52,178 bases of DNA from a virus (lineage: Duplodnaviria; Caudoviricetes): IMG/VR virus record IMGVR_UViG_3300031688_000025, positions 1 through 52,178 of that record, one strand, 5' to 3'. The notes below the pieces were generated by a model that saw nothing but the letters and a program-made list of their open reading frames with translations, made no database searches and was not told the origin of the DNA. This document shows, piece by piece, positions 1-52,178 of the stretch; positions within the stretch are counted from its first letter, which is position 1, and each line of letters starts with the position of its first letter. The translations under genes and the position numbers were made by a program.

Positions 1-208
1 AAGCAGGGAGCGTTATGGTCTGTCCTGCTGCGCTAACGTAGACATGAGTATTCACTGTCGCTGTCAAAGATGAGGCTGTGGCTACTGTGGTAATACCTGC
101 GGCTATAGTAGAGGCTAGAGCAGATGTGCCTACAGCACCATCAGCTATTTGCGCGGAGCCAATGCTGTCATCAGCAATTACACCTGCTTTTACTTTTGTT
201 AAAGCCAT
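1..208 (-). CDS. Tail fibre/adaptor protein, partial (runs off the left edge)
   Basis: Not in the ORF track. ATG at 208 overlaps the upstream stop (TAATG). Reads MALTKVKAGVIADDSIGSAQIADGAVGT...VSAAGQTITLPA, similar to the C-terminal part of the 923-aa fibre (TAKIADANV...TITLPASP). Confidence 0.7.
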   Translation of the reverse strand, partial: MALTKVKAGVIADDSIGSAQIADGAVGTSALASTIAAGITTVATASSLTATVNTHVYVSAAGQTITLPA

Positions 209-408
209 TAGCCCACCTCTGGTCTTGTATCTGGGAAGTCTTCAGTCGAAGGCCAGTCACGTAATGCCGCACGATAAGTAATAATAGCTGCTGCATTAGG
301 ATAATCAGATACTGTAGCGGCTATGTCTGTCCGAGCGAGTTCATCATTGCGCCAGAAGATTGCTGCTGAAGTTGGCGATATATGGTCTGCTTGTATTATT
401 AAAGCCAT
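208..408 (-). CDS. Tail fibre assembly chaperone-like protein
   Basis: WRNDEL..TD...YRAALRDWP motif; lies directly after a fibre/receptor-binding gene. Confidence 0.7.
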   Translation of the reverse strand: MALIIQADHISPTSAAIFWRNDELARTDIAATVSDYPNAAAIITYRAALRDWPSTEDFPDTRPEVG

Positions 409-1277
409 TATTTTATCCTCATATAGTTTTGGTTGCCGTACTCAGTGCCGCCTTGCGAGCCAATGCCAATTTGGTATTCGTATTTGAATACTGTATCGTT
501 TGAACTACCGCAAACCAAAAAAGAAGTACCGTCCCACCCAATTCCATCAGGCGCACTATCTTGTGCATTTATAGAAAAACTTTCCCCTGTATAAACGCCA
601 GCAGCGTTGTATTTATAAGCAGTATCATTTTGTTGTCCGACAACCCAAAAATGCGTACCGTCCCATGTAAGTCCTTCAGGAATACCATCTTGAGCAGCCA
701 CACTCCAAGATACGTTTTGGTACACGCCAGAAGCGTTAAATTTGTGTACTTGGTCACCTAGGTAGCCAACAACCCAGAAGTGGGTTCCGTCCCATGTTAT
801 GTCACTAGGGTTATGCTCTAGGGCAGCTGTTGACCAGCTTACATTCTGATAAACACCTGAAGCGTTATATTTGAACACAGCATTGTTCGCATCCCCAGTA
901 ACCCAGAAGTGAGTTCCGTCCCATGTTATCCCAGAGGCACTGGTGTCTTGAGAACCTGTTGACCAGCTTACATTCTGGTAAACGCCAGCAGCGTTGTATT
1001 TGTATACATTTCTATTCTGACCACCCAGAAGCCATAAATATGAACCGTCCCATATTATTTTTTTAGGACTAACATCTTGAGTAGCCGTAGAAAAACTTGT
1101 TCCAGAGTATGCGACCTGTGATGTGGCATCTGGGTAAGTAGACGTGTCTGTTGACGTAACACCGCCCTTCAAGTACACACGACCATCAGCCAGAGTGATA
1201 AGGTTCTCCGCTGAGTTGAACTCTTTTTTTTCATTTACTGCTGAGGCGCTGCCGCCTCCACCTAAACTTATAGCCAT
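408..1277 (-). CDS. Beta-propeller repeat protein, putative receptor-binding tail protein
   Basis: About five ~43-aa repeats (GITWDGTHFWV...VFKYNASGVYQNVSWS). Start moved to MAISLGGG at 1277, just after the fibre stop. Confidence 0.65.
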   Translation of the reverse strand: MAISLGGGGSASAVNEKKEFNSAENLITLADGRVYLKGGVTSTDTSTYPDATSQVAYSGTSFSTATQDVSPKKIIWDGSYLWLLGGQNRNVYKYNAAGVYQNVSWSTGSQDTSASGITWDGTHFWVTGDANNAVFKYNASGVYQNVSWSTAALEHNPSDITWDGTHFWVVGYLGDQVHKFNASGVYQNVSWSVAAQDGIPEGLTWDGTHFWVVGQQNDTAYKYNAAGVYTGESFSINAQDSAPDGIGWDGTSFLVCGSSNDTVFKYEYQIGIGSQGGTEYGNQNYMRIK

Positions 1278-1278
1278 C

Positions 1279-4050
1279 TTATAGCTCCTTCCATCCAATA
1301 GTCGCATCAACAAATACCAAGGTCGCACCAGCGTCTGCCGCCAATGAACCATCGTCTGTTGTGCTATTAATCTTAGAGCCATTACGACCCACTGTGACTG
1401 TGCCTGTGCCAGCGTTTTTAATGAAGACTACGTTGCCAGCACTAGGGCTTGCAGGCAGAGTAATTGTCACTGTGCTGCTTGAGTTGACTATGAGCTGGTC
1501 GCGAGTAACTGCGGTGTACGCAGATGTCTTGATAGCAAAGTCATTGAATGCGCCACCTACACCTGCGCCTAGCTTGGCAGAAGTAATTGCTCCGTCAGTT
1601 ATCTTAGCCGTAGTAACATTAGCGTCAGCTATCTTTGCTGTTGTAACTGCGCTGTTGACGATCTTGACTGTTGACACAGTGTTATCATCTGGTGTGCTTA
1701 CAGACACCACAACAGCGTGTGCTGCCATAACTTCTACAGCTACGCCATTAGGAGGTGCTGTGCTGAAGGTAAGCGTAGTGCCTGAGACAGAGTAGTTGGC
1801 TTTGCTTTGGTACACACCATCCCAATAAACATTGGTATTATTTTCTGGTGTGGCTTCAGATAAACTAAATGCTGTGGCTGAACCGTTACCAGTGAACTGA
1901 CTTAGTTTAAACTCAGTGCTTGCCTCTACTGGCGCAATTGTTGCCGCTGTAATCTCAATCGCAGCACCACTGTCAGGTGCAGCAGAGAATGTCAAAACAT
2001 TGTCAACAATGGCATAGCCAGTCTTGTTCTGATAGACACCGTCTATGTATACAAGAGTATTGTCTTCAGCAGGACTTGAGGAAAGCGTATAAGCGACAGT
2101 TGAGCCATTACCTGTGAAGCTGTTAAGTTTGAGATCGGCAGCACCACCACCTATCTCACCCCACTCCGTTGAGTAGCCTTCAAACTTACCTTCAGTGGTA
2201 TTGTAGCGGAACATACCTGCTGCTGGAGAGGCTTCGCGCTGACCAGTTGTACCTGCGGCAACTTTCACAGAACCAGTGTTATTCAAAACCAAAGCCCCTG
2301 TGACTGTGCCACCGGCTTTTGGTAAAGCGTTGGCCGCTAAAGTGCCTTGGGCAGCAGTAGCGTAATCTGAAGAATCAAATGCTTTTACTTCTGCGAGATT
2401 AGTAACTTCGCTGTCCATCAAAGCGCCAGCGGCTCCTACATTGGTAGCATCAGTTACATCGGCACTAGTTTCAATGTTATTTAGCTTGGTGTGATCAGCG
2501 TTCGTAAAGTTATTCTGCGACAGCTCACCGTCTTGGATACTGTATGTCGTGTTTGTATTTGTGTCTGTACTGGTAATCGTGAAGTTCGGATAAGTACCAG
2601 AAATACTAGTGGCACCCGCACCTGTTAGCCCAACAGTCTGGTCAGCTTGAGAAGCCGTGGCAAATGCTGACGATGCTGAGGTGGCTGCGGAGCCAAGTCC
2701 TAAATTACTCCTAGCACTTCCAGCATTCGCAAGGTCACTTAGGTTGTTAGCAGCAAGTAAGCTTCCAGTAGCAGATGCATAAGCTGCAACCCAATTAGAG
2801 CCTTCGTATACTTTCATTACATCTGAAGTCGTGTTGAAGTAGAGCATGCCAGCAGCCAGAGCATCGCCATCGTTGTCTGTTCCCGGGTCACTGGACTTTT
2901 GTCCCAAGTACCTATCGTCAAAAGAATCAAAGGCTGCAAGTGCAGCATCTTTAGCGGCAACTGCAGCAGTCTCAGCAGTTTCTGCATTAGTTGCACTAGT
3001 TGATGCTTCACTAGCTTTAGTAGTAGCCGTGGTAGCACTAGCAGCAGCGTTAGTAGCTGAAGTCCCTGCAGCAGTAGCTTGATTAGTAGCAGTAGTTGCA
3101 GAAGCAGCAGCGTTAGTCTCTGCGGTCTCTGCGTTAGTCTCAGCAGTCTCTGCGTTAGTTTTTGCAGTTGCAGCAGCAGTGGCAGACGTAGCTGCATTAC
3201 TGGCTGAAGTGACAGCTTCACTAGCTTTAGTAGTAGCTGTAGATGCACTAGTAGCAGCGTTAGTAGCTGAAGTACCTGAAGCAGTTTCTGAGTTAGAGGC
3301 ATTAGTAGCTGACGTACTTGCAGCAGTCTCTGAGTTAGAGGCATTAGTAGCTGATGTAGCAGCTTCGCTTGCTTTAGTAGTAGCTGTAGTAGCACTAGTA
3401 GCAGCATTGGTTGCACTAGTATTTGCAGCAGTAGCTTGATTAGTAGCAGTGGTTGCACTGGCTGCTGCATTAGTTTCAGCAGTCTCTGCGTTAGTTTCTG
3501 CAGTCTCTGCATTAGTCTTAGCAGTAGCTGCACTAGTTGCTGAAGTAGCTGCATTGCTAGCTGAAGTAGAAGCCTCTCCTGCTTTAGTAGTTGCAGTGGT
3601 TGCACTAGTAGCAGCATTAGTCTCACTAGTAGAAGCATTAGTAGCTGAGGTAGCAGCTTCGCTTGCTTTAGTAGTAGCTGTAGTAGCACTAGTAGCAGCA
3701 TTGGTTTCGCTAGTACTTGCAGCAGTCTCTGAGTTAGAGGCATTAGTAGCTGCTGTAGAAGCAGTTGTTGCCGAGTTAGAAGCATTAGTAGCTGAGGTAG
3801 CTGTACTAGTTACAGCAGAAGAAGCAGTAGTAGCTGATGAAGAAGCATTAGTAGCTGAGGTAGCTGCATTACTTGCGGAACCTTCTGCATTAGCCTCTGC
3901 TAACTCAGCAGCAACTTGGGCTTTCTTAGCTTCTGATGCAAAAGATAAAGCATCTGCTATTTCTGCTGGGCTTCCTACACTAAAGTTACCACCCTCTGAA
4001 GGATTGTTTACTAAGTTAGAACTCTCTAGGGGTGTATATTCAATAGCCAT
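1279..4050 (-). CDS. Long tail fibre protein
   Basis: Ala/Thr/Ser coiled-coil repeats (SATNAATSATTATTKASEA), FDDRYLG..LYFNTT segment, repeated FTGNGS..F.LS...VY.DGVYQ modules. Confidence 0.85.
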   Translation of the reverse strand: MAIEYTPLESSNLVNNPSEGGNFSVGSPAEIADALSFASEAKKAQVAAELAEANAEGSASNAATSATNASSSATTASSAVTSTATSATNASNSATTASTAATNASNSETAASTSETNAATSATTATTKASEAATSATNASTSETNAATSATTATTKAGEASTSASNAATSATSAATAKTNAETAETNAETAETNAAASATTATNQATAANTSATNAATSATTATTKASEAATSATNASNSETAASTSATNASNSETASGTSATNAATSASTATTKASEAVTSASNAATSATAAATAKTNAETAETNAETAETNAAASATTATNQATAAGTSATNAAASATTATTKASEASTSATNAETAETAAVAAKDAALAAFDSFDDRYLGQKSSDPGTDNDGDALAAGMLYFNTTSDVMKVYEGSNWVAAYASATGSLLAANNLSDLANAGSARSNLGLGSAATSASSAFATASQADQTVGLTGAGATSISGTYPNFTITSTDTNTNTTYSIQDGELSQNNFTNADHTKLNNIETSADVTDATNVGAAGALMDSEVTNLAEVKAFDSSDYATAAQGTLAANALPKAGGTVTGALVLNNTGSVKVAAGTTGQREASPAAGMFRYNTTEGKFEGYSTEWGEIGGGAADLKLNSFTGNGSTVAYTLSSSPAEDNTLVYIDGVYQNKTGYAIVDNVLTFSAAPDSGAAIEITAATIAPVEASTEFKLSQFTGNGSATAFSLSEATPENNTNVYWDGVYQSKANYSVSGTTLTFSTAPPNGVAVEVMAAHAVVVSVSTPDDNTVSTVKIVNSAVTTAKIADANVTTAKITDGAITSAKLGAGVGGAFNDFAIKTSAYTAVTRDQLIVNSSSTVTITLPASPSAGNVVFIKNAGTGTVTVGRNGSKINSTTDDGSLAADAGATLVFVDATIGWKEL
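2950..3900 (-). repeat. Coding low-complexity repeats of the fibre stalk
   Basis: Recurring gcattagtagctga / gctttagtagtagctg units and duplicated blocks (AKTNAETAETNAETAETNAAASATTATNQATAA twice). Confidence 0.8.
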
Positions 4051-4061
4051 TAGCCATCTCC

Positions 4062-4823
4062 TTAAAATTGAGCAGTGTTAGAATAGGTCTGGACATAAGA
4101 ACCACCTCTAGTTTTTCTTTGTACTTCCTCAGCATTTAACTCTTGTATGTCTTTTAGTTGCTGATCTTTAAACTTAGCAGCCCTTTCGTCTTCACCTACG
4201 TAGTCGAAAGCATGAGCCACAGCTCCCCATAGTAAAGCTCTTTCATTACTATCTCTTAACCAGTTAGGTACTTCTTTGCTTATGTAATAGCTCCCACTAC
4301 CAGCAGGGAACTCTACAGATCCTGTAACACTTTGAGTAGAAGACTCAGCTAAACCAGCATCTATGTTTGTTTGGTTAACAACATAAACAGCGTTAGCATC
4401 CTTAAGCCTTCTGTAGTAGTACAGCTCGTACACATCACCAAGCTTTGCCGCAGGGTAGAACACTAGGTTTGAACCCTTACGTGCATAAGACTCTTGCTGA
4501 TGCTGATAATCTTTATCTTGCATAGCTAGTAATGATATTCTTTCATCAAATACAAAGCTGTTACCTTCAGCATCTACTTTTCTAAACTGAATAATCTCTG
4601 ACAAGTCTGAAGGTACTGTTAATTCTGTCTCACCCACAGTGCTAGCTCCCACAGCTCCATAGCTGAAGGTGTGCTCTAAGGGTGGTATTCTTAGCTTACG
4701 GTAGCATAGGTCTGCTGAGTAGTCTATGAAGTCTTCTATTAAAGCATCTGTTAAAATATTAGAATCTCTGTTTACCCATGTTCTAACTTTTGCAACTAAG
4801 GCATCGTATAGTGGAGTTGACAT
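4062..4823 (-). CDS. Putative head-tail adaptor / tail tubular protein
   Basis: Position between capsid and fibre genes; YPA...YELYYYRR and NWL..LLWGA pattern of podovirus adaptors. Confidence 0.6.
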   Translation of the reverse strand: MSTPLYDALVAKVRTWVNRDSNILTDALIEDFIDYSADLCYRKLRIPPLEHTFSYGAVGASTVGETELTVPSDLSEIIQFRKVDAEGNSFVFDERISLLAMQDKDYQHQQESYARKGSNLVFYPAAKLGDVYELYYYRRLKDANAVYVVNQTNIDAGLAESSTQSVTGSVEFPAGSGSYYISKEVPNWLRDSNERALLWGAVAHAFDYVGEDERAAKFKDQQLKDIQELNAEEVQRKTRGGSYVQTYSNTAQF

Positions 4824-4839
4824 TTATTGTCTCCTGTTG

Positions 4840-5145
4840 TTAACCACGACCCCTTGATACACTAGATGTTAAAAGACCGGGGTACTCTGATTTTATAATT
4901 CTTTTTAGTTTAGCAACGTCTTGCTTGTTGCTCATAAACTCTGATTCATTTAAGTTTAAACCATGCTTAGTTAAAATCTCAATAGCAACAATATCTGGTA
5001 TGATTGCAAAAGATCTATAGTGCGAAGCGTCACCTCGTCCTTGGGTTTCACGGGACTCTTTGGCAAACTTTAAGTATTCACCTACGTCTTGTACTACTTC
5101 AAACTTACTTGACTCAGTACCGACTTTCATATTATTGTTATTCAT
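4840..5145 (-). CDS. Hypothetical virion-module protein
   Basis: ORF with GGAGG RBS in the structural operon. Confidence 0.6.
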   Translation of the reverse strand: MNNNNMKVGTESSKFEVVQDVGEYLKFAKESRETQGRGDASHYRSFAIIPDIVAIEILTKHGLNLNESEFMSNKQDVAKLKRIIKSEYPGLLTSSVSRGRG

Positions 5146-5161
5146 TTTGCCTCCAATAGGT

Positions 5162-5192
5162 AAAAAGAAGGGGCCCCCTTTAAGGAGCCCCT
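5162..5192 (-). terminator. Intrinsic terminator after the major capsid gene
   Basis: Minus strand AGGGGCTCCT-TAA-AGGGGGCCCCT followed by TCTTTTT. Confidence 0.8.
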
Positions 5193-5206
5193 AATAGTCT
5201 TAGAGA

Positions 5207-6247
5207 TTAACTTCCACCAAGACCTACAATCAAACCACAACCCTTAGGGTTCATTACTGCAAGGGTACATTCTTCCACGATCTGACCAACAGTGCTATCA
5301 CCTTGCTGACCGACTTCAGTTTCCTGAAGAGGACGAAGAGTAGCAATCTTAAACATAGCGGGATCATACACTAATGCACAGTAGTTAGCAGCGTTAGTAG
5401 TAGCGTCACTACCAGTGTTATGAGCTAGGCCCATAATGTAGTTAGGCACAATACGGATCTCACCGAAATCACTATCAAACAGCTCAATGCTCTGACGCAG
5501 CTTACCAGTGTCATCAACATTACGTACAGTGTTGTTACCAGTAGCGTGAGCCTTAGAGGAGAAAGTACGCTTGTTTAACGGAGAAGTCATAAGAGTAGTA
5601 GCCTTACCACCCTGCTCGTAGATAGCTTGCATCATGTCATCAACGTGGCTTAACTCAATATCATTGAGGTTAGAGTCTGTCGATCCACGTACAATAGTAC
5701 CAGCAGTACCAGTACCCTGAGCGCCAGTAGACACAGCAGTGTAAGCTGCGGTTTCACCAGCGTTTACAACGTTAGCAGTGTAGTTGATGTATGCCTGATA
5801 GCCACCCATCTTACGAGTAGAACTAGAACCATCTTTAGAGTGGAAGCTGTGTACCAGATCCAACTCAAGGTCACGGCGTAGTTCAGTACCACGCTTCTTC
5901 AACTGGTAAGCATATTCATCAGCAACACCAGCCTGATCAATAGCTCGCTTAGAGCCAGAAACTTGAACAGTCTTAGAGTTAATCTGAGTGTAGTTACCTA
6001 GACGAGTACGAGCACCACCAGCAGCTTGAGCGCCTGCGATAGTAGCAAAGGTAGAACCTTCAGCAACAGCGCCAGAAGCGGGTGCTACTAGCTCATCAGT
6101 CTGCCACTCGTGATAAATAGCTTTAGCTGAAGTCTTGCCAATAGAAGACATGAATGGAGTCTCATCACGAGAAATCATCGAGATGAAGTTACCTAGGTCT
6201 TCCTTCTCAGAAAGAGTACCAGTAGTTACAAAATTTGTTGCAGCCAT
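5207..6247 (-). CDS. Major capsid protein (SU10/phiEco32-like family)
   Basis: EDL..I..I...ETPF.S.IG, HEWQTDEL, NYTQI..KTV.VSG, YQLKK...EL.RD.E; follows the scaffold gene. Confidence 0.9.
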   Translation of the reverse strand: MAATNFVTTGTLSEKEDLGNFISMISRDETPFMSSIGKTSAKAIYHEWQTDELVAPASGAVAEGSTFATIAGAQAAGGARTRLGNYTQINSKTVQVSGSKRAIDQAGVADEYAYQLKKRGTELRRDLELDLVHSFHSKDGSSSTRKMGGYQAYINYTANVVNAGETAAYTAVSTGAQGTGTAGTIVRGSTDSNLNDIELSHVDDMMQAIYEQGGKATTLMTSPLNKRTFSSKAHATGNNTVRNVDDTGKLRQSIELFDSDFGEIRIVPNYIMGLAHNTGSDATTNAANYCALVYDPAMFKIATLRPLQETEVGQQGDSTVGQIVEECTLAVMNPKGCGLIVGLGGS

Positions 6248-6286
6248 TATTAAATTTCCTTATATATTATATTAAATCTATTTTTG

Positions 6287-7390
6287 TTAGCTGAACTTGC
6301 TTAATGACTTTAAGAATGCTAATTGAGACGCTTCGTCAGATTGACCAGACAGCACATTATCTCTAAGTGCAGATTGATCACGGACTTTACGTTGACTTGC
6401 AGTTGACTTACGTTTAGTTGGGATACCTTTAGCTTTAGGGGCTGCCTTTCGTTTAGCAGAACCACTTGAGGTTTTCTGCTTAAGTCTGCGATAATCATCT
6501 ACAAACTTAACAACGTTAGCATCCATAATGATATCAAGGAACTCTTGAGGTACACCTTCATCCAGAGCAAACTTCCGCACAGCTTCAGAGTCGAAGTCAG
6601 GTAGGACAGTTTTAATATCCTCTTCAAACTTACCCATTAACTCATCTACTTGTGCTTGGAACATTTCTTGTTGCTGGGTTTGCACAGCCCCTACTAAACC
6701 TTCACGCTTATTACGTGCTGACCAGTAGTCTTTCTGTGCTGTCTCTCGTTTATCCTTGAGCTCATTTAGCTCATACGTATCACCGTCTTCACGGGCTTTT
6801 GCAATTTTAGCTTCTAAGTCATGGAAGTTTTTAGCTAGCAAATCTTCTTGTTGTTGAAGTTGCGTACTTAAAACAGTCCCAAGTTCGAGAGCTTGATTAG
6901 TCTTTTCGGAATATTCTTCCTTAAGTTGTTTCTCAAGATCACTAACTTCTCTACCCTTCTTAGACAAGTGTTGGTCTGTAGCAAAACCTTTACGGAGTTC
7001 AGAAAGAGTTAAGTGTTTAACTTTTCCATCTACTTTGACAGGGATTTTATAGCCCCAGTCAATATCATCTTCAGAAGGTAAATCGTCATCTTGGGTAGAA
7101 TCATCTTCATCCTCATACTCTTCATCTTCTTCAGCGTCTGCTTCATCGCCATCGGTATCGTCTTCATCTGTGTTGTCATCGGGGATTTCATCATCCACAG
7201 AATCTTCCGGGTCAAGTATAGATTCATCATCATTTGGTAGAGACTCCTCCTCCTCTTCGCGCTCAAGGCCAAGTGCTGCGCCCATGGGCCCTAAAGGGAC
7301 TGGAATGTCATCGATAGACTGACCATCTTGACCAGCATAAAAACCAGCGTCATCCGAACGGGTAGAGGCTGTATTGTTTTCGTTGCTCAT
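6287..7390 (-). CDS. Capsid scaffolding protein
   Basis: Acidic N-terminus, VKVDG....TL.EL..G motif, coiled coil, basic C-terminus; upstream of the capsid gene. Confidence 0.85.
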   Translation of the reverse strand: MSNENNTASTRSDDAGFYAGQDGQSIDDIPVPLGPMGAALGLEREEEEESLPNDDESILDPEDSVDDEIPDDNTDEDDTDGDEADAEEDEEYEDEDDSTQDDDLPSEDDIDWGYKIPVKVDGKVKHLTLSELRKGFATDQHLSKKGREVSDLEKQLKEEYSEKTNQALELGTVLSTQLQQQEDLLAKNFHDLEAKIAKAREDGDTYELNELKDKRETAQKDYWSARNKREGLVGAVQTQQQEMFQAQVDELMGKFEEDIKTVLPDFDSEAVRKFALDEGVPQEFLDIIMDANVVKFVDDYRRLKQKTSSGSAKRKAAPKAKGIPTKRKSTASQRKVRDQSALRDNVLSGQSDEASQLAFLKSLSKFS

Positions 7391-7412
7391 AAATTGTTAT
7401 CCTGTATTAGTC

Positions 7413-7610
7413 CTATTTAACCGCGTCCTTCTTCTTAGGCGCTCGGGTTTCTTTCTCAAGTTTCTTTAACTCTTCTAAAGCATTACAAGCATGTACAAAA
7501 GTTTCTGCATGGAACCGGGCTTTGCCGGGGCCTGATGCTAGTTCTTTTATCATAGCTTTGATAGTGCCTTCTGTAGCTAGGATTGCCCTAGCCAGTAATG
7601 GGTTATCCAT
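7413..7610 (-). CDS. Hypothetical protein
   Basis: Translationally coupled ORF in the head operon. Confidence 0.6.
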   Translation of the reverse strand: MDNPLLARAILATEGTIKAMIKELASGPGKARFHAETFVHACNALEELKKLEKETRAPKKKDAVK

Positions 7611-7957
7611 CAGATATCTCCTTCTTGAGATTTATTGTAGTCTATCGTCTCTTGGTTAAACCCGTAGGTTTCAACGTTAATAAGACGTTCTTTAACGGAA
7701 CCTAATGCCATAGCTACGTGGTACAAGTACTCACGTTCTTTTACGCAGTGGGGTTCTGTGACTAACCATTGAGTAAACAAATCTACAACGATGTCAGAGT
7801 AAGCTTCAGTAAAGAACTCATCTCTTTCTTTTCTTGCAAATATTGCTCGGGTTAATGCTTGTTGAGAATCTCCAAACGGGTTAGCTTTATACTCACCTGT
7901 CTGTTGATCCATCTTAGGTTTAAACTTACGTTTAGCACCTTGTTTATACTTATCCAC
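7610..7957 (-). CDS. Hypothetical protein
   Basis: ORF with GAGGAG RBS between portal and scaffold. Confidence 0.65.
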   Translation of the reverse strand: MDKYKQGAKRKFKPKMDQQTGEYKANPFGDSQQALTRAIFARKERDEFFTEAYSDIVVDLFTQWLVTEPHCVKEREYLYHVAMALGSVKERLINVETYGFNQETIDYNKSQEGDI

Positions 7958-8027
7958 TATATCTCCTCGGGTTAGTGTCTTAAGTTGAAGGGCCCGTCTG
8001 GGCCCCTCAGTAGATGAAAATCACCTC

Positions 8028-10256
8028 CTACATCATACCTCCACCGCCTTGACCTAAGAAAGATTGAATAGCTTCTGGTGTCAATCCTTGACCTTGCATC
8101 TCTTGTTGCACAGGAGGCTGTTCAGGTTTCTTAGGTTCTTGATTACTCTTCGGCTGGGTCATTGTTTGCTGAATTAGAGACTGAGCTAATCCGTACATCT
8201 CTTGTACGTCAGGTTGGATAGGTTGCTCCGAACCATCTTTAGCTGCAGATAAACTTAACTTTGCCCATTCTTGATATGATTTATCCAGAGCAACAACAAG
8301 CTGCTTAAGGTTGTCTTGAATAGCATTCTGGGACTGCACATTAGTGTAGTCTACATTAGCTTGATCAAGAGCAATTTTAGTTTGCGTAGTAATATCAGCA
8401 ACACTCTTTGCCTTCTCTGCTTGTTCTTGTTCCTTCTCTTTATCTTTCATTGCGGAATCTTTGTACTCATCGGAAGTGTAGTCTACTATGTAGTCTAACG
8501 GATCTTCACCTAGTGCCTCAATGGTTTTAAAGGCAATGACTGCTGGTGCTGTGGGATTTATGGCCCCTTTGTACCCAGCTCCCATAAGAGCAGGTAAAAC
8601 TTTCTCACCAATCATTGACATTTTACTTAGGATAGTACTATTACTAGCGTCACCAACGTCAGCTTCTACTTGCAACATCATATTGTCAGGTAGTTCACTA
8701 ATGTTAACTGTGCCGTAAAAATCATTACGATCATAGTATCCCATCTTTTGCCCACGCATTTCTTTAGTCATCGTCTTATACACACCTTCACAGAGAGCGG
8801 CTAAGCCTGTTTCCATGAATCTTCTGGCGATATGCTGGATGCGTGTTTGTGCTGCTGATTGAACAGCCGATACTTTCTGTTCGGAGTTACCGGACACATA
8901 GAGAGTATCATTAAGCCCTTGTGCTGCCTTAGACAAACCATTGGCTTGCTCTTTGTGCTGCTGCAGGAACTCAAGTAAAGGTACCGTACCCGAAGATAAA
9001 GCCTCTGGTGGCATGTTGTGAACAGCCATTGCAGGGTTACCGTTGGTAGGTACAATTTGTTTTGGTTTCATATTCTGTAATGCAGAAAAGTCTACCACGT
9101 TAGGATCAGCTAGCTTAGGAGAGTAGTTAGTTAAATAAGTATTCTCAACAAAGCCACGCAAGATAGCTGTAGATGCTAGAGTAGAAGGTCTAGTCATGTC
9201 AGCCATAGACAGTCCAGCCCACTCGTGTGGGATATCAAAGGCCTTAAGCTCGCATATCTGGATAGAGTCAACATCTTCTTCGAATAAGATATTATCATTA
9301 ATAGTAATGAATCTCTTTAACTCGGAGATACCATCACCGTCACGATCTACCCGCATCCAACACTCTAACACAGAAACAACTTGGTTAGCTTCACTATTAC
9401 TGTTCTGCCCAAAGCTATGATTGCTTAAGCCTACTGAGGTTCTTCGTGCAGCCTTCTCGTTATTAATAGCCTGTGCAAAGGTATAGGTACTATTAGTAGT
9501 ATCCCAATCTATATTCTCAGAGTGATCAGGGTACTGCTTACGTATCTCTGAGCGAGTCATCTCTGTGCGTAGACCAACAAAGGAGGCATCATCTATAGAA
9601 GAAGCGCCTTGGCTAATAAGGAAAGACTCAGGTTCTATATTACGAATCTTAACTCCACTCTTATTAACAGTACGCTTAACACGAACATTTTCGTACACAC
9701 CACCTGTATTAACGTATAGGTCACCTACCACTTCTACTTCAGGATCAGACAATAACATGTCTAAGGATTCTGTAGTGATCTCATCAAACTCTTGGAAAGT
9801 AAACTCGTAGTCTTCTACAAACTCCCAGACAACCGCTGCGTTCTTCCATAGAAGAGCAGACTTAATCCAAGTATTAATAAGCTCCCAACCTTTGTTCTTC
9901 TTAAAGATACAATAGTTAGTTACATCAGAAGCTACTCTTGCTTGGTGTACACCCATAGCAGTTTGTGAGTATGGTATAAACTTTGCTAGTTTTTTATTAT
10001 TCAATAGCAATTCAGAAAGAACTGCTGAGTACCCTTCGATAGCCTCTACGGTATCTGAGGATACAATCTTAGATACACCCTGTGGGGCTAAGTGCCCAAT
10101 AGGCTGCATCGCATATTCGTAAGTAGCCTTTTCTCTTTCGTCTGATAGATCAGAGGAGTCAAGGAAGTTACCTTGAGAGCCTGCTACTTCTGAGTTAATG
10201 ATTGTAATCAACTCTTCATCTGTTACTTGTTCCATATAACCGTCAGGCTCATTCAT
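8028..10256 (-). CDS. Portal protein
   Basis: ~740 aa directly after TerL; S.IVS.DT, ECW.RVD.DGDGI.EL patterns. Start moved to MNEPDG, which has an AGAGGA RBS. Confidence 0.88.
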   Translation of the reverse strand: MNEPDGYMEQVTDEELITIINSEVAGSQGNFLDSSDLSDEREKATYEYAMQPIGHLAPQGVSKIVSSDTVEAIEGYSAVLSELLLNNKKLAKFIPYSQTAMGVHQARVASDVTNYCIFKKNKGWELINTWIKSALLWKNAAVVWEFVEDYEFTFQEFDEITTESLDMLLSDPEVEVVGDLYVNTGGVYENVRVKRTVNKSGVKIRNIEPESFLISQGASSIDDASFVGLRTEMTRSEIRKQYPDHSENIDWDTTNSTYTFAQAINNEKAARRTSVGLSNHSFGQNSNSEANQVVSVLECWMRVDRDGDGISELKRFITINDNILFEEDVDSIQICELKAFDIPHEWAGLSMADMTRPSTLASTAILRGFVENTYLTNYSPKLADPNVVDFSALQNMKPKQIVPTNGNPAMAVHNMPPEALSSGTVPLLEFLQQHKEQANGLSKAAQGLNDTLYVSGNSEQKVSAVQSAAQTRIQHIARRFMETGLAALCEGVYKTMTKEMRGQKMGYYDRNDFYGTVNISELPDNMMLQVEADVGDASNSTILSKMSMIGEKVLPALMGAGYKGAINPTAPAVIAFKTIEALGEDPLDYIVDYTSDEYKDSAMKDKEKEQEQAEKAKSVADITTQTKIALDQANVDYTNVQSQNAIQDNLKQLVVALDKSYQEWAKLSLSAAKDGSEQPIQPDVQEMYGLAQSLIQQTMTQPKSNQEPKKPEQPPVQQEMQGQGLTPEAIQSFLGQGGGGMM

Positions 10257-10403
10257 GTTACAGTATCCTCTTAAGTGGATTAGCACAATCCATCAATCAA
10301 TCAATTAATTAAAAACGGGTTCCTATAGCTTCTCTTTCCCGAGACGTGTATGTCACCTTAAACCGAAACGTCAGTTGGAGGACTAATGGGGAAACTTGTA
10401 CAA

Positions 10404-12041
10404 CTACAGCCAACTAGTATGATCCTCCTCATACTGTTGATTTTGAAAGCCTACCCTGTTGGAGACCAATCGATCTCTATGGGTTCTTAGGACTTCAAAG
10501 GCTATAGCTGTTGCAATTACAGTATCATCATGTCCACCTGTAATAGCGTTGGTACGACCATTCGCATCAGCCACGTAACTCAAACACTCTTGAATAATCC
10601 GAGGGGACGCAAGATTGATATCATCATTCTCAATTGCGTTCTTAAGATGCGCCACGATCATGGGTTTAGTAGCTTGCGTTGTACGCCAACCAAGTCGGCT
10701 GCCTTCCTCATTAGACACGTTAGCTACTTTGGTTTGATGGTATAGGTTCACATAGTTCATCTGCTTGAGACGATTAAGTGTAGCTATGCCTAAGGAATTA
10801 GATTCAACAGCCAGTAAGGCATTGTTGTAATATCTTCCAAGATAGAATAGTAAGTCACCATATCTGGTAGGATCTACTCTATTATTTCTATATAAAGCTA
10901 CAACTTCATTCTTTGTATTCATAACTGCACAGGCTGAGTAGTCTTGGCCCACGCCTAATGCACAGTCAGCACCTATTACAAAGTTATCATCAAACTTAGG
11001 ATACTGGAATATTTCAATGTCCCCATCTTTAAAGTCCTCAAAGGAAGAAGATACATAATTAAATGTCTGAGTCTTCATAACTTGTGAGGGTATTAGGGAT
11101 TGTAACTTTTCAATATTAAACACATTAGCACCAGAAGTTTGAAATGCTTCTTCTGCTGTCAATGGGTATTCTTGTCGGAACTTACTAAGGCCTCCTTCAG
11201 CTACCTTTAACCTTCTCCAGTAAAGTTGTTCTAAGTCAAGACCATGCCTCTCTTGTATCTTATCTTCTTCACTTGATAGGGTTTCTTTGAAAGCTTCGGG
11301 CTCTAAGACTGTTCGTCTGTATTCCGGCATCAAGTACCATGGCACAAAAATAGGAAGGTAATCATTCTCACCTTCTACTGCACCTTTCCATAACCTATGG
11401 AATTCGTTACCAACACCATTAGCGGTGGACTCAAGTATTACTTCCGTTCCATTCGCTTCTGAAATACCCTGAAAGAGACCAGCTAGGATCTTCTCATCAT
11501 GAGTCCAAAAGGCTACCTCTGAGAGGTGAGCAATGGTTGGAGTAGTACCTCGACCAGCTTCAGGGGATCCTGCGGTATAGAGCCTGTAGCCTGATTCATT
11601 ATGATCAAACAGGATCTCTTTAGCATTGGACTTCTTAAAGACTGGTCTAAACTCATCAGGCATGTTAGCAATAGTATTACGTGACATGTTGAAGAGGGCA
11701 TCAGATGTGGCTGAGTCATGTGCCATAACAACTGATTTATTGTGAGCATTGAAGTAAGACTTCCAGAACACCCTGCCAGTAGCATAGGTAGATAAGCCCA
11801 TCTGTCGGCCCTTAAGGATTATAGCCCTAACACGGCCTGTTTCCTCTAGCTGCTTACGAATCTTATCGTCTACTATTCTTTGGGCCTCATTGAACTCAAA
11901 GGGTACAAACCCTAAAGAAGAATCCTTAGTCAAAATCTTTATCTGTTCTTTAGAGAATAGCTGAAAGTCCTTCTCGTATTCTGTTAGCTTTATACGTCTC
12001 TTAGATTCTTTAACTAACGCAAGCTTTCTCATGTTATTCAT
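10404..12041 (-). CDS. terL: Terminase large subunit
   Basis: Walker A ILKGRQMGLST, Walker B HLSEVAFW, coupling motif LESTANG, nuclease GAD...G.GQDYS, ESN, HDD.VIA. Confidence 0.95.
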   Translation of the reverse strand: MNNMRKLALVKESKRRIKLTEYEKDFQLFSKEQIKILTKDSSLGFVPFEFNEAQRIVDDKIRKQLEETGRVRAIILKGRQMGLSTYATGRVFWKSYFNAHNKSVVMAHDSATSDALFNMSRNTIANMPDEFRPVFKKSNAKEILFDHNESGYRLYTAGSPEAGRGTTPTIAHLSEVAFWTHDEKILAGLFQGISEANGTEVILESTANGVGNEFHRLWKGAVEGENDYLPIFVPWYLMPEYRRTVLEPEAFKETLSSEEDKIQERHGLDLEQLYWRRLKVAEGGLSKFRQEYPLTAEEAFQTSGANVFNIEKLQSLIPSQVMKTQTFNYVSSSFEDFKDGDIEIFQYPKFDDNFVIGADCALGVGQDYSACAVMNTKNEVVALYRNNRVDPTRYGDLLFYLGRYYNNALLAVESNSLGIATLNRLKQMNYVNLYHQTKVANVSNEEGSRLGWRTTQATKPMIVAHLKNAIENDDINLASPRIIQECLSYVADANGRTNAITGGHDDTVIATAIAFEVLRTHRDRLVSNRVGFQNQQYEEDHTSWL

Positions 12042-12334
12042 TGTAGTCCTCCCAGACCTTAAAGTTTACCAGAGAGAGAAGAACCATAGGAATATATCCT
12101 ATAGCTTTACCTCTAAGGTTCCTAGCCGTGTCGAGAATGCCCTATAGCCCCTTAAGGGGAGGGGGGTATCTATTCTCTACACTAGATATCTATATTCTCT
12201 ATAAGATCCCATAGGGCCCTTATAGGCTTAGGGCCCCCTCCGTACCCTAAGCTATAGTGTATCTGTGAGTGTCTTCGGGACACTACTCCAAGCATACTGT
12301 CGGGTAAGCTCTGATCTTCCTACGTATTCTCTCT

Positions 12335-12381
12335 CTCTATAAGGTACTATAATGGTTTCCCTCTATAAGGTACTATAATGG
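12335..12381 (-). promoter_or_regulatory. Tandem putative phage-RNAP late promoters (2 x 21 bp)
   Basis: CTCTATAAGGTACTATAATGG at 12335-12355 and 12361-12381. Minus strand reads ATTATAGTACCTTATA-GAG, pointing into terL. A 16-bp identical copy lies at 20843. Confidence 0.65.
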
Positions 12382-12499
12382 AGCTTAAGGGTTAATGGGA
12401 CTTAAAGGGTCTTTAGGGAGTGTATAGAATAACCCTGTGATATACGGTACCCTAATATAGCTTTGTACCCCCCTGATAGGTTCCTGCACTGTTCCTGTA

Positions 12500-12518
12500 G
12501 AGCCCTTCGGTCTCCTTG
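12500..12518 (+). promoter_or_regulatory. Putative virion-RNAP hairpin promoter 1
   Basis: GAGCCC-TTC-GGTCTC-CTTG (one stem mismatch); template strand has a C-GAA-G triloop. Confidence 0.55.
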
Positions 12519-12702
12519 TAGTATATCATAGAGATCCCTAGAGATCCCGAAGATATCTGCTAGTAACGGAGGACATGGGGAGTCCCTAGGGTAACATAGC
12601 CCTTAAGACCCTATAGACCCCGTAAGACCCTTTCAGTACCTGTGGATACCCTGCAGGTACACCTGTTTAATAGAGTCCCTTAGGGGGCATGGAGTGTGTG
12701 TA

Positions 12703-12981
12703 ATGTACGAAGTTCTTTCTGACCCTTGGGGTCTTGGTTTGTTTGTGTCAGTCATTGGGCTCCTTGGTAGCGTTGCTATCTTTGGTATCCTTGAGGCTGT
12801 TAGTGTTTGGTGCCGTCTCAAGAAACGTGGGGCTACACCAATCCGAATGATTCTGGATATGGAGCATTCTCGTGCAGTGTTTAAGTATAGACGTGCCCTG
12901 ATAATGTCATGGGTGTTTATGTCTATGTCTGTACTGTTTATTGTATCATTAGCTATGTCTATAGTAAGTGGTACTCTATAA
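12703..12981 (+). CDS. Early membrane protein with two predicted TM helices
   Basis: Two long hydrophobic segments; GGAG upstream of the ATG at 12703; sits between two hairpin motifs. Confidence 0.55.
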   Translation: MYEVLSDPWGLGLFVSVIGLLGSVAIFGILEAVSVWCRLKKRGATPIRMILDMEHSRAVFKYRRALIMSWVFMSMSVLFIVSLAMSIVSGTL

Positions 12982-12987
12982 ATCTAA

Positions 12988-13006
12988 GAGCCCTTCGGGC
13001 TCCTTG
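12988..13006 (+). promoter_or_regulatory. Putative virion-RNAP hairpin promoter 2
   Basis: Perfect GAGCCC-TTC-GGGCTC followed by CTTG; no U-tract. Confidence 0.65.
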
Positions 13007-13062
13007 AAGTGTCCTAAAGGGCATATACCTAGTGTAATTATAACCAAGTGGAGTAATATAGT

Positions 13063-13548
13063 ATGAAAGATTCGATTAAAATTCGAAGTGTAGTTGTACC
13101 TAACATCACGATTTCTGCGTGTAAGTTGCGCAGATCGTACAATGGTAAGTTTGGTCTACAGTACGGAGCCCACCTAACTGGTGACGGTCTAGCTGAGATA
13201 GGACTAAAGCAAGCTAACGATGGCGGGTACTGGTACTCTACCAATGCCAAGTATGGCAATATGGATGTCGATGTGCCACCTGTATCTATTCAAGATGCTG
13301 CTGGTAACGACATCGAAGATGATCTGGAGAATGGAGCTAAAGCTCACCTTCTCTTCGAGCTGCGTGACTACCCAGCAGGTGTCCGTAAAGATGGTACCAA
13401 GTTTGTTGCTGGTACCAATGCTCGTATCTCCGCTGTTCGTGCTCTGAGCTTCGATGTTAAGAAGTCTAAACAAGACGCACTAACTGCTGCTCTATTAGAG
13501 ATGGACATAGAGATGGAGTCAGTAGCACCAAATGGTGCAGTCTTCTAG
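13063..13548 (+). CDS. Early T7 gp2.5-like ssDNA-binding protein paralog
   Basis: Aligns by eye with 20122-20589 (FG.LQ, PV...D....I....NG.K........Y); acidic segment and terminal Phe; GGAG RBS. Confidence 0.6.
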   Translation: MKDSIKIRSVVVPNITISACKLRRSYNGKFGLQYGAHLTGDGLAEIGLKQANDGGYWYSTNAKYGNMDVDVPPVSIQDAAGNDIEDDLENGAKAHLLFELRDYPAGVRKDGTKFVAGTNARISAVRALSFDVKKSKQDALTAALLEMDIEMESVAPNGAVF

Positions 13549-13558
13549 CTTTCCCCCT

Positions 13559-13604
13559 GTAGGTGTATCGTTCTCTTAACTGAGTTCGGTGCACCTGCTT
13601 TTTT
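13559..13604 (+). terminator. Intrinsic terminator
   Basis: GTAGGTGTATCG...CGGTGCACCTGC stem followed by TTTTTT. Confidence 0.8.
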
Positions 13605-13610
13605 GTTGTA

Positions 13611-13629
13611 ACCGACAACACTACATGCA
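13611..13629 (+). promoter_or_regulatory. ACCGACA-Nx-TACATGCA motif, copy 1
   Basis: One of four copies, all just downstream of terminators. Confidence 0.55.
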
Positions 13630-13648
13630 AATTCCCACAGTTTCCTTG

Positions 13649-13689
13649 GGGACGCGGGGCTGACGCTAAGCAGCCTCGCTTCCTTTTTT
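13649..13689 (+). terminator. Intrinsic terminator
   Basis: GCGGGGCTG-loop-CAGCCTCGC followed by TTCCTTTTTT. Confidence 0.75.
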
Positions 13690-13695
13690 CTTACA

Positions 13696-13713
13696 ACCGA
13701 CACACTACATGCA
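13696..13713 (+). promoter_or_regulatory. ACCGACA-Nx-TACATGCA motif, copy 2
   Basis: ACCGACACACTACATGCA directly before the amidoligase operon. Confidence 0.55.
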
Positions 13714-13719
13714 AAAGCA

Positions 13720-14001
13720 ATGAGGTATCACATGCCAAAAGATTATGTCAGAGGCAAACCAATATTCATAGTGAACAAGACAACCCATAGTAGATTAGTA
13801 CCAGACGCTGAGTACACCGTCAATCAACTATCAATGATAACAGGGCTAACAAAACCTCAGGTGTTCAGCAGATGTAGGAAGAAAAGTACCATAGAGGACT
13901 CAGACCTATCAGCTAAGGTACGTAAGTACACACGCCCTTGGCCTGCTCTCCATAAAGACGAAGTGTTCTCTGCTTCTTACCTGTGCAAACCTATCATATA
14001 A
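13720..14001 (+). CDS. Small basic protein, possible HTH DNA-binding
   Basis: YTVNQLSMITGLTKPQVFSR resembles a helix-turn-helix; the real start may be MPKDY at 13732. Confidence 0.5.
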   Translation: MRYHMPKDYVRGKPIFIVNKTTHSRLVPDAEYTVNQLSMITGLTKPQVFSRCRKKSTIEDSDLSAKVRKYTRPWPALHKDEVFSASYLCKPII

Positions 14002-14018
14002 AACCAAGAGGAATTGTA

Positions 14019-14942
14019 ATGGCAGTTTCATTCGAAGTAACGTTAAGTAATATGACTGTACTTAAGTATGTGTCAAGAGCATGCTTCGCTCCAGTCAACC
14101 ATGTATTATCTAATGATCAGATGAGTAGGCACAATAGAGTTAACGCTATCAAGTACCTACCTTTCTTTCAAAGGTACTACTCTAACGAAGACTGTATGAA
14201 CCTTGAAGGCTACAAGATGACAAAAGAAATGTCATGGGAGTTAGCTACTAAGTGGTGGGATTATCTAATGACCCTACCTTTTATAACCGAGAGTATAAAG
14301 GATGACATACCCAGCACAACAGAGGGGTACAAGTCTGGTCTAAAGGTTACAACCGAGATGCCAGCCGACAGGATGATGCTCACGTTGTTCCTCCTTAGAG
14401 CCCCGCAGTACCAGCCTAACATCGTAAGGGTGTGGGATAGGGTGATGAAACAACATGACACTAACCCTGACACAGCACTAGTAACATCCTTCGCTATCAA
14501 TAGCCAACAAGCTAGTGATATAATAGACACCGAAAGCTTTAACCCTGAATGCTCACCTTTAGATTCAATATCCCCTTTGTATTCTTGTGAGAACACTATC
14601 GTATACCCTCAGTACTTTAGCATAATCGGTGCTAAGATAATGCTTAATAGATTACTGTGCGATGACTACGATAAAGAACTCTTCGGTGGTACACAAGATT
14701 ACTTCAGAGATAAGAGTCACTACAATCGGTACGCTACTACAGATCCCAAAGCTTTAGGTAGGTTCTTCTGTAAGAAACCCGCTTCATCATACCGGACAGG
14801 TAACCTTCAAGCCCGTGTAGCTAAGGATATACTAGGGCTAGAAGATGTAAGCAAGCATAGTAACCTAGACTATAGAAGACGACATGATCTGGCAATGGAC
14901 AAGGAACAAATAGCCCAACTCATAAAGTTAATTGAATCCTAA
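14019..14942 (+). CDS. Hypothetical protein
   Basis: Long ORF; GAGGA RBS precedes MAVSFEV. Confidence 0.7.
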   Translation: MAVSFEVTLSNMTVLKYVSRACFAPVNHVLSNDQMSRHNRVNAIKYLPFFQRYYSNEDCMNLEGYKMTKEMSWELATKWWDYLMTLPFITESIKDDIPSTTEGYKSGLKVTTEMPADRMMLTLFLLRAPQYQPNIVRVWDRVMKQHDTNPDTALVTSFAINSQQASDIIDTESFNPECSPLDSISPLYSCENTIVYPQYFSIIGAKIMLNRLLCDDYDKELFGGTQDYFRDKSHYNRYATTDPKALGRFFCKKPASSYRTGNLQARVAKDILGLEDVSKHSNLDYRRRHDLAMDKEQIAQLIKLIES

Positions 14943-14952
14943 GGGAGTTAAC

Positions 14953-15759
14953 ATGCTACATAAATCTAAATTGGAAAACGTAACAGTGGGTGCAGACCCT
15001 GAGGTATTCGTAGCGAATCATACCGGTACCATAACATCTGCTATAGGTAACGTAGGTGGTAGTAAAGACTTCCCTCGTCCAGTAACAGACGGTGGTGTTC
15101 AAGAAGACAATGTCCTAGCAGAATTTAACATCAACCCTGCCAGTAATAAGATAGAGTTCCTTTACAATATGAACTCTGTTATGTCATCTCTTAAAAACAT
15201 CTTAGAAAACAAAGACTTACAACCAGTCATCATTGCTAGTCACATGTTCGACAAAGGTGAGCTCGAAAGCTATGGCCCTATGGCTATGGAATTTGGTTGT
15301 AGTGCTGAGTGGAATGCTTGGAGTGGACGTGAAATGCCAAGACCTCAAGGCTCTAAGGTTAACTTAAGAACTGCAGGTGGTCACGTACATGTAGGCTATG
15401 ATGACCCCAACAAAGCAGACAGTATCGCTCTCGTTAAGATGCTAGACTTTGTACTAGGCTTACCATCTATCGAGGTAGACCCTGACAATCAGAGACGTAA
15501 GTTGTATGGTAAAGCAGGGTCAATGAGATACAAACCTTACGGTGTCGAGTATAGATCTCTCAGTAATTTCTGGTTAAGCTCTGATGATCTCATGTCTTGG
15601 GTGTACGACACTACCCTATGGGCCACTAGTAATCTAGGTATGTTACCTGAATTCCTAGAGTTAGTGGATAATAAAACTCTTAACAAAGTTATTAATAAGA
15701 GTGACAAACAATCTGCTCGTGCAATAATAGATGAGCTAGGTATACAGAGGATTGCTTAA
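14953..15759 (+). CDS. phiEco32-like COOH-NH2 ligase type 2
   Basis: GADPEVF, EDNVLAEFN, FGC, LRTAGGHVHVG, RYKPYGVEYRSLSNFW. Confidence 0.9.
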   Translation: MLHKSKLENVTVGADPEVFVANHTGTITSAIGNVGGSKDFPRPVTDGGVQEDNVLAEFNINPASNKIEFLYNMNSVMSSLKNILENKDLQPVIIASHMFDKGELESYGPMAMEFGCSAEWNAWSGREMPRPQGSKVNLRTAGGHVHVGYDDPNKADSIALVKMLDFVLGLPSIEVDPDNQRRKLYGKAGSMRYKPYGVEYRSLSNFWLSSDDLMSWVYDTTLWATSNLGMLPEFLELVDNKTLNKVINKSDKQSARAIIDELGIQRIA

Positions 15760-16454
15760 TGAACAATCCATTCAAAGATATTAACGCTAGAGATGTAAGC
15801 GGTACCTACTTAGACACTTACATTCAAATTAAAACAAGAGACGATGATGACTACTACCCTGCTCAGTTGATAAACGTCAACCAAGAGATGAATGGATGTA
15901 TACTAAGCTTTAAAAGATTCAATGAAGATGTCTTTGTTGTAGGTAAGGATGATCCTAAAGTTAAGTACAAGTTACAATGGCCTGAGTTAGGTATGGTTAA
16001 CGTGAGAGATCATGTGTGTTTTGTCAAGAGGATAGCACAACGTCAATGGAAGAAAGGGTTAAGACTATCTAACCTAGCTACCACTGTCTTTGACTCTACT
16101 ATACTTGAAGAGTTATCCTTTACTTCTGAAAGATACAGAGCAAGTAGCTTTAGTTCAGAAGACATACAACTACTGTATAGACCTGAGTACACACCCTACA
16201 TGCAAGCCATAGAATCTGTTAGCTCTGGCAGTAGTGTAGCTAGAGCAATCTCATCTAACTTTTGTATCTCTAATCGATTTGGTGTAATGACACCACTGTT
16301 ATACTATAAGAAGCATGCTGTTGGTATCGTAAAAGACAACAGTATATCTATAGTACCAGAGGTAAGCCACATCATTCCTATACTAAAGAGGGTTGTCCCA
16401 AATGGATTCCACAATTCAATCACTGTGGCAGCACAGCGAAGCAGTACCTTATAA
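15759..16454 (+). CDS. Hypothetical protein of the amidoligase cluster
   Basis: Coupled ORF (TAATG overlap). Confidence 0.7.
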   Translation: MNNPFKDINARDVSGTYLDTYIQIKTRDDDDYYPAQLINVNQEMNGCILSFKRFNEDVFVVGKDDPKVKYKLQWPELGMVNVRDHVCFVKRIAQRQWKKGLRLSNLATTVFDSTILEELSFTSERYRASSFSSEDIQLLYRPEYTPYMQAIESVSSGSSVARAISSNFCISNRFGVMTPLLYYKKHAVGIVKDNSISIVPEVSHIIPILKRVVPNGFHNSITVAAQRSSTL

Positions 16455-17325
16455 AAATGATAAGACTAAGACAGGTGCACTACTATCTAACACTAGGATA
16501 GGTGTCGAAGTTGAAGTAGAACAGATGCAAAGAATGATAAGCGTACCCGGATGGCGTTGCACTACTGACGGATCTCTCCGTGAGAATGGCGTTGAGTTTG
16601 TATTCAAAGGGCCTATTGGCGGTGCTGGTGCATGTCGTAGACTGGTAGCACTAGACAAAGTGTTGACATCTATACCTCAAAAGAACTTCTCAGCACGTAC
16701 CTCTGTGCATGTTCACGTAGACGTTAGAGATATGACTTGGAACGAACTTCTAAACCTAGTGATACTGTATGCTATGGTAGAACCTTACCTGTTCAGTGTC
16801 TGTGGTCAAGAGAGGGATGAGAGTATCTATTCCTTGTCTCTGTATCGTGGTCAAGACCAAGTGTCTAAGCTAATAAACCTAATAGAAAACGGGCCTGAGT
16901 TCTTAACGTCACGTAACTGGACTAAGTACTCTAGTGTAAACCTGTTGTCTGTCATTAACTTTGGTTCTTTAGAGTTCCGTGGTCACCGTGGTACATGTGA
17001 CAGCGGTACCCTTATCAATTGGATCAACCACCTCTTGTCTCTAAAGATGTGGGTTCAAATGTATGACAACAACCTGTCAGACTTACCTAAACTACTGAGT
17101 ACTAGCGGTCACATCGCAATGCTTAGAGAAGTCTTTGGTGATAAACTATTAGTGCCTAACATAAAAGCTGCTAATCGTGTACGTAATAAGATATATGAAG
17201 GTGTGTGGGTAGCTGAAGATATAATACACCACACTAAAATGAACACAACCCACCGTAATCTAATAGAATCATTACAAGGTGGCAACCAATTGGATAAGAT
17301 AAAGGATAAATTATGTGCGGTCTAG
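16393..17325 (+). CDS. Putative amidoligase (Amidoligase_2-like)
   Basis: IGVEVEVE, DGSL, GVEFV, SVHVHVD, KY..VN, SLEFR. Confidence 0.85.
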   Translation: MSQMDSTIQSLWQHSEAVPYKNDKTKTGALLSNTRIGVEVEVEQMQRMISVPGWRCTTDGSLRENGVEFVFKGPIGGAGACRRLVALDKVLTSIPQKNFSARTSVHVHVDVRDMTWNELLNLVILYAMVEPYLFSVCGQERDESIYSLSLYRGQDQVSKLINLIENGPEFLTSRNWTKYSSVNLLSVINFGSLEFRGHRGTCDSGTLINWINHLLSLKMWVQMYDNNLSDLPKLLSTSGHIAMLREVFGDKLLVPNIKAANRVRNKIYEGVWVAEDIIHHTKMNTTHRNLIESLQGGNQLDKIKDKLCAV

Positions 17326-18431
17326 TAGGGGTAGTATCAAACAGTCTTACTTTTCAAACGAACAAAGTGTTCAAGCAACTGTTATATATGGATGCCCTTA
17401 GAGGCCCTCATAGTACTGGTGTTGCTACTGACAACAAAGATAACGAAGTAAGTGTGTACAAACGTGCACTAATGTCAAGTGATTTCTTACAGTTAGATGC
17501 AGCAAACACCTTGATCAATAGTATATCGGGTAGCTTCTTGATGGGTCACAACAGGTACGCAACCCAAGGTAGTATCAATGATGACAACGCACACCCATTC
17601 ACCTATGGTAACGTGACCCTATGCCACAACGGTACCTTGACTGATCAAACTACACTACCAGATCATAAAGACTTTGAAGTGGACAGTGAGAATATCGCAT
17701 GGGCTATGGGGTTAGCAAAAGAACCTGAAGAGGTTATAAGTAAACTTCACGGTGCCTTTGCTTTGACTTGGTACAATGACCATGAACTTAAGTTCTATAT
17801 AGTACGCAACAGTGAGCGACCTATGTGGTATGCTATAGATAAAGAGAAAAGTAATTACTATTATGCTTCTGAAAGATTCATGCTTGAGGCAGCTCTAACT
17901 AGAAACAGTATCAAGTATGACATCAAAGAAGTTAAGGCTGGTGAACTGCTTACCTTCGATATGTCTAAGACTAATATAGAACTCACTATTAGAACTGTTA
18001 AGTTAGCACCTAAGAAAGTAATAACTAGCCCTTCGTATCAATCATGGAACATTAAAAGTTATAAAACAGCAAACCCTCTATCGTCTTACAACCTTAAGAT
18101 AGGGGACGAGGTTGAGTTCTACACACACGGGTTACCTGATGTTGTATCATCTAAAACTTTGGGTACCCTACTAGGTGTAAGTACTTGCAAAGTACCTATG
18201 ACTATCAAGTGCTATGCACAGCCCAATGACTCTATTGCTGGGTACTACACAGGCATAGTACAATCTGTTATTAATGATAAAGGAAAAGATATCCTTATCA
18301 TAAGAGAACCTTGGCTAGCAGAGATCATAGAGGGTGATGTTAACAACGTAGGTAGGCCTGAAATCGTAGATAAAATACTATCAAAAGACGCTGCGCTAGC
18401 GTCAACCATAAACCAAAGGGCATTTAGATGA
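17313..18431 (+). CDS. Class II (Ntn) glutamine amidotransferase
   Basis: MCGLVG N-terminal Cys, RGPHSTG, GHNRYAT, NAHPF, HNGT, VDSE. Confidence 0.92.
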   Translation: MCGLVGVVSNSLTFQTNKVFKQLLYMDALRGPHSTGVATDNKDNEVSVYKRALMSSDFLQLDAANTLINSISGSFLMGHNRYATQGSINDDNAHPFTYGNVTLCHNGTLTDQTTLPDHKDFEVDSENIAWAMGLAKEPEEVISKLHGAFALTWYNDHELKFYIVRNSERPMWYAIDKEKSNYYYASERFMLEAALTRNSIKYDIKEVKAGELLTFDMSKTNIELTIRTVKLAPKKVITSPSYQSWNIKSYKTANPLSSYNLKIGDEVEFYTHGLPDVVSSKTLGTLLGVSTCKVPMTIKCYAQPNDSIAGYYTGIVQSVINDKGKDILIIREPWLAEIIEGDVNNVGRPEIVDKILSKDAALASTINQRAFR

Positions 18432-19660
18432 GTAAACTATTAGTACTTCCATACAAATCATCCAGTAAATCTGCTGTTGTAATAGCTAATGAACTGGGTT
18501 GTAAAAGAATGAACCTAACTAACTCAAGGGTAGTTGATAACCCTAACACTAGCATCATTAACTGGGGTAACTCAACAACTAACCTGTCACACTTACCCTC
18601 TGTTAAAGTGTACAACGTATCAGAGAACGTAAGATTAGCATCTCATAAGTTAGATTTCTTTAAGGCTATCGAACAGTACAACGATGCTAATCAAGATAGC
18701 CCTGTGTCTATACCAGACTGGACATCTAAGGTCAGTGTTGCAAGACGATGGTACACTGAAGGTAACGATGTAGTTGTACGTAACGTAATGCAAGGTCACT
18801 CTGGTGATGGCCTTGAATTAATAAGCTATGACGAAAGTATACTTGCTAAGGATGCTGTACCTAAAGCACCTCTATACACTAAGTATATGAAGAAGAGAGA
18901 CGAGTACCGTGTCCATGTTGTAGGCCAAGAGGCTATCTTCTTACAACGTAAAGCCCCAAGATATAGTGATAGTCGTATCGTTGACTACCAAATACGTAAC
19001 ACTGCTAATGGATTCATCTTTGTAACTGAAGGCTTAAACCCTAATCCTCTTGTAGAATCTGAGGCTGTTAAAGCTGTTGTTGCATTGGGCTTAGACTTCG
19101 GAGCTGTAGATGTTATATGGAATGAAAGACGTGGTAAAGCTACTGTAATAGAAGTCAACACTGCGTGTGGGTTAACAAGCATTAAGGGTATCGAGCGGTA
19201 CAAGAGAGCCTTAGAGTCTATGTTAACCAATAAAGCTCAAATAAAATGGAGTCAAAGTTTACCTATCGATAACTTTGAAGAGACGCTTGAAGACCTTAAC
19301 ACCATGTTTAATGAGGTAGAAGCTAAGAAAACTTTCCTTCGTAGAACTTCACAGTTACTAACAAGCTCAGCCCCTAATGAAAGGATAACCTATAACTCTA
19401 TTGGAGACTCAGTAATATTATCTGATGTCATTAAAAGTTATATAGTTGATTATGTTTTAGAAGGTGGTACTGAGAATGGAGCTAACAATTACCATACAAT
19501 ATCAGAGCTATCAGGCCTTATGTGTGACTTTATACTGTACGATTGGAAAGTACAAGAGGACACATGTCGTGTGCTATTCTCCCCTAGGTCAGATGATACC
19601 TTACGATGCCACATAGAACTAGACCTACCTAGTAGTCAAATACATTTAGTGGAGGGTTAA
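18428..19660 (+). CDS. ATP-grasp ligase with a C-terminal extension
   Basis: INWG, GHSGDG, EYRVHV, LGLDFGAVDVI, IEVNTA. Confidence 0.88.
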   Translation: MSKLLVLPYKSSSKSAVVIANELGCKRMNLTNSRVVDNPNTSIINWGNSTTNLSHLPSVKVYNVSENVRLASHKLDFFKAIEQYNDANQDSPVSIPDWTSKVSVARRWYTEGNDVVVRNVMQGHSGDGLELISYDESILAKDAVPKAPLYTKYMKKRDEYRVHVVGQEAIFLQRKAPRYSDSRIVDYQIRNTANGFIFVTEGLNPNPLVESEAVKAVVALGLDFGAVDVIWNERRGKATVIEVNTACGLTSIKGIERYKRALESMLTNKAQIKWSQSLPIDNFEETLEDLNTMFNEVEAKKTFLRRTSQLLTSSAPNERITYNSIGDSVILSDVIKSYIVDYVLEGGTENGANNYHTISELSGLMCDFILYDWKVQEDTCRVLFSPRSDDTLRCHIELDLPSSQIHLVEG

Positions 19661-19661
19661 T

Positions 19662-20060
19662 ATGTTAAATGATTTGTATAAGGTAGCAGTATACGGTACA
19701 CTACGTAAGGGTAATGGTAACAACGTACTGTTATCTAACTCTAAAATGGTAGGTACTGTATTCACTGCGCCTAACTATCAAATGTTTTCCTTAGGTGGGT
19801 TCCCCGGTATCCGATCAGGTAATAAAAGAGTTCTCGTAGAGGTGTACGAGATAGACGATGCAACCCTCTCTCGCTTGGATAGATTAGAGGGGTACCGTGG
19901 TGAGGGTGAGAGTAACTTCTACGAAAGAGAACTCATTGAGACAGCCTTAGGTACCACATACATCTACACACTAGACGATGATAGGTACGATAAGTGCCCG
20001 ACCATTGAGTCTGGCAACTGGAATGAACATAAAGAAGTAAGACTTAAAGATTTAATCTAA
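19662..20060 (+). CDS. Gamma-glutamyl cyclotransferase (AIG2-like)
   Basis: VAVYGTLRKG, FPG, EVYE, LD.LEG, YER. Confidence 0.92.
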   Translation: MLNDLYKVAVYGTLRKGNGNNVLLSNSKMVGTVFTAPNYQMFSLGGFPGIRSGNKRVLVEVYEIDDATLSRLDRLEGYRGEGESNFYERELIETALGTTYIYTLDDDRYDKCPTIESGNWNEHKEVRLKDLI

Positions 20061-20121
20061 AGCAATAGCAACCTAAGTCAAGAGAATTCAAACTATTTAA
20101 TTCTACATAAGGTAATAAAAT

Positions 20122-20589
20122 ATGACCGCAATTCTTGGAACTTCAATCATCCGTGATGTAACTCTTAACTATGTCAAAGTAGATCCTGATAGCCCCACTG
20201 ATCCGTTTGGAACCTTACAATGGGAGTGTCAACTAGTAGTATCCGCAGATAGAAGCGAAGAACTTAGTGGATTTGGTAACGTTAAGCCAGTCAAAGATGA
20301 TCCAAGTCGAGTTGCTATCAACCTGAAACGTAAAGCTGTACGTAAAGATGGGGAAGCTAACGACCCTGTCCAGCTAGTCGATGGTAAGAAGCAAAAGATT
20401 GACGCTAAGATTAAGATTGGCAATGGATCTAAAGGTAATGTTAAAGTATATCGTAGAGAATACGATGTAGCTGGTCGTCAGGGTATATCTACTATCCTAA
20501 CTGCAATCCAGATCACTGACCTAATCGAGTACACTGGTTCAGTTGACTTTGATATTGATGATTCAGAAGCAGATGACACTCAGTTCTAA
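20122..20589 (+). CDS. Single-stranded DNA-binding protein (T7 gp2.5-like)
   Basis: IGNGSKGNV, L.AIQI.DLIEY, acidic tail ending in Phe. Confidence 0.82.
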   Translation: MTAILGTSIIRDVTLNYVKVDPDSPTDPFGTLQWECQLVVSADRSEELSGFGNVKPVKDDPSRVAINLKRKAVRKDGEANDPVQLVDGKKQKIDAKIKIGNGSKGNVKVYRREYDVAGRQGISTILTAIQITDLIEYTGSVDFDIDDSEADDTQF

Positions 20590-20657
20590 GTACTAATAGT
20601 TTATGCCTCATGTCTTAAACTAAGTACCCAAACTGGGATAAGATTATCAAGGACTAT

Positions 20658-20726
20658 ATGATAATTCTTATAACACTATTCTTTGGTGTGTTAATGCTAC
20701 TAGATCTACGTGATAAACGTAGGTAG
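20658..20726 (+). CDS. Putative 22-aa membrane micropeptide
   Basis: AAGGA RBS; MIILITLFFGVLMLLDLRDKRR; followed by a terminator. Confidence 0.45.
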   Translation: MIILITLFFGVLMLLDLRDKRR

Positions 20727-20746
20727 AACGCCATAGATTAGAGCCT

Positions 20747-20791
20747 AAGAGCCCTTCTCAACTTAGTAATAGGTTGGGAGGGGTTTCTTTT
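20747..20791 (+). terminator. Intrinsic terminator
   Basis: AAGAGCCCTTCTCAAC...GTTGGGAGGGGTTTCTTTT. Confidence 0.7.
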
Positions 20792-20838
20792 ATCTGTCTT
20801 ACAACGTAACTGAGAGGTGTTGTGTAGGATTCTAGGCA

Positions 20839-20858
20839 ATTAAGTACCTTATAGAGGG
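20839..20858 (+). promoter_or_regulatory. Putative phage-RNAP late promoter
   Basis: AGTACCTTATAGAGGG at 20843-20858 is the exact reverse complement of 12359-12374. Confidence 0.65.
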
Positions 20859-20878
20859 CACCCTAGAAGGAGGATACA

Positions 20879-21331
20879 ATGTCTACTGAAGAGAAAGTCT
20901 TTACTCAAGAAGATGTAAACGATGGCAAGAAGAAGATACACCCTAACTCATTAGCTAATCTTAAACCAAGACATGATAAGCAACACATGGAAATGATGTG
21001 TAAGAAAGCTGATGAAGCTAGGTTAAAGAATGATCTAATGAAAGAACAAATGAAAGATGTTCTTAAATTAGTTAACAACCTATCTGATAGCCTAATGGAT
21101 TCAATCCCTAAAGGTTTAACTGTTATGAAACTAGCTATGATCAAAGCAATTGGTGCTGATGATATGGTTGAGGCTTCAAGGTTAGCATCTATAGTAGCTG
21201 AGTATGAGCAACCTAAACTTCAACGATCAGAAACAATCAACACTAACTTTGATTACACTGACTTAACAGATGAAGAACTGAAGGCAGAGATGGATAGGAT
21301 AAGTGGTAGCAGTAACGAAGCAGGGGCCTAG
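20879..21331 (+). CDS. Putative terminase small subunit
   Basis: HPNSLANLKP N-terminal motif, Y..PKL, LTDEEL tail; strong AGGAGG RBS; shares its upstream motif with terL. Confidence 0.6.
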   Translation: MSTEEKVFTQEDVNDGKKKIHPNSLANLKPRHDKQHMEMMCKKADEARLKNDLMKEQMKDVLKLVNNLSDSLMDSIPKGLTVMKLAMIKAIGADDMVEASRLASIVAEYEQPKLQRSETINTNFDYTDLTDEELKAEMDRISGSSNEAGA

Positions 21332-21344
21332 AGCCCCTCTTTTT
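21322..21344 (+). terminator. Intrinsic terminator
   Basis: AGGGGC-CTAGA-GCCCCT followed by CTTTTT. Confidence 0.7.
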
Positions 21345-21352
21345 ATTGCAAC

Positions 21353-21404
21353 ACCGACACCTGACTACATGCATTTTTCGGCAACCGACACCTGCTTACA
21401 TGCA
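21353..21404 (+). promoter_or_regulatory. ACCGACA-Nx-TACATGCA motif, copies 3 and 4 (tandem)
   Basis: ACCGACACCTGACTACATGCATTTTT (starts 21353) and ACCGACACCTGCTTACATGCATTTTT (starts 21384), upstream of the replication operon. Confidence 0.6.
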
Positions 21405-21437
21405 TTTTTAGACAAACCTTTGTGAGGACACAAACGT

Positions 21438-21656
21438 ATGAGCATTAAACTATTTAATAAATTAATTACCTGTGAGTTTAGATCAGGCACTGGTATTGAC
21501 ATTGAATTCTGTGACAGCAGACCTGTGTGGGTATTCAACGAGGAGAAACAAGAGGTAACCGCTATGCCTTTCGAAGGGATAGTTATAATGTTACCTTGTA
21601 TGGTGATCACTTGGGGTAACGTATACACAGAAGAGTATCTCGGAGAAGAAAAGTAA
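21438..21656 (+). CDS. Hypothetical protein
   Basis: GAGGA RBS; coupled to the next ORF. Confidence 0.6.
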   Translation: MSIKLFNKLITCEFRSGTGIDIEFCDSRPVWVFNEEKQEVTAMPFEGIVIMLPCMVITWGNVYTEEYLGEEK

Positions 21657-21832
21657 TGGCTAACTATATTATAAGGTTAAATGATTCAGAAGATAAAGAG
21701 TCAGTCTCTGTTAGTATAGAGTCTGATGGTCTTCATCTTGCAGAGGAGGATAGTAAAGCGTTTCAACTATCTGCTTATGCGTTAGATTGTATCCAATCAT
21801 TAGAGGAGAAGGCTAAGAATGCAACCCACTGA
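21656..21832 (+). CDS. Hypothetical protein (58 aa)
   Basis: Not in the ORF track; TAATG coupling; MANYIIRLND...KNATH fills the gap. Confidence 0.55.
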   Translation: MANYIIRLNDSEDKESVSVSIESDGLHLAEEDSKAFQLSAYALDCIQSLEEKAKNATH

Positions 21833-22091
21833 TACACAAAGCACACTGATACAACGTGGTAACAGGTACGGATCCTTTGAAACCCAGAGTGAACTGTGTC
21901 AAAGATTAAAGCATGCAATGAGAGGGCACTCTGGTTGGTGCAATCTCAATGAAGCTCAGCAAGAATCAATTGAAATGATACAGCACAAGGTTGCCCGTAT
22001 TATTAATGGTGATCCTAACTACGCTGATAGTTGGCATGACATCTCCGGTTACGCAACACTAATAGAAAACATGTTAGATAAAAAGGAGTAG
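21819..22091 (+). CDS. DUF6378-like phage protein
   Basis: RG.RYG.F, K.ARI..GDP...DSW.DI.GYA.L. Confidence 0.75.
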   Translation: MQPTDTQSTLIQRGNRYGSFETQSELCQRLKHAMRGHSGWCNLNEAQQESIEMIQHKVARIINGDPNYADSWHDISGYATLIENMLDKKE

Positions 22092-22093
22092 CC

Positions 22094-22255
22094 ATGTCCG
22101 GCAAGGGTTCAAGGCCACGGCCTATGAAAGAAAAAGAAGCGTACTCTAAATCATGGGATGCTATCTTCGGTAAGAAAGACAAACCTGAGGAAGCAGTAGA
22201 GCCCTTCGGGCTCCTAAAAGGTGAGGATAAAGATGCAGAAGATAAAGATAATTAA
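22094..22255 (+). CDS. Small phage protein (53 aa)
   Basis: Not in the ORF track; AGGAG RBS; MSGKGSRPRP...WDAIFGKK. Confidence 0.55.
   Translation: MSGKGSRPRPMKEKEAYSKSWDAIFGKKDKPEEAVEPFGLLKGEDKDAEDKDN
22199..22213 (+). promoter_or_regulatory. Third copy of the GAGCCC-TTC-GGGCTC hairpin
   Basis: Identical 15-mer to 12988-13002; lies inside a small ORF ahead of endo VII/RNR. Confidence 0.45.
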
Positions 22256-22772
22256 ATGTAATGATGGTCACAAGTGGTACAGTTCTCTTGTTGGACAGAC
22301 AGTACCCTTAGTATCTGTAGAGTCTAATGAATATATGTCTAAGGAACCTGCAGGCTACATAAACTTTGTAGCTAAGGATGATGCTGTTCTAGTAGACGTA
22401 GAATATAAGACATGTACTAAGTGCAGAGTTAAGAAAGATGAGACTGAGTTCTCTATGGAAAGCGGTAGAGGATATCGTAAGACATCTTGTAGGCTGTGCG
22501 TAAGGTCTGTGTCTAAGGTAAGAGATGCACTTCATAAAGAAATGGGTACGCCTCCTGATGACTACGAGTGTCCTATCTGTTTAAGAAACGAAGAGGAAGC
22601 TGCAGGTTGTGGTGGTGTAAACAAATCCCCTTGGGCTTTGGATCATGATCACTTGACCAGTAAGTTTAGAGGGTGGCTATGCCACTCATGCAATAGAACA
22701 TTAGGTGGACTGAAGGATGACTTCGGTGCTCTTAATCGTATAAGAACATATCTAAAGAAGGGAAGAGAATGA
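22233..22772 (+). CDS. Endonuclease VII-family nuclease
   Basis: CPIC...LDHDH....RGWLCHSCNRTLG plus extra CxxC pairs. Confidence 0.85.
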   Translation: MQKIKIIKCNDGHKWYSSLVGQTVPLVSVESNEYMSKEPAGYINFVAKDDAVLVDVEYKTCTKCRVKKDETEFSMESGRGYRKTSCRLCVRSVSKVRDALHKEMGTPPDDYECPICLRNEEEAAGCGGVNKSPWALDHDHLTSKFRGWLCHSCNRTLGGLKDDFGALNRIRTYLKKGRE

Positions 22773-24622
22773 ACACATCTAACAAAATCCTATCAGACAT
22801 AACTGTCTTCAGCAAGTATGCAAAGTACGTACCTGAGTTGGAGCGTAGGGAAACTTGGGATGAGCTAGTAACACGTAACAAAGAAATGCATATGCGTAAG
22901 TACCCTACTATGGTAGACGAAATTGAGTCTGCATATAAGTTTGTCTATGATAAGAAAGTACTACCTTCTATGAGAGCCTTGCAATTTGGTGGCGCACCTA
23001 TCGAGCTGGCACCTAACCGAATCTATAACTGTGCCTACCTACCAGTAGAAAGTACAGAAGCTTTCGCAGAGACTATGTTCCTACTACTTGGTGGTACTGG
23101 TGTGGGTTACTCAGTGCAACGTCATCACACCCGTAAACTACCTGAAGTATCAGGGCCTAAGGTACGCAAGCGTAGGTTCCTTGTGTCAGATAACATTGAA
23201 GGGTGGGCTGATGCAGTCAAGGTTCTATGTGAGTCTTACTTCAACGGCACTATGGATGTAGAGTTTGACTACCGTGACATCCGACCTAAGGGTGCTATGC
23301 TTATCACTACTGGTGGTAAAGCACCGGGGCCTCAGCCTCTTAAGGATTGCATACACAAGCTAAGGTCTACACTTGATGAGGCTATTGGTCGTAATCTTAC
23401 TACACTAGAAGTCCATGACATGATGTGCTTCATCGCTGATGCTGTGCTTACAGGTGGTATACGTAGGGCAGCTATGATCTCCTTGTTCTCTATGGATGAC
23501 GCAGACATGCTTGCTTGTAAAGCTGGTAACTGGTGGGAAGAGAACCCTCAACGTGCTAGGTCTAACAACTCAGCAGTAATGCTTAGACATAAGATTACTA
23601 AGGAAGCTTTCGAGAAGCTATGGAAACGTGTAGAGCTATCAGGTTCAGGTGAGCCAGGGATTTACTTTACTAATGATAAAGACTGGGGCACTAACCCTTG
23701 CTGTGAGATTGGCTTACGTCCATACCAAATGTGTAACCTCACTGAACTCAATGCTTCTAATGTTACATCACAAGAAGACTTGAACAGTAGAGCACGAGCA
23801 GCTTCTCTAATTGGTACGTTGCAAGCAGGGTACACAGACTTCCATTACCTACGACCTGAATGGCAAGAGACTTGTCAACGAGATGCACTCATTGGTGTAG
23901 GCCAAACAGGCATTGGGTCTGGTGCTGTACTTAAGTTTAACTTAGAGGAAGCGGCACTTGAAGTTGTTAACGAAAACAAAAGAGTGGCTAAGCTGTTGGG
24001 AATTAATTCAGCTGCGAGATGTACCACGGTTAAGCCTAGTGGCACTAGTTCTTGTGTGCTCGGTAGCAGTAGTGGTATTCATGCTTGGCATAACGATTAC
24101 TATATCCGTAGGCAACGGGTTGGTAAGAACGAAGCACTCTATCAGTACTTTGCTGAGAACCACCCTGCGTTGGTGGAAGACGAATACTTTAATCCACAAG
24201 AACAAGCAGTGATTGAGATACCACAGGCAGCACCCCCTAACTCTATCCTAAGGACAGAGAGTCCAGTTGAATTGCTTGACAGAGTACGTAAGTACAATGT
24301 AGAATGGGTAGCTCCGGGTCACATCGAAGGTCAGAACTCTCACAATGTATCATGTACTATCTCTGTTAAGGATGATGAGTGGGAGCTGGCTGGTGAGTGG
24401 ATGTGGAAGAACCGATACACCTTTAATGGTATCGCAGTACTACCATACAACGGTGGCACCTATGTGCAAGCACCCTTCGAAGACATCTCCGAAGAGCGTT
24501 ACCGTATCATGGAGTCTGCACTTACAGGTATCGATCTAACTCAAGTGAAAGAAGTAGAAGACAAGACAGACCTCAGTGGTGAAGCTGCTTGTGCAGGTGG
24601 AGCTTGTGAAGTAACTTTCTAA
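22769..24622 (+). CDS. nrdJ: Class II adenosylcobalamin-dependent ribonucleotide reductase
   Basis: YNC, GGIRRAAMI, TNPCCEI, TVKPSGT, C-terminal CAGGAC; no small subunit gene. Confidence 0.92.
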   Translation: MNTSNKILSDITVFSKYAKYVPELERRETWDELVTRNKEMHMRKYPTMVDEIESAYKFVYDKKVLPSMRALQFGGAPIELAPNRIYNCAYLPVESTEAFAETMFLLLGGTGVGYSVQRHHTRKLPEVSGPKVRKRRFLVSDNIEGWADAVKVLCESYFNGTMDVEFDYRDIRPKGAMLITTGGKAPGPQPLKDCIHKLRSTLDEAIGRNLTTLEVHDMMCFIADAVLTGGIRRAAMISLFSMDDADMLACKAGNWWEENPQRARSNNSAVMLRHKITKEAFEKLWKRVELSGSGEPGIYFTNDKDWGTNPCCEIGLRPYQMCNLTELNASNVTSQEDLNSRARAASLIGTLQAGYTDFHYLRPEWQETCQRDALIGVGQTGIGSGAVLKFNLEEAALEVVNENKRVAKLLGINSAARCTTVKPSGTSSCVLGSSSGIHAWHNDYYIRRQRVGKNEALYQYFAENHPALVEDEYFNPQEQAVIEIPQAAPPNSILRTESPVELLDRVRKYNVEWVAPGHIEGQNSHNVSCTISVKDDEWELAGEWMWKNRYTFNGIAVLPYNGGTYVQAPFEDISEERYRIMESALTGIDLTQVKEVEDKTDLSGEAACAGGACEVTF

Positions 24623-24674
24623 TCTAACATAACGACCTGAGTATAGTCATTAAACTTCTCGCAGAGGATACAAG

Positions 24675-26507
24675 ATGAGTAAGTATATATTTGACATAGA
24701 AACCAATGGCCTATTCCCTGATAAGATCTGGATGCTAGTCATGCAAGACATAACAACAGAGGAAGTCTACTCCTACTCTGACTACAATGATAAGCTACCC
24801 TCGCTAACTGAAGGTCTTGATAGGCTTAGTAATGCTAAGATCATATCAGGTCACAACGTTATTGGGTTTGACTTACCTGTAATGAAGAGACTACTAGGGT
24901 GGGTACCCTCTGATAGCACTAAGATCTGGGATACATTCCTTATGTCTCAACTATGCAAGTACCAACGTGGTCACCTGCATGGTCTTAAGGGATGGGGTGG
25001 TTTCTTTGAGTACCCTAAGGGTGATCATGAGGACTGGTCTTGTTACAGTGATGAGATGCTAACGTACTGCATACGGGATGTTGAGCTTAACCTTAAGGTA
25101 TACCAACGTGTATCTAAGGAAGCTTCTATCTTAATGAAGCAGAACCCTATGTTCCTACAGGCTCTTGAACTAGAGCATGATTTTGCATTAGTGAATGCAG
25201 AGATCACTGAGAACGGATGGAAGTTTAACATGCGTAAGGCTGAGAGTTTATACGAAGAGATACTAGATCGTATGGAACACATTGAAGATGTGCTCAACCC
25301 TCAGCTTGGTACTGTAGCTGTCATGCGTGGTAACCGTGAGGTCGATCAGATAATTAAGAAGGATGGGTCTTACTACAAACGTGTAGTTGATTGGTTCGAA
25401 TTAGCTGAGGACATCAAGGCATCTGATGGTAACATTGCAGGCCCCTATACTCGTGTAGAGTTTAAGGAAGTTAAGCTTGGTCAGATGGATGAGGTTAAGA
25501 AGTTCTTACTAGATAAAGGATGGAAGCCTGATGACTGGACTGTTAAGAAGATCAACGGTACATGGATAAAGCAAAGCCCTAAGCTTACTGATAGTTCCTT
25601 GAAACCCTTGGGTGAGATAGGTACACACATCAGTGACTACTACATGCTACGCAATAGGTTAGCTACTGTTGAAGGGTGGATAGCTTCAGTCAATGACGAA
25701 GAGAAGTTCAATGATGGTAGGTTGCATGGCAGTATGTTTACCATTGGCACTCCCTCTTTCAGATGTAGACATAGGACTATCGTAAACATACCGGGGGTCT
25801 ATGCACCCTATGGTAAAGAGATGCGTAGCCTACTGACATGTGAGAAAGGAAGTAAGGTTGTTGGTGCTGACTCTGCAGGTAATCAGTTCAGAGGTCTATG
25901 TCACTACATCGGTGACGATAAGTTTACCAATGAAGTTATTAACGGTGATGTTCATCAGCGCAATGCTGACATCTTAGGTATCAGCAGACCACAGGCTAAG
26001 ACATTCATCTATGCCTACCTATTCGGGGCTGGCCCTGCTAAGCTAGGGGAAGCTATCTCTGGGAAGAAGTCTGCTAAGATTGGTAAAGAAGCTGATGCTA
26101 CCTTTAAGGCTACCTTGCCGGGGCTTAAGGTTCTTAAGGATACTTTGGAAGATGAGTTCAGAATGTCTATGATGAAGACAGGTCAGGGCTTTATCATGGG
26201 GGCTGATGGTCGTAGGGTTATGGTAGCTTCCGAGCACCAGACACTTAACTACTTACTGCAAACTCTAGAAGGTATTACTTGTAAGGCTGCACTTGTGTAT
26301 GCGTACAAGAAGATTAAAGAACTTAACCTCGATGCTTACCCAGTCTTGTTCTATCATGACGAGGTTGCATTCGTAGCTAAAGAGAGCGATGCAGAAGCAG
26401 TTAAAGAAATCTGTGTTGAAGCTTTCAGAGAAGCACCTAAGAGTGTAGGTGTTATGTGTATGGATGGTGATGGGCAAATAGGAGACAGCTATGCTGACGT
26501 TCACTGA
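24675..26507 (+). CDS. DNA polymerase family A with 3'-5' exonuclease
   Basis: FDIET, GHN..GFD, YC.RDV; GADSAGNQFR, R.QAKTFIYAYLFG, YHDE. Confidence 0.95.
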   Translation: MSKYIFDIETNGLFPDKIWMLVMQDITTEEVYSYSDYNDKLPSLTEGLDRLSNAKIISGHNVIGFDLPVMKRLLGWVPSDSTKIWDTFLMSQLCKYQRGHLHGLKGWGGFFEYPKGDHEDWSCYSDEMLTYCIRDVELNLKVYQRVSKEASILMKQNPMFLQALELEHDFALVNAEITENGWKFNMRKAESLYEEILDRMEHIEDVLNPQLGTVAVMRGNREVDQIIKKDGSYYKRVVDWFELAEDIKASDGNIAGPYTRVEFKEVKLGQMDEVKKFLLDKGWKPDDWTVKKINGTWIKQSPKLTDSSLKPLGEIGTHISDYYMLRNRLATVEGWIASVNDEEKFNDGRLHGSMFTIGTPSFRCRHRTIVNIPGVYAPYGKEMRSLLTCEKGSKVVGADSAGNQFRGLCHYIGDDKFTNEVINGDVHQRNADILGISRPQAKTFIYAYLFGAGPAKLGEAISGKKSAKIGKEADATFKATLPGLKVLKDTLEDEFRMSMMKTGQGFIMGADGRRVMVASEHQTLNYLLQTLEGITCKAALVYAYKKIKELNLDAYPVLFYHDEVAFVAKESDAEAVKEICVEAFREAPKSVGVMCMDGDGQIGDSYADVH

Positions 26508-27255
26508 TGATCACGAAGAGAAGTTTGAGTTTGACAAGTGTTTTATAGACGGGGACTCGATGCTGTACAGAATAGCGTACACCACCGACTCAGATGCTCA
26601 AGCACAAAGCACCTTAGACCTAGCACTACTAGCTGTAATGAGAGATACTAACTCAGCTAAGGGTTATGTAGCTGTGAAAGGTAAGGGTAACTTCCGTCAT
26701 GACATGGCTGATGATTACAAAGCTAACCGTAGTAAAACTGAAATGGATCCTCGGATTAAACAAAACCTTAATAGCTTGTATCAATACTGCTGGGATACTG
26801 GATGTGTCCAAGCGCATGGGTGTGAGGCAGATGACTTGGTTTCTATCTGGGCTACTGAAGCAGAAGAAGCAGGCGACTCCTTTGTCATAGCCCATGTTGA
26901 TAAAGATATTGATATGGTTCCGGGTTGGCACTACAACTTCAACAAGAAAAGTATGTATCATGTTGACGAAGAAAAAGGCCACTACCTACTTTGTAAGCAG
27001 TTGCTAACTGGTGATTCTTCTGATAACATACAGGGTCTTAGAGGTGTAGGCCCTAAGACTGCAGAGAAACTGTTAGCTAACGTAAGCAAGGGTGATATGC
27101 TGGATGTAGTTAGGAAGTCTTGGAGGGAGAAACACCCAAGAGACTGGAAGGAGAAGCTTCAACTCTGCTTCAACCTAATCTATATGCGTAGATCCTTTGA
27201 CGGTTTCGAGGCACTAACTATTGAAGAAGTGTATGGAGAGGGTAGACTTAGATGA
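26491..27255 (+). CDS. 5'-3' exonuclease (T7 gp6-like)
   Basis: IDGD, YKANR, EADD, DKD, GDSSDNI.G..GVGPKTA. Confidence 0.9.
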   Translation: MLTFTDDHEEKFEFDKCFIDGDSMLYRIAYTTDSDAQAQSTLDLALLAVMRDTNSAKGYVAVKGKGNFRHDMADDYKANRSKTEMDPRIKQNLNSLYQYCWDTGCVQAHGCEADDLVSIWATEAEEAGDSFVIAHVDKDIDMVPGWHYNFNKKSMYHVDEEKGHYLLCKQLLTGDSSDNIQGLRGVGPKTAEKLLANVSKGDMLDVVRKSWREKHPRDWKEKLQLCFNLIYMRRSFDGFEALTIEEVYGEGRLR

Positions 27256-27791
27256 CTAAACAAAACTTAGGGCATTGGGAGTACGGAGGTTCTCCCTTTG
27301 ATCCTGATAGTTACTTCGGGTTTATATACCTGATTACATGCACACACCCTGAAGAACCTAAGAGGTACATAGGTCGTAAGCAATTCCATATGTACCGCAA
27401 GGGTAAAGACAGGGCTGTGTCTAACTGGAAAACTTATAGCAGTTCATCTAAACATATTAACAAGATGATACTAGACTACGGTAGCGATAACTTTAAGTTT
27501 GAGATACTACAATTGTTTGAAACTAAAGGTGGCTTGTCAGCAGGTGAAGTCAAGGTTCAATGGGAACTTGATGTGCTTACTCAGAAGTATACCGATGGTA
27601 CTCCTGTCTTTTTAAACAGACAGATAGGGGCAATTAAGTTTATTCCTAAGGAAGAAGTTAATGACAGAACAAGAGAGCGACTCCAAGGTATCGCCTTCGG
27701 AATCAGAGAAGAACGGGAAAGTCAAGAAAGCCTCAAGGATTCAGAGGAAGAAGCTATCACAAACAAAGAGAAGATTAATAAAGAACCTTAA
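27252..27791 (+). CDS. GIY-YIG-like endonuclease
   Basis: GFIYLI...RYIGRK, Y.SSS, conserved Glu and Asn. Confidence 0.75.
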   Translation: MTKQNLGHWEYGGSPFDPDSYFGFIYLITCTHPEEPKRYIGRKQFHMYRKGKDRAVSNWKTYSSSSKHINKMILDYGSDNFKFEILQLFETKGGLSAGEVKVQWELDVLTQKYTDGTPVFLNRQIGAIKFIPKEEVNDRTRERLQGIAFGIREERESQESLKDSEEEAITNKEKINKEP

Positions 27792-27809
27792 AGAAAAACG
27801 GTGGTCTTA

Positions 27810-29426
27810 ATGAAAACCAAAGATAGATTTGTAAAGCATATGCCATGCAAACACTGTGGTTCTTCTGATGCAGTAGGTATGTACTCCAATGGGATTGGTA
27901 CATGCTTCCACTGTAAGAAAACTACATTCGAAAATGAAAGAGAAGATACCATGCAAGAATCATATGCACCAAAACAAGTTGAAGACTTATCAACTATTAC
28001 TTCCTACGACACAAGAGGTGTACAGGAAAGAGGTATAACTAAGCAGGTTGCAGCCCACTTTGGTATGAGGGTTTCATATAATGCTGACGGGACTATCGAG
28101 TCCCACTACTACCCATACACTAAGAAGAATAAGATAGTTGCGTACAAGATTCGTAACTTACCTAAGGACTTCAGAGTTAAGGGAGACTTCTCTGACATTG
28201 ATCTGTTTGGTCAATCAACTTTCACCCAAGGTGGTAGATCACTGACTATTACAGAGGGTGAGCTAGATGCTATGGCAGTGGCTCAATCAAATCTATCAAA
28301 CGGGAGTACGATATATCCCGTAGTATCCCTACCTTCTTCAAGCAACCTCAATCCTCTTATAAAGAATCGTGAGTGGATAAGAACATTCGATACAGTTGTA
28401 TTGATGTTTGATCAAGATGATGCAGGGGAGAAGGCAGTAGAGAATGCAGCTAAGATCATTGGCTGGGATAAGGTAAAGGTAGCTAGTCTACCTGAAAATG
28501 ATCCATGCGAAACTTTAATTAAACATGGGCCTAAGGCATTAGTAAGTGCGTTCTGGTCTGCTCAGCCATACACACCGGCTGCAGTAGTACGAGGCGAAGC
28601 CATATGGGAAGAGTATGTTAAGCGCAAGACAGTTGAATCAGTACCATACCCTAGTTGTCTTAGTGGTTTGAATGACAAGCTAGGTGGTATGAGACATGGT
28701 GAGATAACATTGTTCACCTCAGGTACTGGGTCAGGCAAGTCCACTATGATTAAAGAAATTATTTTACAACTGAAGGAAGAGACAGAAGATAACATAGGGG
28801 TTATATCACTAGAAGAATCTATTGGTGACTCAGCCCAGAAGTTTATTCAAATGTTTGTACCGGAAGAACCAACCGAAGAGCAGGAGCGAAAAGCATTTGA
28901 TGATGTATTTGGAGATAACCGTATCATTCTCCTTGATCATAACGGCGCTGTATCTGATTCTTCTCTTATAGATCAAATAGAGAACTTGTGTCTGTTAGGG
29001 TGTAAGCACTTGGTGCTTGATCACATTACTATTGCAGTGTCAGAAGGCACTAACGGTAAGACAGGTAACGAAGCTATCGATACTATCATGTCTGACTTGT
29101 TAAAGATTGTTAAGAAACATAATGTCTGGTTGGGTATCATCTCCCACCTACGTAAGTCTCAAGGTAAGTCCTTTGAAGAGGGACACCTTGCTTCTATCGA
29201 TGACATCAAAGGTTCAGGTTCAATCAAACAAATCAGCTTTGATATTGTAACGTTTGCTCGCAACCTAATAGCAGAGAACGAAGATGAAAGAAATACCATA
29301 CACCTTAGAGTACTGAAGTCTAGATTCACAGGGCTTACAGGTGATTGTGGTTCAGCATACTACGACCAGAAGACTAAACGTCTGAAGGGTCAGATGGATT
29401 TCTTAGACTACAAAGCAGGAGTGTAA
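27810..29426 (+). CDS. DNA primase-helicase (T7 gp4-like)
   Basis: Zn finger CxxC...CFHC, TOPRIM EGELD/FDQD, Walker A SGTGSGKST, LDH, SHLR, GSGSIKQ, KSRFTG. Confidence 0.95.
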   Translation: MKTKDRFVKHMPCKHCGSSDAVGMYSNGIGTCFHCKKTTFENEREDTMQESYAPKQVEDLSTITSYDTRGVQERGITKQVAAHFGMRVSYNADGTIESHYYPYTKKNKIVAYKIRNLPKDFRVKGDFSDIDLFGQSTFTQGGRSLTITEGELDAMAVAQSNLSNGSTIYPVVSLPSSSNLNPLIKNREWIRTFDTVVLMFDQDDAGEKAVENAAKIIGWDKVKVASLPENDPCETLIKHGPKALVSAFWSAQPYTPAAVVRGEAIWEEYVKRKTVESVPYPSCLSGLNDKLGGMRHGEITLFTSGTGSGKSTMIKEIILQLKEETEDNIGVISLEESIGDSAQKFIQMFVPEEPTEEQERKAFDDVFGDNRIILLDHNGAVSDSSLIDQIENLCLLGCKHLVLDHITIAVSEGTNGKTGNEAIDTIMSDLLKIVKKHNVWLGIISHLRKSQGKSFEEGHLASIDDIKGSGSIKQISFDIVTFARNLIAENEDERNTIHLRVLKSRFTGLTGDCGSAYYDQKTKRLKGQMDFLDYKAGV

Positions 29427-31523
29427 ATGGCTAACGCTATACATGCTGTAGCTCAGTACATAAGGAGCAATAGAGAAGGTGCCCGAGGTAGGAATCACTC
29501 GGGTATCGAACTCTTAAACAGGCATATGGATTACGGTATAGAATACGAAGAGCTTGTTATATGTGCAGTACAGGCAGCTCAAAGCTTATTCCTTAGATCC
29601 CGTAACGCTAGTAGTAGAAGCTTCAAGTTAACAGCAACATCAACATCAATAGGTTTATCTGTGGTCTCTAGGATAGGGATCAGGAACAGTACCTATACAG
29701 AGTTATTCTCAGTTGGTGATCTGTTTGTCGAAGCCTTACTACAACTTAAGTACCTTGAGATAGAAAGAGAGTACGAAGGTTACCGAGCACCGTATGTAAT
29801 ATTCTTAACAGAAAAGTGGGAAGACTTAGGTGAGATACCTCCAGAGTTTGATAAGGCTACACTGAGTGGTACTAGCTTTAAGAAATTCCCTAAGATAATT
29901 GGGTTAAGAAACCCGATAACCAAGAGGCCGTATATCAAACGTATGACCTCGGAGAGGGACTTTAACCAGTGCCTTGACCAACCCTTTGTGAAAGCTCTAG
30001 ACAAGCTGCAATCGTCTGCTTGGCACCTTAACGTAGACCTTGTTAAAGCTCTCAGAGATAACGTCACTAAGTTCTTAGATATGAAAGATAAGACAGACAA
30101 AGGTAGGTCTAAAAGAATAGAGATGAAGTTTATCTTAAACAAAGCAAGGGCTATAGGAGACGAAACTTTCTACCAAGCGGTAGAGTGTGACTACAGGGGG
30201 CGAGTGTACTACACTGAACCGTTCTTAAACTACCAAGGTTCTGACTTAGCCAAAGGTCTCTTTCAGTTTGGCGTAAGTAAACCTATGGATGACAAAGGAT
30301 TCTTTTGGTTATGTGTACACACTGCATGTTCTTACAACCAGTCGTATACGATAGAGGACTTAGATAAACAATCATGGTTAACAGAAGACTACAGGCATCA
30401 CTTAGCAGAAGAAGGGTTGGATACTATTTCAGTAGACAAAATGACGTTAAGGGACAGAGCACATTGGACAGTACACCACCAGAAGGAACTGATAAACGAT
30501 GCAACCTTGATGAACTTCAGGATGGAAGCGGAGAAACCAGTATCACTCCTAGCTTGCTGTCTTGATCTTAAAGGTTATGTAGAATCTGAAGGGGTATACG
30601 AGTCTTGTCTGCCTATACCTGTAGACGGAAGTAACAATGGATGGCAACACCTAGCTGCTATGTCTAAAGACAGTCAAGCAGGGGCGTTAGTCTCCATAGT
30701 ACCTCAGCTAATACAAAAAGATTTCTATGTAGAAGTAGCTAAGCGATTGATAGTTAGAATGCCTGAGTGGTTTGAGGGTAGGTCTATGCCAATGAAAGCA
30801 ATACGTAAAGGGATAGCCAAGCGTGGGTCTATGACTAGAGCTTACTCTGCAGGTCAACGTAAGATAGCAGAGAATATGTTCTATGATTGTAAGACTGAGG
30901 GATACAATAAGAAGTACAAGATAAGCAAAGATGACTGCGACAAGCTGTCTAAGAATCTAATTCTTGCTATCAATGATACTTGTGTTGGGCCCTTAAAGAC
31001 CATGAAGTTCTTACAAAAGATAACTGACTACTCACTAGAGAGTGGACAGACTTGTCTATCGTGGACTACACCATCAGGATTCCCTGTGTTGTATGAAGTA
31101 TGGAAGCAAAAGAACCTGACACTAAGGGGTACTATCAGGGGCTTAGGGCAGATAGGTCATAGCATCAAGGTGCCTGTGCTTACCAGAGAAAGTAAGCCTA
31201 TACCATGCCGTAGGTCTTTTGCATCTGGATGTTCACCTAACTTTGTACACTCAATGGATGCAGCACACATGGCTAAGGTAATCGAGTCATTCCCCGGAAG
31301 CTTTGGGGCAGTACATGATTCCTTCTCTACCCATGCGTGTGACGTTGAGAGGTTACTTGAGCATACTAAGTGGCAGTTTGCTATGATGTATAATGTAAGT
31401 AACTTCTTTAATCGCATAGAGTCTATGATCCTTGAGGATCGTACAGGTTACTGTGTTAAACAACCAGATATAGGTGATCTAAAAATAGAAGAAGTCATAA
31501 GCTCTGACTATTTCTTTTCTTAA
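29427..31523 (+). CDS. Single-subunit T7-like RNA polymerase (short, 698 aa)
   Basis: DYRGRVY, PVDGSNNGWQH, AKRGSMTRAY, WTTPSG, PNFVHSMDAAH, VHDSF. Confidence 0.95.
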   Translation: MANAIHAVAQYIRSNREGARGRNHSGIELLNRHMDYGIEYEELVICAVQAAQSLFLRSRNASSRSFKLTATSTSIGLSVVSRIGIRNSTYTELFSVGDLFVEALLQLKYLEIEREYEGYRAPYVIFLTEKWEDLGEIPPEFDKATLSGTSFKKFPKIIGLRNPITKRPYIKRMTSERDFNQCLDQPFVKALDKLQSSAWHLNVDLVKALRDNVTKFLDMKDKTDKGRSKRIEMKFILNKARAIGDETFYQAVECDYRGRVYYTEPFLNYQGSDLAKGLFQFGVSKPMDDKGFFWLCVHTACSYNQSYTIEDLDKQSWLTEDYRHHLAEEGLDTISVDKMTLRDRAHWTVHHQKELINDATLMNFRMEAEKPVSLLACCLDLKGYVESEGVYESCLPIPVDGSNNGWQHLAAMSKDSQAGALVSIVPQLIQKDFYVEVAKRLIVRMPEWFEGRSMPMKAIRKGIAKRGSMTRAYSAGQRKIAENMFYDCKTEGYNKKYKISKDDCDKLSKNLILAINDTCVGPLKTMKFLQKITDYSLESGQTCLSWTTPSGFPVLYEVWKQKNLTLRGTIRGLGQIGHSIKVPVLTRESKPIPCRRSFASGCSPNFVHSMDAAHMAKVIESFPGSFGAVHDSFSTHACDVERLLEHTKWQFAMMYNVSNFFNRIESMILEDRTGYCVKQPDIGDLKIEEVISSDYFFS

Positions 31524-31540
31524 TTAAATAAGGATTAATA

Positions 31541-31744
31541 ATGATAATTAAAATGCCCGGTGTCACGGACACTAGTACGCCCTTACTAACAGAAGCTCAC
31601 TTCGAAACAGAAGAGAAACTTATAGAAGACCTAGGTGAGTTGTTAGAAAGTTACAACGGTAAGGTATCTAACCTAGCTATGGTTGGTGCCTTGACACTGT
31701 ATGCAAATATGGTATCATTAGGTTCTTTAGAGGCAAATGATTAA
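31541..31744 (+). CDS. Hypothetical protein
   Basis: AAGGA RBS; coupled to the next ORF. Confidence 0.6.
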   Translation: MIIKMPGVTDTSTPLLTEAHFETEEKLIEDLGELLESYNGKVSNLAMVGALTLYANMVSLGSLEAND

Positions 31745-32082
31745 TGGATAAAGTAAATGAGTTTCAAATTGTAGAAGACTTGGAGAACAAGGTAGTGGAC
31801 TGGGGTTACAGCAAAGGTATACTTACCAGTGCAGCACCAGATACTTTCCGTAGGATTAAACAACTTATTAAAACGGAAGAAGAGGTCATCGAGTTAGCTG
31901 ATGCTATACATGGTGACGATAGAACGGAGGCAATAGATGCCATTGGTGACATACTTGTTACTCTTATCATGCAGACACGTCTGTGGAATACTAATTTATA
32001 CGAGTGCCTCGATGAAGCTTTCGAGGTTATCAGTAAACGAACTGGACGAATGGTTGACGGCATATTCGTTAAGGATGAATAA
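31744..32082 (+). CDS. MazG-like nucleotide pyrophosphohydrolase
   Basis: K..EE..EL..AI.......DAIGD..V.L, I..R.G.MV.G.FVK. Confidence 0.85.
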   Translation: MDKVNEFQIVEDLENKVVDWGYSKGILTSAAPDTFRRIKQLIKTEEEVIELADAIHGDDRTEAIDAIGDILVTLIMQTRLWNTNLYECLDEAFEVISKRTGRMVDGIFVKDE

Positions 32083-32084
32083 CA

Positions 32085-32360
32085 ATGACTAACATGAAGA
32101 AAGAATCGTACAACATTATGCGGCACGAAGGGATAGATGATATGGAGTATGTAGAGGAGCTAGGTCTTAACCCTGCCCTTGCGTACACACCAGCTATCAA
32201 CGAAGCTATCATTGAGCATGTCTCTGCTGAGAACTACGCAGGCTATATAGCCAAGGGGGTTGACCATGATAAAGCAAATGAAATGGCTAATGCTCTAGCT
32301 AAGAAAGCAAGGGCTACAGTCAGCCATGCTAACCCTATCCTAAAGGATAAAGGTTATTAA
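32085..32360 (+). CDS. Hypothetical protein
   Basis: Last ORF of the + arm. Confidence 0.6.
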   Translation: MTNMKKESYNIMRHEGIDDMEYVEELGLNPALAYTPAINEAIIEHVSAENYAGYIAKGVDHDKANEMANALAKKARATVSHANPILKDKGY

Positions 32361-32425
32361 AAAAGGGCCCCAATTAAGGGGCCCAAAGTACTACTATATG
32401 GGGGCCCTAACGGGCTCCCTTTTTT
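32359..32425. terminator. Back-to-back terminators of the two converging arms
   Basis: AAAAAA-GGGCCCC-AATTAA-GGGGCCC (minus strand) and GGGGGCCC-TAAC-GGGCTCCC-TTTTTT (plus strand). Confidence 0.85.
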
Positions 32426-35400
32426 ATTGTAATGTTGTTTTAAACTTAGGATCATCCATAGCAAACTGATAGATACCTCTTGCCTTACCTTCTCCGCTAG
32501 CTGCGGAAACGTACTGGTAGTGTGCATCTTTCATATGCTTAGCTACTCCTCTTCTCCTTTCAGCAGAATCTCTATCAAGCCTTGCAAGATCCTTTACAAC
32601 TGAACCAAACTTCCACTTCATTAAGAAAGACATAGACTCTGATAAGGTAGCATAGTTTCTGTAAGGGTTAGGTGTCTCTATCTCAAGACCTTTGTACTGA
32701 TGTGGCTTTAACCTAGCAGCTAAACGTTCAGCTTCTTCCTTAAGTGGCCCGTCAACATCTAAGTAATTAAGTTGATTCCTAACAAACTCAACAGTATTGT
32801 TGTGTTCATCTTCCATTATCAACTCTTTACCTGCCTGTTCCCCTCGTCTTTTAAACTCCTTAAAGCCATGGTGGATGTTACCTGTAACTACATCCTTGAT
32901 ATCCTTAAGAACAGCAGAGTTATTAGTTTGATCAAACCAATCATCATTTAACATCTGTTCTACAATATCACCTTGACTTAAGTCTGTAACAACAGCGTCA
33001 TAAATAGGAGATAGCCAAGGCATATTATCACCTTGCGTAAGCTTAGTCCAGTTCTTACCAGATGCCAACATAATCATGTTCATTGCATCAAAAGACTGAG
33101 CAAGTGTAGCTAAGGAAGATCCCCTTGCTTTACCGCCTAAGATACCACCCTGTGCAGCATAAGGGGTTAGCTGTGGGTTAGCAGAAGTAGTTTGAATCCT
33201 TTGATCAACTGACTTAAGCTGTTTCCTTAGTGCATCAGCTCTGACTAAGTTACCTTCAGCTTCAGCTCTTGAAATACTATCTTGTATTCCTTTGTTTACC
33301 TTACGGTTACCTGCTATAGTTTTACTGTCAAGCCTCTTACCATTTTCAAATGGAGTTATCATACCCCTCTTGAAACTCTCAGTGTCGTATACTTTCTCCA
33401 TACCACCTAACGTAGTCTTACCGCCACTTGGGCTTGGGAAAGTAACCATTCTGTTAAACATAGTAGACGCATCAACAGAATCCTTAAGCAAAGCAGCAAA
33501 CTCTACAAGCTCAGGCCCTAAGGTAGCTTCAACTGCAACACCTCTTATATCGTTTAGTAACATAGCAGCGTTGTTAAGTCCACCGGGGAATGACTCAGCC
33601 GCTTGCTTAAGAGTAGGATCACTAAGTAAAGTATCCCAGACAGAACCTATTAAGTTATCCATCTCTTGACCATAAGCAAAGGTCATTAAAGGTTTCTTAA
33701 GGAAGTCTGCCTTGTTCTTTAAAGACAACTGAAAGAGTTCTCTTACATTATCTAACATAGTTTCGTCATAGCTGTACTTATCCATGAACGCTTTGTCAGT
33801 AAGCATGTAACCGCTGAACTCACTGTCAAGTAAAGTCTCTAAGTTATTACTGAGGGTCTTTCTTATATCACCTTCGTAAGCTTCAAAGCCTTCTATGTCA
33901 GAATAAGCTCCAAGTATCTTACTAGCATTCTCAGCACGGAACAAACCAACCCGATACAACTTCTCTTTAAGACCTAGTATGCTGAACATAGTAGCTAATC
34001 CATTAGAGATGCCATCGATTTCCATATAGTTAACAGCAGATCTAAAAGACTTACCTGCTTTCATAGCTGCATCATAGTTAGCTATATCAATAACAGCATC
34101 TATCATTTGTATAGCATGCTTGTGTGCTTTCTTGTTATTAGCCAAACCTTGTATGAAGTCTGCAACCTCAGGGTCAGAAGATAAAGCTGCTGGTACTCTA
34201 GTAGGTAGCTTGTCTACACCTGAAACACCATTACTGTTTACCATAATCTGAGACAAAGCTAATCGTGCTGGCTTGTCATCGTAAGCCTGAAGGGCCTCGT
34301 TGATCTTTTTGCCAATCCTAACTAGTCTCTTATGGGCCTCAGATTGTGTACGTATGTTACCCGCAGCTTGCTCTATAGCATCAGCCCTTACAAGACCACC
34401 TCCGTCATAGAACAAAGCAGACATAGTAGCCAACCAGTTACTCTCTTCTCTGCTACGGCTGTTAGGAATGACCTCGATCATCTTACCACTGCCAATAATA
34501 TTACGAACAAGATGGTTGTTAACTGGTGATAGCGAAGAGTGTGGTGTTAACCTTTGAGTAACTCTTTGTTTAAAGTATGTAAAGTAAAAAGGTTTATTGT
34601 CATACACAGATAAGCTCGTAAGAACCTCAAGGGCTTTGTTAGCATGCATGTAATACTGTTGCTGTTGGAACTCTGGAGTTCTAAACTTAGCTTCTTGCAA
34701 CTTAGATATCTCTATATCTTGCTGTAGTTTCTCTATTAAAAACACAGTACGATAATAAGCAGGACTAGAAGGTTCAACAAGCAGAGCTTTATCTAGCTTA
34801 GCCTGAAGTACAAGACCCCTAGCATTTTCATTTTCTGCTATCTTTGCAATAGAAGCTTTCCTTTCATCACCTATGTCAAACATATCAAGCAAAGGGTTAC
34901 CATTAGCACCCATAGCAGCCTGACCCATAGCAGCAGAGCCTAACAAGATTGCAATCTTAGATCGTCTAGGTTCAAAGTAATTAGGCACTTGACTGTAACT
35001 AAACATAGCATCATCGGCGCTAATAGACTTAGGGTTAGGTACAGATCCTGTGCTAGACTTAGTATAAGCAGATCCCTCATACATAGGTTGACCTGTAGCA
35101 GGGGGAGATAGAAGTGGCTTCATCCTTGGATTAAAAGGTTTATACTTCCTAACATCTCTTGAGAGTACCTGAAATCCTAGCTTAGTCAAAGACAAAGTAG
35201 GTGGTAAAATATTACCAGCTTCATCAATACCGCCCGGAGAATGAGTAACTATATCCGGGAAACTCATTTGATAATCAGCAAGAAAAATCTTACCAATCAT
35301 TTCAAAAGCCTCAGGTGTTAAGTTCTGGTAATCAGCTACGTAAGAATCTGTTTCCAAACCTTCCATCTCAGACTTAGCTCTACGAAAATCCTTAAAGATA

Positions 35401-36410
35401 GCCTCACCCACACCTCTAACCGATGTGTCAAACTTAGAGTCTCCGGCTTGATAACCTTGCAACTCATCTATGTCTGCTTGAGCAGCAGAACTTAGAGGTG
35501 AACCATCGTCATTGTTAGCTTGAGACATGCTTAGAAGCCAAGGCTCTATCACTGCCATTTGTATTAGGTCAAACCGTGGGTCTACTTTAGCTGTCCTTGC
35601 GTAAGATATTTCCTCAAAGTCTGCCTCTCCGTCTGCATAAGCCTGAGCTGTGTCACGTTCGAACTTAGCATCTAGCTTACCAACCCCAAGGATCTTAGGG
35701 TGCATCACTAAGTTAGACATGCTTAACTTTAAATCAGGATTGTCCTTGAAAACATTAGGGGCTACATCATCCTGAGTCTGCATCTGTTCGATAGCCTCAG
35801 CAGTAACTTCCTCATCAGGGTTAAGCTTAAGGGTATCCTTAATGCTTAGACCAATAACATCCCTGTCCTGAGAGTCCCTTGTTTTAAACCTAACTCTTTC
35901 TGTAAGCTCATGCCCTAAGACATTTGCTGCATTAGAGAAGCTAGTGGCGATACCCATTCTTTCTAATGGGCCGGGGACTCTTTCCTGTTCCCGTTGTTGA
36001 ACCTCAAGGGGTGTCTCAGCTTGATCAACAAAGACATTGCTGCCTTCCTCAACCACAGAGCCAACACCCTGAGAGCCTACGTCAGCTTGCGCAGGTAGTA
36101 CAGTGGCTTCTGCCAGACCTAAGTCTGAAACAGGAGTCTCTAGTTGAGACCCCTCAGCAACCATATCAGTTTCATCTATGATACCAAGTTGTATCAAGTC
36201 TTCTCGGGTATACTCACCTTCGCCTTGTACTCCTTGAGGCCCTTCCAATGGGCCGAACTGTTCCTCTATTCCTTGAAGAGCCTCGTTACCACCTTGAGCT
36301 TGTTGAGAAAGCTCTTCCTGTAACCTGAGAAGCGACTCTTGTTTACTTGCTTCTGTTTCAGCAGCCGTAGGTTGAGCACCTATCACTGCGTTAGCTGACG
36401 TAATCGCCAT
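32424..36410 (-). CDS. Putative virion-encapsidated single-subunit RNA polymerase (N4 vRNAP-like)
   Basis: Collinear motifs QRVTQRL..SPVNNHLVR, EIDGISNG (D799), KKPLMTFAYG (K905/Y913), FPSPSG, QSFDA, IYDA (D1138); no Cys; last gene of the ejection module. Confidence 0.8.
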   Translation of the reverse strand: MAITSANAVIGAQPTAAETEASKQESLLRLQEELSQQAQGGNEALQGIEEQFGPLEGPQGVQGEGEYTREDLIQLGIIDETDMVAEGSQLETPVSDLGLAEATVLPAQADVGSQGVGSVVEEGSNVFVDQAETPLEVQQREQERVPGPLERMGIATSFSNAANVLGHELTERVRFKTRDSQDRDVIGLSIKDTLKLNPDEEVTAEAIEQMQTQDDVAPNVFKDNPDLKLSMSNLVMHPKILGVGKLDAKFERDTAQAYADGEADFEEISYARTAKVDPRFDLIQMAVIEPWLLSMSQANNDDGSPLSSAAQADIDELQGYQAGDSKFDTSVRGVGEAIFKDFRRAKSEMEGLETDSYVADYQNLTPEAFEMIGKIFLADYQMSFPDIVTHSPGGIDEAGNILPPTLSLTKLGFQVLSRDVRKYKPFNPRMKPLLSPPATGQPMYEGSAYTKSSTGSVPNPKSISADDAMFSYSQVPNYFEPRRSKIAILLGSAAMGQAAMGANGNPLLDMFDIGDERKASIAKIAENENARGLVLQAKLDKALLVEPSSPAYYRTVFLIEKLQQDIEISKLQEAKFRTPEFQQQQYYMHANKALEVLTSLSVYDNKPFYFTYFKQRVTQRLTPHSSLSPVNNHLVRNIIGSGKMIEVIPNSRSREESNWLATMSALFYDGGGLVRADAIEQAAGNIRTQSEAHKRLVRIGKKINEALQAYDDKPARLALSQIMVNSNGVSGVDKLPTRVPAALSSDPEVADFIQGLANNKKAHKHAIQMIDAVIDIANYDAAMKAGKSFRSAVNYMEIDGISNGLATMFSILGLKEKLYRVGLFRAENASKILGAYSDIEGFEAYEGDIRKTLSNNLETLLDSEFSGYMLTDKAFMDKYSYDETMLDNVRELFQLSLKNKADFLKKPLMTFAYGQEMDNLIGSVWDTLLSDPTLKQAAESFPGGLNNAAMLLNDIRGVAVEATLGPELVEFAALLKDSVDASTMFNRMVTFPSPSGGKTTLGGMEKVYDTESFKRGMITPFENGKRLDSKTIAGNRKVNKGIQDSISRAEAEGNLVRADALRKQLKSVDQRIQTTSANPQLTPYAAQGGILGGKARGSSLATLAQSFDAMNMIMLASGKNWTKLTQGDNMPWLSPIYDAVVTDLSQGDIVEQMLNDDWFDQTNNSAVLKDIKDVVTGNIHHGFKEFKRRGEQAGKELIMEDEHNNTVEFVRNQLNYLDVDGPLKEEAERLAARLKPHQYKGLEIETPNPYRNYATLSESMSFLMKWKFGSVVKDLARLDRDSAERRRGVAKHMKDAHYQYVSAASGEGKARGIYQFAMDDPKFKTTLQ

Positions 36411-36413
36411 TGT

Positions 36414-39400
36414 TTATTCTCCTGTTATCCAACCATTATCTACAGCGGTATCATACATCCGATGCTTTAAGAAAGAGAAGGGTGTTAACCCAGCACCAGA
36501 TTTAAGTGCCTTTCTTGCGTCATCTTCTAAGATACCCTGTCCAAAGCCGTGTACGTTTTTAACTATATTAGATGCAGGGGCTTCTCCTGACATAAGGTTC
36601 CACATAGAACCAAGTGCACTATCACTTCTGTTTTCATAGAGAGGGAACATTAGATCACTGCTAATGATTCTTTCAGTGGTGCCCAACAGACCTGTAGAAT
36701 ACAGGGCTCTTAGGTATTTCTCTTCATCACTTAAGTAAGGTGATCCTTCTCCAAACTTAATAAGGTCTTTCAAATGTTGTGAAGCATAGCCTAACATAAG
36801 CATAGTCATGATCGATGCAAAGGCAGAGTACTTCATTCCGGGGGTAGCGTTCTTAACTGTATCCCACAAAGCTGGTATATGGTTAGCAGTAAACTGGGAT
36901 ATGAAACCCTGAAACTGAGTAAACAAAGCTAGATGTGGATTACTGTAGAACAAAGGTCTTCCCATAGCTGTAGGCATAGGCACTGAGGCGTTGACATAGC
37001 TTATAAAACCATTGTCAAACTGTCTCTCATACTCAACCTGTAGCTCAGCTTGTTGTTGTTTAAAGAAGGCTAGCTCCCTTGGCCCTAAAGATTCTATGTC
37101 AACCTGTTTATTTTCTAACAGTCTACTAGAAAGATTAAGCATCTTATCCACAGGGATACCCATGTACTCTAACATCTTACGAGCTTCCGCTGCTTCGTTA
37201 GTAATTGTACCTTGGCTATTGTGAAGTATATCTAAGTTCTCAATTAAAAAGTCGTTGTACATAGACGCACGTATACTTCTTGTTAAGTTAGTTATACCTT
37301 GGAGACCAATGATCTTAAAGAAGGAGTCCATTATAGCCTGAGTCATCTGATTAGTTTCAGATACACCAACTAGAACAGCAGCACCAGTCTTCTGAGATAA
37401 GAATCCACCACGACTTAAGTTACCTCTAGGATCATCTAAGCCTACGAATCGTGGGTCAGAAGCTTGTCTATCGCTGCGAGACTTAATCTGAGTATCAAAG
37501 TTACTACGTGTAGGGGCTACTCCTGTAATCCTACCTACTTCTGCAAAGTACTCAAACATTTCTCTACCTAACAGTAGACCAAAAGACCCTACGTTCTTAT
37601 GTAGGTTCTGTAGTGAACTTCCTTTTACTGTAAGTGCCAACTCTACGGTAGAAGAGATAGCAGCTAACGGTAACATAGTTAGTACACCAGTCAGTGTTAA
37701 GAACTTCTGGGCACCACGAACAGCATCGCTTTGGATACGCTTGTAGTTACCAGAGTCAGCATTGATAAGATCACCCAGTGCAAGGGTAAGGTCTTCTACT
37801 GTTTCACGAGCGTTAAGCTCAGCAGGTGTGCCAACCTCAGCGTCCCCTCGGATCTCATTGTATACATCATTAAGCATAGATGTAACTAGCATATTGTTCT
37901 TACCAAGAAACTTAGTAGTAGTCATATACCTAGCAGAGGACTTCATAGAGTACTCAAGATTATTAAAGATATCTTGCTCTAAGAACTTGTCAAAGGCAGG
38001 GGTATCTGAAATGTCTAACGATCTTCTCTTATGGCCCTTAGGGTACAAACCACCACGAGTTAAATCGAATGCCTCATCTAAAGTATTTATCTCTGGATTA
38101 TCAATGATAGCATCAGTTATAGAAACAGCATCATCCCTGTCCATGCCCTTATGTCTTACAAGCAAGTTAACAAACTCATCCTTGTTCTTAGCTATGACTT
38201 CCTTTAGGAACCCTTTGCTTCTGAAGATGTGATCCTGAAGAGCACCAAGTATGTTAGGGTTGCCTGCTTGCTTTTGTCTACCAACTATATCAGTGTACAT
38301 AGTGTTATCCACAGTGTACAACTCACTGATTAACATCTTAAGAGAGTCAGCGTTTTCAGTGAAGTTAGGGTTAGATAAATTATCCCAATCAATAGCAGCA
38401 ATAACTTGATCGCCAGTCATCCACTCTTCGTTAGTACGTTTAGATCCGTCCTTGTTAACCCTAGTTATCGGGGCAATGTGTTCTAAGTAAAAAGAGTTAA
38501 CTAAAGCTGATACTGCTGTCTTCCGTGCACCATATCTGCTAGCCTTAACCTTAAAGGATGCAAGGACTTCTTGCATAGGCCTTAGCTTATTCTCAAAGTT
38601 AATGTAGTTAATTACTTTATCATTATGAAAGTCAACACCACCATGTGTCTTGTTCTTTCTACCACCAAACATATCGTATATAACACGAGCAGTCTTGCTT
38701 TGGTTAAGTAATTCAGTGCTCATTCTAGTATCTAGTGCTGTACGTAACAGAACCATAGGGCTAGTCAGTGCATCCTTTAGGGATTCACGGATAGTCTTAG
38801 CATCTTTACGTCCTTGAGCAGACTCTGTCCTACGTTGACCAGCATCAGGGTCATCTCTTAGTTTTTGAGCTCTAGCCTTTGCTCTAGCTTTATTAGGTGC
38901 ACTTGCACCCTCGTCTACATTACCATTAGCAGAGTCCCAAGCATTCTGCATGACCTCATCTAAGTCAGGAACTTCGTCTACGTTATTCTTACTCTTGTTC
39001 TCTGCTCTAGCTTCAGCTTTGTAACCTACAGTAGCGTCATCAAACCTACCATCGTAGTCAGACTTAGAGATACCAGCGTCATACCATTGACCTGCTTTAA
39101 AAACAGTAGTAGGTACAGAGAAAGCGCCACCTAAGGTACCACCAGCAACTAAAGCACTGGCTAATCGGCTCTCTAACTCTTCGTAATCCCAAGTTTTCTC
39201 AGAACCAATGACAGAAGCAGTGTACTGAGTAAGTTCCTGCAGCATCTCAGTGCTTCCTTCAAAGGCTGCACCAGCGGTAAGTCTCTTTGTAAGCTCTTTT
39301 AGTATGTGACCCTTAGCATATTGCTTAGATGCAAACTCTCCAGCATCTTTAGCATAACTAGCTAGCTCTCGTTTAGTTAAACGTGTCAATACTTCTTCAG

Positions 39401-41228
39401 CTTGATCCTTACTTAAGCCTACAGTAGCCGCATTACCTGCCTCTTTGCCTAAAGTAGCAGCAGCTCGTGCTAGTGGAGCACCAGTAGCGTTCATAAGGGC
39501 ATCAATAGCTACCTTCTTAGACTCACCAGTTAAGAAATGCTGGCTGTTAAAGCCCCCTAAAGCTCCTCTAAGGCCTAAACGATCCAGAGAGGCTGCGATA
39601 GCACCACCAACTACAGCTACGCCATAGCTCTTATCCTGTATGTTACCGGGCATCTCATCAAGTATAAGACCAGAGTACATAGCAACAGGAATAGTAAGGC
39701 TAGCCCCGAAAGTTAAAGGTGCAGTAACCATAGAAGCCATAGTGACTCCCATAAAGGGTATAGACATCACAAGGTTAGACCCTATGAACTCGCCTACTTC
39801 ACCAATAGAGCCCCAGTTTACATCCTTATAGTCTAAGCGTACCTTAGCCTGACCTTCCATCTCAGTTTTACTCTGCTCTACTTGACCAGTAAGCCACGCT
39901 CTAGTGTCTGTAGCTCCAACTACATCTGCCATTGCAGCACCAACCATCTTAAAAGAGTTACCTACCATAGTCAGGGATGAATCCCAAGTGTCAGACAGTG
40001 GTGTTTTAGATCGGTTGTCTAGTGTTGCGTTGGTGTTTCTAATTAAAACATCAGAGAATATCTCAGGAAATGCTGAGTACTCTTGCTCGTTAAGAGCCTG
40101 TAGTTTTGCAATAGGTACACCATTAGTAGGGGACAAGCCTGCTACTTTAATTAGTTCAGCAGCAAACTCGTAGTCTGTCTTAGGTACAGTGTCTTTCCTT
40201 AGGGCCCTTAGGCCATCACCGTACAACGACCTTGAGTAGCTATCGTCACTAAGGGTTTCCCGTGAGTTACCTATGAAGGTAGGCCTAGCGATACCACCAG
40301 AGATTAGGAAGTCTGTGAAAGACCTACCGTCCTCGTCTACTAGATCACCAATAGCTCGACCGTATCTATCTTTTTCCTTAGATGCTTTTACAGTAGTGTA
40401 TCCATACTTGTTAGCAAGAGCAGACACCATGTCTTTGCTTACTTGCCCAGCACCCTCACCGACTACGTAACCTTTCTCTTTAAGAACCTTAGAGGTTTCA
40501 GCTAAGTCAATGTCCCGTAGTCTTACACGATCTCCAGTTGCAGAGTCCTTAATGGTATCTCCATCAATGAAAGACCATCCTGAGTTTCCGATACTATAAT
40601 CGAATGTTTCGGTTGTAGCCTCAGGTACTACTTCCGTCTTTGATGGGTCAGTCAAGAAACTTTGACCGGCGTAAGAGCCAACAGCGTTAGCTACTCTCTT
40701 CATTCTTTTGTGTACACCTGTTCCTTCTTTTATAGACTTTTCGTAGTCATCATTACGCAGAAACTCTTGAGAAGCTTCCTCGTAATTACCTTCGTTCATA
40801 AAGCCTACAAACTTAGGGGAAGTACCAAGGTCACCTCTGTACTCAGCTTGAATGATCTCAGCCTTAAGGTCTTCTGGTAAATTATCTAGTGTTGGTATAC
40901 GATTACGTGCCCTCTCAACGTGATGTTGGAATGCAGCATCAAAACCTTTATCTATCCACTCACCTGTTTGACCTACGCCTTGAGTTGTCACACCCTTAGT
41001 ATCAAGGTAGGGGGCAGCTCGGTACCCTTCCTCTGCAACTACTCTTTGCTCAGCGTAAGTTAAAGGTCTTCCAAGGTTCTCGGAGACTTTAGTTATTGCA
41101 TCTGCTCCGTGGTAGACATCCTTGTCCACCGTGTTACTTTGTGGGAGAGTAGGGTCGGTATCAGGTTCATTTAAGAGACCCAGAGCACTCAACTCTTCTT
41201 CTGTATATTCAATTTTATTGTCGCTCAT
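36414..41228 (-). CDS. Large internal virion/ejection protein with N-terminal lysozyme and thermonuclease-like domains
   Basis: EEGYRAAPYLDTKGVTT (E-x8-D-x5-T); IDGDT..RVRLRDID..E..DRYGR; Gly/Ala hydrophobic segments; no Cys. Confidence 0.8.
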   Translation of the reverse strand: MSDNKIEYTEEELSALGLLNEPDTDPTLPQSNTVDKDVYHGADAITKVSENLGRPLTYAEQRVVAEEGYRAAPYLDTKGVTTQGVGQTGEWIDKGFDAAFQHHVERARNRIPTLDNLPEDLKAEIIQAEYRGDLGTSPKFVGFMNEGNYEEASQEFLRNDDYEKSIKEGTGVHKRMKRVANAVGSYAGQSFLTDPSKTEVVPEATTETFDYSIGNSGWSFIDGDTIKDSATGDRVRLRDIDLAETSKVLKEKGYVVGEGAGQVSKDMVSALANKYGYTTVKASKEKDRYGRAIGDLVDEDGRSFTDFLISGGIARPTFIGNSRETLSDDSYSRSLYGDGLRALRKDTVPKTDYEFAAELIKVAGLSPTNGVPIAKLQALNEQEYSAFPEIFSDVLIRNTNATLDNRSKTPLSDTWDSSLTMVGNSFKMVGAAMADVVGATDTRAWLTGQVEQSKTEMEGQAKVRLDYKDVNWGSIGEVGEFIGSNLVMSIPFMGVTMASMVTAPLTFGASLTIPVAMYSGLILDEMPGNIQDKSYGVAVVGGAIAASLDRLGLRGALGGFNSQHFLTGESKKVAIDALMNATGAPLARAAATLGKEAGNAATVGLSKDQAEEVLTRLTKRELASYAKDAGEFASKQYAKGHILKELTKRLTAGAAFEGSTEMLQELTQYTASVIGSEKTWDYEELESRLASALVAGGTLGGAFSVPTTVFKAGQWYDAGISKSDYDGRFDDATVGYKAEARAENKSKNNVDEVPDLDEVMQNAWDSANGNVDEGASAPNKARAKARAQKLRDDPDAGQRRTESAQGRKDAKTIRESLKDALTSPMVLLRTALDTRMSTELLNQSKTARVIYDMFGGRKNKTHGGVDFHNDKVINYINFENKLRPMQEVLASFKVKASRYGARKTAVSALVNSFYLEHIAPITRVNKDGSKRTNEEWMTGDQVIAAIDWDNLSNPNFTENADSLKMLISELYTVDNTMYTDIVGRQKQAGNPNILGALQDHIFRSKGFLKEVIAKNKDEFVNLLVRHKGMDRDDAVSITDAIIDNPEINTLDEAFDLTRGGLYPKGHKRRSLDISDTPAFDKFLEQDIFNNLEYSMKSSARYMTTTKFLGKNNMLVTSMLNDVYNEIRGDAEVGTPAELNARETVEDLTLALGDLINADSGNYKRIQSDAVRGAQKFLTLTGVLTMLPLAAISSTVELALTVKGSSLQNLHKNVGSFGLLLGREMFEYFAEVGRITGVAPTRSNFDTQIKSRSDRQASDPRFVGLDDPRGNLSRGGFLSQKTGAAVLVGVSETNQMTQAIMDSFFKIIGLQGITNLTRSIRASMYNDFLIENLDILHNSQGTITNEAAEARKMLEYMGIPVDKMLNLSSRLLENKQVDIESLGPRELAFFKQQQAELQVEYERQFDNGFISYVNASVPMPTAMGRPLFYSNPHLALFTQFQGFISQFTANHIPALWDTVKNATPGMKYSAFASIMTMLMLGYASQHLKDLIKFGEGSPYLSDEEKYLRALYSTGLLGTTERIISSDLMFPLYENRSDSALGSMWNLMSGEAPASNIVKNVHGFGQGILEDDARKALKSGAGLTPFSFLKHRMYDTAVDNGWITGE

Positions 41229-41242
41229 ATCCGACCTTTCTC

Positions 41243-43579
41243 CTATTTTTTAGTAAGTAGTGCCTTTGCATTTTGTATGCTTTGGACTACACTATTAGCT
41301 ACGTCTGAAGGGGAACCAGCTAAGTATTGTGGTTCAGATTTACTCTTAGTAAACATACTGTTTACCCAAAGAAGAGCAGGTGATAATTGCTCTGCTTTGT
41401 TATCTGATGAAGCCTCAGATCTAGATTCCCAATGCTCCTTAATACCCTTAGGCCCTGTTAACATTGCGTTACTATAAGCCCTATGTAAATGTTTGTATAC
41501 ATTACCATTGGTAAAATCAGACTGAGGTAATTTACTATCTTTTAGTTTAGAGTTAAGTACAGAGTTAAAAGTCTTAGCATTAGTCCTAACCTTAGCCCAA
41601 GCGTTCTGACCAATCTCACCTTTAGGTTTACCTATGACTTCAAAGAACGAAGAAGGTATACCCTTATCAGTGATATCATACTTAAGCTTTTGGAAGTCAA
41701 AGAAAGATGCAATATCTTTATTGTTCTTAGCTCCACCTCTAGCTACAGTATCAATCCAATCTTCCATACCCTTAGTAATCATAGACTGAACAACTGATTC
41801 ATCTGTTGCGAAGTCAGTGTTAGCTGGAAAACCGTTTACAAAAGAAGAAACAGCTTGAACAAGACTACTACGTGCAGTGGAGCTATTTAACTGCTCTATT
41901 AAGAATCTTCTTTTCTCTACTTTCATATCAGGGTCAGCTTCCAAGACACCTGTTATCCTTTTAACAGCATTCTCAGAAGTTGTTTGAGCTTCTTTAACTA
42001 GTCTTTGGATAGCACCATCTTGAGTCTCACCATTAAAAGAAAAAGCATTACTGCCAATAAGAGCAGACATTGGAACACTGCCGCCAGCTTTAAGATCAGG
42101 AAATGAGCTTAGAAACGGCTTAATATTTGAAGGGAAGAAACGACTATTATCTTGAGACTTAACACCATCCACTTCTTGCCTTGTACTGTTGTCAAACAGG
42201 GTAACGCCATTATCAAAATTTGGAGAGAGATCAGCAGCTTGCTTAGCAGAAGCTGTAGCTTTTACTTTACCTGAAGCAATTGCTTGATCAGAGTCAGCTT
42301 TAGCTTTAGCAGCTTGTACTTTCCACTCGTTCTCAAGGACTGCAGCACCAAAGGATACACCGTCCCCACCTAGTACCTTAGAGGCTGTGTAAGCAAACAA
42401 AGCTTTACGCAAAGCAGGATCTTCAAAACCTTGCTTAGCAATATCCTTAACGCTGTCCCAAAGTTTACCAAAGAAAGTTGGATCTTCCTTTGCTTCATCT
42501 AATGAAGCCTTAGGTGTTTCGTTACCTGCACCACCTATATCAGAATCTTTAAGGTTTTTATCTACTTTGGTAGCTACAGCAGTTGGCACTGTAGGATCAG
42601 CTTTAGTAGGATCAGCTAAATTAGGATCAGCTAAATTAGGATCAGCTTTAGTAGGATCAGCTTTAGTAGGATCAGCTTCAGTAGGATCAACCGGTACTTC
42701 AAGTACTAGCCCTGCTGCAGTTGGATCAGCCGGTACTTCAGGGGTTTCTTTAATCCCCAGTTTTATCTCTAAAGCATCAGCTTGATCGTCTAAACCAGAA
42801 GCTCGTAAACGTGCTACCTTATCTTTTTTCTCTGCTTCTTTATCTAATTTGAGTTTAAGAACGCTTTGTTTTATACCCGCTATCTTCATGGTCTCTATTC
42901 TTATAAGAGACTCTGCTCTCTCTGGAGTGATATCTCCGTTATCTCTCAGAGCTGTTATGTTTACAATCTCCTGTTCAGCTACAGGTATTTTACTTTCGTC
43001 TGCAACAAAGCCTTCATAAACATTAGAAACAGGATCAATTATATTATCCCTAATAAAAGGAATCTCAGGTATGTTCTTAATAAACTGAGGGATAAGATCG
43101 CCAGCTACCCCTGAAACAGGAGAATTCATTAGTGGCTGATATAGCTCAGGCACAAAGTTTTCAGACTTAGGTACGGGTACATTAGAAAATTCAGTAGGAA
43201 CACCTGATGAGTTACCTTCTCCGCTAAGATCCCCAGAAACAGGGGGTATTGTATAAAGTGCGGGTAGCTCTTTAAGATCACCATAGCTGTTAAATGCTTT
43301 CGGAGCAACCCCTCCGCTAACAGGGGTTGCCTTAGTAGGATCAAAGTTCTCTTCAAAAACCTCTTGAGCCTTAGGTATTAAATTACCATCTGACCCGTAT
43401 TCCATGGGAGGTGGAGTTGGGCCTGTAAAGGTAACCTTTGGGCCAGTAAGCTCCTCAAGTGGGGCACTTGGTACAGCTATTTGTCTGTTGCTATAAATAG
43501 CTTTATCTTTATCCTCTTGATCCATGTCTTTCATCAAGGTCATTATAGCCCCAAACGCATTATTAAAATCATTAGCCAT
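41243..43579 (-). CDS. Internal virion/ejection protein
   Basis: Position in the ejection module, Pro-rich N-terminus, ADPTK repeats, no Cys seen. Confidence 0.65.
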   Translation of the reverse strand: MANDFNNAFGAIMTLMKDMDQEDKDKAIYSNRQIAVPSAPLEELTGPKVTFTGPTPPPMEYGSDGNLIPKAQEVFEENFDPTKATPVSGGVAPKAFNSYGDLKELPALYTIPPVSGDLSGEGNSSGVPTEFSNVPVPKSENFVPELYQPLMNSPVSGVAGDLIPQFIKNIPEIPFIRDNIIDPVSNVYEGFVADESKIPVAEQEIVNITALRDNGDITPERAESLIRIETMKIAGIKQSVLKLKLDKEAEKKDKVARLRASGLDDQADALEIKLGIKETPEVPADPTAAGLVLEVPVDPTEADPTKADPTKADPNLADPNLADPTKADPTVPTAVATKVDKNLKDSDIGGAGNETPKASLDEAKEDPTFFGKLWDSVKDIAKQGFEDPALRKALFAYTASKVLGGDGVSFGAAVLENEWKVQAAKAKADSDQAIASGKVKATASAKQAADLSPNFDNGVTLFDNSTRQEVDGVKSQDNSRFFPSNIKPFLSSFPDLKAGGSVPMSALIGSNAFSFNGETQDGAIQRLVKEAQTTSENAVKRITGVLEADPDMKVEKRRFLIEQLNSSTARSSLVQAVSSFVNGFPANTDFATDESVVQSMITKGMEDWIDTVARGGAKNNKDIASFFDFQKLKYDITDKGIPSSFFEVIGKPKGEIGQNAWAKVRTNAKTFNSVLNSKLKDSKLPQSDFTNGNVYKHLHRAYSNAMLTGPKGIKEHWESRSEASSDNKAEQLSPALLWVNSMFTKSKSEPQYLAGSPSDVANSVVQSIQNAKALLTKK
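42591..42689 (-). repeat. 15-bp tandem repeat (~7 units) encoding ADPTK/ADPNL
   Basis: taggatcagct(tta/aaa) units. Confidence 0.9.
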
Positions 43580-43596
43580 TATACTTATCCTTTATT

Positions 43597-44154
43597 CTAT
43601 GACATTCTACGTAAGTGAGAACGTTTCTTTTGCATGTTCATAGCAGCTCTCTGATACATACTAGGTGCTTGTTGAGGTGCACCTGCAAGGCTAGCATTAT
43701 AATTTGTCTGTTGAGCTTGAACTTCTTTCGGTGTCAATGCTTGTACTCCTGCACCTAGGGCTTGCGGGGCCATAGACATTAAGAACTTTTTCCTAGCTTC
43801 TTCTTTTGCTAGAGTTGCAGCGGCAGTTGCTGCTGTATTTGTACCGGCTGCAGTAACCGCACCAGACCCTAAGGCTCCACCATAACCAGCAGTTACCCCG
43901 TTTAAGGCTCCAGTTGCACCTGCAGTGACCGCTGGAGTTGCTGCTGCACCCATTGTACCTACACTTGTAACTATAGGTGCTGCTGTTGCTGCTACAGGAG
44001 CTACTGCTGCTGTTGCAGGTGCCATTAGACCAGCCGCCGCAGGGCCTAAAAGTCCAATGCCTAAGCCCATAAGAGCACCTTTCTTTCTATCTTTCTTATT
44101 AGCTAAAGCGCCTAAGGCTGCTGCACCTAATGCTATTGCAATTGGTCCCGGCAT
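43597..44154 (-). CDS. Ala/Gly-rich small ejection protein
   Basis: Hydrophobic Gly/Ala helices; position in the module. Confidence 0.55.
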   Translation of the reverse strand: MPGPIAIALGAAALGALANKKDRKKGALMGLGIGLLGPAAAGLMAPATAAVAPVAATAAPIVTSVGTMGAAATPAVTAGATGALNGVTAGYGGALGSGAVTAAGTNTAATAAATLAKEEARKKFLMSMAPQALGAGVQALTPKEVQAQQTNYNASLAGAPQQAPSMYQRAAMNMQKKRSHLRRMS

Positions 44155-44963
44155 TATTTGCCACCTCCCTTAGTAGTTGTTATGTCTCCGAAGTTGATAC
44201 CACCTAGCATACCAGATGCATCTCGAAGTACTTGACGATCAGCGTCTTCCTCAAACCCGAACCTATCCATGGCAGCATCAATGTCAGCTTGAGCATAACC
44301 TTCTCTACCAGCTCCAACATCCTGAAGGATCTGAGAAGGAGTAAGTGCACCTTCTTGTAAGGAGCCCAACTGCTGTAACATACCAAGTTGATTCTCTCTG
44401 TTTTGACCAACGATACCCTGAAGAGCTTTAGTTCTAGTGTCACCCATTTCTGCCATATAATCTCTAGCAGCACCTTGAGCTAGTATGTCAGCTCGGTCTC
44501 CACCAAACGCACCTTGCTTAACTGCTGATGAAGATAAACCGGGAAGTGTCTGCTCATTGAACTGACGAGTAAGTGGGTTAGTTATAGCTGTTAAGTAGTC
44601 TTCAGTGCCGGGATCTTTTAAGGGATCGTAAGCCATAGCATCCTGAAACCTTTGAGCAGCAGAAGCACTCAAGTCCCCAGCTACACCAGCAGCACCCTCT
44701 TGTGCTGTAAGGCCTGCTTCTGTTTGATCAGACATATCAGCCACAGTGTCACCACCAAAATACTGCTGAGGCCCTAAGTCTTCCATCGAATTTGCGTAAC
44801 CTAGTTGCTGACGTAATATTTGTTCTTGCTGGTAGCTAGGTGCAGTAGTCGTTGTAGACCTAGAGCCACCACCTTTGCACTGAATCATGAAGTTGTCTAC
44901 AAAACAACCTATCTCTGAGTCGTACTGATCTCCAATAGAAGATCTTTTACCTTTAAGTTTCAT
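44154..44963 (-). CDS. Putative ejection (DNA transfer) protein
   Basis: CKGGGS..TTT.P, GAFGGDR, Gln-rich. Start uncertain. Confidence 0.6.
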   Translation of the reverse strand: MKLKGKRSSIGDQYDSEIGCFVDNFMIQCKGGGSRSTTTTAPSYQQEQILRQQLGYANSMEDLGPQQYFGGDTVADMSDQTEAGLTAQEGAAGVAGDLSASAAQRFQDAMAYDPLKDPGTEDYLTAITNPLTRQFNEQTLPGLSSSAVKQGAFGGDRADILAQGAARDYMAEMGDTRTKALQGIVGQNRENQLGMLQQLGSLQEGALTPSQILQDVGAGREGYAQADIDAAMDRFGFEEDADRQVLRDASGMLGGINFGDITTTKGGGK

Positions 44964-44964
44964 T

Positions 44965-45405
44965 TTAAGAATCCTTATTATTTGAGGGTTTACCAAGAGA
45001 CTTACCAATTACAGTATACCTATCAGTGTAACCATGTTCTTTGAGAGCTTTTACCCAGCCCCTTCTACCGTAGATTTGAATGTCATTGCAGTTATTAGTA
45101 ACCGCCCAGTCTTCAATCTCTTTAACTTCAGCCAGTGCACCCAGTACACCGCTGTCACCTTCACCACCAAGATAGCAGATTTCACAAGTCCTCTTACTAG
45201 GGTAGTCAATAATCTGGGTAACAACAGTTGCTACAAACTTAGAATCCAAAGTCCCTATCCAAATCTGTTTGTTACCATCTATTAGATCTTGAGCTACATC
45301 AGTAACCTCTCGCTCTCCGTAACCAAACTTTAAAGCCGAAGCTATATGCTCTACCGATAGACTAGGTAGTTTGTTGAAATACTCTTGTGTCCACATGCAT
45401 AGCAT
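44965..45405 (-). CDS. GNAT-fold-like virion-module protein
   Basis: YP......I.YLGG, IE.WA...C..I...GR.GW..L...GY. Confidence 0.6.
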   Translation of the reverse strand: MLCMWTQEYFNKLPSLSVEHIASALKFGYGEREVTDVAQDLIDGNKQIWIGTLDSKFVATVVTQIIDYPSKRTCEICYLGGEGDSGVLGALAEVKEIEDWAVTNNCNDIQIYGRRGWVKALKEHGYTDRYTVIGKSLGKPSNNKDS

Positions 45406-45419
45406 AAGGTTCTCCGGTC

Positions 45420-45794
45420 TTAAGGTTTAGTGGGGTATACCACATTAGAAGTGTCGCAAGTGTCAGGTAAATCCCTGAGTGCTTGCCTGTAAGTAGCCCA
45501 TTGGGTTTTAAGGGTATCTGTTAAGGGGCTGTCAGTGACTTGAGTCCAGTCAGACTCCTTAAGTAAATAATCTCTTGTGCTACGTACCCATTCAAGTACA
45601 GACTCAGTTACATCATCAACAGAGACTACTGTTTCTATTACTTGATTTAAGTCTTCATCGTAAATGTAATCTACTGTTTGCCTTATGTAGTCTATAGAGT
45701 CGGTAGTCTTAATAAACTCTACCCACCCTGCAGTTCCCTCTGGCATTGTCTGAGGAGATCCCTGAGGAACTCCATTCTCAACTCTTATACGCAT
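45420..45794 (-). CDS. Tail assembly chaperone
   Basis: R..RD.LL.ESDWTQ..DSPL......WA.YRQALRDLP. Confidence 0.85.
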   Translation of the reverse strand: MRIRVENGVPQGSPQTMPEGTAGWVEFIKTTDSIDYIRQTVDYIYDEDLNQVIETVVSVDDVTESVLEWVRSTRDYLLKESDWTQVTDSPLTDTLKTQWATYRQALRDLPDTCDTSNVVYPTKP

Positions 45795-47128
45795 TATACA
45801 ATACCTATTGTTGTGCCTGACCAGTGTGCTGTTCCAGTCCTAGATTGGTTAGTAGAGCCAGTCCCATTGTCTGCAAACATTTGGATTGATACTTTAAACC
45901 TAATAGCAGAAGTAGTACTAGGAGCACTTCCTACAACAGGAATAGTTGTCCAAGAGTTACCACCAGCAGAGGTTTTATTTCTCATTGTTTGTATTGTGCT
46001 ATAAGCTCCGGGAGACCCGCTAGTTAATACAGCATAGTCTAGTTTAACATAAGCAGTGTCTGTAGCAAACGCAGCATCAAACGCCATGTTGATATGAGGT
46101 ATATGAGCTTTGTTATCAGTGGATGCAGGGCAATCTACTTCAATAAGAAGTACATACCCAGAAGAGGTAGGCCCAAAAGTTTTACTACCACTACCCTGAA
46201 AAGCTGAAACACTGTTAAGAGTTCCGTTCATGTTACCTACGGTCAGGTTCTTGATGAAGGCAGCTTCCATTGTCACAAGGCCATTCGTGATGTCGAACAC
46301 TGTCGCGCCCGTTTCTCCTGCAACTGCCCCTTCGACAATAAGGAACTTATCTGCGGTAATCTTAAAGGTTCCGGTAGAACCGTTATTGTTCTGTTCAAAA
46401 CCAGTGATGTAGCCGTTGGCATCTAAAGAAACGCCATACTTGGCTTCGAGTATTCCATCGGCCAGAACCCTAGCAGTAGTCTCTGTGGTGACTGAGGTTG
46501 CCACCACACCAACTGCTGCTGATACTGTAGATACACTGGTTGCCAAAGCATTGTCTGCATTCACAGAAATGCTGTAGTTGTTGGCAATGTTGCCATTTGC
46601 CGTAGCGACAGCGGCAGTCAAAGAGGTAATAAGAGTGGCACTCGCAGTGTCAGCATCTGATCTAGCCGTGGCTTCAGTGGAAATCGCGGATGTGTTGTCA
46701 CCGACAGTTGCTGTGAGCGTTGTGACATTGGATGCCACTGCGGCAGTAGCAGTTGCAGCAGCCGAAGCCTCAGTCACAACCGAGGCAGCCACAGTATCTA
46801 CATTCGCTTGTACAGCTTGCCGTGCAGTTGCTTCGGCAGTTATTGCGTCAGCCCTAGCAGTTGCTTCGGTTACAACAGAGGCAGCGTTAGTTGCAACATT
46901 TGCTTGCACAGTGGTAATCAAAGACGCATTAGCTGCAGTAGCCGAAGCAGTAGCAGTAGCAAGTGATGTCACAGAGCCGCTTACATTTCCTACAGTAGAA
47001 GTAAGATCTACTATAGACTGCTCTAAAGTAACAGCACCAGACTCTAAAGGATAAACTCTAGAGGCCGTGATGTTAACTGTATTGAGTTCTCTTTGAATAG
47101 CTTTAGCATCATACTTTACTGGTAACAT
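45794..47128 (-). CDS. Tail fibre/needle protein with a DUF1983-like segment
   Basis: Coiled coil (TEATARA repeats), then AKYGV.LDANGY.TGF...F.I.ADKF...AFIKN. Confidence 0.7.
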   Translation of the reverse strand: MLPVKYDAKAIQRELNTVNITASRVYPLESGAVTLEQSIVDLTSTVGNVSGSVTSLATATASATAANASLITTVQANVATNAASVVTEATARADAITAEATARQAVQANVDTVAASVVTEASAAATATAAVASNVTTLTATVGDNTSAISTEATARSDADTASATLITSLTAAVATANGNIANNYSISVNADNALATSVSTVSAAVGVVATSVTTETTARVLADGILEAKYGVSLDANGYITGFEQNNNGSTGTFKITADKFLIVEGAVAGETGATVFDITNGLVTMEAAFIKNLTVGNMNGTLNSVSAFQGSGSKTFGPTSSGYVLLIEVDCPASTDNKAHIPHINMAFDAAFATDTAYVKLDYAVLTSGSPGAYSTIQTMRNKTSAGGNSWTTIPVVGSAPSTTSAIRFKVSIQMFADNGTGSTNQSRTGTAHWSGTTIGIV

Positions 47129-48894
47129 TATCTAGACCCCCTCACTTTCCCTTTAACTACTATGTTAGAGATCTCCCAAGTATCCGTTGGATCATTAGAA
47201 GATATCCTAAGGAACAAGTAACGACCAGAAGTTCTTAAGTCATGCCCCTTGTAGTCATCAGTTGTATAGAAAGTATCGCTAGGGTTAAAGGTAGGGTCAT
47301 CATCAATCTCCGATGCCCACCCTACCTCAACTTTAGGATTACCTAAGCCAGTCTTACCTACTCTTATACTAGTTAATTCCTTGACTGCGTAAGGGTCTTC
47401 AAGATCATGAGCCTTAGTAGTAGCTACTGTAGAGTGTGCAGAGGAACCTCCATTCTCGTAGAACAAACTACCAGTAGAGTTGGCTGACATAGCATGACGG
47501 AACACTCCAGCTTCTAAGAAGGCTGAGGAGTTCTCAGTTCTTTTGCTAAAGGTATTGTTAGAATAGTTATAAGTTATCTCAGTGGTTGGTATTGTATTCT
47601 TAAAAGGAATAGACCACACAACCTCATTGTTCTCTTTGTTGTGATAAGCACAGACTTGCTCGTACTCACCTTCTGCAATATTCTCAGCAATGTACTTGTT
47701 GATACCTTCAAGATCCCCTAGTCTTTCAACAGAGTTACCGTCTGTCATAAACAAACCTCTTTTAGAAAGACCGTAGTTAACTCTATCTACAGACACAACT
47801 GCCTTAGCAGATACAGCACCTACGCCAGAAGCCATAGCAGTCTCGTACCCGAAGTAGAAAGGAGCACCTATGTAGTTTAAGATAAACATCTCACTCTCAG
47901 TGTAGATAGCTTTAGCTTCCCCTAAGGGTACAATGCATCTAAGTTGAGTTGATGCTTCTCGTAAGGTAAGACTACCAGCAGAGTTAGTAGCAGACGCAAC
48001 CCAAGTATCGGGGTCATCTTCCGAGCACCATGCTACATCATAAGGATGATCAGTTGCTGCCTTATCATAGTTTATTGCTAGTAGGTGTGGGCCTGACTTG
48101 TCTACTGCACTCACTCTAGTAAAAGGGCAGTCTGGCATAGTAGCCGTAGCTGTTAGACCAGTACCTGATCCTGATGTACTTGCTTGAGTCAGTGAGGTAG
48201 TAGCTGAAAAGCCAGATCCAAAGTTTGTAACCTTGAGCCTTGCAACAGCACCACCATTAACAGCAGTAACAGTTGCTGTCAACCCAGAACCAGAGCCACC
48301 AGAAAAAGTTAAGGTATCGTTAACAGCGTGGTTGATTCCACCTGCAGTAATGTTAACTCCAGATATTTTATTAACCTGTAACTCTGCAAAGGTTTCATTA
48401 CTTTTCTTAATCTTAAGTGGGCCTACACCATCTGCAGCAAATACCCAAGTTCCGAAGTTAGTGAATGACCAAGAGGCTGCTGCGATAACACCATCATCCC
48501 ACGCTGAAGCTCCAACATCCCAAATAGAATTACCAGAGTCCCAAGAGCTTGCACCTGATGTATTAATAAGATTAAACCCAGAGCCTACTACCACTGCGGC
48601 TGCAGTAGGAGAGTCTTGTCTCCACCTGTAGATGTTAGACAAAGAACCAGCGTACACAACCTTAGTATCAAACTCTTCAGTAGCTACAAGGCCACGTATG
48701 GGTTCTGATGTTAAAGCTGAAAGCAAAGACTTACCCGGCTTTCTTCTGATTCCTGTTTCTGTAAACTGTATGCCATCGACTTCTGCCCAGAAGGGAATAC
48801 TTTTATCAAATTTATTTGTTTGCCACCCCGATGTAATTAGAGGTGTTAAATCAGCCGGGAAAAAAGCTCTCGGACTTCTCGGTGAAGTTGGCAT
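47128..48894 (-). CDS. Tail tubular/stabilisation (nozzle) protein
   Basis: WSFTNFG, WC..DD...W..SATN.AG, Y.GAPF.FG, NEV.W, R.SGR. Confidence 0.7.
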   Translation of the reverse strand: MPTSPRSPRAFFPADLTPLITSGWQTNKFDKSIPFWAEVDGIQFTETGIRRKPGKSLLSALTSEPIRGLVATEEFDTKVVYAGSLSNIYRWRQDSPTAAAVVVGSGFNLINTSGASSWDSGNSIWDVGASAWDDGVIAAASWSFTNFGTWVFAADGVGPLKIKKSNETFAELQVNKISGVNITAGGINHAVNDTLTFSGGSGSGLTATVTAVNGGAVARLKVTNFGSGFSATTSLTQASTSGSGTGLTATATMPDCPFTRVSAVDKSGPHLLAINYDKAATDHPYDVAWCSEDDPDTWVASATNSAGSLTLREASTQLRCIVPLGEAKAIYTESEMFILNYIGAPFYFGYETAMASGVGAVSAKAVVSVDRVNYGLSKRGLFMTDGNSVERLGDLEGINKYIAENIAEGEYEQVCAYHNKENNEVVWSIPFKNTIPTTEITYNYSNNTFSKRTENSSAFLEAGVFRHAMSANSTGSLFYENGGSSAHSTVATTKAHDLEDPYAVKELTSIRVGKTGLGNPKVEVGWASEIDDDPTFNPSDTFYTTDDYKGHDLRTSGRYLFLRISSNDPTDTWEISNIVVKGKVRGSR

Positions 48895-48907
48895 ATAAGT
48901 CTCCTTG

Positions 48908-49813
48908 TTATGCTGTACGTTTCCACATGCTAATCACAACGTAAGGTGACACTGTGGCTAAAGTTACACTAGTTGTTCTATCTGCAGACGCATGTGCTAG
49001 AGATTCTAAATTCTCATTGTTTTCTTCGAGACCTGAACCTGTAATCAACCTTCCACTTGTAGTAGGCTCTGCAAGTTTACCACTAGATTGGACAGCACCC
49101 CATCCATCTCTCGGGGTAGTTATACTTGCTGCGGCTGACTTAGCTCCACCTGTTTCTTCAAGAGTATCAAAGTCTGTATCAGCACCATCAATACCAACTA
49201 GCATCTTACCAGTACCAAAAGCTACCCATGTCCCACCAAATAGGGTACTAGGGTTTGCAGCTAACACTGATAAGTAAATAGAGCCTACAGGATAAACTTT
49301 AAGTAACCCTTGGCTTTCTAGAACCGCTGCAGTAGTAACATCTGCTGAACCATTAAAGCTTACAGAACCAGTTACATCGCCAGTCAAAGAAATAGTCCTT
49401 GGTGCACCTATGACTCCACTCTCTATAAGAACAGGGTTCATTAAGATCCAAGAAGACAAAGTAGCACTCCACATTAGATCTAAGTAATGGTTAACTCCAG
49501 CTATGTTACCAGCTACTAACGCTGCATTGCTTACGGTAACTATAGGGTTAGCTCCAGAACTGTCTACGTTTAAAGTACAAGCACCAGTGTTAACACCAGA
49601 TGCTTTAATTGTTATACGTACACCTGCCGCTTTAACTACGTTGTAGGAAAAGTCAGCAGTTAGTACATCAACTGTACCTGCTGCTGCCGCAAAGTCTAAA
49701 CTAGATCTTAGGGCTGCGTTACTTTCATTTTTAGCTGCTGCAAAGTTATCTCTTACAGACTCAGTTGTCGGTGATCCTGCAACTGGCTTTGTACTATCAA
49801 TTCCACTAGCCAT
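48908..49813 (-). CDS. Short tail fibre / baseplate-like protein
   Basis: YPVGSIYLS...NP.TLFGGTW..FG.G..LVG, TGG.K, PY.V..MWKRTA. Confidence 0.75.
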   Translation of the reverse strand: MASGIDSTKPVAGSPTTESVRDNFAAAKNESNAALRSSLDFAAAAGTVDVLTADFSYNVVKAAGVRITIKASGVNTGACTLNVDSSGANPIVTVSNAALVAGNIAGVNHYLDLMWSATLSSWILMNPVLIESGVIGAPRTISLTGDVTGSVSFNGSADVTTAAVLESQGLLKVYPVGSIYLSVLAANPSTLFGGTWVAFGTGKMLVGIDGADTDFDTLEETGGAKSAAASITTPRDGWGAVQSSGKLAEPTTSGRLITGSGLEENNENLESLAHASADRTTSVTLATVSPYVVISMWKRTA

Positions 49814-49959
49814 TATTTGTTATCCTTATAATTCTTAGATAAAGGAGTGCCGGTAATTTTAGTCTTTGAAGTCTTCTTACCACCGGGTTTTCCTGAGACT
49901 GCTGCATTTCTTGCCATACGCTTAGTCTTTTTAAAAACAGTACTTTTAGTATCTTTCAT
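49813..49959 (-). CDS. Small Lys-rich protein (48 aa)
   Basis: Not in the ORF track; MKDTKSTVFKKTKRMARN...KDNK; coupled to the next gene. Confidence 0.5.
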   Translation of the reverse strand: MKDTKSTVFKKTKRMARNAAVSGKPGGKKTSKTKITGTPLSKNYKDNK

Positions 49960-49961
49960 AA

Positions 49962-50339
49962 TTATTTCTCCCTTTGAACCCCTTTAGTTTTCTCTACAGT
50001 ACGCATAGCGCCAAGACCAAGCATACCCATAAGTACTGTTGTAAGTAAAGAGCTATCAACAGGAGGTACAGTAAACCAGATACCTAAGATAGGGGATAAG
50101 ATAGTAGAATACACAAGAGCAAAACAACATGACCATCCAACAGCAGGTCTCCATCCAGCTACAAACATATTCTTGTGTGCAGCCTCAACCTTGTTAACCT
50201 CCAACTGACCTTTGGCTAGCTCCTGAGCATGCCTCTCAGCCATAGTGCTGATCTCATGGGCTAATTTGTTCTTAACATCTTTGTCTTCAATAAACTTATC
50301 TAGCAGACCCGTTACAGGTGCAATCAATTGTGCTAACAT
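49962..50339 (-). CDS. Putative holin (3TM, GTA-type)
   Basis: LDKFI.DKD, FVAGWRPAVGW, L.GMLGLG..RT.EK.KGV. Confidence 0.8.
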   Translation of the reverse strand: MLAQLIAPVTGLLDKFIEDKDVKNKLAHEISTMAERHAQELAKGQLEVNKVEAAHKNMFVAGWRPAVGWSCCFALVYSTILSPILGIWFTVPPVDSSLLTTVLMGMLGLGAMRTVEKTKGVQREK

Positions 50340-50348
50340 TCTTATCTC

Positions 50349-50765
50349 CTATTTCTTAGACAAAGGGCCCTTACGGTACTTAGCGGTTTTCTTAGCAATC
50401 TTCTTAGGTTGCTTAGAGAACTGTTTGCCTTTCTTAGTGTCGTCCCTTTTCTTTTTACTAGTAGCAGCATACTCTTTAGATGACAAAGCACCTCTAGCTT
50501 TCTTAGGTAAGTATCTTTCACCAGTAGCCTTAGAGCCCTGTGTACTATTCTTACCAGACTTAGTACCCCACTTTTCTTTAGTCCATTTACTCATGGACTT
50601 CTGAGCTTTAGTCTTTGCTCCGTTATACTTACCACCCGCTTTACGATATTCTTTACCAGCTATCTGTGCCTTACGGGCACTCCACTGTCCGGGACTACCG
50701 CCCTTGCTTCCAGCTTTTACCCTAGCTACAATTCTTTTCCATAGCTTTTCGTTTGACCTAGCCAT
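50349..50765 (-). CDS. Highly basic phage protein
   Basis: GG.PGQWSARKAQ, W.KEKW.TKSGK, ERYLP. Confidence 0.7.
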   Translation of the reverse strand: MARSNEKLWKRIVARVKAGSKGGSPGQWSARKAQIAGKEYRKAGGKYNGAKTKAQKSMSKWTKEKWGTKSGKNSTQGSKATGERYLPKKARGALSSKEYAATSKKKRDDTKKGKQFSKQPKKIAKKTAKYRKGPLSKK

Positions 50766-50767
50766 AG

Positions 50768-50968
50768 TTATTTAGCCTTTTTCTTTTTACCCTTACCGTA
50801 GCTCATAGCTTTCTCCTTTGCTTTATTGGATAGTTCTTCAAAATGAAAAAGTTTCGCAGACAAAGGGCCATGAGCGGCACCAGAGTGAACTTCACCATTT
50901 GGCATTTTATGAGTACCGCCTTTATGGGGAGTACCTTCTTTTGTATAATGCATTACACCTTTAGCCAT
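50768..50968 (-). CDS. Small basic His/Lys-rich protein
   Basis: HY.K.G....G.THKMP.G..HSG..H. Confidence 0.6.
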   Translation of the reverse strand: MAKGVMHYTKEGTPHKGGTHKMPNGEVHSGAAHGPLSAKLFHFEELSNKAKEKAMSYGKGKKKKAK

Positions 50969-51255
50969 TACCATTTCACCTTATTAGCCCAGTAAGCTGC
51001 AGACAAAGGGCCTTTAGCAATGTTCTTTGCATGCCTAGCCTTAAAGCTTTTACGCTTTGCTTTCATCTTAGATGACTCACCAGACTTAGGGGAGCCTGCT
51101 GTGCTAGCTCCCTGTTCTCCAAAACGGATTGTTTTGATAGTATCTCCTGACTTAGCAACAACAACGTGGCTTTTAGTAGGGTGACTAGGGGTTCTCTTTG
51201 GTTTATTAAATCCACTAACGCCTGCTCTTTTTAATCTTGGATCTTTAAGAGGCAT
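50968..51255 (-). CDS. Highly basic phage protein
   Basis: K.IRFG.QG, RKSFKARH, SAAYWA.KVKW. Confidence 0.7.
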   Translation of the reverse strand: MPLKDPRLKRAGVSGFNKPKRTPSHPTKSHVVVAKSGDTIKTIRFGEQGASTAGSPKSGESSKMKAKRKSFKARHAKNIAKGPLSAAYWANKVKW

Positions 51256-51256
51256 G

Positions 51257-51424
51257 TTATTTATCCTTTTTAATCAAGCTCTGGATAGTGTCTGATTCAA
51301 ATATCCTTAAAGACATCCAGATAATAGTTAGAAGAGAAGCTATAGGTGGTAGCCAAGCAGCTAATGTAAGGACTGCTGTTGAAGCAGCGGCTACATCAAT
51401 AACTTCTTTTGTAGATTCTTCCAT
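51257..51424 (-). CDS. Small membrane protein
   Basis: AAGGA RBS before MEEST; hydrophobic WLPPIASLLTIIW. Confidence 0.6.
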   Translation of the reverse strand: MEESTKEVIDVAAASTAVLTLAAWLPPIASLLTIIWMSLRIFESDTIQSLIKKDK

Positions 51425-51434
51425 AAAAATATCC

Positions 51435-51881
51435 TTATAATATGTACAAGTACACAACAAGTGCGACTGAGAGTAGTAATAAAGACCCTAAGGTTGTTTT
51501 AATAAGCTCTGACAACTCACGCTGTTTCTTTAGCTTAGATAACCTAGTCTTCTCTATTCTATGTTTATGTTCCATTAAGGACTTATGTTGTATAGCTAAC
51601 ATATCTCTCCATACTTCCCTTGGTGTTACTTTCTTTAATTCTTTTTCTTTGGCACGTATATCAGCCTTAGCCCATGCTAACTCAAGAGCTTCCTCCTGAG
51701 TCAACACATGATCACCTGTCTTAGTAGCTTGCTCAATAGTCTCAACTGCTGCTTTACTTTCAGTCAGTGAAGAGAAAACCCCAGCAAGCCCTGTTAGGTT
51801 AGCACCTGATTCCTTAACGGTTTTAATGCCATCGTTAAGAGTCTTAAGGATACCTACGACTGCTGAGATTTCTGCAATCAT
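51435..51881 (-). CDS. Coiled-coil protein with a C-terminal TM helix
   Basis: Amphipathic N-terminus and C-terminal hydrophobic anchor. Confidence 0.6.
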   Translation of the reverse strand: MIAEISAVVGILKTLNDGIKTVKESGANLTGLAGVFSSLTESKAAVETIEQATKTGDHVLTQEEALELAWAKADIRAKEKELKKVTPREVWRDMLAIQHKSLMEHKHRIEKTRLSKLKKQRELSELIKTTLGSLLLLSVALVVYLYIL

Positions 51882-51882
51882 A

Positions 51883-52178
51883 TTAGCTGCCTAAAGTTGG
51901 GCGTGTGTCAGGAAAGTCTGAGGTAGACGGCCATTGACGCAATGCAGTCCTGTACAGCAAGATGTTGTCGCGGTTAGGCCAGTCTGGGGTTTGTGCTGCT
52001 GTGTCTGAAGATGACAGTTCGCCATCACGCCACATACGCCCAGCTTCTGCCGCTGTTGGCTCTACAGGTGTAGGTGCTACCCAAAGCTCATAGTGGTCAA
52101 AGTTAGCTGCAACAAACTCAGCGTCAGCAGTGATGGTATTTGTGATGTTACCGTCAGCATCTTTAATATTATATTTCA
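51883..52178 (-). CDS. Tail fibre assembly chaperone-like protein (start codon clipped at the right edge)
   Basis: Not in the ORF track; (M)KYNIKDADG...WRDGEL..SD...YRTALRQWPSTSDFPDTRPTLGS; paralog of 208-408. Confidence 0.7.
   Translation of the reverse strand, partial: KYNIKDADGNITNTITADAEFVAANFDHYELWVAPTPVEPTAAEAGRMWRDGELSSSDTAAQTPDWPNRDNILLYRTALRQWPSTSDFPDTRPTLGS

Follow-up and report, generated by a model that had tools for sequence, protein, structure and literature searches.

Analysis of a 52,178-nucleotide (nt) marine viral sequence (the window, which is the whole virus record and about 92% complete) is best explained, in our modestly confident opinion, by an N4-like podovirus in which a packaged, compact RNA polymerase (RNAP) would initiate transcription at DNA hairpins, followed by a T7-like RNAP that would transcribe the late arm. 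The window represents a near-complete uncultured marine short-tailed phage (podovirus) and its map resembles that of N4, with two arms diverging from one junction. This junction (12042-12693) is non-coding and divides a late arm of about 32 kb, transcribed leftward with terL first and the gene of a 1328-amino-acid (aa) polymerase last, from an early/replication arm oriented rightward. The original prediction had called for two single-subunit RNAPs, which proved to be real on the basis of Pfam, PHROG and PDB matches, invariant motifs and fold, as well as for three motif classes and a set of terminators, all of which were recovered at the expected places by exact matches and scans in the window. 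The features are as follows.

10404..12041, minus strand: terL (terminase large subunit), first late-arm gene (PHROG 2, E 5.5e-29)
12052..12337, minus strand: predicted late leader RNA, from promoter +1 to the terL ribosome-binding site (RNA-library contigs)
12335..12374, minus strand: tandem T7-type late promoter pair (CCATTATAGTACCTTATAGAGRGA, 26 nt apart), about 300 nt upstream of terL
12500..12514, plus strand: hairpin A, GAGCCC TTC GGTCTC (5/6 pairs, centre 12507), upstream of the first early ORF 12694-12981
12694..13548, plus strand: two early ORFs forming one unit, with products of 95 aa and 161 aa
12988..13002, plus strand: hairpin B, GAGCCC TTC GGGCTC (centre 12995), 61 nt upstream of ORF 13063-13548
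13561..13609, plus strand: terminator at the end of the early unit (stem of 12 pairs including G-T pairs, loop of 16 nt, T6)
13611..13713, plus strand: two ACCGACA..TACATGCA elements heading the amidoligase operon, 13611-13629 and 13696-13713, separated by a terminator
13654-13679, plus strand: terminator between these two elements (scan)
20749..20796, plus strand: terminator 3' of the gp2.5-like SSB gene (scan)
20843..20856, plus strand: third T7-type promoter copy, 23 nt upstream of ORF 20879-21331, with a terminator on either side
21322..21348, plus strand: terminator 3' of ORF 20879-21331 (scan)
21353..21404, plus strand: pair of ACCGACA..TACATGCA elements heading the replication operon, spaced 31 nt apart
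22199..22213, plus strand: hairpin C, GAGCCC TTC GGGCTC (centre 22206), 21 nt upstream of ATG 22234
29427..31523, plus strand: T7-type single-subunit RNAP, 698 aa, last large gene of the replication operon (Pfam, PHROG, PDB)
32424..36410, minus strand: compact virion-type single-subunit RNAP, 1328 aa, last late-arm gene (profile, fold, motifs)
36414..43579, minus strand: two large late proteins, 1604 aa (SNase domain) and 778 aa, adjoining the polymerase gene upstream

In the related genome G001, the genes from terL to the 1328-aa polymerase also form one unbroken arm. The large late proteins matched Pfam SNase (4e-5) and PHROG 6958 'virion structural protein' (8.1e-16) and, judging by gene position alone, the 1604-aa and 778-aa products are candidate internal or ejected virion proteins. 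In the other arm, the 161-aa early protein shows good conservation (it matches 31 database proteins at E <= 0.001, and aligning 20 of these gives 32 invariant columns), and no family could be assigned to it despite this conservation. Family, profile and fold searches gave no support to the earlier labels of 'SSB' for this ORF (13063-13548) and of 'TerS' for ORF 20879-21331. The amidoligase operon begins at ORF 13720 and the replication operon at ORF 21438, the latter with the order EndoVII-RNR-DNAP-exonuclease-SegE-primase/helicase-T7-like RNAP. Terminator-like sites are enriched in the window (24 versus 11.4 +/- 3.3) and the three strongest on the plus strand (13654-13679, 20749-20786 and 21322-21338) lie at block borders. 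The terminator of the early unit was read by eye and is absent from the scan because its loop is too long for a search that admits only loops of 3-8 nt. Among the scan sites listed, no strong terminator lies between hairpin C and the T7-like RNAP gene.

The ORF of the 698-aa polymerase abuts that of the primase-helicase. It matched Pfam RNA_pol (E 8.6e-50), PHROG 414 (E 1.8e-102) and the T7 RNAP chains of the PDB (E 1.4e-32), and its translation shows motifs A, B and C. The compact polymerase gene begins 3 nt past the stop of the upstream 1604-aa ORF and its product matched PHROG 2206 'virion RNA polymerase' (E 8.7e-7). An alignment of 64 sequences revealed an invariant TGR...R, the D-G of motif A, the K of motif B and the D of motif C. 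An AF2 model of residues 529-1328 (pLDDT 86.4) gave N4 mini-vRNAP (2po4) as the best Foldseek match (E 4.9e-9), while VIA-align returned Z scores of 22.9 to T7 RNAP, 20.9 to mitochondrial RNAP and 19.3 to 2po4, so that in the modelled structure the N4 enzyme is not clearly nearer than the T7 and mitochondrial enzymes. N4 chains were not detected from the compact RNAP by phmmer or profile search. The compact enzyme belongs to a large, uncultured family with members of about 1100-1350 aa. Among 80 IMG/VR loci carrying it, four were left out with less than 1.2 kb of downstream sequence, and in all of the 76 testable related contigs (76/76) a T7-like RNAP gene lies convergent just downstream. Its place within the structural operon, on gene position alone, suggests that the 1328-aa RNAP may be packaged.

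The 14-mer AGTACCTTATAGAG occurs exactly three times in the window (12335-12348 and 12361-12374 on the minus strand, 20843-20856 on the plus strand). It is the only 14-mer with at least three copies outside two coding tandem-repeat tracts, and none of 30 dinucleotide shuffles yielded any such 14-mer; when up to three mismatches were allowed, it was not enriched (13 versus 9.6 expected). The proximal promoter of the tandem pair has a predicted +1 at 12337, which would give a terL leader of 296 nt. The core AGTACCTTATAG, which we take to resemble the T7 promoter consensus (TATAG at the start site), was found before terL in G001 (one copy), G003 and G004 (two each, in tandem) and G006 (one, with GGTACC), and relatives with RNAP identity as low as 62% keep it there, frequently as a tandem. 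The third copy is invariant at the matching site in L003, L005, L006, L009 and G001 while its flanks diverge, and a variant of the late promoter precedes the G003 ortholog of ORF 20879. In G009 and G010, whose T7-like RNAP is about 41% identical, the motif drifts to AAGTYCCTTATAGGGA, and a T7-type promoter is directed into the early arm. Since AGTACCTTATAG stays constant where the compact RNAP is only 26-31% identical, the motif tracks the T7-like RNAP. These comparisons support AGTACCTTATAG as a putative late-arm promoter of the T7-like RNAP, as had been proposed, given that its positions are conserved and that it diverges in step with that enzyme.

RNA-library contigs from two studies cover the leader (X17, 12056-12327; X18, 12052-12315; X20, 12056-12317) and have their ends 10-22 nt inward of the predicted +1 on one side and at the ribosome-binding site of terL on the other, with the reservation that libraries seen as contigs show neither strand nor true ends. 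In X13, which spans the whole stretch and may hold DNA, the depth of the leader region is 98 versus 13-37 elsewhere. The 5' GAGAGAGAGAA of the leader RNA pairs with its 3' UUCUUCUCUCUC (z -1.92).

ACCGACA followed by TACATGCA occurs four times on the plus strand (13611/13622, 13696/13706, 21353/21366 and 21384/21397). ACCGACA alone is present six times versus 2.58 expected (six was reached in 5/100 shuffles) and TACATGCA alone seven times versus 2.53 (seven in 2/100). A conserved hairpin, TGTG-AGGA-CACA, with a ribosome-binding site in its loop, follows the replication-operon pair. The original prediction had read these elements as the start of a middle stage of transcription. A distinct stage of this kind is not established, as ACCGACA is restricted to a subclade with RNAP identity of at least 77% and its second half-motif is not conserved. 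A serious contender, to which we give somewhat less than even chances, is that ACCGACA is an operator or origin iteron bound by a phage DNA-binding protein gating the two middle operons, with transcription supplied by upstream read-through or from hairpin C. This would agree with its occurrence as three to four direct repeats within 45-70 bp in L005, L009 and G001, with an ATGCA/TGCA half placed at 1, 6, 7 or 9 nt, where promoters of single-subunit RNAPs would keep a fixed geometry, with the G003/G004 group, which is devoid of the element and uses hairpins and T7-type variants at its operon heads, and with an X17 RNA-library contig (21097-21472) bridging the terminator and both replication-operon elements. 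On the other hand, all copies are in sense orientation, 20-100 nt from the first gene, and the amidoligase operon of the window and of G006 follows a strong terminator with no other promoter-like sequence upstream. As neither a hairpin nor a full late promoter precedes this operon, another reading of ACCGACA, or read-through, is needed.

An unlikely alternative follows the logic of phiKMV and T7, the host RNAP transcribing the early/replication arm and the T7-like RNAP the late genes, while the 1328-aa RNAP would not be the early transcriptase and would fulfil other tasks, e.g. drawing DNA into the cell, priming or some late role. Host promoters would then have been missed by the consensus scan, perhaps in the T-run/TTGYAA/ACCGACA regions, and indeed the operon-head ACCGACA elements are preceded by T-runs and TTGYAA-like hexamers. 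phiKMV likewise has its RNAP gene where the DNA-metabolism block ends. Moreover, Roseobacter phage CRP-7 keeps the layout and a T7-like RNAP without the compact RNAP, so such phages can start infection otherwise, and a non-standard host promoter is conceivable. However, sigma-70-like sites are not enriched in the window (42 versus 44.8, for a consensus that may not be the host's), none of the scan sites listed precedes the early genes, be it in the junction or in early intergenic DNA, and the sequences 17 nt past the TTGYAA hexamers, read by eye, are not -10-like and their spacing varies among copies. Neither the invariance of the catalytic residues of the compact RNAP in 64 sequences nor its strict pairing with the T7-like RNAP favours this alternative, which also leaves conserved, strand-biased hairpins without explanation.

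Taken as a class, triloop hairpins are no more frequent in the window than in shuffles (56 versus 63.3 +/- 8.6), nor are perfect CTNCG hairpins enriched (2 versus 1.03 expected; 17/60 shuffles reach 2), and the weight therefore lies on the near-identity of the copies and on related genomes. Hairpins A, B and C have flanks in common. Imperfect orthologs of hairpin A are found at the matching site in G001 and G006, and the G001 ortholog of hairpin B has a different stem (CCAGCC/GGCTGG). Hairpin C, a copy that the original prediction did not name, is contained in a small ORF. It heads the operon running from EndoVII to the T7-like RNAP gene and is present at the syntenic site in seven genomes with four different stems and TTC or TCC loops. 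In four clade genomes, all perfect CTNCG triloop hairpins are on the early-arm strand (13/13) and 12/13 lie in the junction or early arm. G003 has five tandem copies where its early arm begins and G007 a hairpin within a 280-bp terminal repeat at the junction; in G009 and G010, which carry the compact RNAP, no CTNCG hairpin was found in 3 kb of early arm. Across 11 aligned hairpins the heptamer CCTNCGG is invariant, both sides change in 4/6 stem pairs and 96.7% of cells are paired versus 75.5% in shuffles, figures that are inflated by selection because the finding scan demands pairing. Loops across relatives are TTC, TCC or TGC, which corresponds to GNA on the template strand. The N4 promoter has a GC-rich heptamer centred at -11 with inverted-repeat flanks and a template loop of -10G, -11G and -12A (PMC4496689). 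Judged by sequence, the hairpins thus share the N4 early-promoter design, in line with the original prediction, and their position, strand and core are kept across relatives. They are not trailed by a T-run, and a ribosome-binding site and start codon lie within 20-60 nt of each. That they act in RNA or bind protein instead, whether in processing or stabilising transcripts, in pausing or terminating a single-subunit RNAP, or as operators, is improbable: RNA structure would fit conserved, covarying stems equally well, an X18 contig (12886-13359) passes through hairpin B and hairpin C is intragenic, but the invariant part is the loop-proximal heptamer with TNC loops only, so that the template strand forms C-GNA-G, a DNA mini-hairpin of high stability, whereas UNC triloops are, to our knowledge, not special in RNA, T-runs are missing, start codons are close and the five copies of G003 are reminiscent of promoter arrays. 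The DNA mini-hairpin is a topic of PMC13037366.

In the favoured N4-like scheme, the 1328-aa RNAP would be made last within the structural operon, packaged, and enter the cell with the DNA. It would initiate about 11 nt downstream of the N4-type hairpins, where the GC-rich heptamer CC-TNC-GG centred on the 3-nt loop lets the template strand form the mini-hairpin; two hairpins would drive the two early genes and the third the operon ending in the T7-like RNAP gene. The 698-aa RNAP would then read T7-type promoters (ATTATAGTACCTTATAG|AGRGA), the tandem pair serving the whole late arm and another copy ORF 20879-21331, while ACCGACA repeats may be a subclade-specific control or promoter element. 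Of the cascade first proposed, the two RNAPs, the late promoter and the hairpins are supported, whereas the distinct middle stage is not supported in the form proposed: with a hairpin upstream of the EndoVII to T7-like RNAP genes, the virion-type enzyme could reach the second RNAP gene directly and a two-stage cascade would be enough. Two single-subunit RNAPs with matching N4-style hairpins and T7-style promoters suggest that the host polymerase may be dispensable, and most or all phage gene expression may proceed without it.

N4 and the Schitoviridae use a virion RNAP (gp50), RNAPII (gp15/gp16) and, for late genes, host RNAP with N4SSB; the earlier statement that N4 late genes depend on host RNAP is correct according to PMC4496689. 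Shared with N4 are the leftward late and rightward early/replication arms, the late arm closing with the polymerase gene where the two converge, a single-subunit RNAP of the virion type with the ExDGxxxG motif (named in PMC10654107), hairpin promoters in which the GC-rich heptamer is centred on a loop of 3 nt that reads GNA on the template, and a second small T7-family RNAP (698 aa here versus 673 aa for N4 gp15 + gp16). In contrast, the virion-type enzyme is 1328 aa instead of about 3500 aa, genomes are 52-60 kb instead of at least 70 kb, and the second RNAP is one chain encoded at the replication-operon end and far nearer T7 RNAP (PHROG 414, 345 bits) than N4 RNAPII (98, 90 bits). The late arm here has T7-type promoters, and N4 middle promoters (AT-rich, -7 to +2) are unlike either motif in the window. 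A precedent for N4-type polymerases in small genomes is the 48.9-kb Pseudoalteromonas phage vB_PunP_Y3 ('Poorviridae'), which is reported to have a distant N4 virion RNAP homolog by PSI-BLAST (PMC11654794); the text of that paper never uses the term 'T7-like', and no BLAST-level link to the compact family was found, tblastn of three of its members against 50,697 GenBank phage records giving no match. With T7 and phiKMV (Autographiviridae), the phage has in common an RNAP of the T7 family that contains motifs A, B and C, and conserved promoters of about 20 nt with a TATAG end before structural genes. It differs by genes on both strands, the virion-type RNAP, no sigma-70-like early promoters in the consensus scan and, relative to T7, an RNAP about 185 N-terminal residues shorter (698 versus 883 aa). 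CRP-7 (MK613349), the nearest cultured phage, provides the best match of the T7-like RNAP (32% identity over 100% of its length) and the same order of DNAP, exonuclease, primase and RNAP, followed by an arm in convergent orientation that encodes very large proteins; in its paper the RNAP is mentioned and the phage is described as a new group (PMC6918029). All 58,106 bases of CRP-7 gave no match to the compact-polymerase profile and no perfect CTNCG hairpin, and the window motifs are absent from its intergenic positions. Finally, phiKZ-type phages and Thermus phage P23-45 transcribe early genes with a virion RNAP and later ones with another phage RNAP (PMC7618050, 10.1101/2022.12.01.518664). 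They resemble the scheme proposed here in that the programme begins with a packaged polymerase, through which a second polymerase, absent from the virion, is expressed, so that host RNAP is unneeded. The phiKZ-type enzymes are multi-subunit and that of P23-45 is two-barrel and fused to the tape measure, whereas the two RNAPs here are both single-subunit enzymes of the T7/N4 family, encoded by a podovirus with a small genome.

The window (a whole IMG/VR virus record of 52,178 bases, rated 92% complete, 42.4% G+C) gave no Rfam match at gathering thresholds and no gene in a tRNA scan. Its protein-coding genes are arranged as follows:

12041 down to 1, minus strand: block with terL, portal and further structural genes
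10404-12041, minus strand: terL
8028-10286, minus strand: portal
12042-12693: non-coding junction of 652 bp between the diverging late and early/replication arms
12694-32360, plus strand: plus-strand block
29427-31523, plus strand: T7-like RNA polymerase (RNAP), 698 aa
52178 down to 32424, minus strand: second minus-strand block
32424-36410, minus strand: compact enzyme, 1328 aa

In G001, a related genome of 54,067 bases (96% complete), both minus-strand blocks form one continuous arm of about 32 kb running from terL to the 1328-aa ORF, so that the window represents a permuted version of a genome that has a single late arm and a single early/replication arm. The plus arm starts with two small early ORFs, followed by an amidoligase, glutamine amidotransferase, ATP-grasp and gamma-glutamyl cyclotransferase cluster, a gp2.5-like SSB and ORF 20879-21331. 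EndoVII, ribonucleotide reductase, DNA polymerase A, 5'-3' exonuclease, a SegE-like GIY-YIG endonuclease and primase-helicase come next, and the arm ends with the 698-aa RNA polymerase and MazG. The SegE-like protein (27252-27791), a homing endonuclease, is encoded between the exonuclease and primase-helicase genes. The operon at 13983-20060 encodes a phiEco32-type COOH-NH2 ligase, an amidoligase, a class-II glutamine amidotransferase, an ATP-grasp protein and a gamma-glutamyl cyclotransferase; this cluster is absent from the related genome G003, and a gamma-glutamyl amide operon of phage phiRIO-1 is mentioned by Hardies and co-workers (PMC4819975). The junction is dense with short CCCTWWRGG and CTATAG-type repeats. 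Another relative, G007, has 280-bp direct terminal repeats located in the same junction (L140/L141), which suggests that the physical genome ends lie there. Two coding tandem repeats, one with a 21-nt period (2941-3912, within the 923-aa ORF 1279-4050) and one with a 15-nt period (42577-42696, within the 778-aa ORF 41243-43579), suggest that tail or internal proteins contain repetitive segments rich in Ala, Ser and Thr.

The original prediction held that the virus encodes two single-subunit RNAPs, and this was borne out by family matches, catalytic motifs and the fold of the compact enzyme. The product of ORF 29427-31523 matched Pfam RNA_pol (PF00940) with an E-value of 8.6e-50 (170.3 bits for a cut-off of 22), PHROG 414 with 1.8e-102 and T7 RNAP chains in the PDB with 1.4e-32, and its translation contains motifs A, B and C as DGSNNG, RGSMTRAYSAG and VHDSF. 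Matches to the two N4 RNAPII families of PHROG were much weaker (1e-27 and 2e-25). Judged from its sequence, this protein is a T7-type enzyme.

The compact enzyme matched a single family, PHROG 2206 'virion RNA polymerase' (E-value 8.7e-7, residues 753-914), and nothing in Pfam, PDB sequences or GenBank phages. Its last 800 residues were used in a HMMER scan of 1.84 billion representative proteins, which recovered 164 proteins at E-values of at most 0.001 (96 at 1e-10 or less), mostly 1100-1350 aa long and aligned through their C-terminal part. These 800 residues and 63 of the proteins were assembled into a 64-row alignment, in which R92, R108, D271-G272, K377 and D610 are invariant. They correspond to the TGR...R motif, the Asp-Gly of motif A, the Lys of motif B and the Asp of motif C that define single-subunit RNAPs. 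The family consensus reads TGR, ExDGxTNG, FLKxxxMTFGYGQE and PIYDAF, and the enzyme of the window reads EIDGISNG, KKPLMTFAYGQ and IYDAV. The 64-sequence profile had no match among PDB sequences, nor did tblastn of three family members (P0001, P0014 and P0044) find any in GenBank phages. An AF2 model built from the alignment (pLDDT 86.4, pTM 0.85) gave 72 Foldseek matches at E-values of at most 0.001, with N4 mini-vRNAP, mitochondrial and T7 RNAP chains among those listed. We consider it settled that the compact enzyme has the right-hand fold and the catalytic residues of a single-subunit RNAP.

The two structural comparisons place its kinship differently, and the family searches add only the weak PHROG 2206 match. 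Foldseek ranked N4 mini-vRNAP (2po4) first with an E-value of 4.9e-9, nearly tied with yeast mitochondrial RNAP and closely followed by T7 RNAP, whereas VIA-align ranked T7 RNAP (1h38) first (Z 22.9, 449 residues, rmsd 3.8), ahead of yeast mitochondrial RNAP (Z 20.9) and N4 mini-vRNAP (2po4; Z 19.3), the last with the longest aligned stretch (516-562 residues). Assignment of the N-terminal 540 residues to RPOL_N was rejected, as the Atlas lead (0.82) was under the trust level. N4 vRNAP is a giant protein with large N- and C-terminal domains, in contrast to the 1328 aa of the compact enzyme; N4-type vRNAPs, the hallmark of the Schitoviridae, measure 2,842-3,820 aa in reference genomes, and a 2023 survey defined them by an ExDGxxxG motif and dropped proteins shorter than 2,500 aa (PMC10654107). 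This motif is present in the compact enzyme as EIDGISNG.

The compact gene is the last of the late operon, right after those of the 1604-aa and 778-aa late proteins, and from this position its product is probably packaged in the virion. The 1604-aa protein (36414-41228) contains a staphylococcal-nuclease domain at residues 234-324. The compact enzymes of the window and G001 (32424-36410 and 48111-52097, the latter L049:8111-12097) are collinear over their full length and 30-31% identical, the lowest value among orthologs aligning over most of their length, while most other proteins are 72-92% identical between the two genomes; of the two adjacent proteins, the 1604-aa one shares 55% identity and the 778-aa one 35% across part of its length. 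Such a low identity means that a probably injected protein has either evolved very fast or undergone allele exchange, and points to a strong diversifying pressure on it.

Relatives of the compact enzyme were analyzed in 80 IMG/VR loci, the best 80 of 113 confirmed. A T7-like RNAP gene is found in convergent orientation within about 1-3 kb downstream of the compact gene in 76 of them, and the remaining four, with 572-1127 bases of downstream sequence, could not be judged. Across these loci, identity to the window falls from 88% to 36% for the T7-like RNAP and from 98% to 21% for the compact enzyme. The polymerase pair is a hallmark of the clade. The closest cultured phage by T7-like RNAP, Roseobacter phage CRP-7 (32% identity), shares its gene order with the window. 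Its whole genome gave no match to the compact-enzyme profile, and its gp33, encoded at the position of the compact gene, yielded no alignment with the family profile in hhalign (probability 0.1). The T7-like RNAP is the sole RNAP mentioned in the CRP-7 paper (PMC6918029).

Apart from the two coding repeat tracts, AGTACCTTATAGAG is the sole 14-mer with three copies in the window, and 30 shuffles gave no such 14-mer. This candidate late promoter occurs at:

12335-12348 and 12361-12374, minus strand: two junction copies at a 26-nt spacing, roughly 300 nt before terL, reading CCATTATAGTACCTTATAGAGRGA
20843-20856, plus strand: third copy, 23 nt before ORF 20879-21331 (which has terminators on both sides), reading ATTAAGTACCTTATAGAGGGC

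With TATAG and subsequent purines at its end, the block resembles T7-group promoters. The core is exact before the ORF 20879 ortholog in the related loci L003, L005, L006 and L009 and in G001, within diverged intergenic DNA. Before terL, it is present in one copy in G001 and in G006 (GGTACC in the latter) and in two copies in G003 and G004 (47 and 51 nt apart), whose T7-like RNAPs are merely 62-66% identical to that of the window; G003 also has variants before the ORF 20879 ortholog and one further early-arm gene. The predicted presence of a repeated motif before terL and ORF 20879-21331 stands, and the motif is conserved at these positions in relatives. In G009 and G010, where the T7-like RNAP is about 41% identical, it has drifted to CTCTAAGTYCCTTATAGGGA. 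The junctions of these two genomes (L138, L137) have CTCTAAGTYCCTTATAGGGA in both directions, one copy facing terL and one the early arm. Since the motif drifts slowly with the T7-like RNAP and stays constant where the compact enzyme is 26-31% identical, we assign it to the T7-like RNAP; sequence, position and co-divergence are all consistent with a promoter read by this enzyme. Near-copies at gene borders of the amidoligase operon (window 16443-16456, start site TATAAAA; G001 13305-13318, TATAGTA) may be weak internal promoters.

Four metatranscriptome runs contain window DNA, as contigs that do not indicate strand or true ends and whose uncovered parts are uninformative. In three of the four, from two studies, a contig extends from 12052/12056 to 12315/12327, which is from the terL ribosome-binding site to just inside the predicted +1 (12337). 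In the fourth, run X13, the contig over this stretch had a depth of 98 (13-37 for the other contigs of the run), and in run X20, one of the three, the contig had a loose end at 12056. The contig ends are a weak hint in favour of the predicted late start site. In the predicted fold of the 288-nt leader, marginally better than shuffles (z -1.92), the first 12 nt (GAGAGAGAGAAU) pair with a pyrimidine run right before the ribosome-binding site. The stretch 12052-12337 (minus strand) may correspond to a discrete, abundant leader or small RNA.

Three copies of a hairpin unit of about 20 nt, WAGAGCCCTTCGGKCTCCT, were found in the window:

12500-12514, plus strand: hairpin A
12988-13002, plus strand: hairpin B
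22199-22213, plus strand: hairpin C

The window is not enriched in triloop hairpins in general (56 versus 63.3 ± 8.6 in shuffles), and perfect CTNCG hairpins number 2 for 1.03 expected. Comparison across genomes was more informative. The window (G000), G001, G003 and G004 together have 13 perfect CTNCG hairpins, every one of them on the early-arm strand; 12 are in the junction or early arm, the exception being in a late gene of G004. Five of the G003 copies are not independent, as they are repeated in tandem as 73-bp units right where the early arm begins, and CRP-7 has no perfect CTNCG hairpin. Hairpin C is syntenic upstream of EndoVII in the window, L003, L006, L008, L009, L015 and G001, with four kinds of 6-bp stem (GAGCCC, GGAGCC, AAGGCC and GGGGCC) and TTC or TCC loops; L005, of the same group, has no hairpin C. 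An alignment of 11 instances from positions A, B and C shows no variation in the heptamer CCTNCGG, and four of the six stem pairs change on both sides. Paired cells amount to 96.7% (75.5% in shuffles and 18-63% in slid registers). These figures are overstated since the instances were picked by a scan requiring pairing, the shared positions and strand bias being independent of it.

The loops read TTC, TCC or TGC, corresponding to GAA, GGA or GCA on the template strand within a C...G closing pair. Each hairpin is followed by 4-6 A/T-rich bases, then by purines 11-15 nt from the loop centre, and by a ribosome-binding site and start codon within 20-60 nt. N4 early promoters consist of a GC-rich heptamer centred at -11 and flanking inverted repeats, in which the template loop has -10G, -11G and -12A and stem identity is free to vary (PMC4496689). 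The hairpins of the window clade have the same design, and TCC is the loop of N4 itself. The 280-bp terminal repeat of G007 contains such a hairpin, which would fit early promoters placed on the DNA end that enters first. On the basis of their design and conservation, we infer that the hairpins may be the promoters of the compact enzyme. G009 and G010 encode the compact enzyme and have no GNA-type/CTNCG hairpin in 3 kb of early arm; together with their T7-type promoter facing the early arm, this argues against the generality of the hairpin system.

The third motif comprises four ACCGACA copies, which follow terminators where the amidoligase and replication operons begin. It is confined to relatives with at least 77% RNAP identity (L003, L005, L006, L008, L009, G001 and G006) and was not found in intergenic DNA of G003, G004 and CRP-7. 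ACCGACA alone is constant, in most cases with a T-run 4-9 nt ahead of it. As second half, the window, L003 and G006 have TACATGCA, L005, L006, L009 and one G001 site have CTTGCA, and L008 has a directly abutting AATGCA; two G001 sites have none. The halves are separated by 1, 6, 7 or 9 nt, and L005, L009 and G001 have three or four direct ACCGACA repeats within one intergenic region. Such loose geometry, unlike that of single-subunit RNAP promoters or of a -35/-10 pair, fits better with a site bound by a phage protein, whether or not this protein recruits a polymerase. The element may alternatively act as a promoter of the amidoligase operon, since the window has no other candidate there; in G003, which lacks ACCGACA, hairpins or T7-type variants are placed after the terminators instead. 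A sigma-70 reading of these sites (TTGYAA with a -10 box 17 nt on) was rejected by eye because the -10 is unlike TATAAT and shifts between copies, and a sigma-70 scan of the window gave no enrichment. A TGTG-AGGA-CACA hairpin (21424-21435), whose loop shows the ribosome-binding site of ORF 21438, is kept in the close relatives L005, L006, L009 and G001 despite variable surrounding DNA. All three motif classes predicted to map onto functional blocks are present, and ACCGACA is limited to one subclade. We therefore treat the two promoter classes as the putative conserved system and this element as a subclade-specific addition.

Two protein labels of the original prediction found no support. ORF 20879-21331, proposed as TerS, matched no Pfam or PHROG family, and its Atlas lead was DUF5681 on 34% of one cluster (score 0.90). 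ORF 13063-13548 (161 aa, the second early protein), labelled as an SSB, matched no family, its profile found nothing in the PDB, BLASTP against the gp2.5-like ORF 20122-20589 gave an E-value of 0.26, and a single-sequence AF2 model reached a pLDDT of 36. The protein is well conserved, with 31 database relatives at E-values of at most 0.001, 20 of which were aligned and gave 32 invariant columns. What is left in favour of the SSB label is its acidic C-terminal tail, whose last residue is Phe, as in T7 gp2.5.

We consider a two-polymerase cascade, in which packaging, the start sites, the pairing of enzymes with promoters and the freedom from host RNAP are presumed, to be the most economical reading of these data. 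The compact enzyme, made last and probably packaged, would start at the hairpins; in this way it would express the two early genes and, by way of hairpin C, the replication operon with the T7-like RNAP gene at its end. The terminator scan listed no strong terminator between hairpin C and this gene. The T7-like RNAP would then read the late arm from the tandem promoters, yielding the compact enzyme for the next round. It is conceivable, if somewhat short of an even chance, that this large, so far uncultured clade of 50-60-kb marine podoviruses carries out its whole transcription without host RNAP, by means of a packaged, fast-evolving compact RNAP of about 1200-1300 aa acting on template-strand C-GNA-G DNA hairpins and a minimal T7-type RNAP acting on T7-type promoters of the late arm. 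If true, this would connect the N4 and T7 strategies as a missing link and be the smallest known self-sufficient phage transcription system. Should the model hold, the compact hairpin-specific polymerase with its promoter and the short T7-type enzyme with its defined promoter would both be useful as tools, the single-subunit family, too, would have given rise to a combination of virion and late phage polymerases, and screens for N4-like viruses that discard matches below 2,500 aa would overlook this group.

We found no description of the polymerase pair or the compact family in the open-access full-text literature, and an earlier mention in subscription journals or supplements is possible. We found three nearest precedents: the N4 polymerase is described as a domain embedded in an internal virion protein (Hardies and co-workers, PMC4819975), a distant N4-type polymerase is reported for a Pseudoalteromonas phage of 48.9 kb (PMC11654794), and virion and non-virion RNAPs of other polymerase families occur together in phiKZ-type phages and P23-45 (PMC7618050, 10.1101/2022.12.01.518664).

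N4 has been regarded as unique among phage types in injecting a single-subunit RNA polymerase. Its virion polymerase has about 3,500 residues, and the compact enzyme, at one third of this size, has the same fold, catalytic motifs and gene position. As in the cascade proposed here, the second polymerase of N4 is expressed from an early promoter. As the original prediction had stated, late RNAs of N4 are made by host RNAP, together with N4SSB (PMC4496689), whereas in the scheme proposed here the late arm would be read by the T7-like RNAP. The Autographiviridae have all genes on one strand, in contrast to the two convergent/divergent arms of the window. In T7 and phiKMV, host RNAP begins the transcription programme, whereas the programme proposed for the window would start with the compact enzyme.

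Follow-up and report, generated by a model that had tools for sequence, protein, structure and literature searches.

A family of DNA hairpins that is strand-specific, structurally conserved and located at fixed places ahead of gene blocks was found in a 52,178-nt stretch of Caudoviricetes DNA (positions 1 to 52,178 of IMG/VR record IMGVR_UViG_3300031688_000025, here called the window) and in some of its relatives. In the reading that we favour tentatively, with a confidence that stops a little short of even, the hairpins would be template-strand promoters for a 1328-aa polymerase delivered with the DNA, as in phage N4.

The motif AGAGCCCTTCGG(G/T)CTCCT occurs three times in the window, at 12499, 12987 and 22198, each time on the + strand (Table 1), and an 18-mer search of the window gave three forward matches, none in reverse and none for a control pattern read backwards. 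All three copies consist of a G+C-rich 6-bp stem and a 3-nt loop, which on the - strand is GAA closed by C-G. Two of them had been described in an earlier note as a 24-nt string found at about 12499 and 12987, which forms on the template strand a hairpin with a C-GAA-G loop and one mismatch in the first copy, and which has no U-tract. The sequence agrees with this description (the two strings are alike in 22 of 24 positions, the mismatch is C.T on the + strand, i.e. G.A on the template strand, and neither copy is followed by a T-run), but a third, perfect copy had been overlooked.

Table 1. Coordinates of hairpins, candidate start sites, genes and other signals in the window
Feature	Position	Strand	Remarks
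Hairpin copy 1	12499..12522	+	stem-loop 12500-12514, GAGCCC-TTC-GGtCTC; template GAGaCC-GAA-GGGCTC
Hairpin copy 2	12987..13010	+	stem-loop 12988-13002, GAGCCC-TTC-GGGCTC; perfect 6 bp and TTC loop
Hairpin copy 3	22198..22222	+	stem-loop 22199-22213, perfect; 18-nt motif 22198-22215
Candidate start G, copy 1	12521 (centre+14) or 12518 (centre+11)	+	predicted
Candidate start G, copy 2	13009 or 13006	+	predicted
Candidate start G, copy 3	22220	+	predicted
First + strand ORF after hairpin 1	12694..12981	+	95 aa from GTG, 92 aa from ATG 12703
161-aa ORF after hairpin 2	13063..13548	+	63-78% identity in relatives, invariant C-terminal Phe
Terminator-like hairpin with T-run	~13560-13600	+	second of its kind after hairpin 2
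Hairpin and U-tract terminator	13654..13689	+	ends the hairpin-2 unit; folds as RNA at -23.6 kcal/mol
T7-like duplex promoter candidate ATTATAGTACCTTATAGAG(G/A)G, two copies	12333..12374	-	aimed at terminase and late genes
Third copy of ATTATAGTACCTTATAGAG(G/A)G candidate	20843-20858	+	
698-aa T7-like RNA polymerase	29427..31523	+	phrog_414, E 1.8e-102
Convergent pair of hairpin and U-tract terminators	32361..32425	.	end the + block and the - block
1328-aa T7-family single-subunit RNA polymerase	32424..36410	-	last gene of late/virion block
1604-aa protein adjoining the polymerase gene	36414..41228	-	SNase-like domain, virion structural family match

Between the terminase gene and the first + strand genes is a divergent region, in and after which copies 1 and 2 are found. 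Copy 1 is about 185 nt ahead of the first ORF (12694/12703-12981); copy 2 is 6 nt past the stop codon of this ORF, and 60 nt separate it from the next ORF, at 13063. Copy 3 is within the 3' end of a 53-aa ORF (22094-22255) and 3 nt upstream of the RBS of the ORF with ATG at 22233, which is the first gene of the nucleotide/replication block. The copies are spaced by 0.5 and 9.2 kb, each just ahead of an ORF. The earlier placing of copies 1 and 2 upstream of early ORFs is correct as to position; that these genes are early is something that we infer.

With up to two mismatches allowed, a 15-mer had three matches in the window, compared with a mean of 0.06 in shuffled sequences, none of 100 of which reached three. 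Perfect hairpins with a 6-bp stem, a 3-nt loop and at least five G-C pairs numbered two (mean in shuffles 0.20; two were reached in 4 of 200). A covariance model of the hairpin family scored the three sites at 29.9-34.4 bits and the next best site at 14.4 bits (E 0.08), and the high scores are partly by construction, since the model includes copies 1 and 2 as well as a twin of copy 3. Folded as DNA, copy 1 is weak (-2.7 kcal/mol; 12 of 200 shuffles fold equally well), its template strand with the G.A mismatch giving -2.7 and its non-template strand with C.T -1.6 kcal/mol. For copies 2 and 3 the DNA energy model did not separate the strands (-5.9 vs -5.8 kcal/mol). The weakness of copy 1 and the equal strands of copies 2 and 3 count against the preferred reading. 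The parameter set used gives no bonus to G-N-A loops, and DNA hairpins with a C-GNA-G triloop possess extra stability.

The hairpins of the family were aligned in 27 rows (25 distinct, with 13 distinct cores), which comprised 150 stem cells. Pairing is kept in 96.7% of these cells, compared with 14-59% in slid controls, and five of the six stem pairs show changes on both sides across the 13 distinct cores. Doubly changed cells number 31 (7.2 ± 2.0 in shuffles, with none of 500 reaching 31), one-sided wobble changes are absent from the 150 cells, and all five unpaired cells are C.T on the + strand, i.e. G.A on the template strand. As judged from the alignment, the family keeps structure and not sequence. 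Genome G001 has three hairpins with different stems (GGCTCC, CCAGCC and AAGGCC), each self-complementary, and a duplex operator for a dimeric regulator was rejected on this ground. Taken together, wobble-free stems and mismatches restricted to C.T form a pattern that is DNA-like, not RNA-like.

This pattern bears on the possibility, which we regard as unlikely, that the hairpins act in RNA, where they would stabilise or mark mRNA ends or be bound by a phage protein, for example as a boxB-like antitermination or processing site. Such a role would suit the location of every copy on the coding strand of its own block, the short distance of copy 2 from the preceding stop codon and that of copy 3 of G003, which directly follows 'taa'. 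Copies 2 and 3 fold as RNA at -10.4 and -10.1 kcal/mol, and contigs from RNA libraries span both, barring carried-over DNA in the libraries. The boxB elements of lambda-type nut sites are likewise small hairpins, which hardly differ within one phage but do so from phage to phage. On the other side stand the complete lack of wobble pairs and the 31 doubly changed cells, with mismatches that in RNA would be C.U and not G.U. We know of no stable RNA loop of the UUC triloop type, and the C(UUCG)G RNA tetraloop is excluded by the register of the sequence. Copy 1 has neither an upstream + strand gene nor a detectable promoter, and its RNA fold of -3.9 kcal/mol does not stand out from shuffles, 74 of 200 of which are as good. 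No Rfam family matched the window. A search of the window for tRNA found none.

No T-run was seen behind any of the three copies or in the 27 aligned rows of relatives. True terminators in this DNA contain G.U pairs, possess U-tracts and have fold energies of -17 to -24 kcal/mol, compared with about -10 for the hairpins. The lack of a U-tract and the difference in strength count against a function in RNA in general, and with regard to intrinsic termination or attenuation of + strand transcription they leave a reading that we hold to be very improbable, even if G+C-rich stem-loops on the coding strand, one of them close behind a stop codon, could bring it to mind. The terminator scan omitted the hairpin copies but listed 13654, 20749, 21322 and 32400, there is nothing upstream of copy 1 to terminate, and RNA-library contigs bridge copies 2 and 3.

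The RNA data consisted of assembled contigs of four metatranscriptome runs and carry no information on starts, ends or strands. In one marine run, X1, 91% of the sampled words are present, compared with 6-18% in the three others. Hairpin 2 is crossed by contigs from two studies (12933-15009 and 12886-13359) and hairpin 3 by one contig (17796-23852). Among the 32 of 87 contig pieces listed, none begins at a predicted start, a feature that assembled contigs cannot show. Near the two ATTATAGTACCTTATAGAG(G/A)G copies, contig ends were found at 12315-12327 (three studies) and, in one case, at 12354. A low cover of 12355-12932 in run X1 was not taken as a finding.

On the template strand the loops of the 27 rows are GAA (18), GTA (3), GGA (3), AAA (2) and AGA (1). 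The previously claimed C-GNA-G type is borne out by G-N-A in 24 rows and by a C-G closing pair in all 27. The base at the loop centre is a purine in 24 rows, the GTA loops having T. The T-rich loop is on the + strand in all 27 rows, and this strict strand bias, combined with a purine and a G that are conserved on one side only, at +13 and +14 from the loop centre, argues for a directional, transcription-like reading. It also argues against another kind of DNA signal, be it a site of replication or priming, of nicking or packaging, a hot spot of recombination where modules adjoin or a protein-bound cruciform, any of which we consider improbable. Perfect wobble-free palindromes would suit cruciform DNA, and the copies are at module borders (terminase/early and auxiliary/replication). 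After copy 1 the sequence diverges even between 98%-identical relatives, and the contigs of many relatives end within about 1 kb of the terminase gene on its upstream side (among the 32 loci L007-L038, 18 begin 244-1004 nt ahead of it). However, three copies 0.5 and 9.2 kb apart, each ahead of an ORF, would make an atypical layout for an origin or a pac site, and no link to a nuclease or resolvase was found. A physical genome end could not be placed, the contigs of the relatives stopping at scattered positions in the gap between terminase and early genes; the 'direct terminal repeats' recorded by IMG/VR for G005, G008 and G012 may be assembly overlaps.

Genomes G001, G002 and G003 contain exactly three covariance model sites each, all on the early-gene strand, a result that is also partly by construction. 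Even within the close clade the hairpin is not always present, which weighs against the preferred reading. At the place corresponding to copy 3, a triloop hairpin was present in 22 of 33 loci, a hairpin with a 4-nt loop in one and no clean hairpin in nine, and one locus was too short; variants with a 4-nt loop are L009 and L128. The hairpin is absent from the terminase loci L020, L025 and L029, for which the full 1600 nt upstream were available. Among 13 more distant genomes (G004, G005, G007 and G009-G018) neither a model match at E < 0.05 nor a recurrent G+C-rich triloop hairpin was detected in any. The inverted repeats AGAGGC-loop-GCCTCT (G009, G010 and G015) and GTCCC-TTC-GGGAC (G012 and G013) were not counted, being followed by a T-rich run or occurring singly. 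All 13 genomes encode polymerases of both the 1328-aa family and the T7-like type; G006 and G008, without a polymerase match, were outside the hairpin survey. Relatives that possess the polymerase and lack the hairpins, which the earlier note had named as evidence against its proposal, thus exist in the form of these 13 distant genomes, whereas G001-G003 have the hairpins.

The earlier assignment of the 1328-aa protein to the T7 family of RNA polymerases was confirmed by conserved motifs and by fold. Residues R492, D671-G672, K777, T782, Y785, G786 and D1010 (numbering of residues 129-1328) are invariant in 50 aligned family members, and we take them to be the T/DxxGR-like R, motif A (DG), motif B (K-x4-T-x2-YG) and motif C (D), named after T7. 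The match to a PHROG family was weak (phrog_2206, virion RNA polymerase, E 8.7e-7 over 162 residues), and searches of PDB sequences by phmmer and by profile gave no relevant match, so a fold search was needed. The predicted model (pLDDT 84.8, pTM 0.85) matched yeast mitochondrial RNAP, N4 mini-vRNAP and T7 RNAP in Foldseek at E 3e-12 to 1e-11. VIA-align gave Z 23.3 (rmsd 4.3, 546 aligned residues) for T7 RNAP and Z 20.1 (rmsd 5.8, 680 aligned) for N4 mini-vRNAP (2po4), the polymerase fold covering model residues 2-1189 of 1200. Members of the family are mostly 1100-1350 aa long and fall into about 140 sequence clusters. A search for homologous proteins with the 1328-aa polymerase returned only itself, and neither tblastn of the protein against 50,697 phage records nor a nucleotide search of phage records with 12000-16000 found a match. 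The 1604-aa protein encoded next to it is likely to be an internal or ejected virion protein, and packaging of the polymerase in the virion is deduced solely from the position of its gene.

The hairpins had been presented as cis evidence for the 1328-aa polymerase that is independent of the protein motifs. This independence is lost, since a 698-aa T7-like RNA polymerase is encoded in the window as well and the middle polymerase of phage LUZ7 is reported to act on hairpins. The hairpins could accordingly be promoters of the 698-aa enzyme, as an analogue of N4-type RNAPII, with the early genes transcribed from other signals, such as the AACCGACAC...CTACATGCA motif, or by the host RNA polymerase. 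We think this unlikely. The 698-aa polymerase gene is downstream of copy 3, with no strong terminator between them in the terminator scan, so that the first genes would have to wait for an enzyme not yet made. Sigma-70-like promoters are absent from 12000-14000 (0, compared with 4.0 ± 2.0 in shuffles), and a conserved 21-nt duplex motif, ATTATAGTACCTTATAGAGGG, which has a TATAG core, resembles T7/SP6 promoters and stands ahead of late genes in G000-G003, already suits the 698-aa enzyme.

Sequence comparisons of the two polymerases speak for either side. The 698-aa enzyme of the window is 85-89% identical to that of genomes with other stems and 74-78% identical to that of genomes with the GAGCCC stem, whereas its 1328-aa enzyme is 35-37% identical to that of genomes sharing the GAGCCC stem and 30% identical to that of the others. 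The stem type of the window thus tracks the 1328-aa and not the 698-aa polymerase, which favours the former, although this is a single case. In turn, G000, G002 and G003 have the 18-nt motif in identical form, which suits the better conserved 698-aa enzyme (74-89% compared with 30-37%) and counts against our preferred reading, as the 1328-aa polymerases concerned are only 35-37% identical. Both polymerases occur in every fuller genome tested, so their presence or absence cannot tell them apart. Two further classes of promoter-like motif occur in the genome, and they also weigh against the preferred reading in that the pairing of polymerases with signals is not fixed; the two ATTATAGTACCTTATAGAG(G/A)G copies on the - strand diverge from hairpin 1 at a distance of 125-150 nt. 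By the 698-aa RNAP only, Roseobacter phage CRP-7 is the nearest named phage (32% identity). None of its three large late proteins matched the profile of the 1328-aa family, and the accessible portion of the CRP-7 paper (PMC6918029) does not mention a second polymerase.

Returning to the 1328-aa polymerase as the enzyme that would read the hairpins, the position of the transcription start was considered. The earlier note had set the loop centre at -11, and its arithmetic is right: from loop centres 12507 and 12995, centre+11 falls on G at 12518 and 13006. This spacing is not supported by the relatives, in which G is found at centre+11 in 6 of 27 rows and at centre+14 in 23, with a purine at centre+13 in every row. 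Judging by this conservation, starts at 12521, 13009 and 22220 are more likely than starts at 12518 and 13006.

The likeness to N4 can be stated from the accessible parts of two papers. N4 promoters are template-strand hairpins of the C-GNA-G loop class (PMC4496689), of which the P2 oligonucleotide GAAGC-GGA-GCTTC is an example (PMC13492108). Like promoters P1-P3 of N4, which are read by gp50 (PMC4496689, PMC13492108), the window hairpins have a stem within the range of 5-7 bp, a 3-nt G-N-A loop and C-G closure. In these excerpts N4 also has three copies ahead of its first genes, stem bases that vary while pairing holds, a divergent T7-family polymerase among the late/virion genes and a second T7-like polymerase among the following genes. 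Unlike in N4 as described there, the third copy in the window is 9 kb inside the genome, ahead of replication genes, and the conserved G is at centre+14 and not +11. The polymerase specificity loop of N4 contacts a template G at -8 (PMC4496689, in the part available), at which position the window has C, a difference that counts against the preferred reading. Nor can the 1328-aa protein be regarded as a full orthologue of N4 gp50, as it lacks the large N- and C-terminal domains of that protein and is far from its length of about 3500 aa. The window phage, with a genome of about 52-56 kb, is not a schitovirus, as judged from the tblastn search. Promoters of the N4 type depend on extrusion driven by supercoiling and on an SSB that leaves the template hairpin in place; indirect hints of such extrusion are the perfect, wobble-free palindromes of the family and its mismatches, G.A on the template and C.T on the non-template strand.

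A closer fit in spacing is offered by LUZ7, for which the available text of PMC9163698 describes two hairpin classes, both mapped by ONT-cappable-seq. The early promoters combine a stem of 4 bp or more with a conserved 3-nt loop, and their G start is 13-14 nt away from the hairpin centre. The middle promoters, used by a T7-like middle polymerase, are G+C-rich hairpins whose stem has 6 bp or more and whose loop has 3-4 nt, about 15 bp before a G start. With a 6-bp stem, a 3-nt loop and, in 23 of 27 rows, a G at +14 as the putative start, the window hairpins fit both descriptions in geometry. The middle geometry, including the 4-nt loops of L009 and L128, is a point in favour of the 698-aa enzyme. 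In the same text, starts were measured in LUZ7, whereas they are predicted in the window. LUZ7, a schitovirus of 74 kb, has a giant vRNAP and an RNAPII of two subunits, whereas each of the window enzymes, of 1328 and 698 aa, is one polypeptide. With the duplex promoters of T7, T3 and SP6 this genome shares the 21-nt motif with TATAG core and, after the hairpins, a purine-rich start region, but the hairpins are defined by pairing (13 distinct cores, three stems in G001) and not by sequence. The extraordinarily stable d(GCGNAGC) mini-hairpins described in the accessible part of PMC13037366 have a counterpart in 24 of 27 rows, in which the upper end of the template stem reads C-GAA-G, C-GTA-G or C-GGA-G, although these mini-hairpins are a class of physical chemistry and not of biological function.

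Taking these observations together, the proposal that the hairpins are cognate promoters of the 1328-aa polymerase holds with respect to the hairpin family, the triloop and the class of polymerase, and fails with respect to the -11 spacing and to independence from the other enzyme. The following course of infection can be envisaged, in which packaging, injection, extrusion, the identity of the binding enzyme and the start sites are all what we infer. The 1328-aa polymerase would be synthesised late, enter the particle together with the large products of the neighbouring genes and reach the cell along with the DNA. The inverted repeats would extrude in the incoming DNA, the template (-) strand forming a 6-bp hairpin with a C-GAA-G triloop, to which the delivered polymerase would bind, and transcription would begin some 14 nt beyond the loop centre, the predicted start Gs being 12521, 13009 and 22220. 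The first two small genes would be transcribed from hairpins 1 and 2 as far as the U-tract terminators near 13600 and 13690. Transcription from hairpin 3 would serve the nucleotide/replication block of about 10 kb, in which no strong + strand terminator was found before 32400 and which includes the 698-aa polymerase gene; the 698-aa enzyme would then read duplex T7-like promoters ahead of the late genes. With more reserve, it can be suggested that a widespread clade of marine podoviruses (about 52-56 kb, not related to schitoviruses) runs a miniature N4 programme, with a compact injected polymerase, extruded C-GNA-G hairpins for the first genes and the replication block, and a second polymerase on duplex late promoters.

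In the literature searched, which covered few subscription journals, no such polymerase or hairpin promoters were described outside N4-like phages; a virion-carried polymerase that works on DNA hairpins is in print only from these phages, whose enzyme is a giant of 3500 residues. If the favoured reading is true, the hairpin-promoter strategy reaches unrelated, abundant marine phages and is more widespread than thought, and hairpin recognition by injected single-subunit polymerases would be old and widespread, not a peculiarity of the N4 family. The minimal needs of packaging, ejection and hairpin recognition would become accessible in a much smaller protein, and early genes of uncultivated phages would be predictable from sequence alone. 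The approximately 140 polymerase clusters would then be a source of small enzymes with specificity for single-stranded hairpins, which could be useful tools. Should the hairpins turn out to serve the second polymerase, or to function in RNA, they would still be a well-defined conserved regulatory element of the clade, though of less general interest.

The two small genes behind hairpins 1 and 2 were also inspected. The product of ORF 12694-12981 had no family match and looks hydrophobic by eye. For the 161-aa ORF no PHROG match was obtained, and no Pfam match even at E 10. An identification as SSB was not adopted, Pfam being silent and the model poor (pLDDT 52.9). What remains as a lead only is that its nearest ESM Atlas clusters carry phage ssDNA-binding families and that it has an acidic tail ending in Phe.

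The stem-loop element of the window is real, conserved and directional, and the set of hairpins is not explained by chance. The 24-nt string that the earlier note had placed upstream of two early genes was found at 12499-12522 and 12987-13010, and, as claimed there, neither copy is followed by a T-run; a third, perfect copy (hairpin 3) had been overlooked. Copy 2 forms the perfect hairpin GAGCCC-TTC-GGGCTC, and copy 1 contains a single mismatch. Three motif matches were observed where 0.06 were expected (at least three in 0/100 shuffles), and the strand test gave 3 forward matches, 0 reverse matches and 0 in the backward control. Perfect G+C-rich hairpins with a 6-bp stem and a 3-nt loop occurred twice, where 200 shuffles averaged 0.20 and four of them reached two.

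Positions of the hairpins, putative signals and genes in the window
Feature	Position	Strand	Remarks
Minus-strand block	large terminase 10404-12041, round the record ends, to 43579 down to 32424	-	ends with 778-, 1604- and 1328-aa proteins
Plus-strand block	12694-32360	+	small ORFs, amidoligase/ATP-grasp cluster, ribonucleotide reductase, DNA polymerase, primase-helicase, 698-aa T7-like RNA polymerase
Paired hairpin + U-tract terminators	32361-32425		meeting point of both blocks
Hairpin 1	12500-12514	+	
Hairpin 2	12988-13002	+	
Hairpin 3	22199-22213	+	
ATTA(T/A)AGTACCTTATAGAG(G/A)G, two copies	12333-12374	-	facing terminase and late genes
ATTATAGTACCTTATAGAG(G/A)G, third copy	20843-20858	+	flanked by a terminator and the ORF at 20879
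AACCGACAC(N2-5)CTACATGCA, four copies	13606-13632, 13693-13718, 21350-21372, 21383-21405	+	
53-aa ORF	22094-22255	+	
161-aa ORF	13063-13548	+	after hairpin 2
155-aa ORF	20122-20589	+	matches Gp2.5-like SSB family (phrog_112, E 2e-9)
698-aa polymerase	29427-31523	+	T7-like
1328-aa polymerase	32424-36410	-	
1604-aa protein	36414-41228	-	adjoins the polymerase gene
Amidoligase/ATP-grasp genes	14932-20060	+	match COOH-NH2 ligase, amidoligase, glutamine amidotransferase, RimK-like ATP-grasp (S6 glutaminyl transferase family), gamma-glutamyl cyclotransferase
Periodic repeat arrays (21-nt and 15-nt)	2941-3912, 42577-42696		long; within large late ORFs, the first inside ORF 1279-4050 (-)
Terminase-early gap	12100-12660		dense in short repeats: CCCTATAG, CCCTTAAGG, GGGTCTTTAGGG, TAGAGATCCC (last twice, in tandem)
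Small hairpin AGTGTC-TTCGG-GACACT	12267-12283		within the terminase-early gap

Relatives were fetched through the terminase, the 161-aa ORF, the 179-aa ORF after copy 3 and the 1328-aa polymerase, in addition to three fuller genomes (G001-G003). G002 and G003 carry the same three copies in the same relative places, and G001 has hairpins at those places with different stems: GGCTCC (one mismatch), CCAGCC and AAGGCC. A duplex operator recognised by its sequence is ruled out, since the three stems of this single genome differ from one another and are each self-complementary. A covariance model of 27 aligned hairpins (rows) found exactly three sites in the window and in each of G001-G003, partly by construction, and always on the early-gene strand; the next-best match in the window scored 14.4 bits. 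In the ungapped alignment 96.7% of 150 cells (one stem pair in one row) were paired, a figure partly selected for, as the rows had been chosen by a hairpin scan at syntenic places. Changes on both sides were found at five of the six stem pairs, with 31 doubly changed cells against 7.2 ± 2.0 in shuffles (0/500 reached 31), and sliding the partners lowered pairing to 14-59%. Since the rows were preselected, a fairer measure is how often any hairpin is present at a locus. At the place of copy 3, 33 loci of at least 62% identity, a count that leaves out 47 loci at 52% identity or less, comprised 22 with a triloop hairpin, one with a 4-nt loop, nine with no clean hairpin and one that was too short. 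Upstream of the terminase the family hairpin was present in 14 of 32 loci and a 4-nt loop in one; among the remaining 17, 14 had under 1000 nt and three had the full 1600 nt yet no family hairpin. The 53-aa ORF continues through hairpin 3 in the window (…EPFGLLKG…), whereas its G003 equivalent seems to end just ahead of the hairpin, which argues that the hairpin is kept as a nucleic-acid element and not as coding sequence.

The evidence leans towards a hairpin acting as DNA rather than RNA. No one-sided (wobble) change occurred in the 150 cells, and the five unpaired cells were all C.T on the + strand, that is G.A on the template strand. True terminators of the window have G.U pairs and U-tracts and fold far more stably, at -17 to -24 kcal/mol compared with about -10 for the hairpins; the RNA fold of copy 1 was no better than that of shuffled sequence, and an Rfam search of the window gave no family match. 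Action of the hairpins at the RNA level appears unlikely, and some other role in DNA more improbable still. That they are terminators is hardly credible; RNA-library contigs run across hairpins 2 and 3, a crossing that speaks against termination but is not in itself a sign of initiation. The loops of the template strand are closed by C-G in all 27 rows and read GAA (18), GTA (3), GGA (3), AAA (2) and AGA (1). Passages of PMC4496689 and, for the P2 oligo, of PMC13492108 describe G-N-A closed by C-G as the loop class of N4 promoters, and the N4-class loop proposed earlier is thus borne out by 18 + 3 + 3 of the 27 rows.

Conservation of the flanks is one-sided, with a purine 13 nt past the loop centre in 27/27 rows and a G at centre+14 in 23/27. 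The starts proposed in the earlier note, at centre+11 (12518 and 13006), are less likely: G is found there in just 6/27 rows. Because the G at centre+14 is conserved and the mapped early starts of the N4-like phage LUZ7 are, in the relevant passages of PMC9163698, Gs 13-14 nt from the hairpin centre, the predicted starts are likely 12521, 13009 and 22220.

A Pfam search with the 1328-aa protein gave no match, and its PHROG match to virion RNA polymerase was weak. The family comprises 139 cluster representatives in the full search, mostly of 1100-1350 aa, and T7-type catalytic motifs are invariant across 50 aligned members. A confident structural model (pLDDT 84.8) matched the T7, mitochondrial and N4 polymerases (Foldseek E about 1e-12; Z 23.3, 22.1 and 20.1, respectively). 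The invariant motifs and the fold matches identify the protein as a T7-family RNA polymerase, in agreement with the polymerase assignment of the earlier note. As modelled, its fold is no closer to N4 than to T7 polymerase, and the protein is not an N4 gp50 orthologue. We infer that the protein is packaged in the virion from the position of its gene, the last in the late block and adjacent to that of the 1604-aa protein. In the 1604-aa protein, residues 234-324 form a staphylococcal-nuclease-like domain and the C-terminus matches a family of virion structural proteins; it is a candidate for ejection and for nuclease activity. In a comparison with G001-G003 and four other contigs, the 1328-aa polymerase has evolved far faster than its neighbours, at 30-37% identity against 74-92% for terminase, DNA polymerase, primase-helicase, reductase and the 698-aa polymerase of the same genomes. 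The tree of the 1328-aa polymerase conflicts with the trees of those five proteins, which suggests that lineages have exchanged the late-block end.

The element is probably a promoter of hairpin type read by a phage polymerase, whichever of the two enzymes that is; its narrower assignment to the 1328-aa enzyme, in the role of an injected polymerase, is tentative. Since passages on LUZ7 report that its T7-like middle polymerase uses G+C-rich hairpins too, the 698-aa polymerase is a serious, if rather unlikely, rival. However, the window's 698-aa polymerase is nearest (85-89%) to genomes with other stems, and its 1328-aa polymerase is closer to the stem-sharing genomes (35-37% vs 30%); stem type thus tracks the 1328-aa enzyme, which, as a single case, favours it. 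Against the 1328-aa enzyme counts the presence of the identical motif in genomes whose 1328-aa polymerases are just 35-37% identical. Co-occurrence of hairpin and polymerase gene, on which the earlier note had made its reading depend, was seen in G001-G003 but failed in 13/13 more distant genomes examined, which all encode both polymerases and lack the hairpin family; their promoters may simply differ. By analogy, the hairpins would work like N4 early promoters. They nevertheless fall outside the N4 system, with a polymerase of one third the size, an unrelated phage and different -11/-8 details. We propose a coherent cascade in which the injected polymerase would read the hairpins, the replication block, including the 698-aa polymerase, would be expressed, and TATAG promoters would then serve the late genes.

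Sigma-70-like promoters numbered 0 in 12000-14000 (against 4.0 ± 2.0) and showed no excess across the + strand block (43 against 44.1). U-tract terminators near 13600 and 13690 close the hairpin-2 unit. No strong + strand terminator follows hairpin 3 before 32400, so its unit would take in the 698-aa polymerase gene. The 21-nt motif near the terminase, ATTATAGTACCTTATAGAG(G/A)G, has a TATAG core, is kept upstream of the terminase gene in all of G001-G003, and resembles T7/SP6 promoters. RNA-library contigs end at 12315-12327 (three studies) and 12354 (one), just inside the predicted starts at 12337 and 12363, a weak hint in favour of this promoter. The AACCGACAC...CTACATGCA motif forms tandem pairs directly after U-tract terminators (13600/13690 and 21340), before ORFs at 13720 and 21438; G001 has three copies of AACCGACAC and G002 one. 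The motif may represent another class of promoter, and it bears a faint resemblance to the nick consensus of phiKMV-like phages. A family search with the 161-aa ORF gave no match; the protein ends in an acidic tail whose terminal Phe is invariant, and phage ssDNA-binding families occur among its ESM Atlas neighbours, a lead only, with a poor structural model. The 155-aa SSB-like ORF is separate from it.

The record (52,178 bp, IMG/VR completeness rating 92%) consists of two convergent gene blocks, which diverge at 12041-12694. A DNA-level search of the phage record collection gave nothing similar to the window, and the closest named phage is Roseobacter phage CRP-7, kin only via the 698-aa polymerase (32% identity). 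The amidoligase/ATP-grasp genes, in the middle of the + strand block, appear from their matches to be a cassette for modifying peptides or metabolites. The segments encoded by the periodic arrays are probably repetitive, either fibre-like or rich in Ala/Thr/Ser. In 18 of the 32 relatives' terminase loci (L007-L038) the contig ends 244-1004 nt upstream of the terminase gene; together with the repeat-rich gap, these ends could mark a genome terminus, a terminal repeat or assembly-breaking strain variation.

Follow-up and report, generated by a model that had tools for sequence, protein, structure and literature searches.

A known single-subunit RNA polymerase carried by a virion is gp50 of coliphage N4, a giant injected protein of 3500 aa whose polymerase domain (mini-vRNAP, residues 998-2103; PDB 2PO4, 3C3L, 3Q0A, 9PNQ) is flanked by an N-terminal (1-997) and a C-terminal (2104-3500) domain, for which unpublished work cited in the N4 review (PMC4496689) indicates a requirement in injection and encapsidation. 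The N4 early promoters are described in that review as three hairpins in the leftmost 10% of the genome, GC-rich, centred at -11, with a 3-nt loop and a sheared G:A pair. The T7-like RNA polymerases (Autographiviridae; Pfam PF00940) and the mitochondrial RNA polymerases are also among the known enzymes closest to the protein considered here. Here we consider the genome of a marine phage, represented by IMG/VR record IMGVR_UViG_3300031688_000025 (Duplodnaviria; Caudoviricetes), all 52,178 nucleotides of which were analysed (the window). While this phage already possesses a T7-type RNA polymerase (698 aa, 29427..31523, plus strand; PF00940, E 8.6e-50; phrog_414, E 1.8e-102), it carries a second, unannotated gene of 1328 aa (32424..36410, minus strand), the product of which is about a third the size of N4 gp50 and, as argued below, is predicted to be a single-subunit RNA polymerase that is probably injected. 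We found no description of such a protein in the literature searched.

An earlier note, made from the sequence alone, had proposed that this gene encodes a compact N4-like virion RNA polymerase, based on seven motifs shared, in the same order, with the 698-aa enzyme. These motifs are indeed present, FYFTYFKQRVTQRL at residue 608, SPVNNHLVRNII at 628, EIDGISNG at 797, KKPLMTFAYG at 905, FPSPSG at 991, LAQSFDAMNM at 1103 and PIYDAV at 1135, with their proposed partners in the 698-aa enzyme at residues 248, 268, 398, 465, 546, 606 and 628, respectively. The note did not state the strand: the open reading frame, with an ATG start, is on the minus strand, and the plus-strand reading is full of stops. 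A profile alignment of the protein family with 71 T7-like RNA polymerases of the same phage clade pairs five of the proposed motif pairs colinearly (motif A, motif B, FPSPSG/WTTPSG, QSFDA/HSMDA and motif C), even if this comparison alone is weak (prob 12.6%, E 0.0023, 306 columns), and comparison of the family profile with the single 698-aa sequence found nothing (prob 0.6%). However, comparison with more diverse polymerases is significant, with prob 97.6%, E 3.6e-12, score 115 and 624 columns against 8 diverse Autographiviridae RNA polymerases, and prob 99.2%, E 3.1e-19, score 183 and 702 columns against 9 diverse Schitoviridae vRNAP polymerase domains. The latter match covers mini-vRNAP from about residue 143 to 995, including its N-terminal domain, and thus the description of the protein in the note as near-minimal and stand-alone is apt.

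The predicted structure also supports this assignment. An AlphaFold model of residues 561-1328 (32427..34730, minus strand), corresponding to the polymerase domain (thumb, palm, fingers), has a pLDDT of 87.5 and a pTM of 0.85 and shows the right-hand fold of single-subunit RNA polymerases. A Foldseek search of PDB with this model returned 73 chains at E<=0.001, with only single-subunit RNA polymerases at the top, the best being yeast mtRNAP 8atw (2.1e-9), N4 mini-vRNAP 3c3l (7.5e-9) and T7 RNAP 1s77 (1.1e-8). A VIA comparison with 48,161 chains ranked six such enzymes first: yeast mtRNAP 6ymv (Z 15.1, 461 aligned), T7 RNAP 3e2e (Z 14.8, 473 aligned), N4 RNAPII 6dt7_B (Z 14.2), N4 mini-vRNAP 3q0a (Z 13.4, 533 aligned), N4 vRNAP 9pnq (Z 12.0, 540 aligned) and POLRMT (Z 11.5), followed by family-A DNA polymerases at Z<=10.9, with 265-303 residues aligned. 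These Z-scores do not separate N4 vRNAP from the T7 or mitochondrial enzymes. Upstream of the polymerase domain, residues about 131-560 (34731..36020, minus strand) make a predicted folded N-terminal domain (pLDDT mostly >85), homologous at the profile level to the N-terminal part of N4 mini-vRNAP, with the family HMM columns from 183 aligning with mini-vRNAP from residue 143. Structure comparison for this domain was not decisive, as VIA matched it to the N-terminal domain of yeast mtRNAP at Z 7.4 (181 aligned), not above noise, and Foldseek found nothing at E<=0.001, with N4 mini-vRNAP at rank 2 (E 0.57). Residues about 1-130 (36021..36410, minus strand) represent an acidic, probably disordered leader, with pLDDT <50 in residues 1-15, 56-64 and 84-123 and with one long predicted helix at residues 16-52.

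The residues expected at the active site are highly conserved. Of the 104 homologues aligned, all possess R620, R636, D799, G800, G804, K905 and D1138, and 103 possess Y913 and D1108. In profile alignments, R620, in the T/DxxGR-type motif region FYFTYFKQRVTQRL (34548..34589), aligns with T7 R425 and N4 mini-vRNAP R424; D799 and G804 of motif A, EIDGISNG (33999..34022), align with T7 D537 and G542 and with N4 D559 and G564; K905 and Y913 of motif B, KKPLMTFAYG (33669..33698), align with T7 K631 and Y639 and with N4 K670 and Y678; D1108, in LAQSFDAMNM (33075..33104), aligns with T7 D787; and D1138 of motif C, PIYDAV (32991..33008), aligns with T7 D812 and N4 D951, all on the minus strand. As pointed out in the note, the motif-B position matching T7 R627 and N4 R666 is occupied by Ala (residue 901, with Lys at 900), but this turns out to be a peculiarity of this member and some relatives, as 47 of 104 family members have Arg and 13 of 104 have Lys in this column.

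The family, mostly of 1100-1350 aa proteins, is nearly invisible to tools relying on sequence only. The 1328-aa protein hits no Pfam family at E<=1, 0 of 39 members hit PF00940 or the four Pfam families carried by N4-like vRNAPs, and neither phmmer nor a family HMM found a polymerase among PDB sequences. In PHROGs, the 1328-aa protein hits phrog_2206, 'virion RNA polymerase', at E 8.7e-7, but more members hit the T7-like family phrog_414 (15 of 39) than phrog_2206 (2 of 39). Nevertheless, 164 cluster representatives match at E<=0.001, and 113 IMG/VR contigs encode a relative.

The genomic context resembles that of N4 in layout, with early and replication genes on one strand and structural genes on the other, the latter ending in the polymerase gene next to large virion proteins. 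The gene in question is the last of the minus-strand structural operon, and it follows two giant putative ejection proteins, one of 778 aa (41243..43579, minus strand), with no family hit, and one of 1604 aa directly upstream (36414..41228, minus strand), with an SNase-like domain and a weak lysozyme-like N-terminus. A relative of the 1604-aa protein lies directly upstream in 52 of 52 related loci with >=3 kb of upstream sequence, and a convergent T7-like RNA polymerase is present in 70 of 70 related IMG/VR loci with >=3.5 kb of downstream sequence. In the window, this T7-like enzyme is encoded by the last large gene of the plus-strand early/replication arm, and the convergent intergenic region (32361..32423) contains two GC-rich hairpins, each followed by a T run on its own strand, thus resembling a bidirectional terminator; contigs of RNA library X11 break at 32363/32375, which is a weak hint only. 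The 1328-aa, 1604-aa and 778-aa proteins have no Cys, as is the case for N4 gp50, gp51 and gp52, and 95 of 104 family members have none, while the 698-aa RNA polymerase has 16 Cys, and the replication enzymes of the window have 1.5-2.4% Cys.

A lead to the promoters is provided by a 15-nt hairpin that occurs three times in the window, in two exact copies and one with one mismatch (6 strand-matches at <=3 mismatches against 0.5 expected), all intergenic and on the early-gene strand. It has a 6-bp GC-rich stem and a 3-nt loop, which reads GAA closed by C:G on the template strand. Copy 1 (12500..12514, plus strand) has a stem mismatch and folds weakly (-2.7 kcal/mol), while copy 2 (12988..13002, plus strand; -5.9 kcal/mol, z -2.3) and copy 3 (22199..22213, plus strand; -5.9 kcal/mol, z -2.7), the latter about 20 nt upstream of the ribosome-binding site of the ORF at 22221, are intact. 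The identical 15-mer recurs in two relatives whose polymerase is only 37-39% identical, with 4 copies in one and 3 in the other, 2 exact in each, and, by our placing of the genes, each copy lies on the strand of the early genes of that record. In a complete relative with terminal repeats (polymerase 24% identical), the CCC-TTC-GGG core is kept while the outer stem pairs differ, and one copy lies about 80 nt from the genome end, inside the repeat. These elements are candidate N4-type promoters, but they could be RNA-level elements instead, and Roseobacter phage CRP-7 has only one weak copy.

Overall, these data suggest a compact single-subunit DNA-dependent RNA polymerase, belonging to an undescribed family whose nearest relative is the polymerase domain of the N4 vRNAP. 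In the model that we consider likely, the protein is made late, as the last product of the structural operon, packaged in the capsid together with the two giant Cys-free proteins, and ejected with them through the envelope at infection; it would then transcribe the first genes of the plus-strand arm from the hairpins at the leading end of that arm, with the conventional T7-like enzyme, encoded at the end of the arm, taking over later transcription. While every part of the interpretation in the note that could be tested came out as predicted, catalytic activity, packaging, ejection, promoter use and the hand-over are inferred, with packaging and ejection resting, in the absence of virion proteomics, on gene position, the Cys-free trio shared with N4 and the hairpin elements. 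Against this model, counterparts of the N4 N-terminal and C-terminal vRNAP domains are lacking, and the two neighboring giant proteins show no profile similarity to these domains or to N4 gp51-54 (all prob <=1.3%). In addition, with a complete T7-like RNA polymerase at hand, the phage could rely on host RNA polymerase for its early genes, as phages of the phiKMV type appear to do, and so an injected polymerase is not logically required.

The alternatives appear less likely. The missing encapsidation domain, along with a fold and catalytic residues that would fit any active RNA polymerase, leaves room for an enzyme that is not packaged but works inside the infected cell, for example in late transcription or in priming of replication, and only happens to be encoded at the end of the structural operon. 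We consider this unlikely, as a polymerase first made with the last late gene has little left to transcribe in that cycle, its zero-Cys composition is shared with the two neighboring giant proteins and with the three ejected proteins of N4, unlike every cytoplasmic enzyme of the phage, it occupies the same relative position as N4 gp50, and its strict linkage to the 1604-aa protein suggests a shared virion role. Even less likely is a structural ejection or internal-core protein descending from an RNA polymerase but no longer polymerizing. The Ala in motif B, the failure of Pfam models and the divergent motifs of the CRP-7 branch, in which motif A reads D-A-R-Q-S-N-A and motif B carries Arg in place of Lys, could be interpreted in this way, but both catalytic Asp and the motif-B Lys are invariant in 104 of 104 sequences (and the motif-B Tyr in 103 of 104), with pairwise identity to the query falling to 17-20%, and the CRP-7 branch also maintains D678, R766, Y774, G775 and D979 in 20 of 20, and such conservation is not expected of a dead active site.

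A polymerase of another specificity (a DNA polymerase, a primase-like enzyme or an RNA-templated enzyme of the family-A/T7 superfamily) is similarly doubtful. Family-A DNA polymerases do match the model, at Z 7.6-10.9, but the six best structural matches are all RNA polymerases, with 324-540 residues aligned, and the phage already encodes a family-A DNA polymerase and a primase-helicase. Moreover, Gly is invariant at the motif-A +5 position, where family-A DNA polymerases probably carry the steric-gate Glu, and this Gly and the T/DxxGR arginine, present in 104 of 104, are likely RNA polymerase signatures; the Tyr aligned with T7 Y639 is also kept in 103 of 104. Finally, we found nothing in support of an assembly or gene-calling artefact or a chance open frame, which is most improbable given the number of homologues, the synteny conserved in all testable loci, the presence of this DNA in many independent sequencing runs and the high-confidence structure model.

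Among the systems described to date, a putative vRNAP has been proposed for Stenotrophomonas phage StenR_269, along with large Cys-free proteins of Zobellviridae (PMC10747016), in a podovirus with a similar two-arm layout and at the matching place; that proposal rests on size, lack of Cys and helical content only, with models of low confidence and no motifs reported. The matching large protein of the related phage Bjorn (gp17) shows no similarity to the family described here (prob 0.3%), in a comparison based on a single sequence and thus inconclusive. A divergent homologue is recognized in a cultured roseophage, CRP-7 gp33 (MK613349, 1235 aa, annotated as a hypothetical protein), whose major capsid protein is 53% identical to that of the window. 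This gene is syntenic, being the last of the minus-strand arm, after two giant proteins (gp33, gp34 and gp35 all lack Cys), and convergent with a T7-like RNA polymerase. While the relationship is undetectable by BLASTP, by HMMER, or by profile against the single sequence, a family-to-family profile comparison is significant (97.4%, E 1e-11, 757 columns). In CRP-7, motif A reads D-A-R-Q-S-N-A-G, and motif B has Lys and Arg swapped relative to T7 (K762...R766...Y774). A second polymerase is not mentioned in the parts of the CRP-7 paper that we consulted.

As to the T7-like and mitochondrial enzymes, the predicted fold is the same, and they are tied at the top of the structural list, but the profile score to the Autographiviridae enzymes is lower than to N4 vRNAP, and the protein is about 450 residues longer than T7 RNAP and is encoded in the structural operon, whereas the T7-like enzyme of the phage lies with the replication genes. 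N4 vRNAP presents the best profile match and the longest structural alignment, along with the same aligned catalytic residues, the position as the last gene of the late operon beside large ejected proteins, the lack of Cys, and GC-rich hairpins with a 3-nt loop at the leading end of the early arm, although the central base of the loop is A, not G. The rest of the genome, however, is not N4-like, as 0 of 26 window proteins hit any of 24 N4 proteins by phmmer at E<=0.01, and the partner polymerase is one full-length T7-like RNA polymerase, not the split gp15/gp16 of N4.

The window is one IMG/VR virus record, classed as linear and estimated to be 92% complete. However, an uninterrupted ORF (178 codons stop-to-stop, 167 aa from the Met) crosses the join of its last and first bases (51883-52178 joined to 1-204, minus strand), and the record is therefore probably a circularly permuted, complete genome. 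The genome is organized in two arms. The plus-strand arm (about 12.7-32.4 kb) carries small early ORFs, an amidoligase/COOH-NH2 ligase/glutamine amidotransferase/ATP-grasp ("S6 glutaminyl transferase") cluster (13983-19660), ribonucleotide reductase, a family-A DNA polymerase, an exonuclease and a primase-helicase, and it ends with a 698-aa T7-like RNAP (PF00940, E 8.6e-50; phrog_414, E 1.8e-102). The minus-strand arm carries terminase, portal, scaffold, capsid and tail fibers and, after wrapping round the record ends, holin and tail proteins, and it finishes with three large genes, of 778, 1604, and 1328 aa. The 1328-aa gene (32424-36410, ATG start; its product is termed P0001), which the earlier note had reported without stating the strand, is real but lies on the minus strand. 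It is therefore the last gene of the structural operon, convergent with the T7-like RNAP arm across a 63-bp spacer holding two terminator-like hairpins. Two tandem copies of an approximately 21-nt unit containing TATAAT (about 12330-12385, plus strand) lie in the 650-bp non-coding stretch between terminase and the first early ORF, a stretch that, by analogy with the record ends of Roseobacter phage CRP-7, probably holds the genome termini.

The seven motifs that the earlier note had assigned to a single-subunit RNA polymerase (ssRNAP), along with their partners in the 698-aa RNAP, are where the note had placed them. Residues 799, 905, 913, and 1138 are D, K, Y, and D, and residue 901 is Ala, preceded by Lys, as the note had cautioned. 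Sequence libraries say almost nothing of this protein. No Pfam family is matched at E<=1, a phmmer search against PDB sequences gave 0 hits at E<=10, and a family HMM against PDB sequences gave only a low-complexity hit at E 1.1. Translated searches with P0001 and with another family member, P0046, gave no match among 50,697 phage records, a word-index search found only 5 proteins, including the window's own, and no relative of the single sequence was found in 185,579 species genomes, from which no host clue came. The only flag is phrog_2206, "virion RNA polymerase" (E 8.7e-7, over residues 753-914). A protein atlas gave viral hypothetical clusters and PF00940 clusters at 0.95-0.96, with recognition below the usual threshold, and this may be considered as a lead only.

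An exhaustive HMMER search of 1.84 billion cluster representatives with residues 561-1328, on the other hand, found 164 relatives at E<=0.001, of which 95 are at <=1e-10 and 19 at <=1e-30. Of the 153 sequences considered, 122 are 1000-1400 aa long, with a median of 1164 aa. In an alignment of 104 of them, at identities to the query that fall to 17-20%, R620, R636, G700, D799, G800, G804, G813, G822, K905, and D1138 are invariant in 104 of 104, and Y913, G914, D1108, and R850 are present in 103 of 104. The two catalytic Asp of motifs A and C and the motif-B Lys and Tyr-Gly are thus in place, as are R620, of what is probably an RNAP-specific T/DxxGR motif (this member reads V-T-Q-R where the family consensus has G-R), and a Gly where DNA polymerases are likely to have a steric-gate Glu. 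The motif-B Arg, in contrast, is Ala in this protein, and the column is Arg in 47 of 104 members, Lys in 13 of 104, and Ala in 10 of 104. An AlphaFold2 model of residues 561-1328, built on 61 sequences (mean pLDDT 87.5, pTM 0.85), shows the right-hand thumb-palm-fingers fold. A Foldseek comparison with PDB returns 73 chains at E<=0.001, the best being yeast mitochondrial RNAP (2.1e-9), N4 mini-vRNAP (7.5e-9), and T7 RNAP (1.1e-8). VIA-align, independent of Foldseek, ranks six ssRNAPs first among 48,161 representative chains, at Z 15.1 to 11.5, with 324-540 residues aligned and spanning model residues 1-760, N4 mini-vRNAP having the longest alignments (533 and 540), while family-A DNA polymerases follow at Z 10.9 and below, with 265-303 residues aligned.

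To place the family among the polymerases, we built profiles and compared them with hhalign. The family matches 9 diverse Schitoviridae vRNAP polymerase domains (22-56% identical to N4) at a probability of 99.2% (E 3.1e-19, score 183, 702 columns), and N4 alone at 75.6% (E 2.4e-5). It matches 8 diverse Autographiviridae RNAPs at 97.6% (E 3.6e-12, score 115, 624 columns), while the N4-like profile matches those T7-like sequences at 95.3% (E 2.1e-8, score 84, 305 columns). The match to 71 T7-like RNAPs of this phage clade is weak (12.6%, E 0.0023, 306 columns), but it is colinear and pairs five of the motif pairs proposed in the earlier note (motifs A, B, and C, FPSPSG/WTTPSG, and QSFDA/HSMDA). 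The residue map is exact: R620, D799, G804, K905, Y913, D1138, and A901 of this protein align, respectively, with R425, D537, G542, K631, Y639, D812, and R627 of T7 RNAP, and with R424, D559, G564, K670, Y678, D951, and R666 of N4 mini-vRNAP. The N4 numbers come from our alignment to residues 998-2103 of gp50; D559, D951, K670, and Y678 do not occur in the N4 review, nor does the word "cysteine," and the catalytic role of these N4 residues is likely.

The match to the vRNAP domains reaches from about residue 143 to residue 995 of N4 mini-vRNAP, and so includes the domain N-terminal to the palm. A second model (residues 1-600, pLDDT 82.3) shows low confidence over most of about 1-130, with a well-folded domain from about 130 onward. 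Fold searches with this model are not decisive: Foldseek found nothing at E<=0.001, with N4 mini-vRNAP at rank 2 (E 0.57), and the VIA matches, at Z 6.6-8.1, are mostly coiled-coil noise, above which a match to the yeast mtRNAP N-terminal domain (Z 7.4, 181 aligned) does not stand. As the profile alignment to N4 mini-vRNAP does cover this region, almost the whole protein is polymerase, leaving no room for counterparts of the 997-residue N-terminal and the 1397-residue C-terminal domains of N4 gp50. We also considered a fission, in which the 1604-aa or the 778-aa neighbor would correspond to one of these domains, or to gp51-54, but no profile similarity was found (best probability 1.3%), with the reservation that the N4 profile was shallow (10 close sequences).

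Similar gene arrangements are found in related viruses. A relative is encoded by 113 IMG/VR contigs, and the family HMM found the gene in 80 of the 80 loci retrieved. In 70 of 70 loci with at least 3.5 kb downstream, a T7-like RNAP gene is convergent with the polymerase gene, and in 52 of 52 loci with at least 3 kb upstream, a relative of the 1604-aa protein lies directly upstream. The closest isolate by capsid (53% identity) is CRP-7, an unclassified member of the Caudoviricetes, whose genome has the same layout, gp30 being a T7-like RNAP, and gp35, gp34, and gp33 being giant proteins on the other strand. CRP-7 gp33 (17859-21566 of that record, minus strand) is undetectable by BLASTP or by profile against the single sequence, the family HMM found nothing in the CRP-7 or N4 loci at E<=10, and PHROG scans of gp33-35 gave nothing meaningful. 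However, the gp33 family, of 20 sequences, matches the window's family at 97.4% (E 1e-11, 757 columns), and it keeps an invariant motif-A Asp, motif-B R...YG, and motif-C H-D-A. Interestingly, the two motif-B basic residues are swapped in this branch relative to T7 (K762-x3-R766-x7-Y774 against R627-x3-K631-x7-Y639), both being invariant in 20 of 20 sequences. As direct comparisons of the CRP-7 family gave only 5.7% with N4-like vRNAPs and 0.1-0.5% with T7-like RNAPs, the link to CRP-7 runs only through the window's family. The parts of the CRP-7 paper consulted describe only one RNAP (PMC6918029). Pseudomonas phage Bjorn shares the amidoligase cluster (28837-35238 of its record) and the two-arm layout but has no T7-like RNAP and no detectable vRNAP-like domain, and its large terminal protein, gp17, compared as a single sequence, shows no similarity.

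The evidence that the polymerase is a virion protein is circumstantial, in the absence of proteomic data, and catalytic activity, packaging and ejection remain inferred. One line of evidence is position, as N4 gp50 is likewise the last gene of the late arm, next to gp51 and gp52. Another is cysteine content. The three terminal proteins of the window have 0 Cys in 1328, 1604, and 778 residues, and so do N4 gp50, gp51, and gp52 and CRP-7 gp33, gp34, and gp35, and 95 of 104 family members have none, while the 698-aa RNAP has 16, and the cytoplasmic enzymes of the phage have 1.5-2.4%. Cysteine is, however, also absent from the 923-aa tail fiber, the scaffold protein, and the 185-aa protein upstream of the three large genes (1279-4050, 6287-7390, and 43597-44154, respectively, minus strand), and zero Cys therefore marks several virion-associated proteins of this phage, not only the putative ejected ones. 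The 1604-aa protein (36414-41228, minus strand) has a staphylococcal-nuclease-like domain (PF00565, E 4e-5, 24.4 bits, cut-off 21; residues 234-324), unusual in a putative ejection protein, and a sub-threshold phage-lysozyme match (residues 66-95, 16.4 bits, cut-off 22.3). In-frame periodic repeats are also present, with a 21-nt periodicity through about 1 kb of the tail-fiber gene (2941-3912, minus strand) and six 15-nt tandem units in the gene for the 778-aa protein (42577-42696, minus strand).

A third line of evidence is presented by candidate promoters. A 15-nt element, GAGCCC-TTC-GGGCTC, occurs three times, as two exact copies and one with one mismatch (6 strand-matches at <=3 mismatches against 0.5 expected), and it has a 6-bp stem and a 3-nt loop, which reads GAA closed by C:G on the template strand. 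All copies are intergenic and on the early-gene strand, two at the very start of that arm (12.5 and 13.0 kb) and one about 20 nt before the ribosome-binding site of the ORF at 22221. The template strands of the two perfect copies fold at -5.9 kcal/mol (z -2.3 and -2.7), and the mismatched copy folds at -2.7. The identical 15-mer recurs in two relatives whose polymerase is only 37-39% identical (4 copies in one and 3 in the other, 2 exact in each), and, by the gene positions, each copy lies on the strand of that record's early genes and in matching places. A complete relative with terminal repeats (polymerase 24% identical) keeps the CCC-TTC-GGG core but differs in the outer stem pairs, and one copy lies about 80 nt from the genome end, within the repeat. 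The early promoters of N4 are described as three hairpins in the leftmost 10% of the genome, with a GC-rich heptamer centered at -11, a 3-nt loop, and a sheared G:A pair (PMC4496689). The geometry matches, though an RNA-level role of these elements is not excluded. A sigma-70 scan of 11900-14100 found 2 promoter-like sites, both on the minus strand, against 4.0 expected, and is not informative. A second conserved motif, CCGACA-(1-8 nt)-TACATGCA, occurs 4 times against 0.00 expected (13612-13629, 13697-13713, 21354-21373, and 21385-21404), with all copies on the plus strand, in two pairs, at least one of each pair lying just after a terminator-like hairpin with a T run. These may be promoters of the T7-like RNAP or middle promoters.

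As to the arguments against an injected polymerase, the domains serving injection and encapsidation in N4 are absent from the protein and were not detected in its neighbors, the motif-B Arg is Ala in this member and is Arg or Lys in only 60 of 104 members, and, as a T7-like RNAP is already present, host RNAP plus that enzyme could suffice. Contigs from four RNA libraries cover the gene, and in one of these they stop and restart exactly at the convergent spacer (32363/32375), with a depth of 26.4 on the plus-arm side and of 54.7 on a 9.7-kb contig that spans the polymerase gene, the 1604-aa gene, and part of the 778-aa gene. This is a weak hint of transcription units, as DNA may be present in such libraries, and contigs cannot show transcription.

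A bolder hypothesis, which we consider about as likely as not, is that a whole, widespread lineage of about 50-60-kb marine podoviruses of the CRP-7 type runs a two-polymerase relay independent of host RNAP, in which a minimal N4-type RNAP of roughly 1200 aa is packaged and injected, fires from GNA-triloop hairpin promoters at the leading genome end (in one relative inside the terminal repeat), and then hands over to a T7-like RNAP. The family would then be the sequence bridge between T7-like RNAPs and the giant vRNAP of N4, given the respective profile scores (183 to N4 and 115 to T7, while N4 to T7 scores only 84), and the extra 2400 residues of the N4 enzyme would not be intrinsically needed to get a polymerase through the tail. 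The giant vRNAP has served as the hallmark of N4-like phages, whereas a third-size homolog turns up here in unrelated-looking podoviruses that are common in seawater, the CRP-7-type group being reported as ubiquitous in marine viromes (PMC6918029), and CRP-7 and its host are in culture. Injected ssRNAPs would thus extend beyond Schitoviridae, and there would be a natural minimal model for how a polymerase is packaged and translocated and an intermediate for tracing how T7-like and N4 polymerases diverged. A compact RNAP specific for hairpin promoters on single-stranded DNA could also be a useful in vitro transcription tool.

No description of a short vRNAP-like polymerase in CRP-7-type or other podoviruses outside Schitoviridae was found in five full-text searches of the literature, subscription journals and supplementary files (those of the CRP-7 and hidden-N4 papers might bear on this) not being covered. 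The nearest items are a speculation, from size and lack of Cys alone, for phage StenR_269, a 2083-aa vRNAP within a schitovirus, and a metagenomic survey that explicitly discarded vRNAP-like hits shorter than 2500 aa (PMC10654107). Compared with Schitoviridae gp50, otherwise of about 2800-3800 aa (PMC10654107; PMC11705849), the protein is, at 1328 aa, far smaller, and nothing else in the window resembles N4 at the phmmer level (0 of 26 proteins hit any of 24 N4 proteins at E<=0.01). Against a simple N4 family label, 15 of 39 members individually hit the T7-like phrog_414 and only 2 of 39 hit phrog_2206, 0 of 39 hit, at E<=0.01, PF00940 or any of the four Pfam families (PF21769, PF21894, PF21624, and PF21867) that N4-like vRNAPs carry, and the structural Z-scores are tied. 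The fair description is a third, deep ssRNAP lineage that lies between the two known ones, and nearer to N4 vRNAP.
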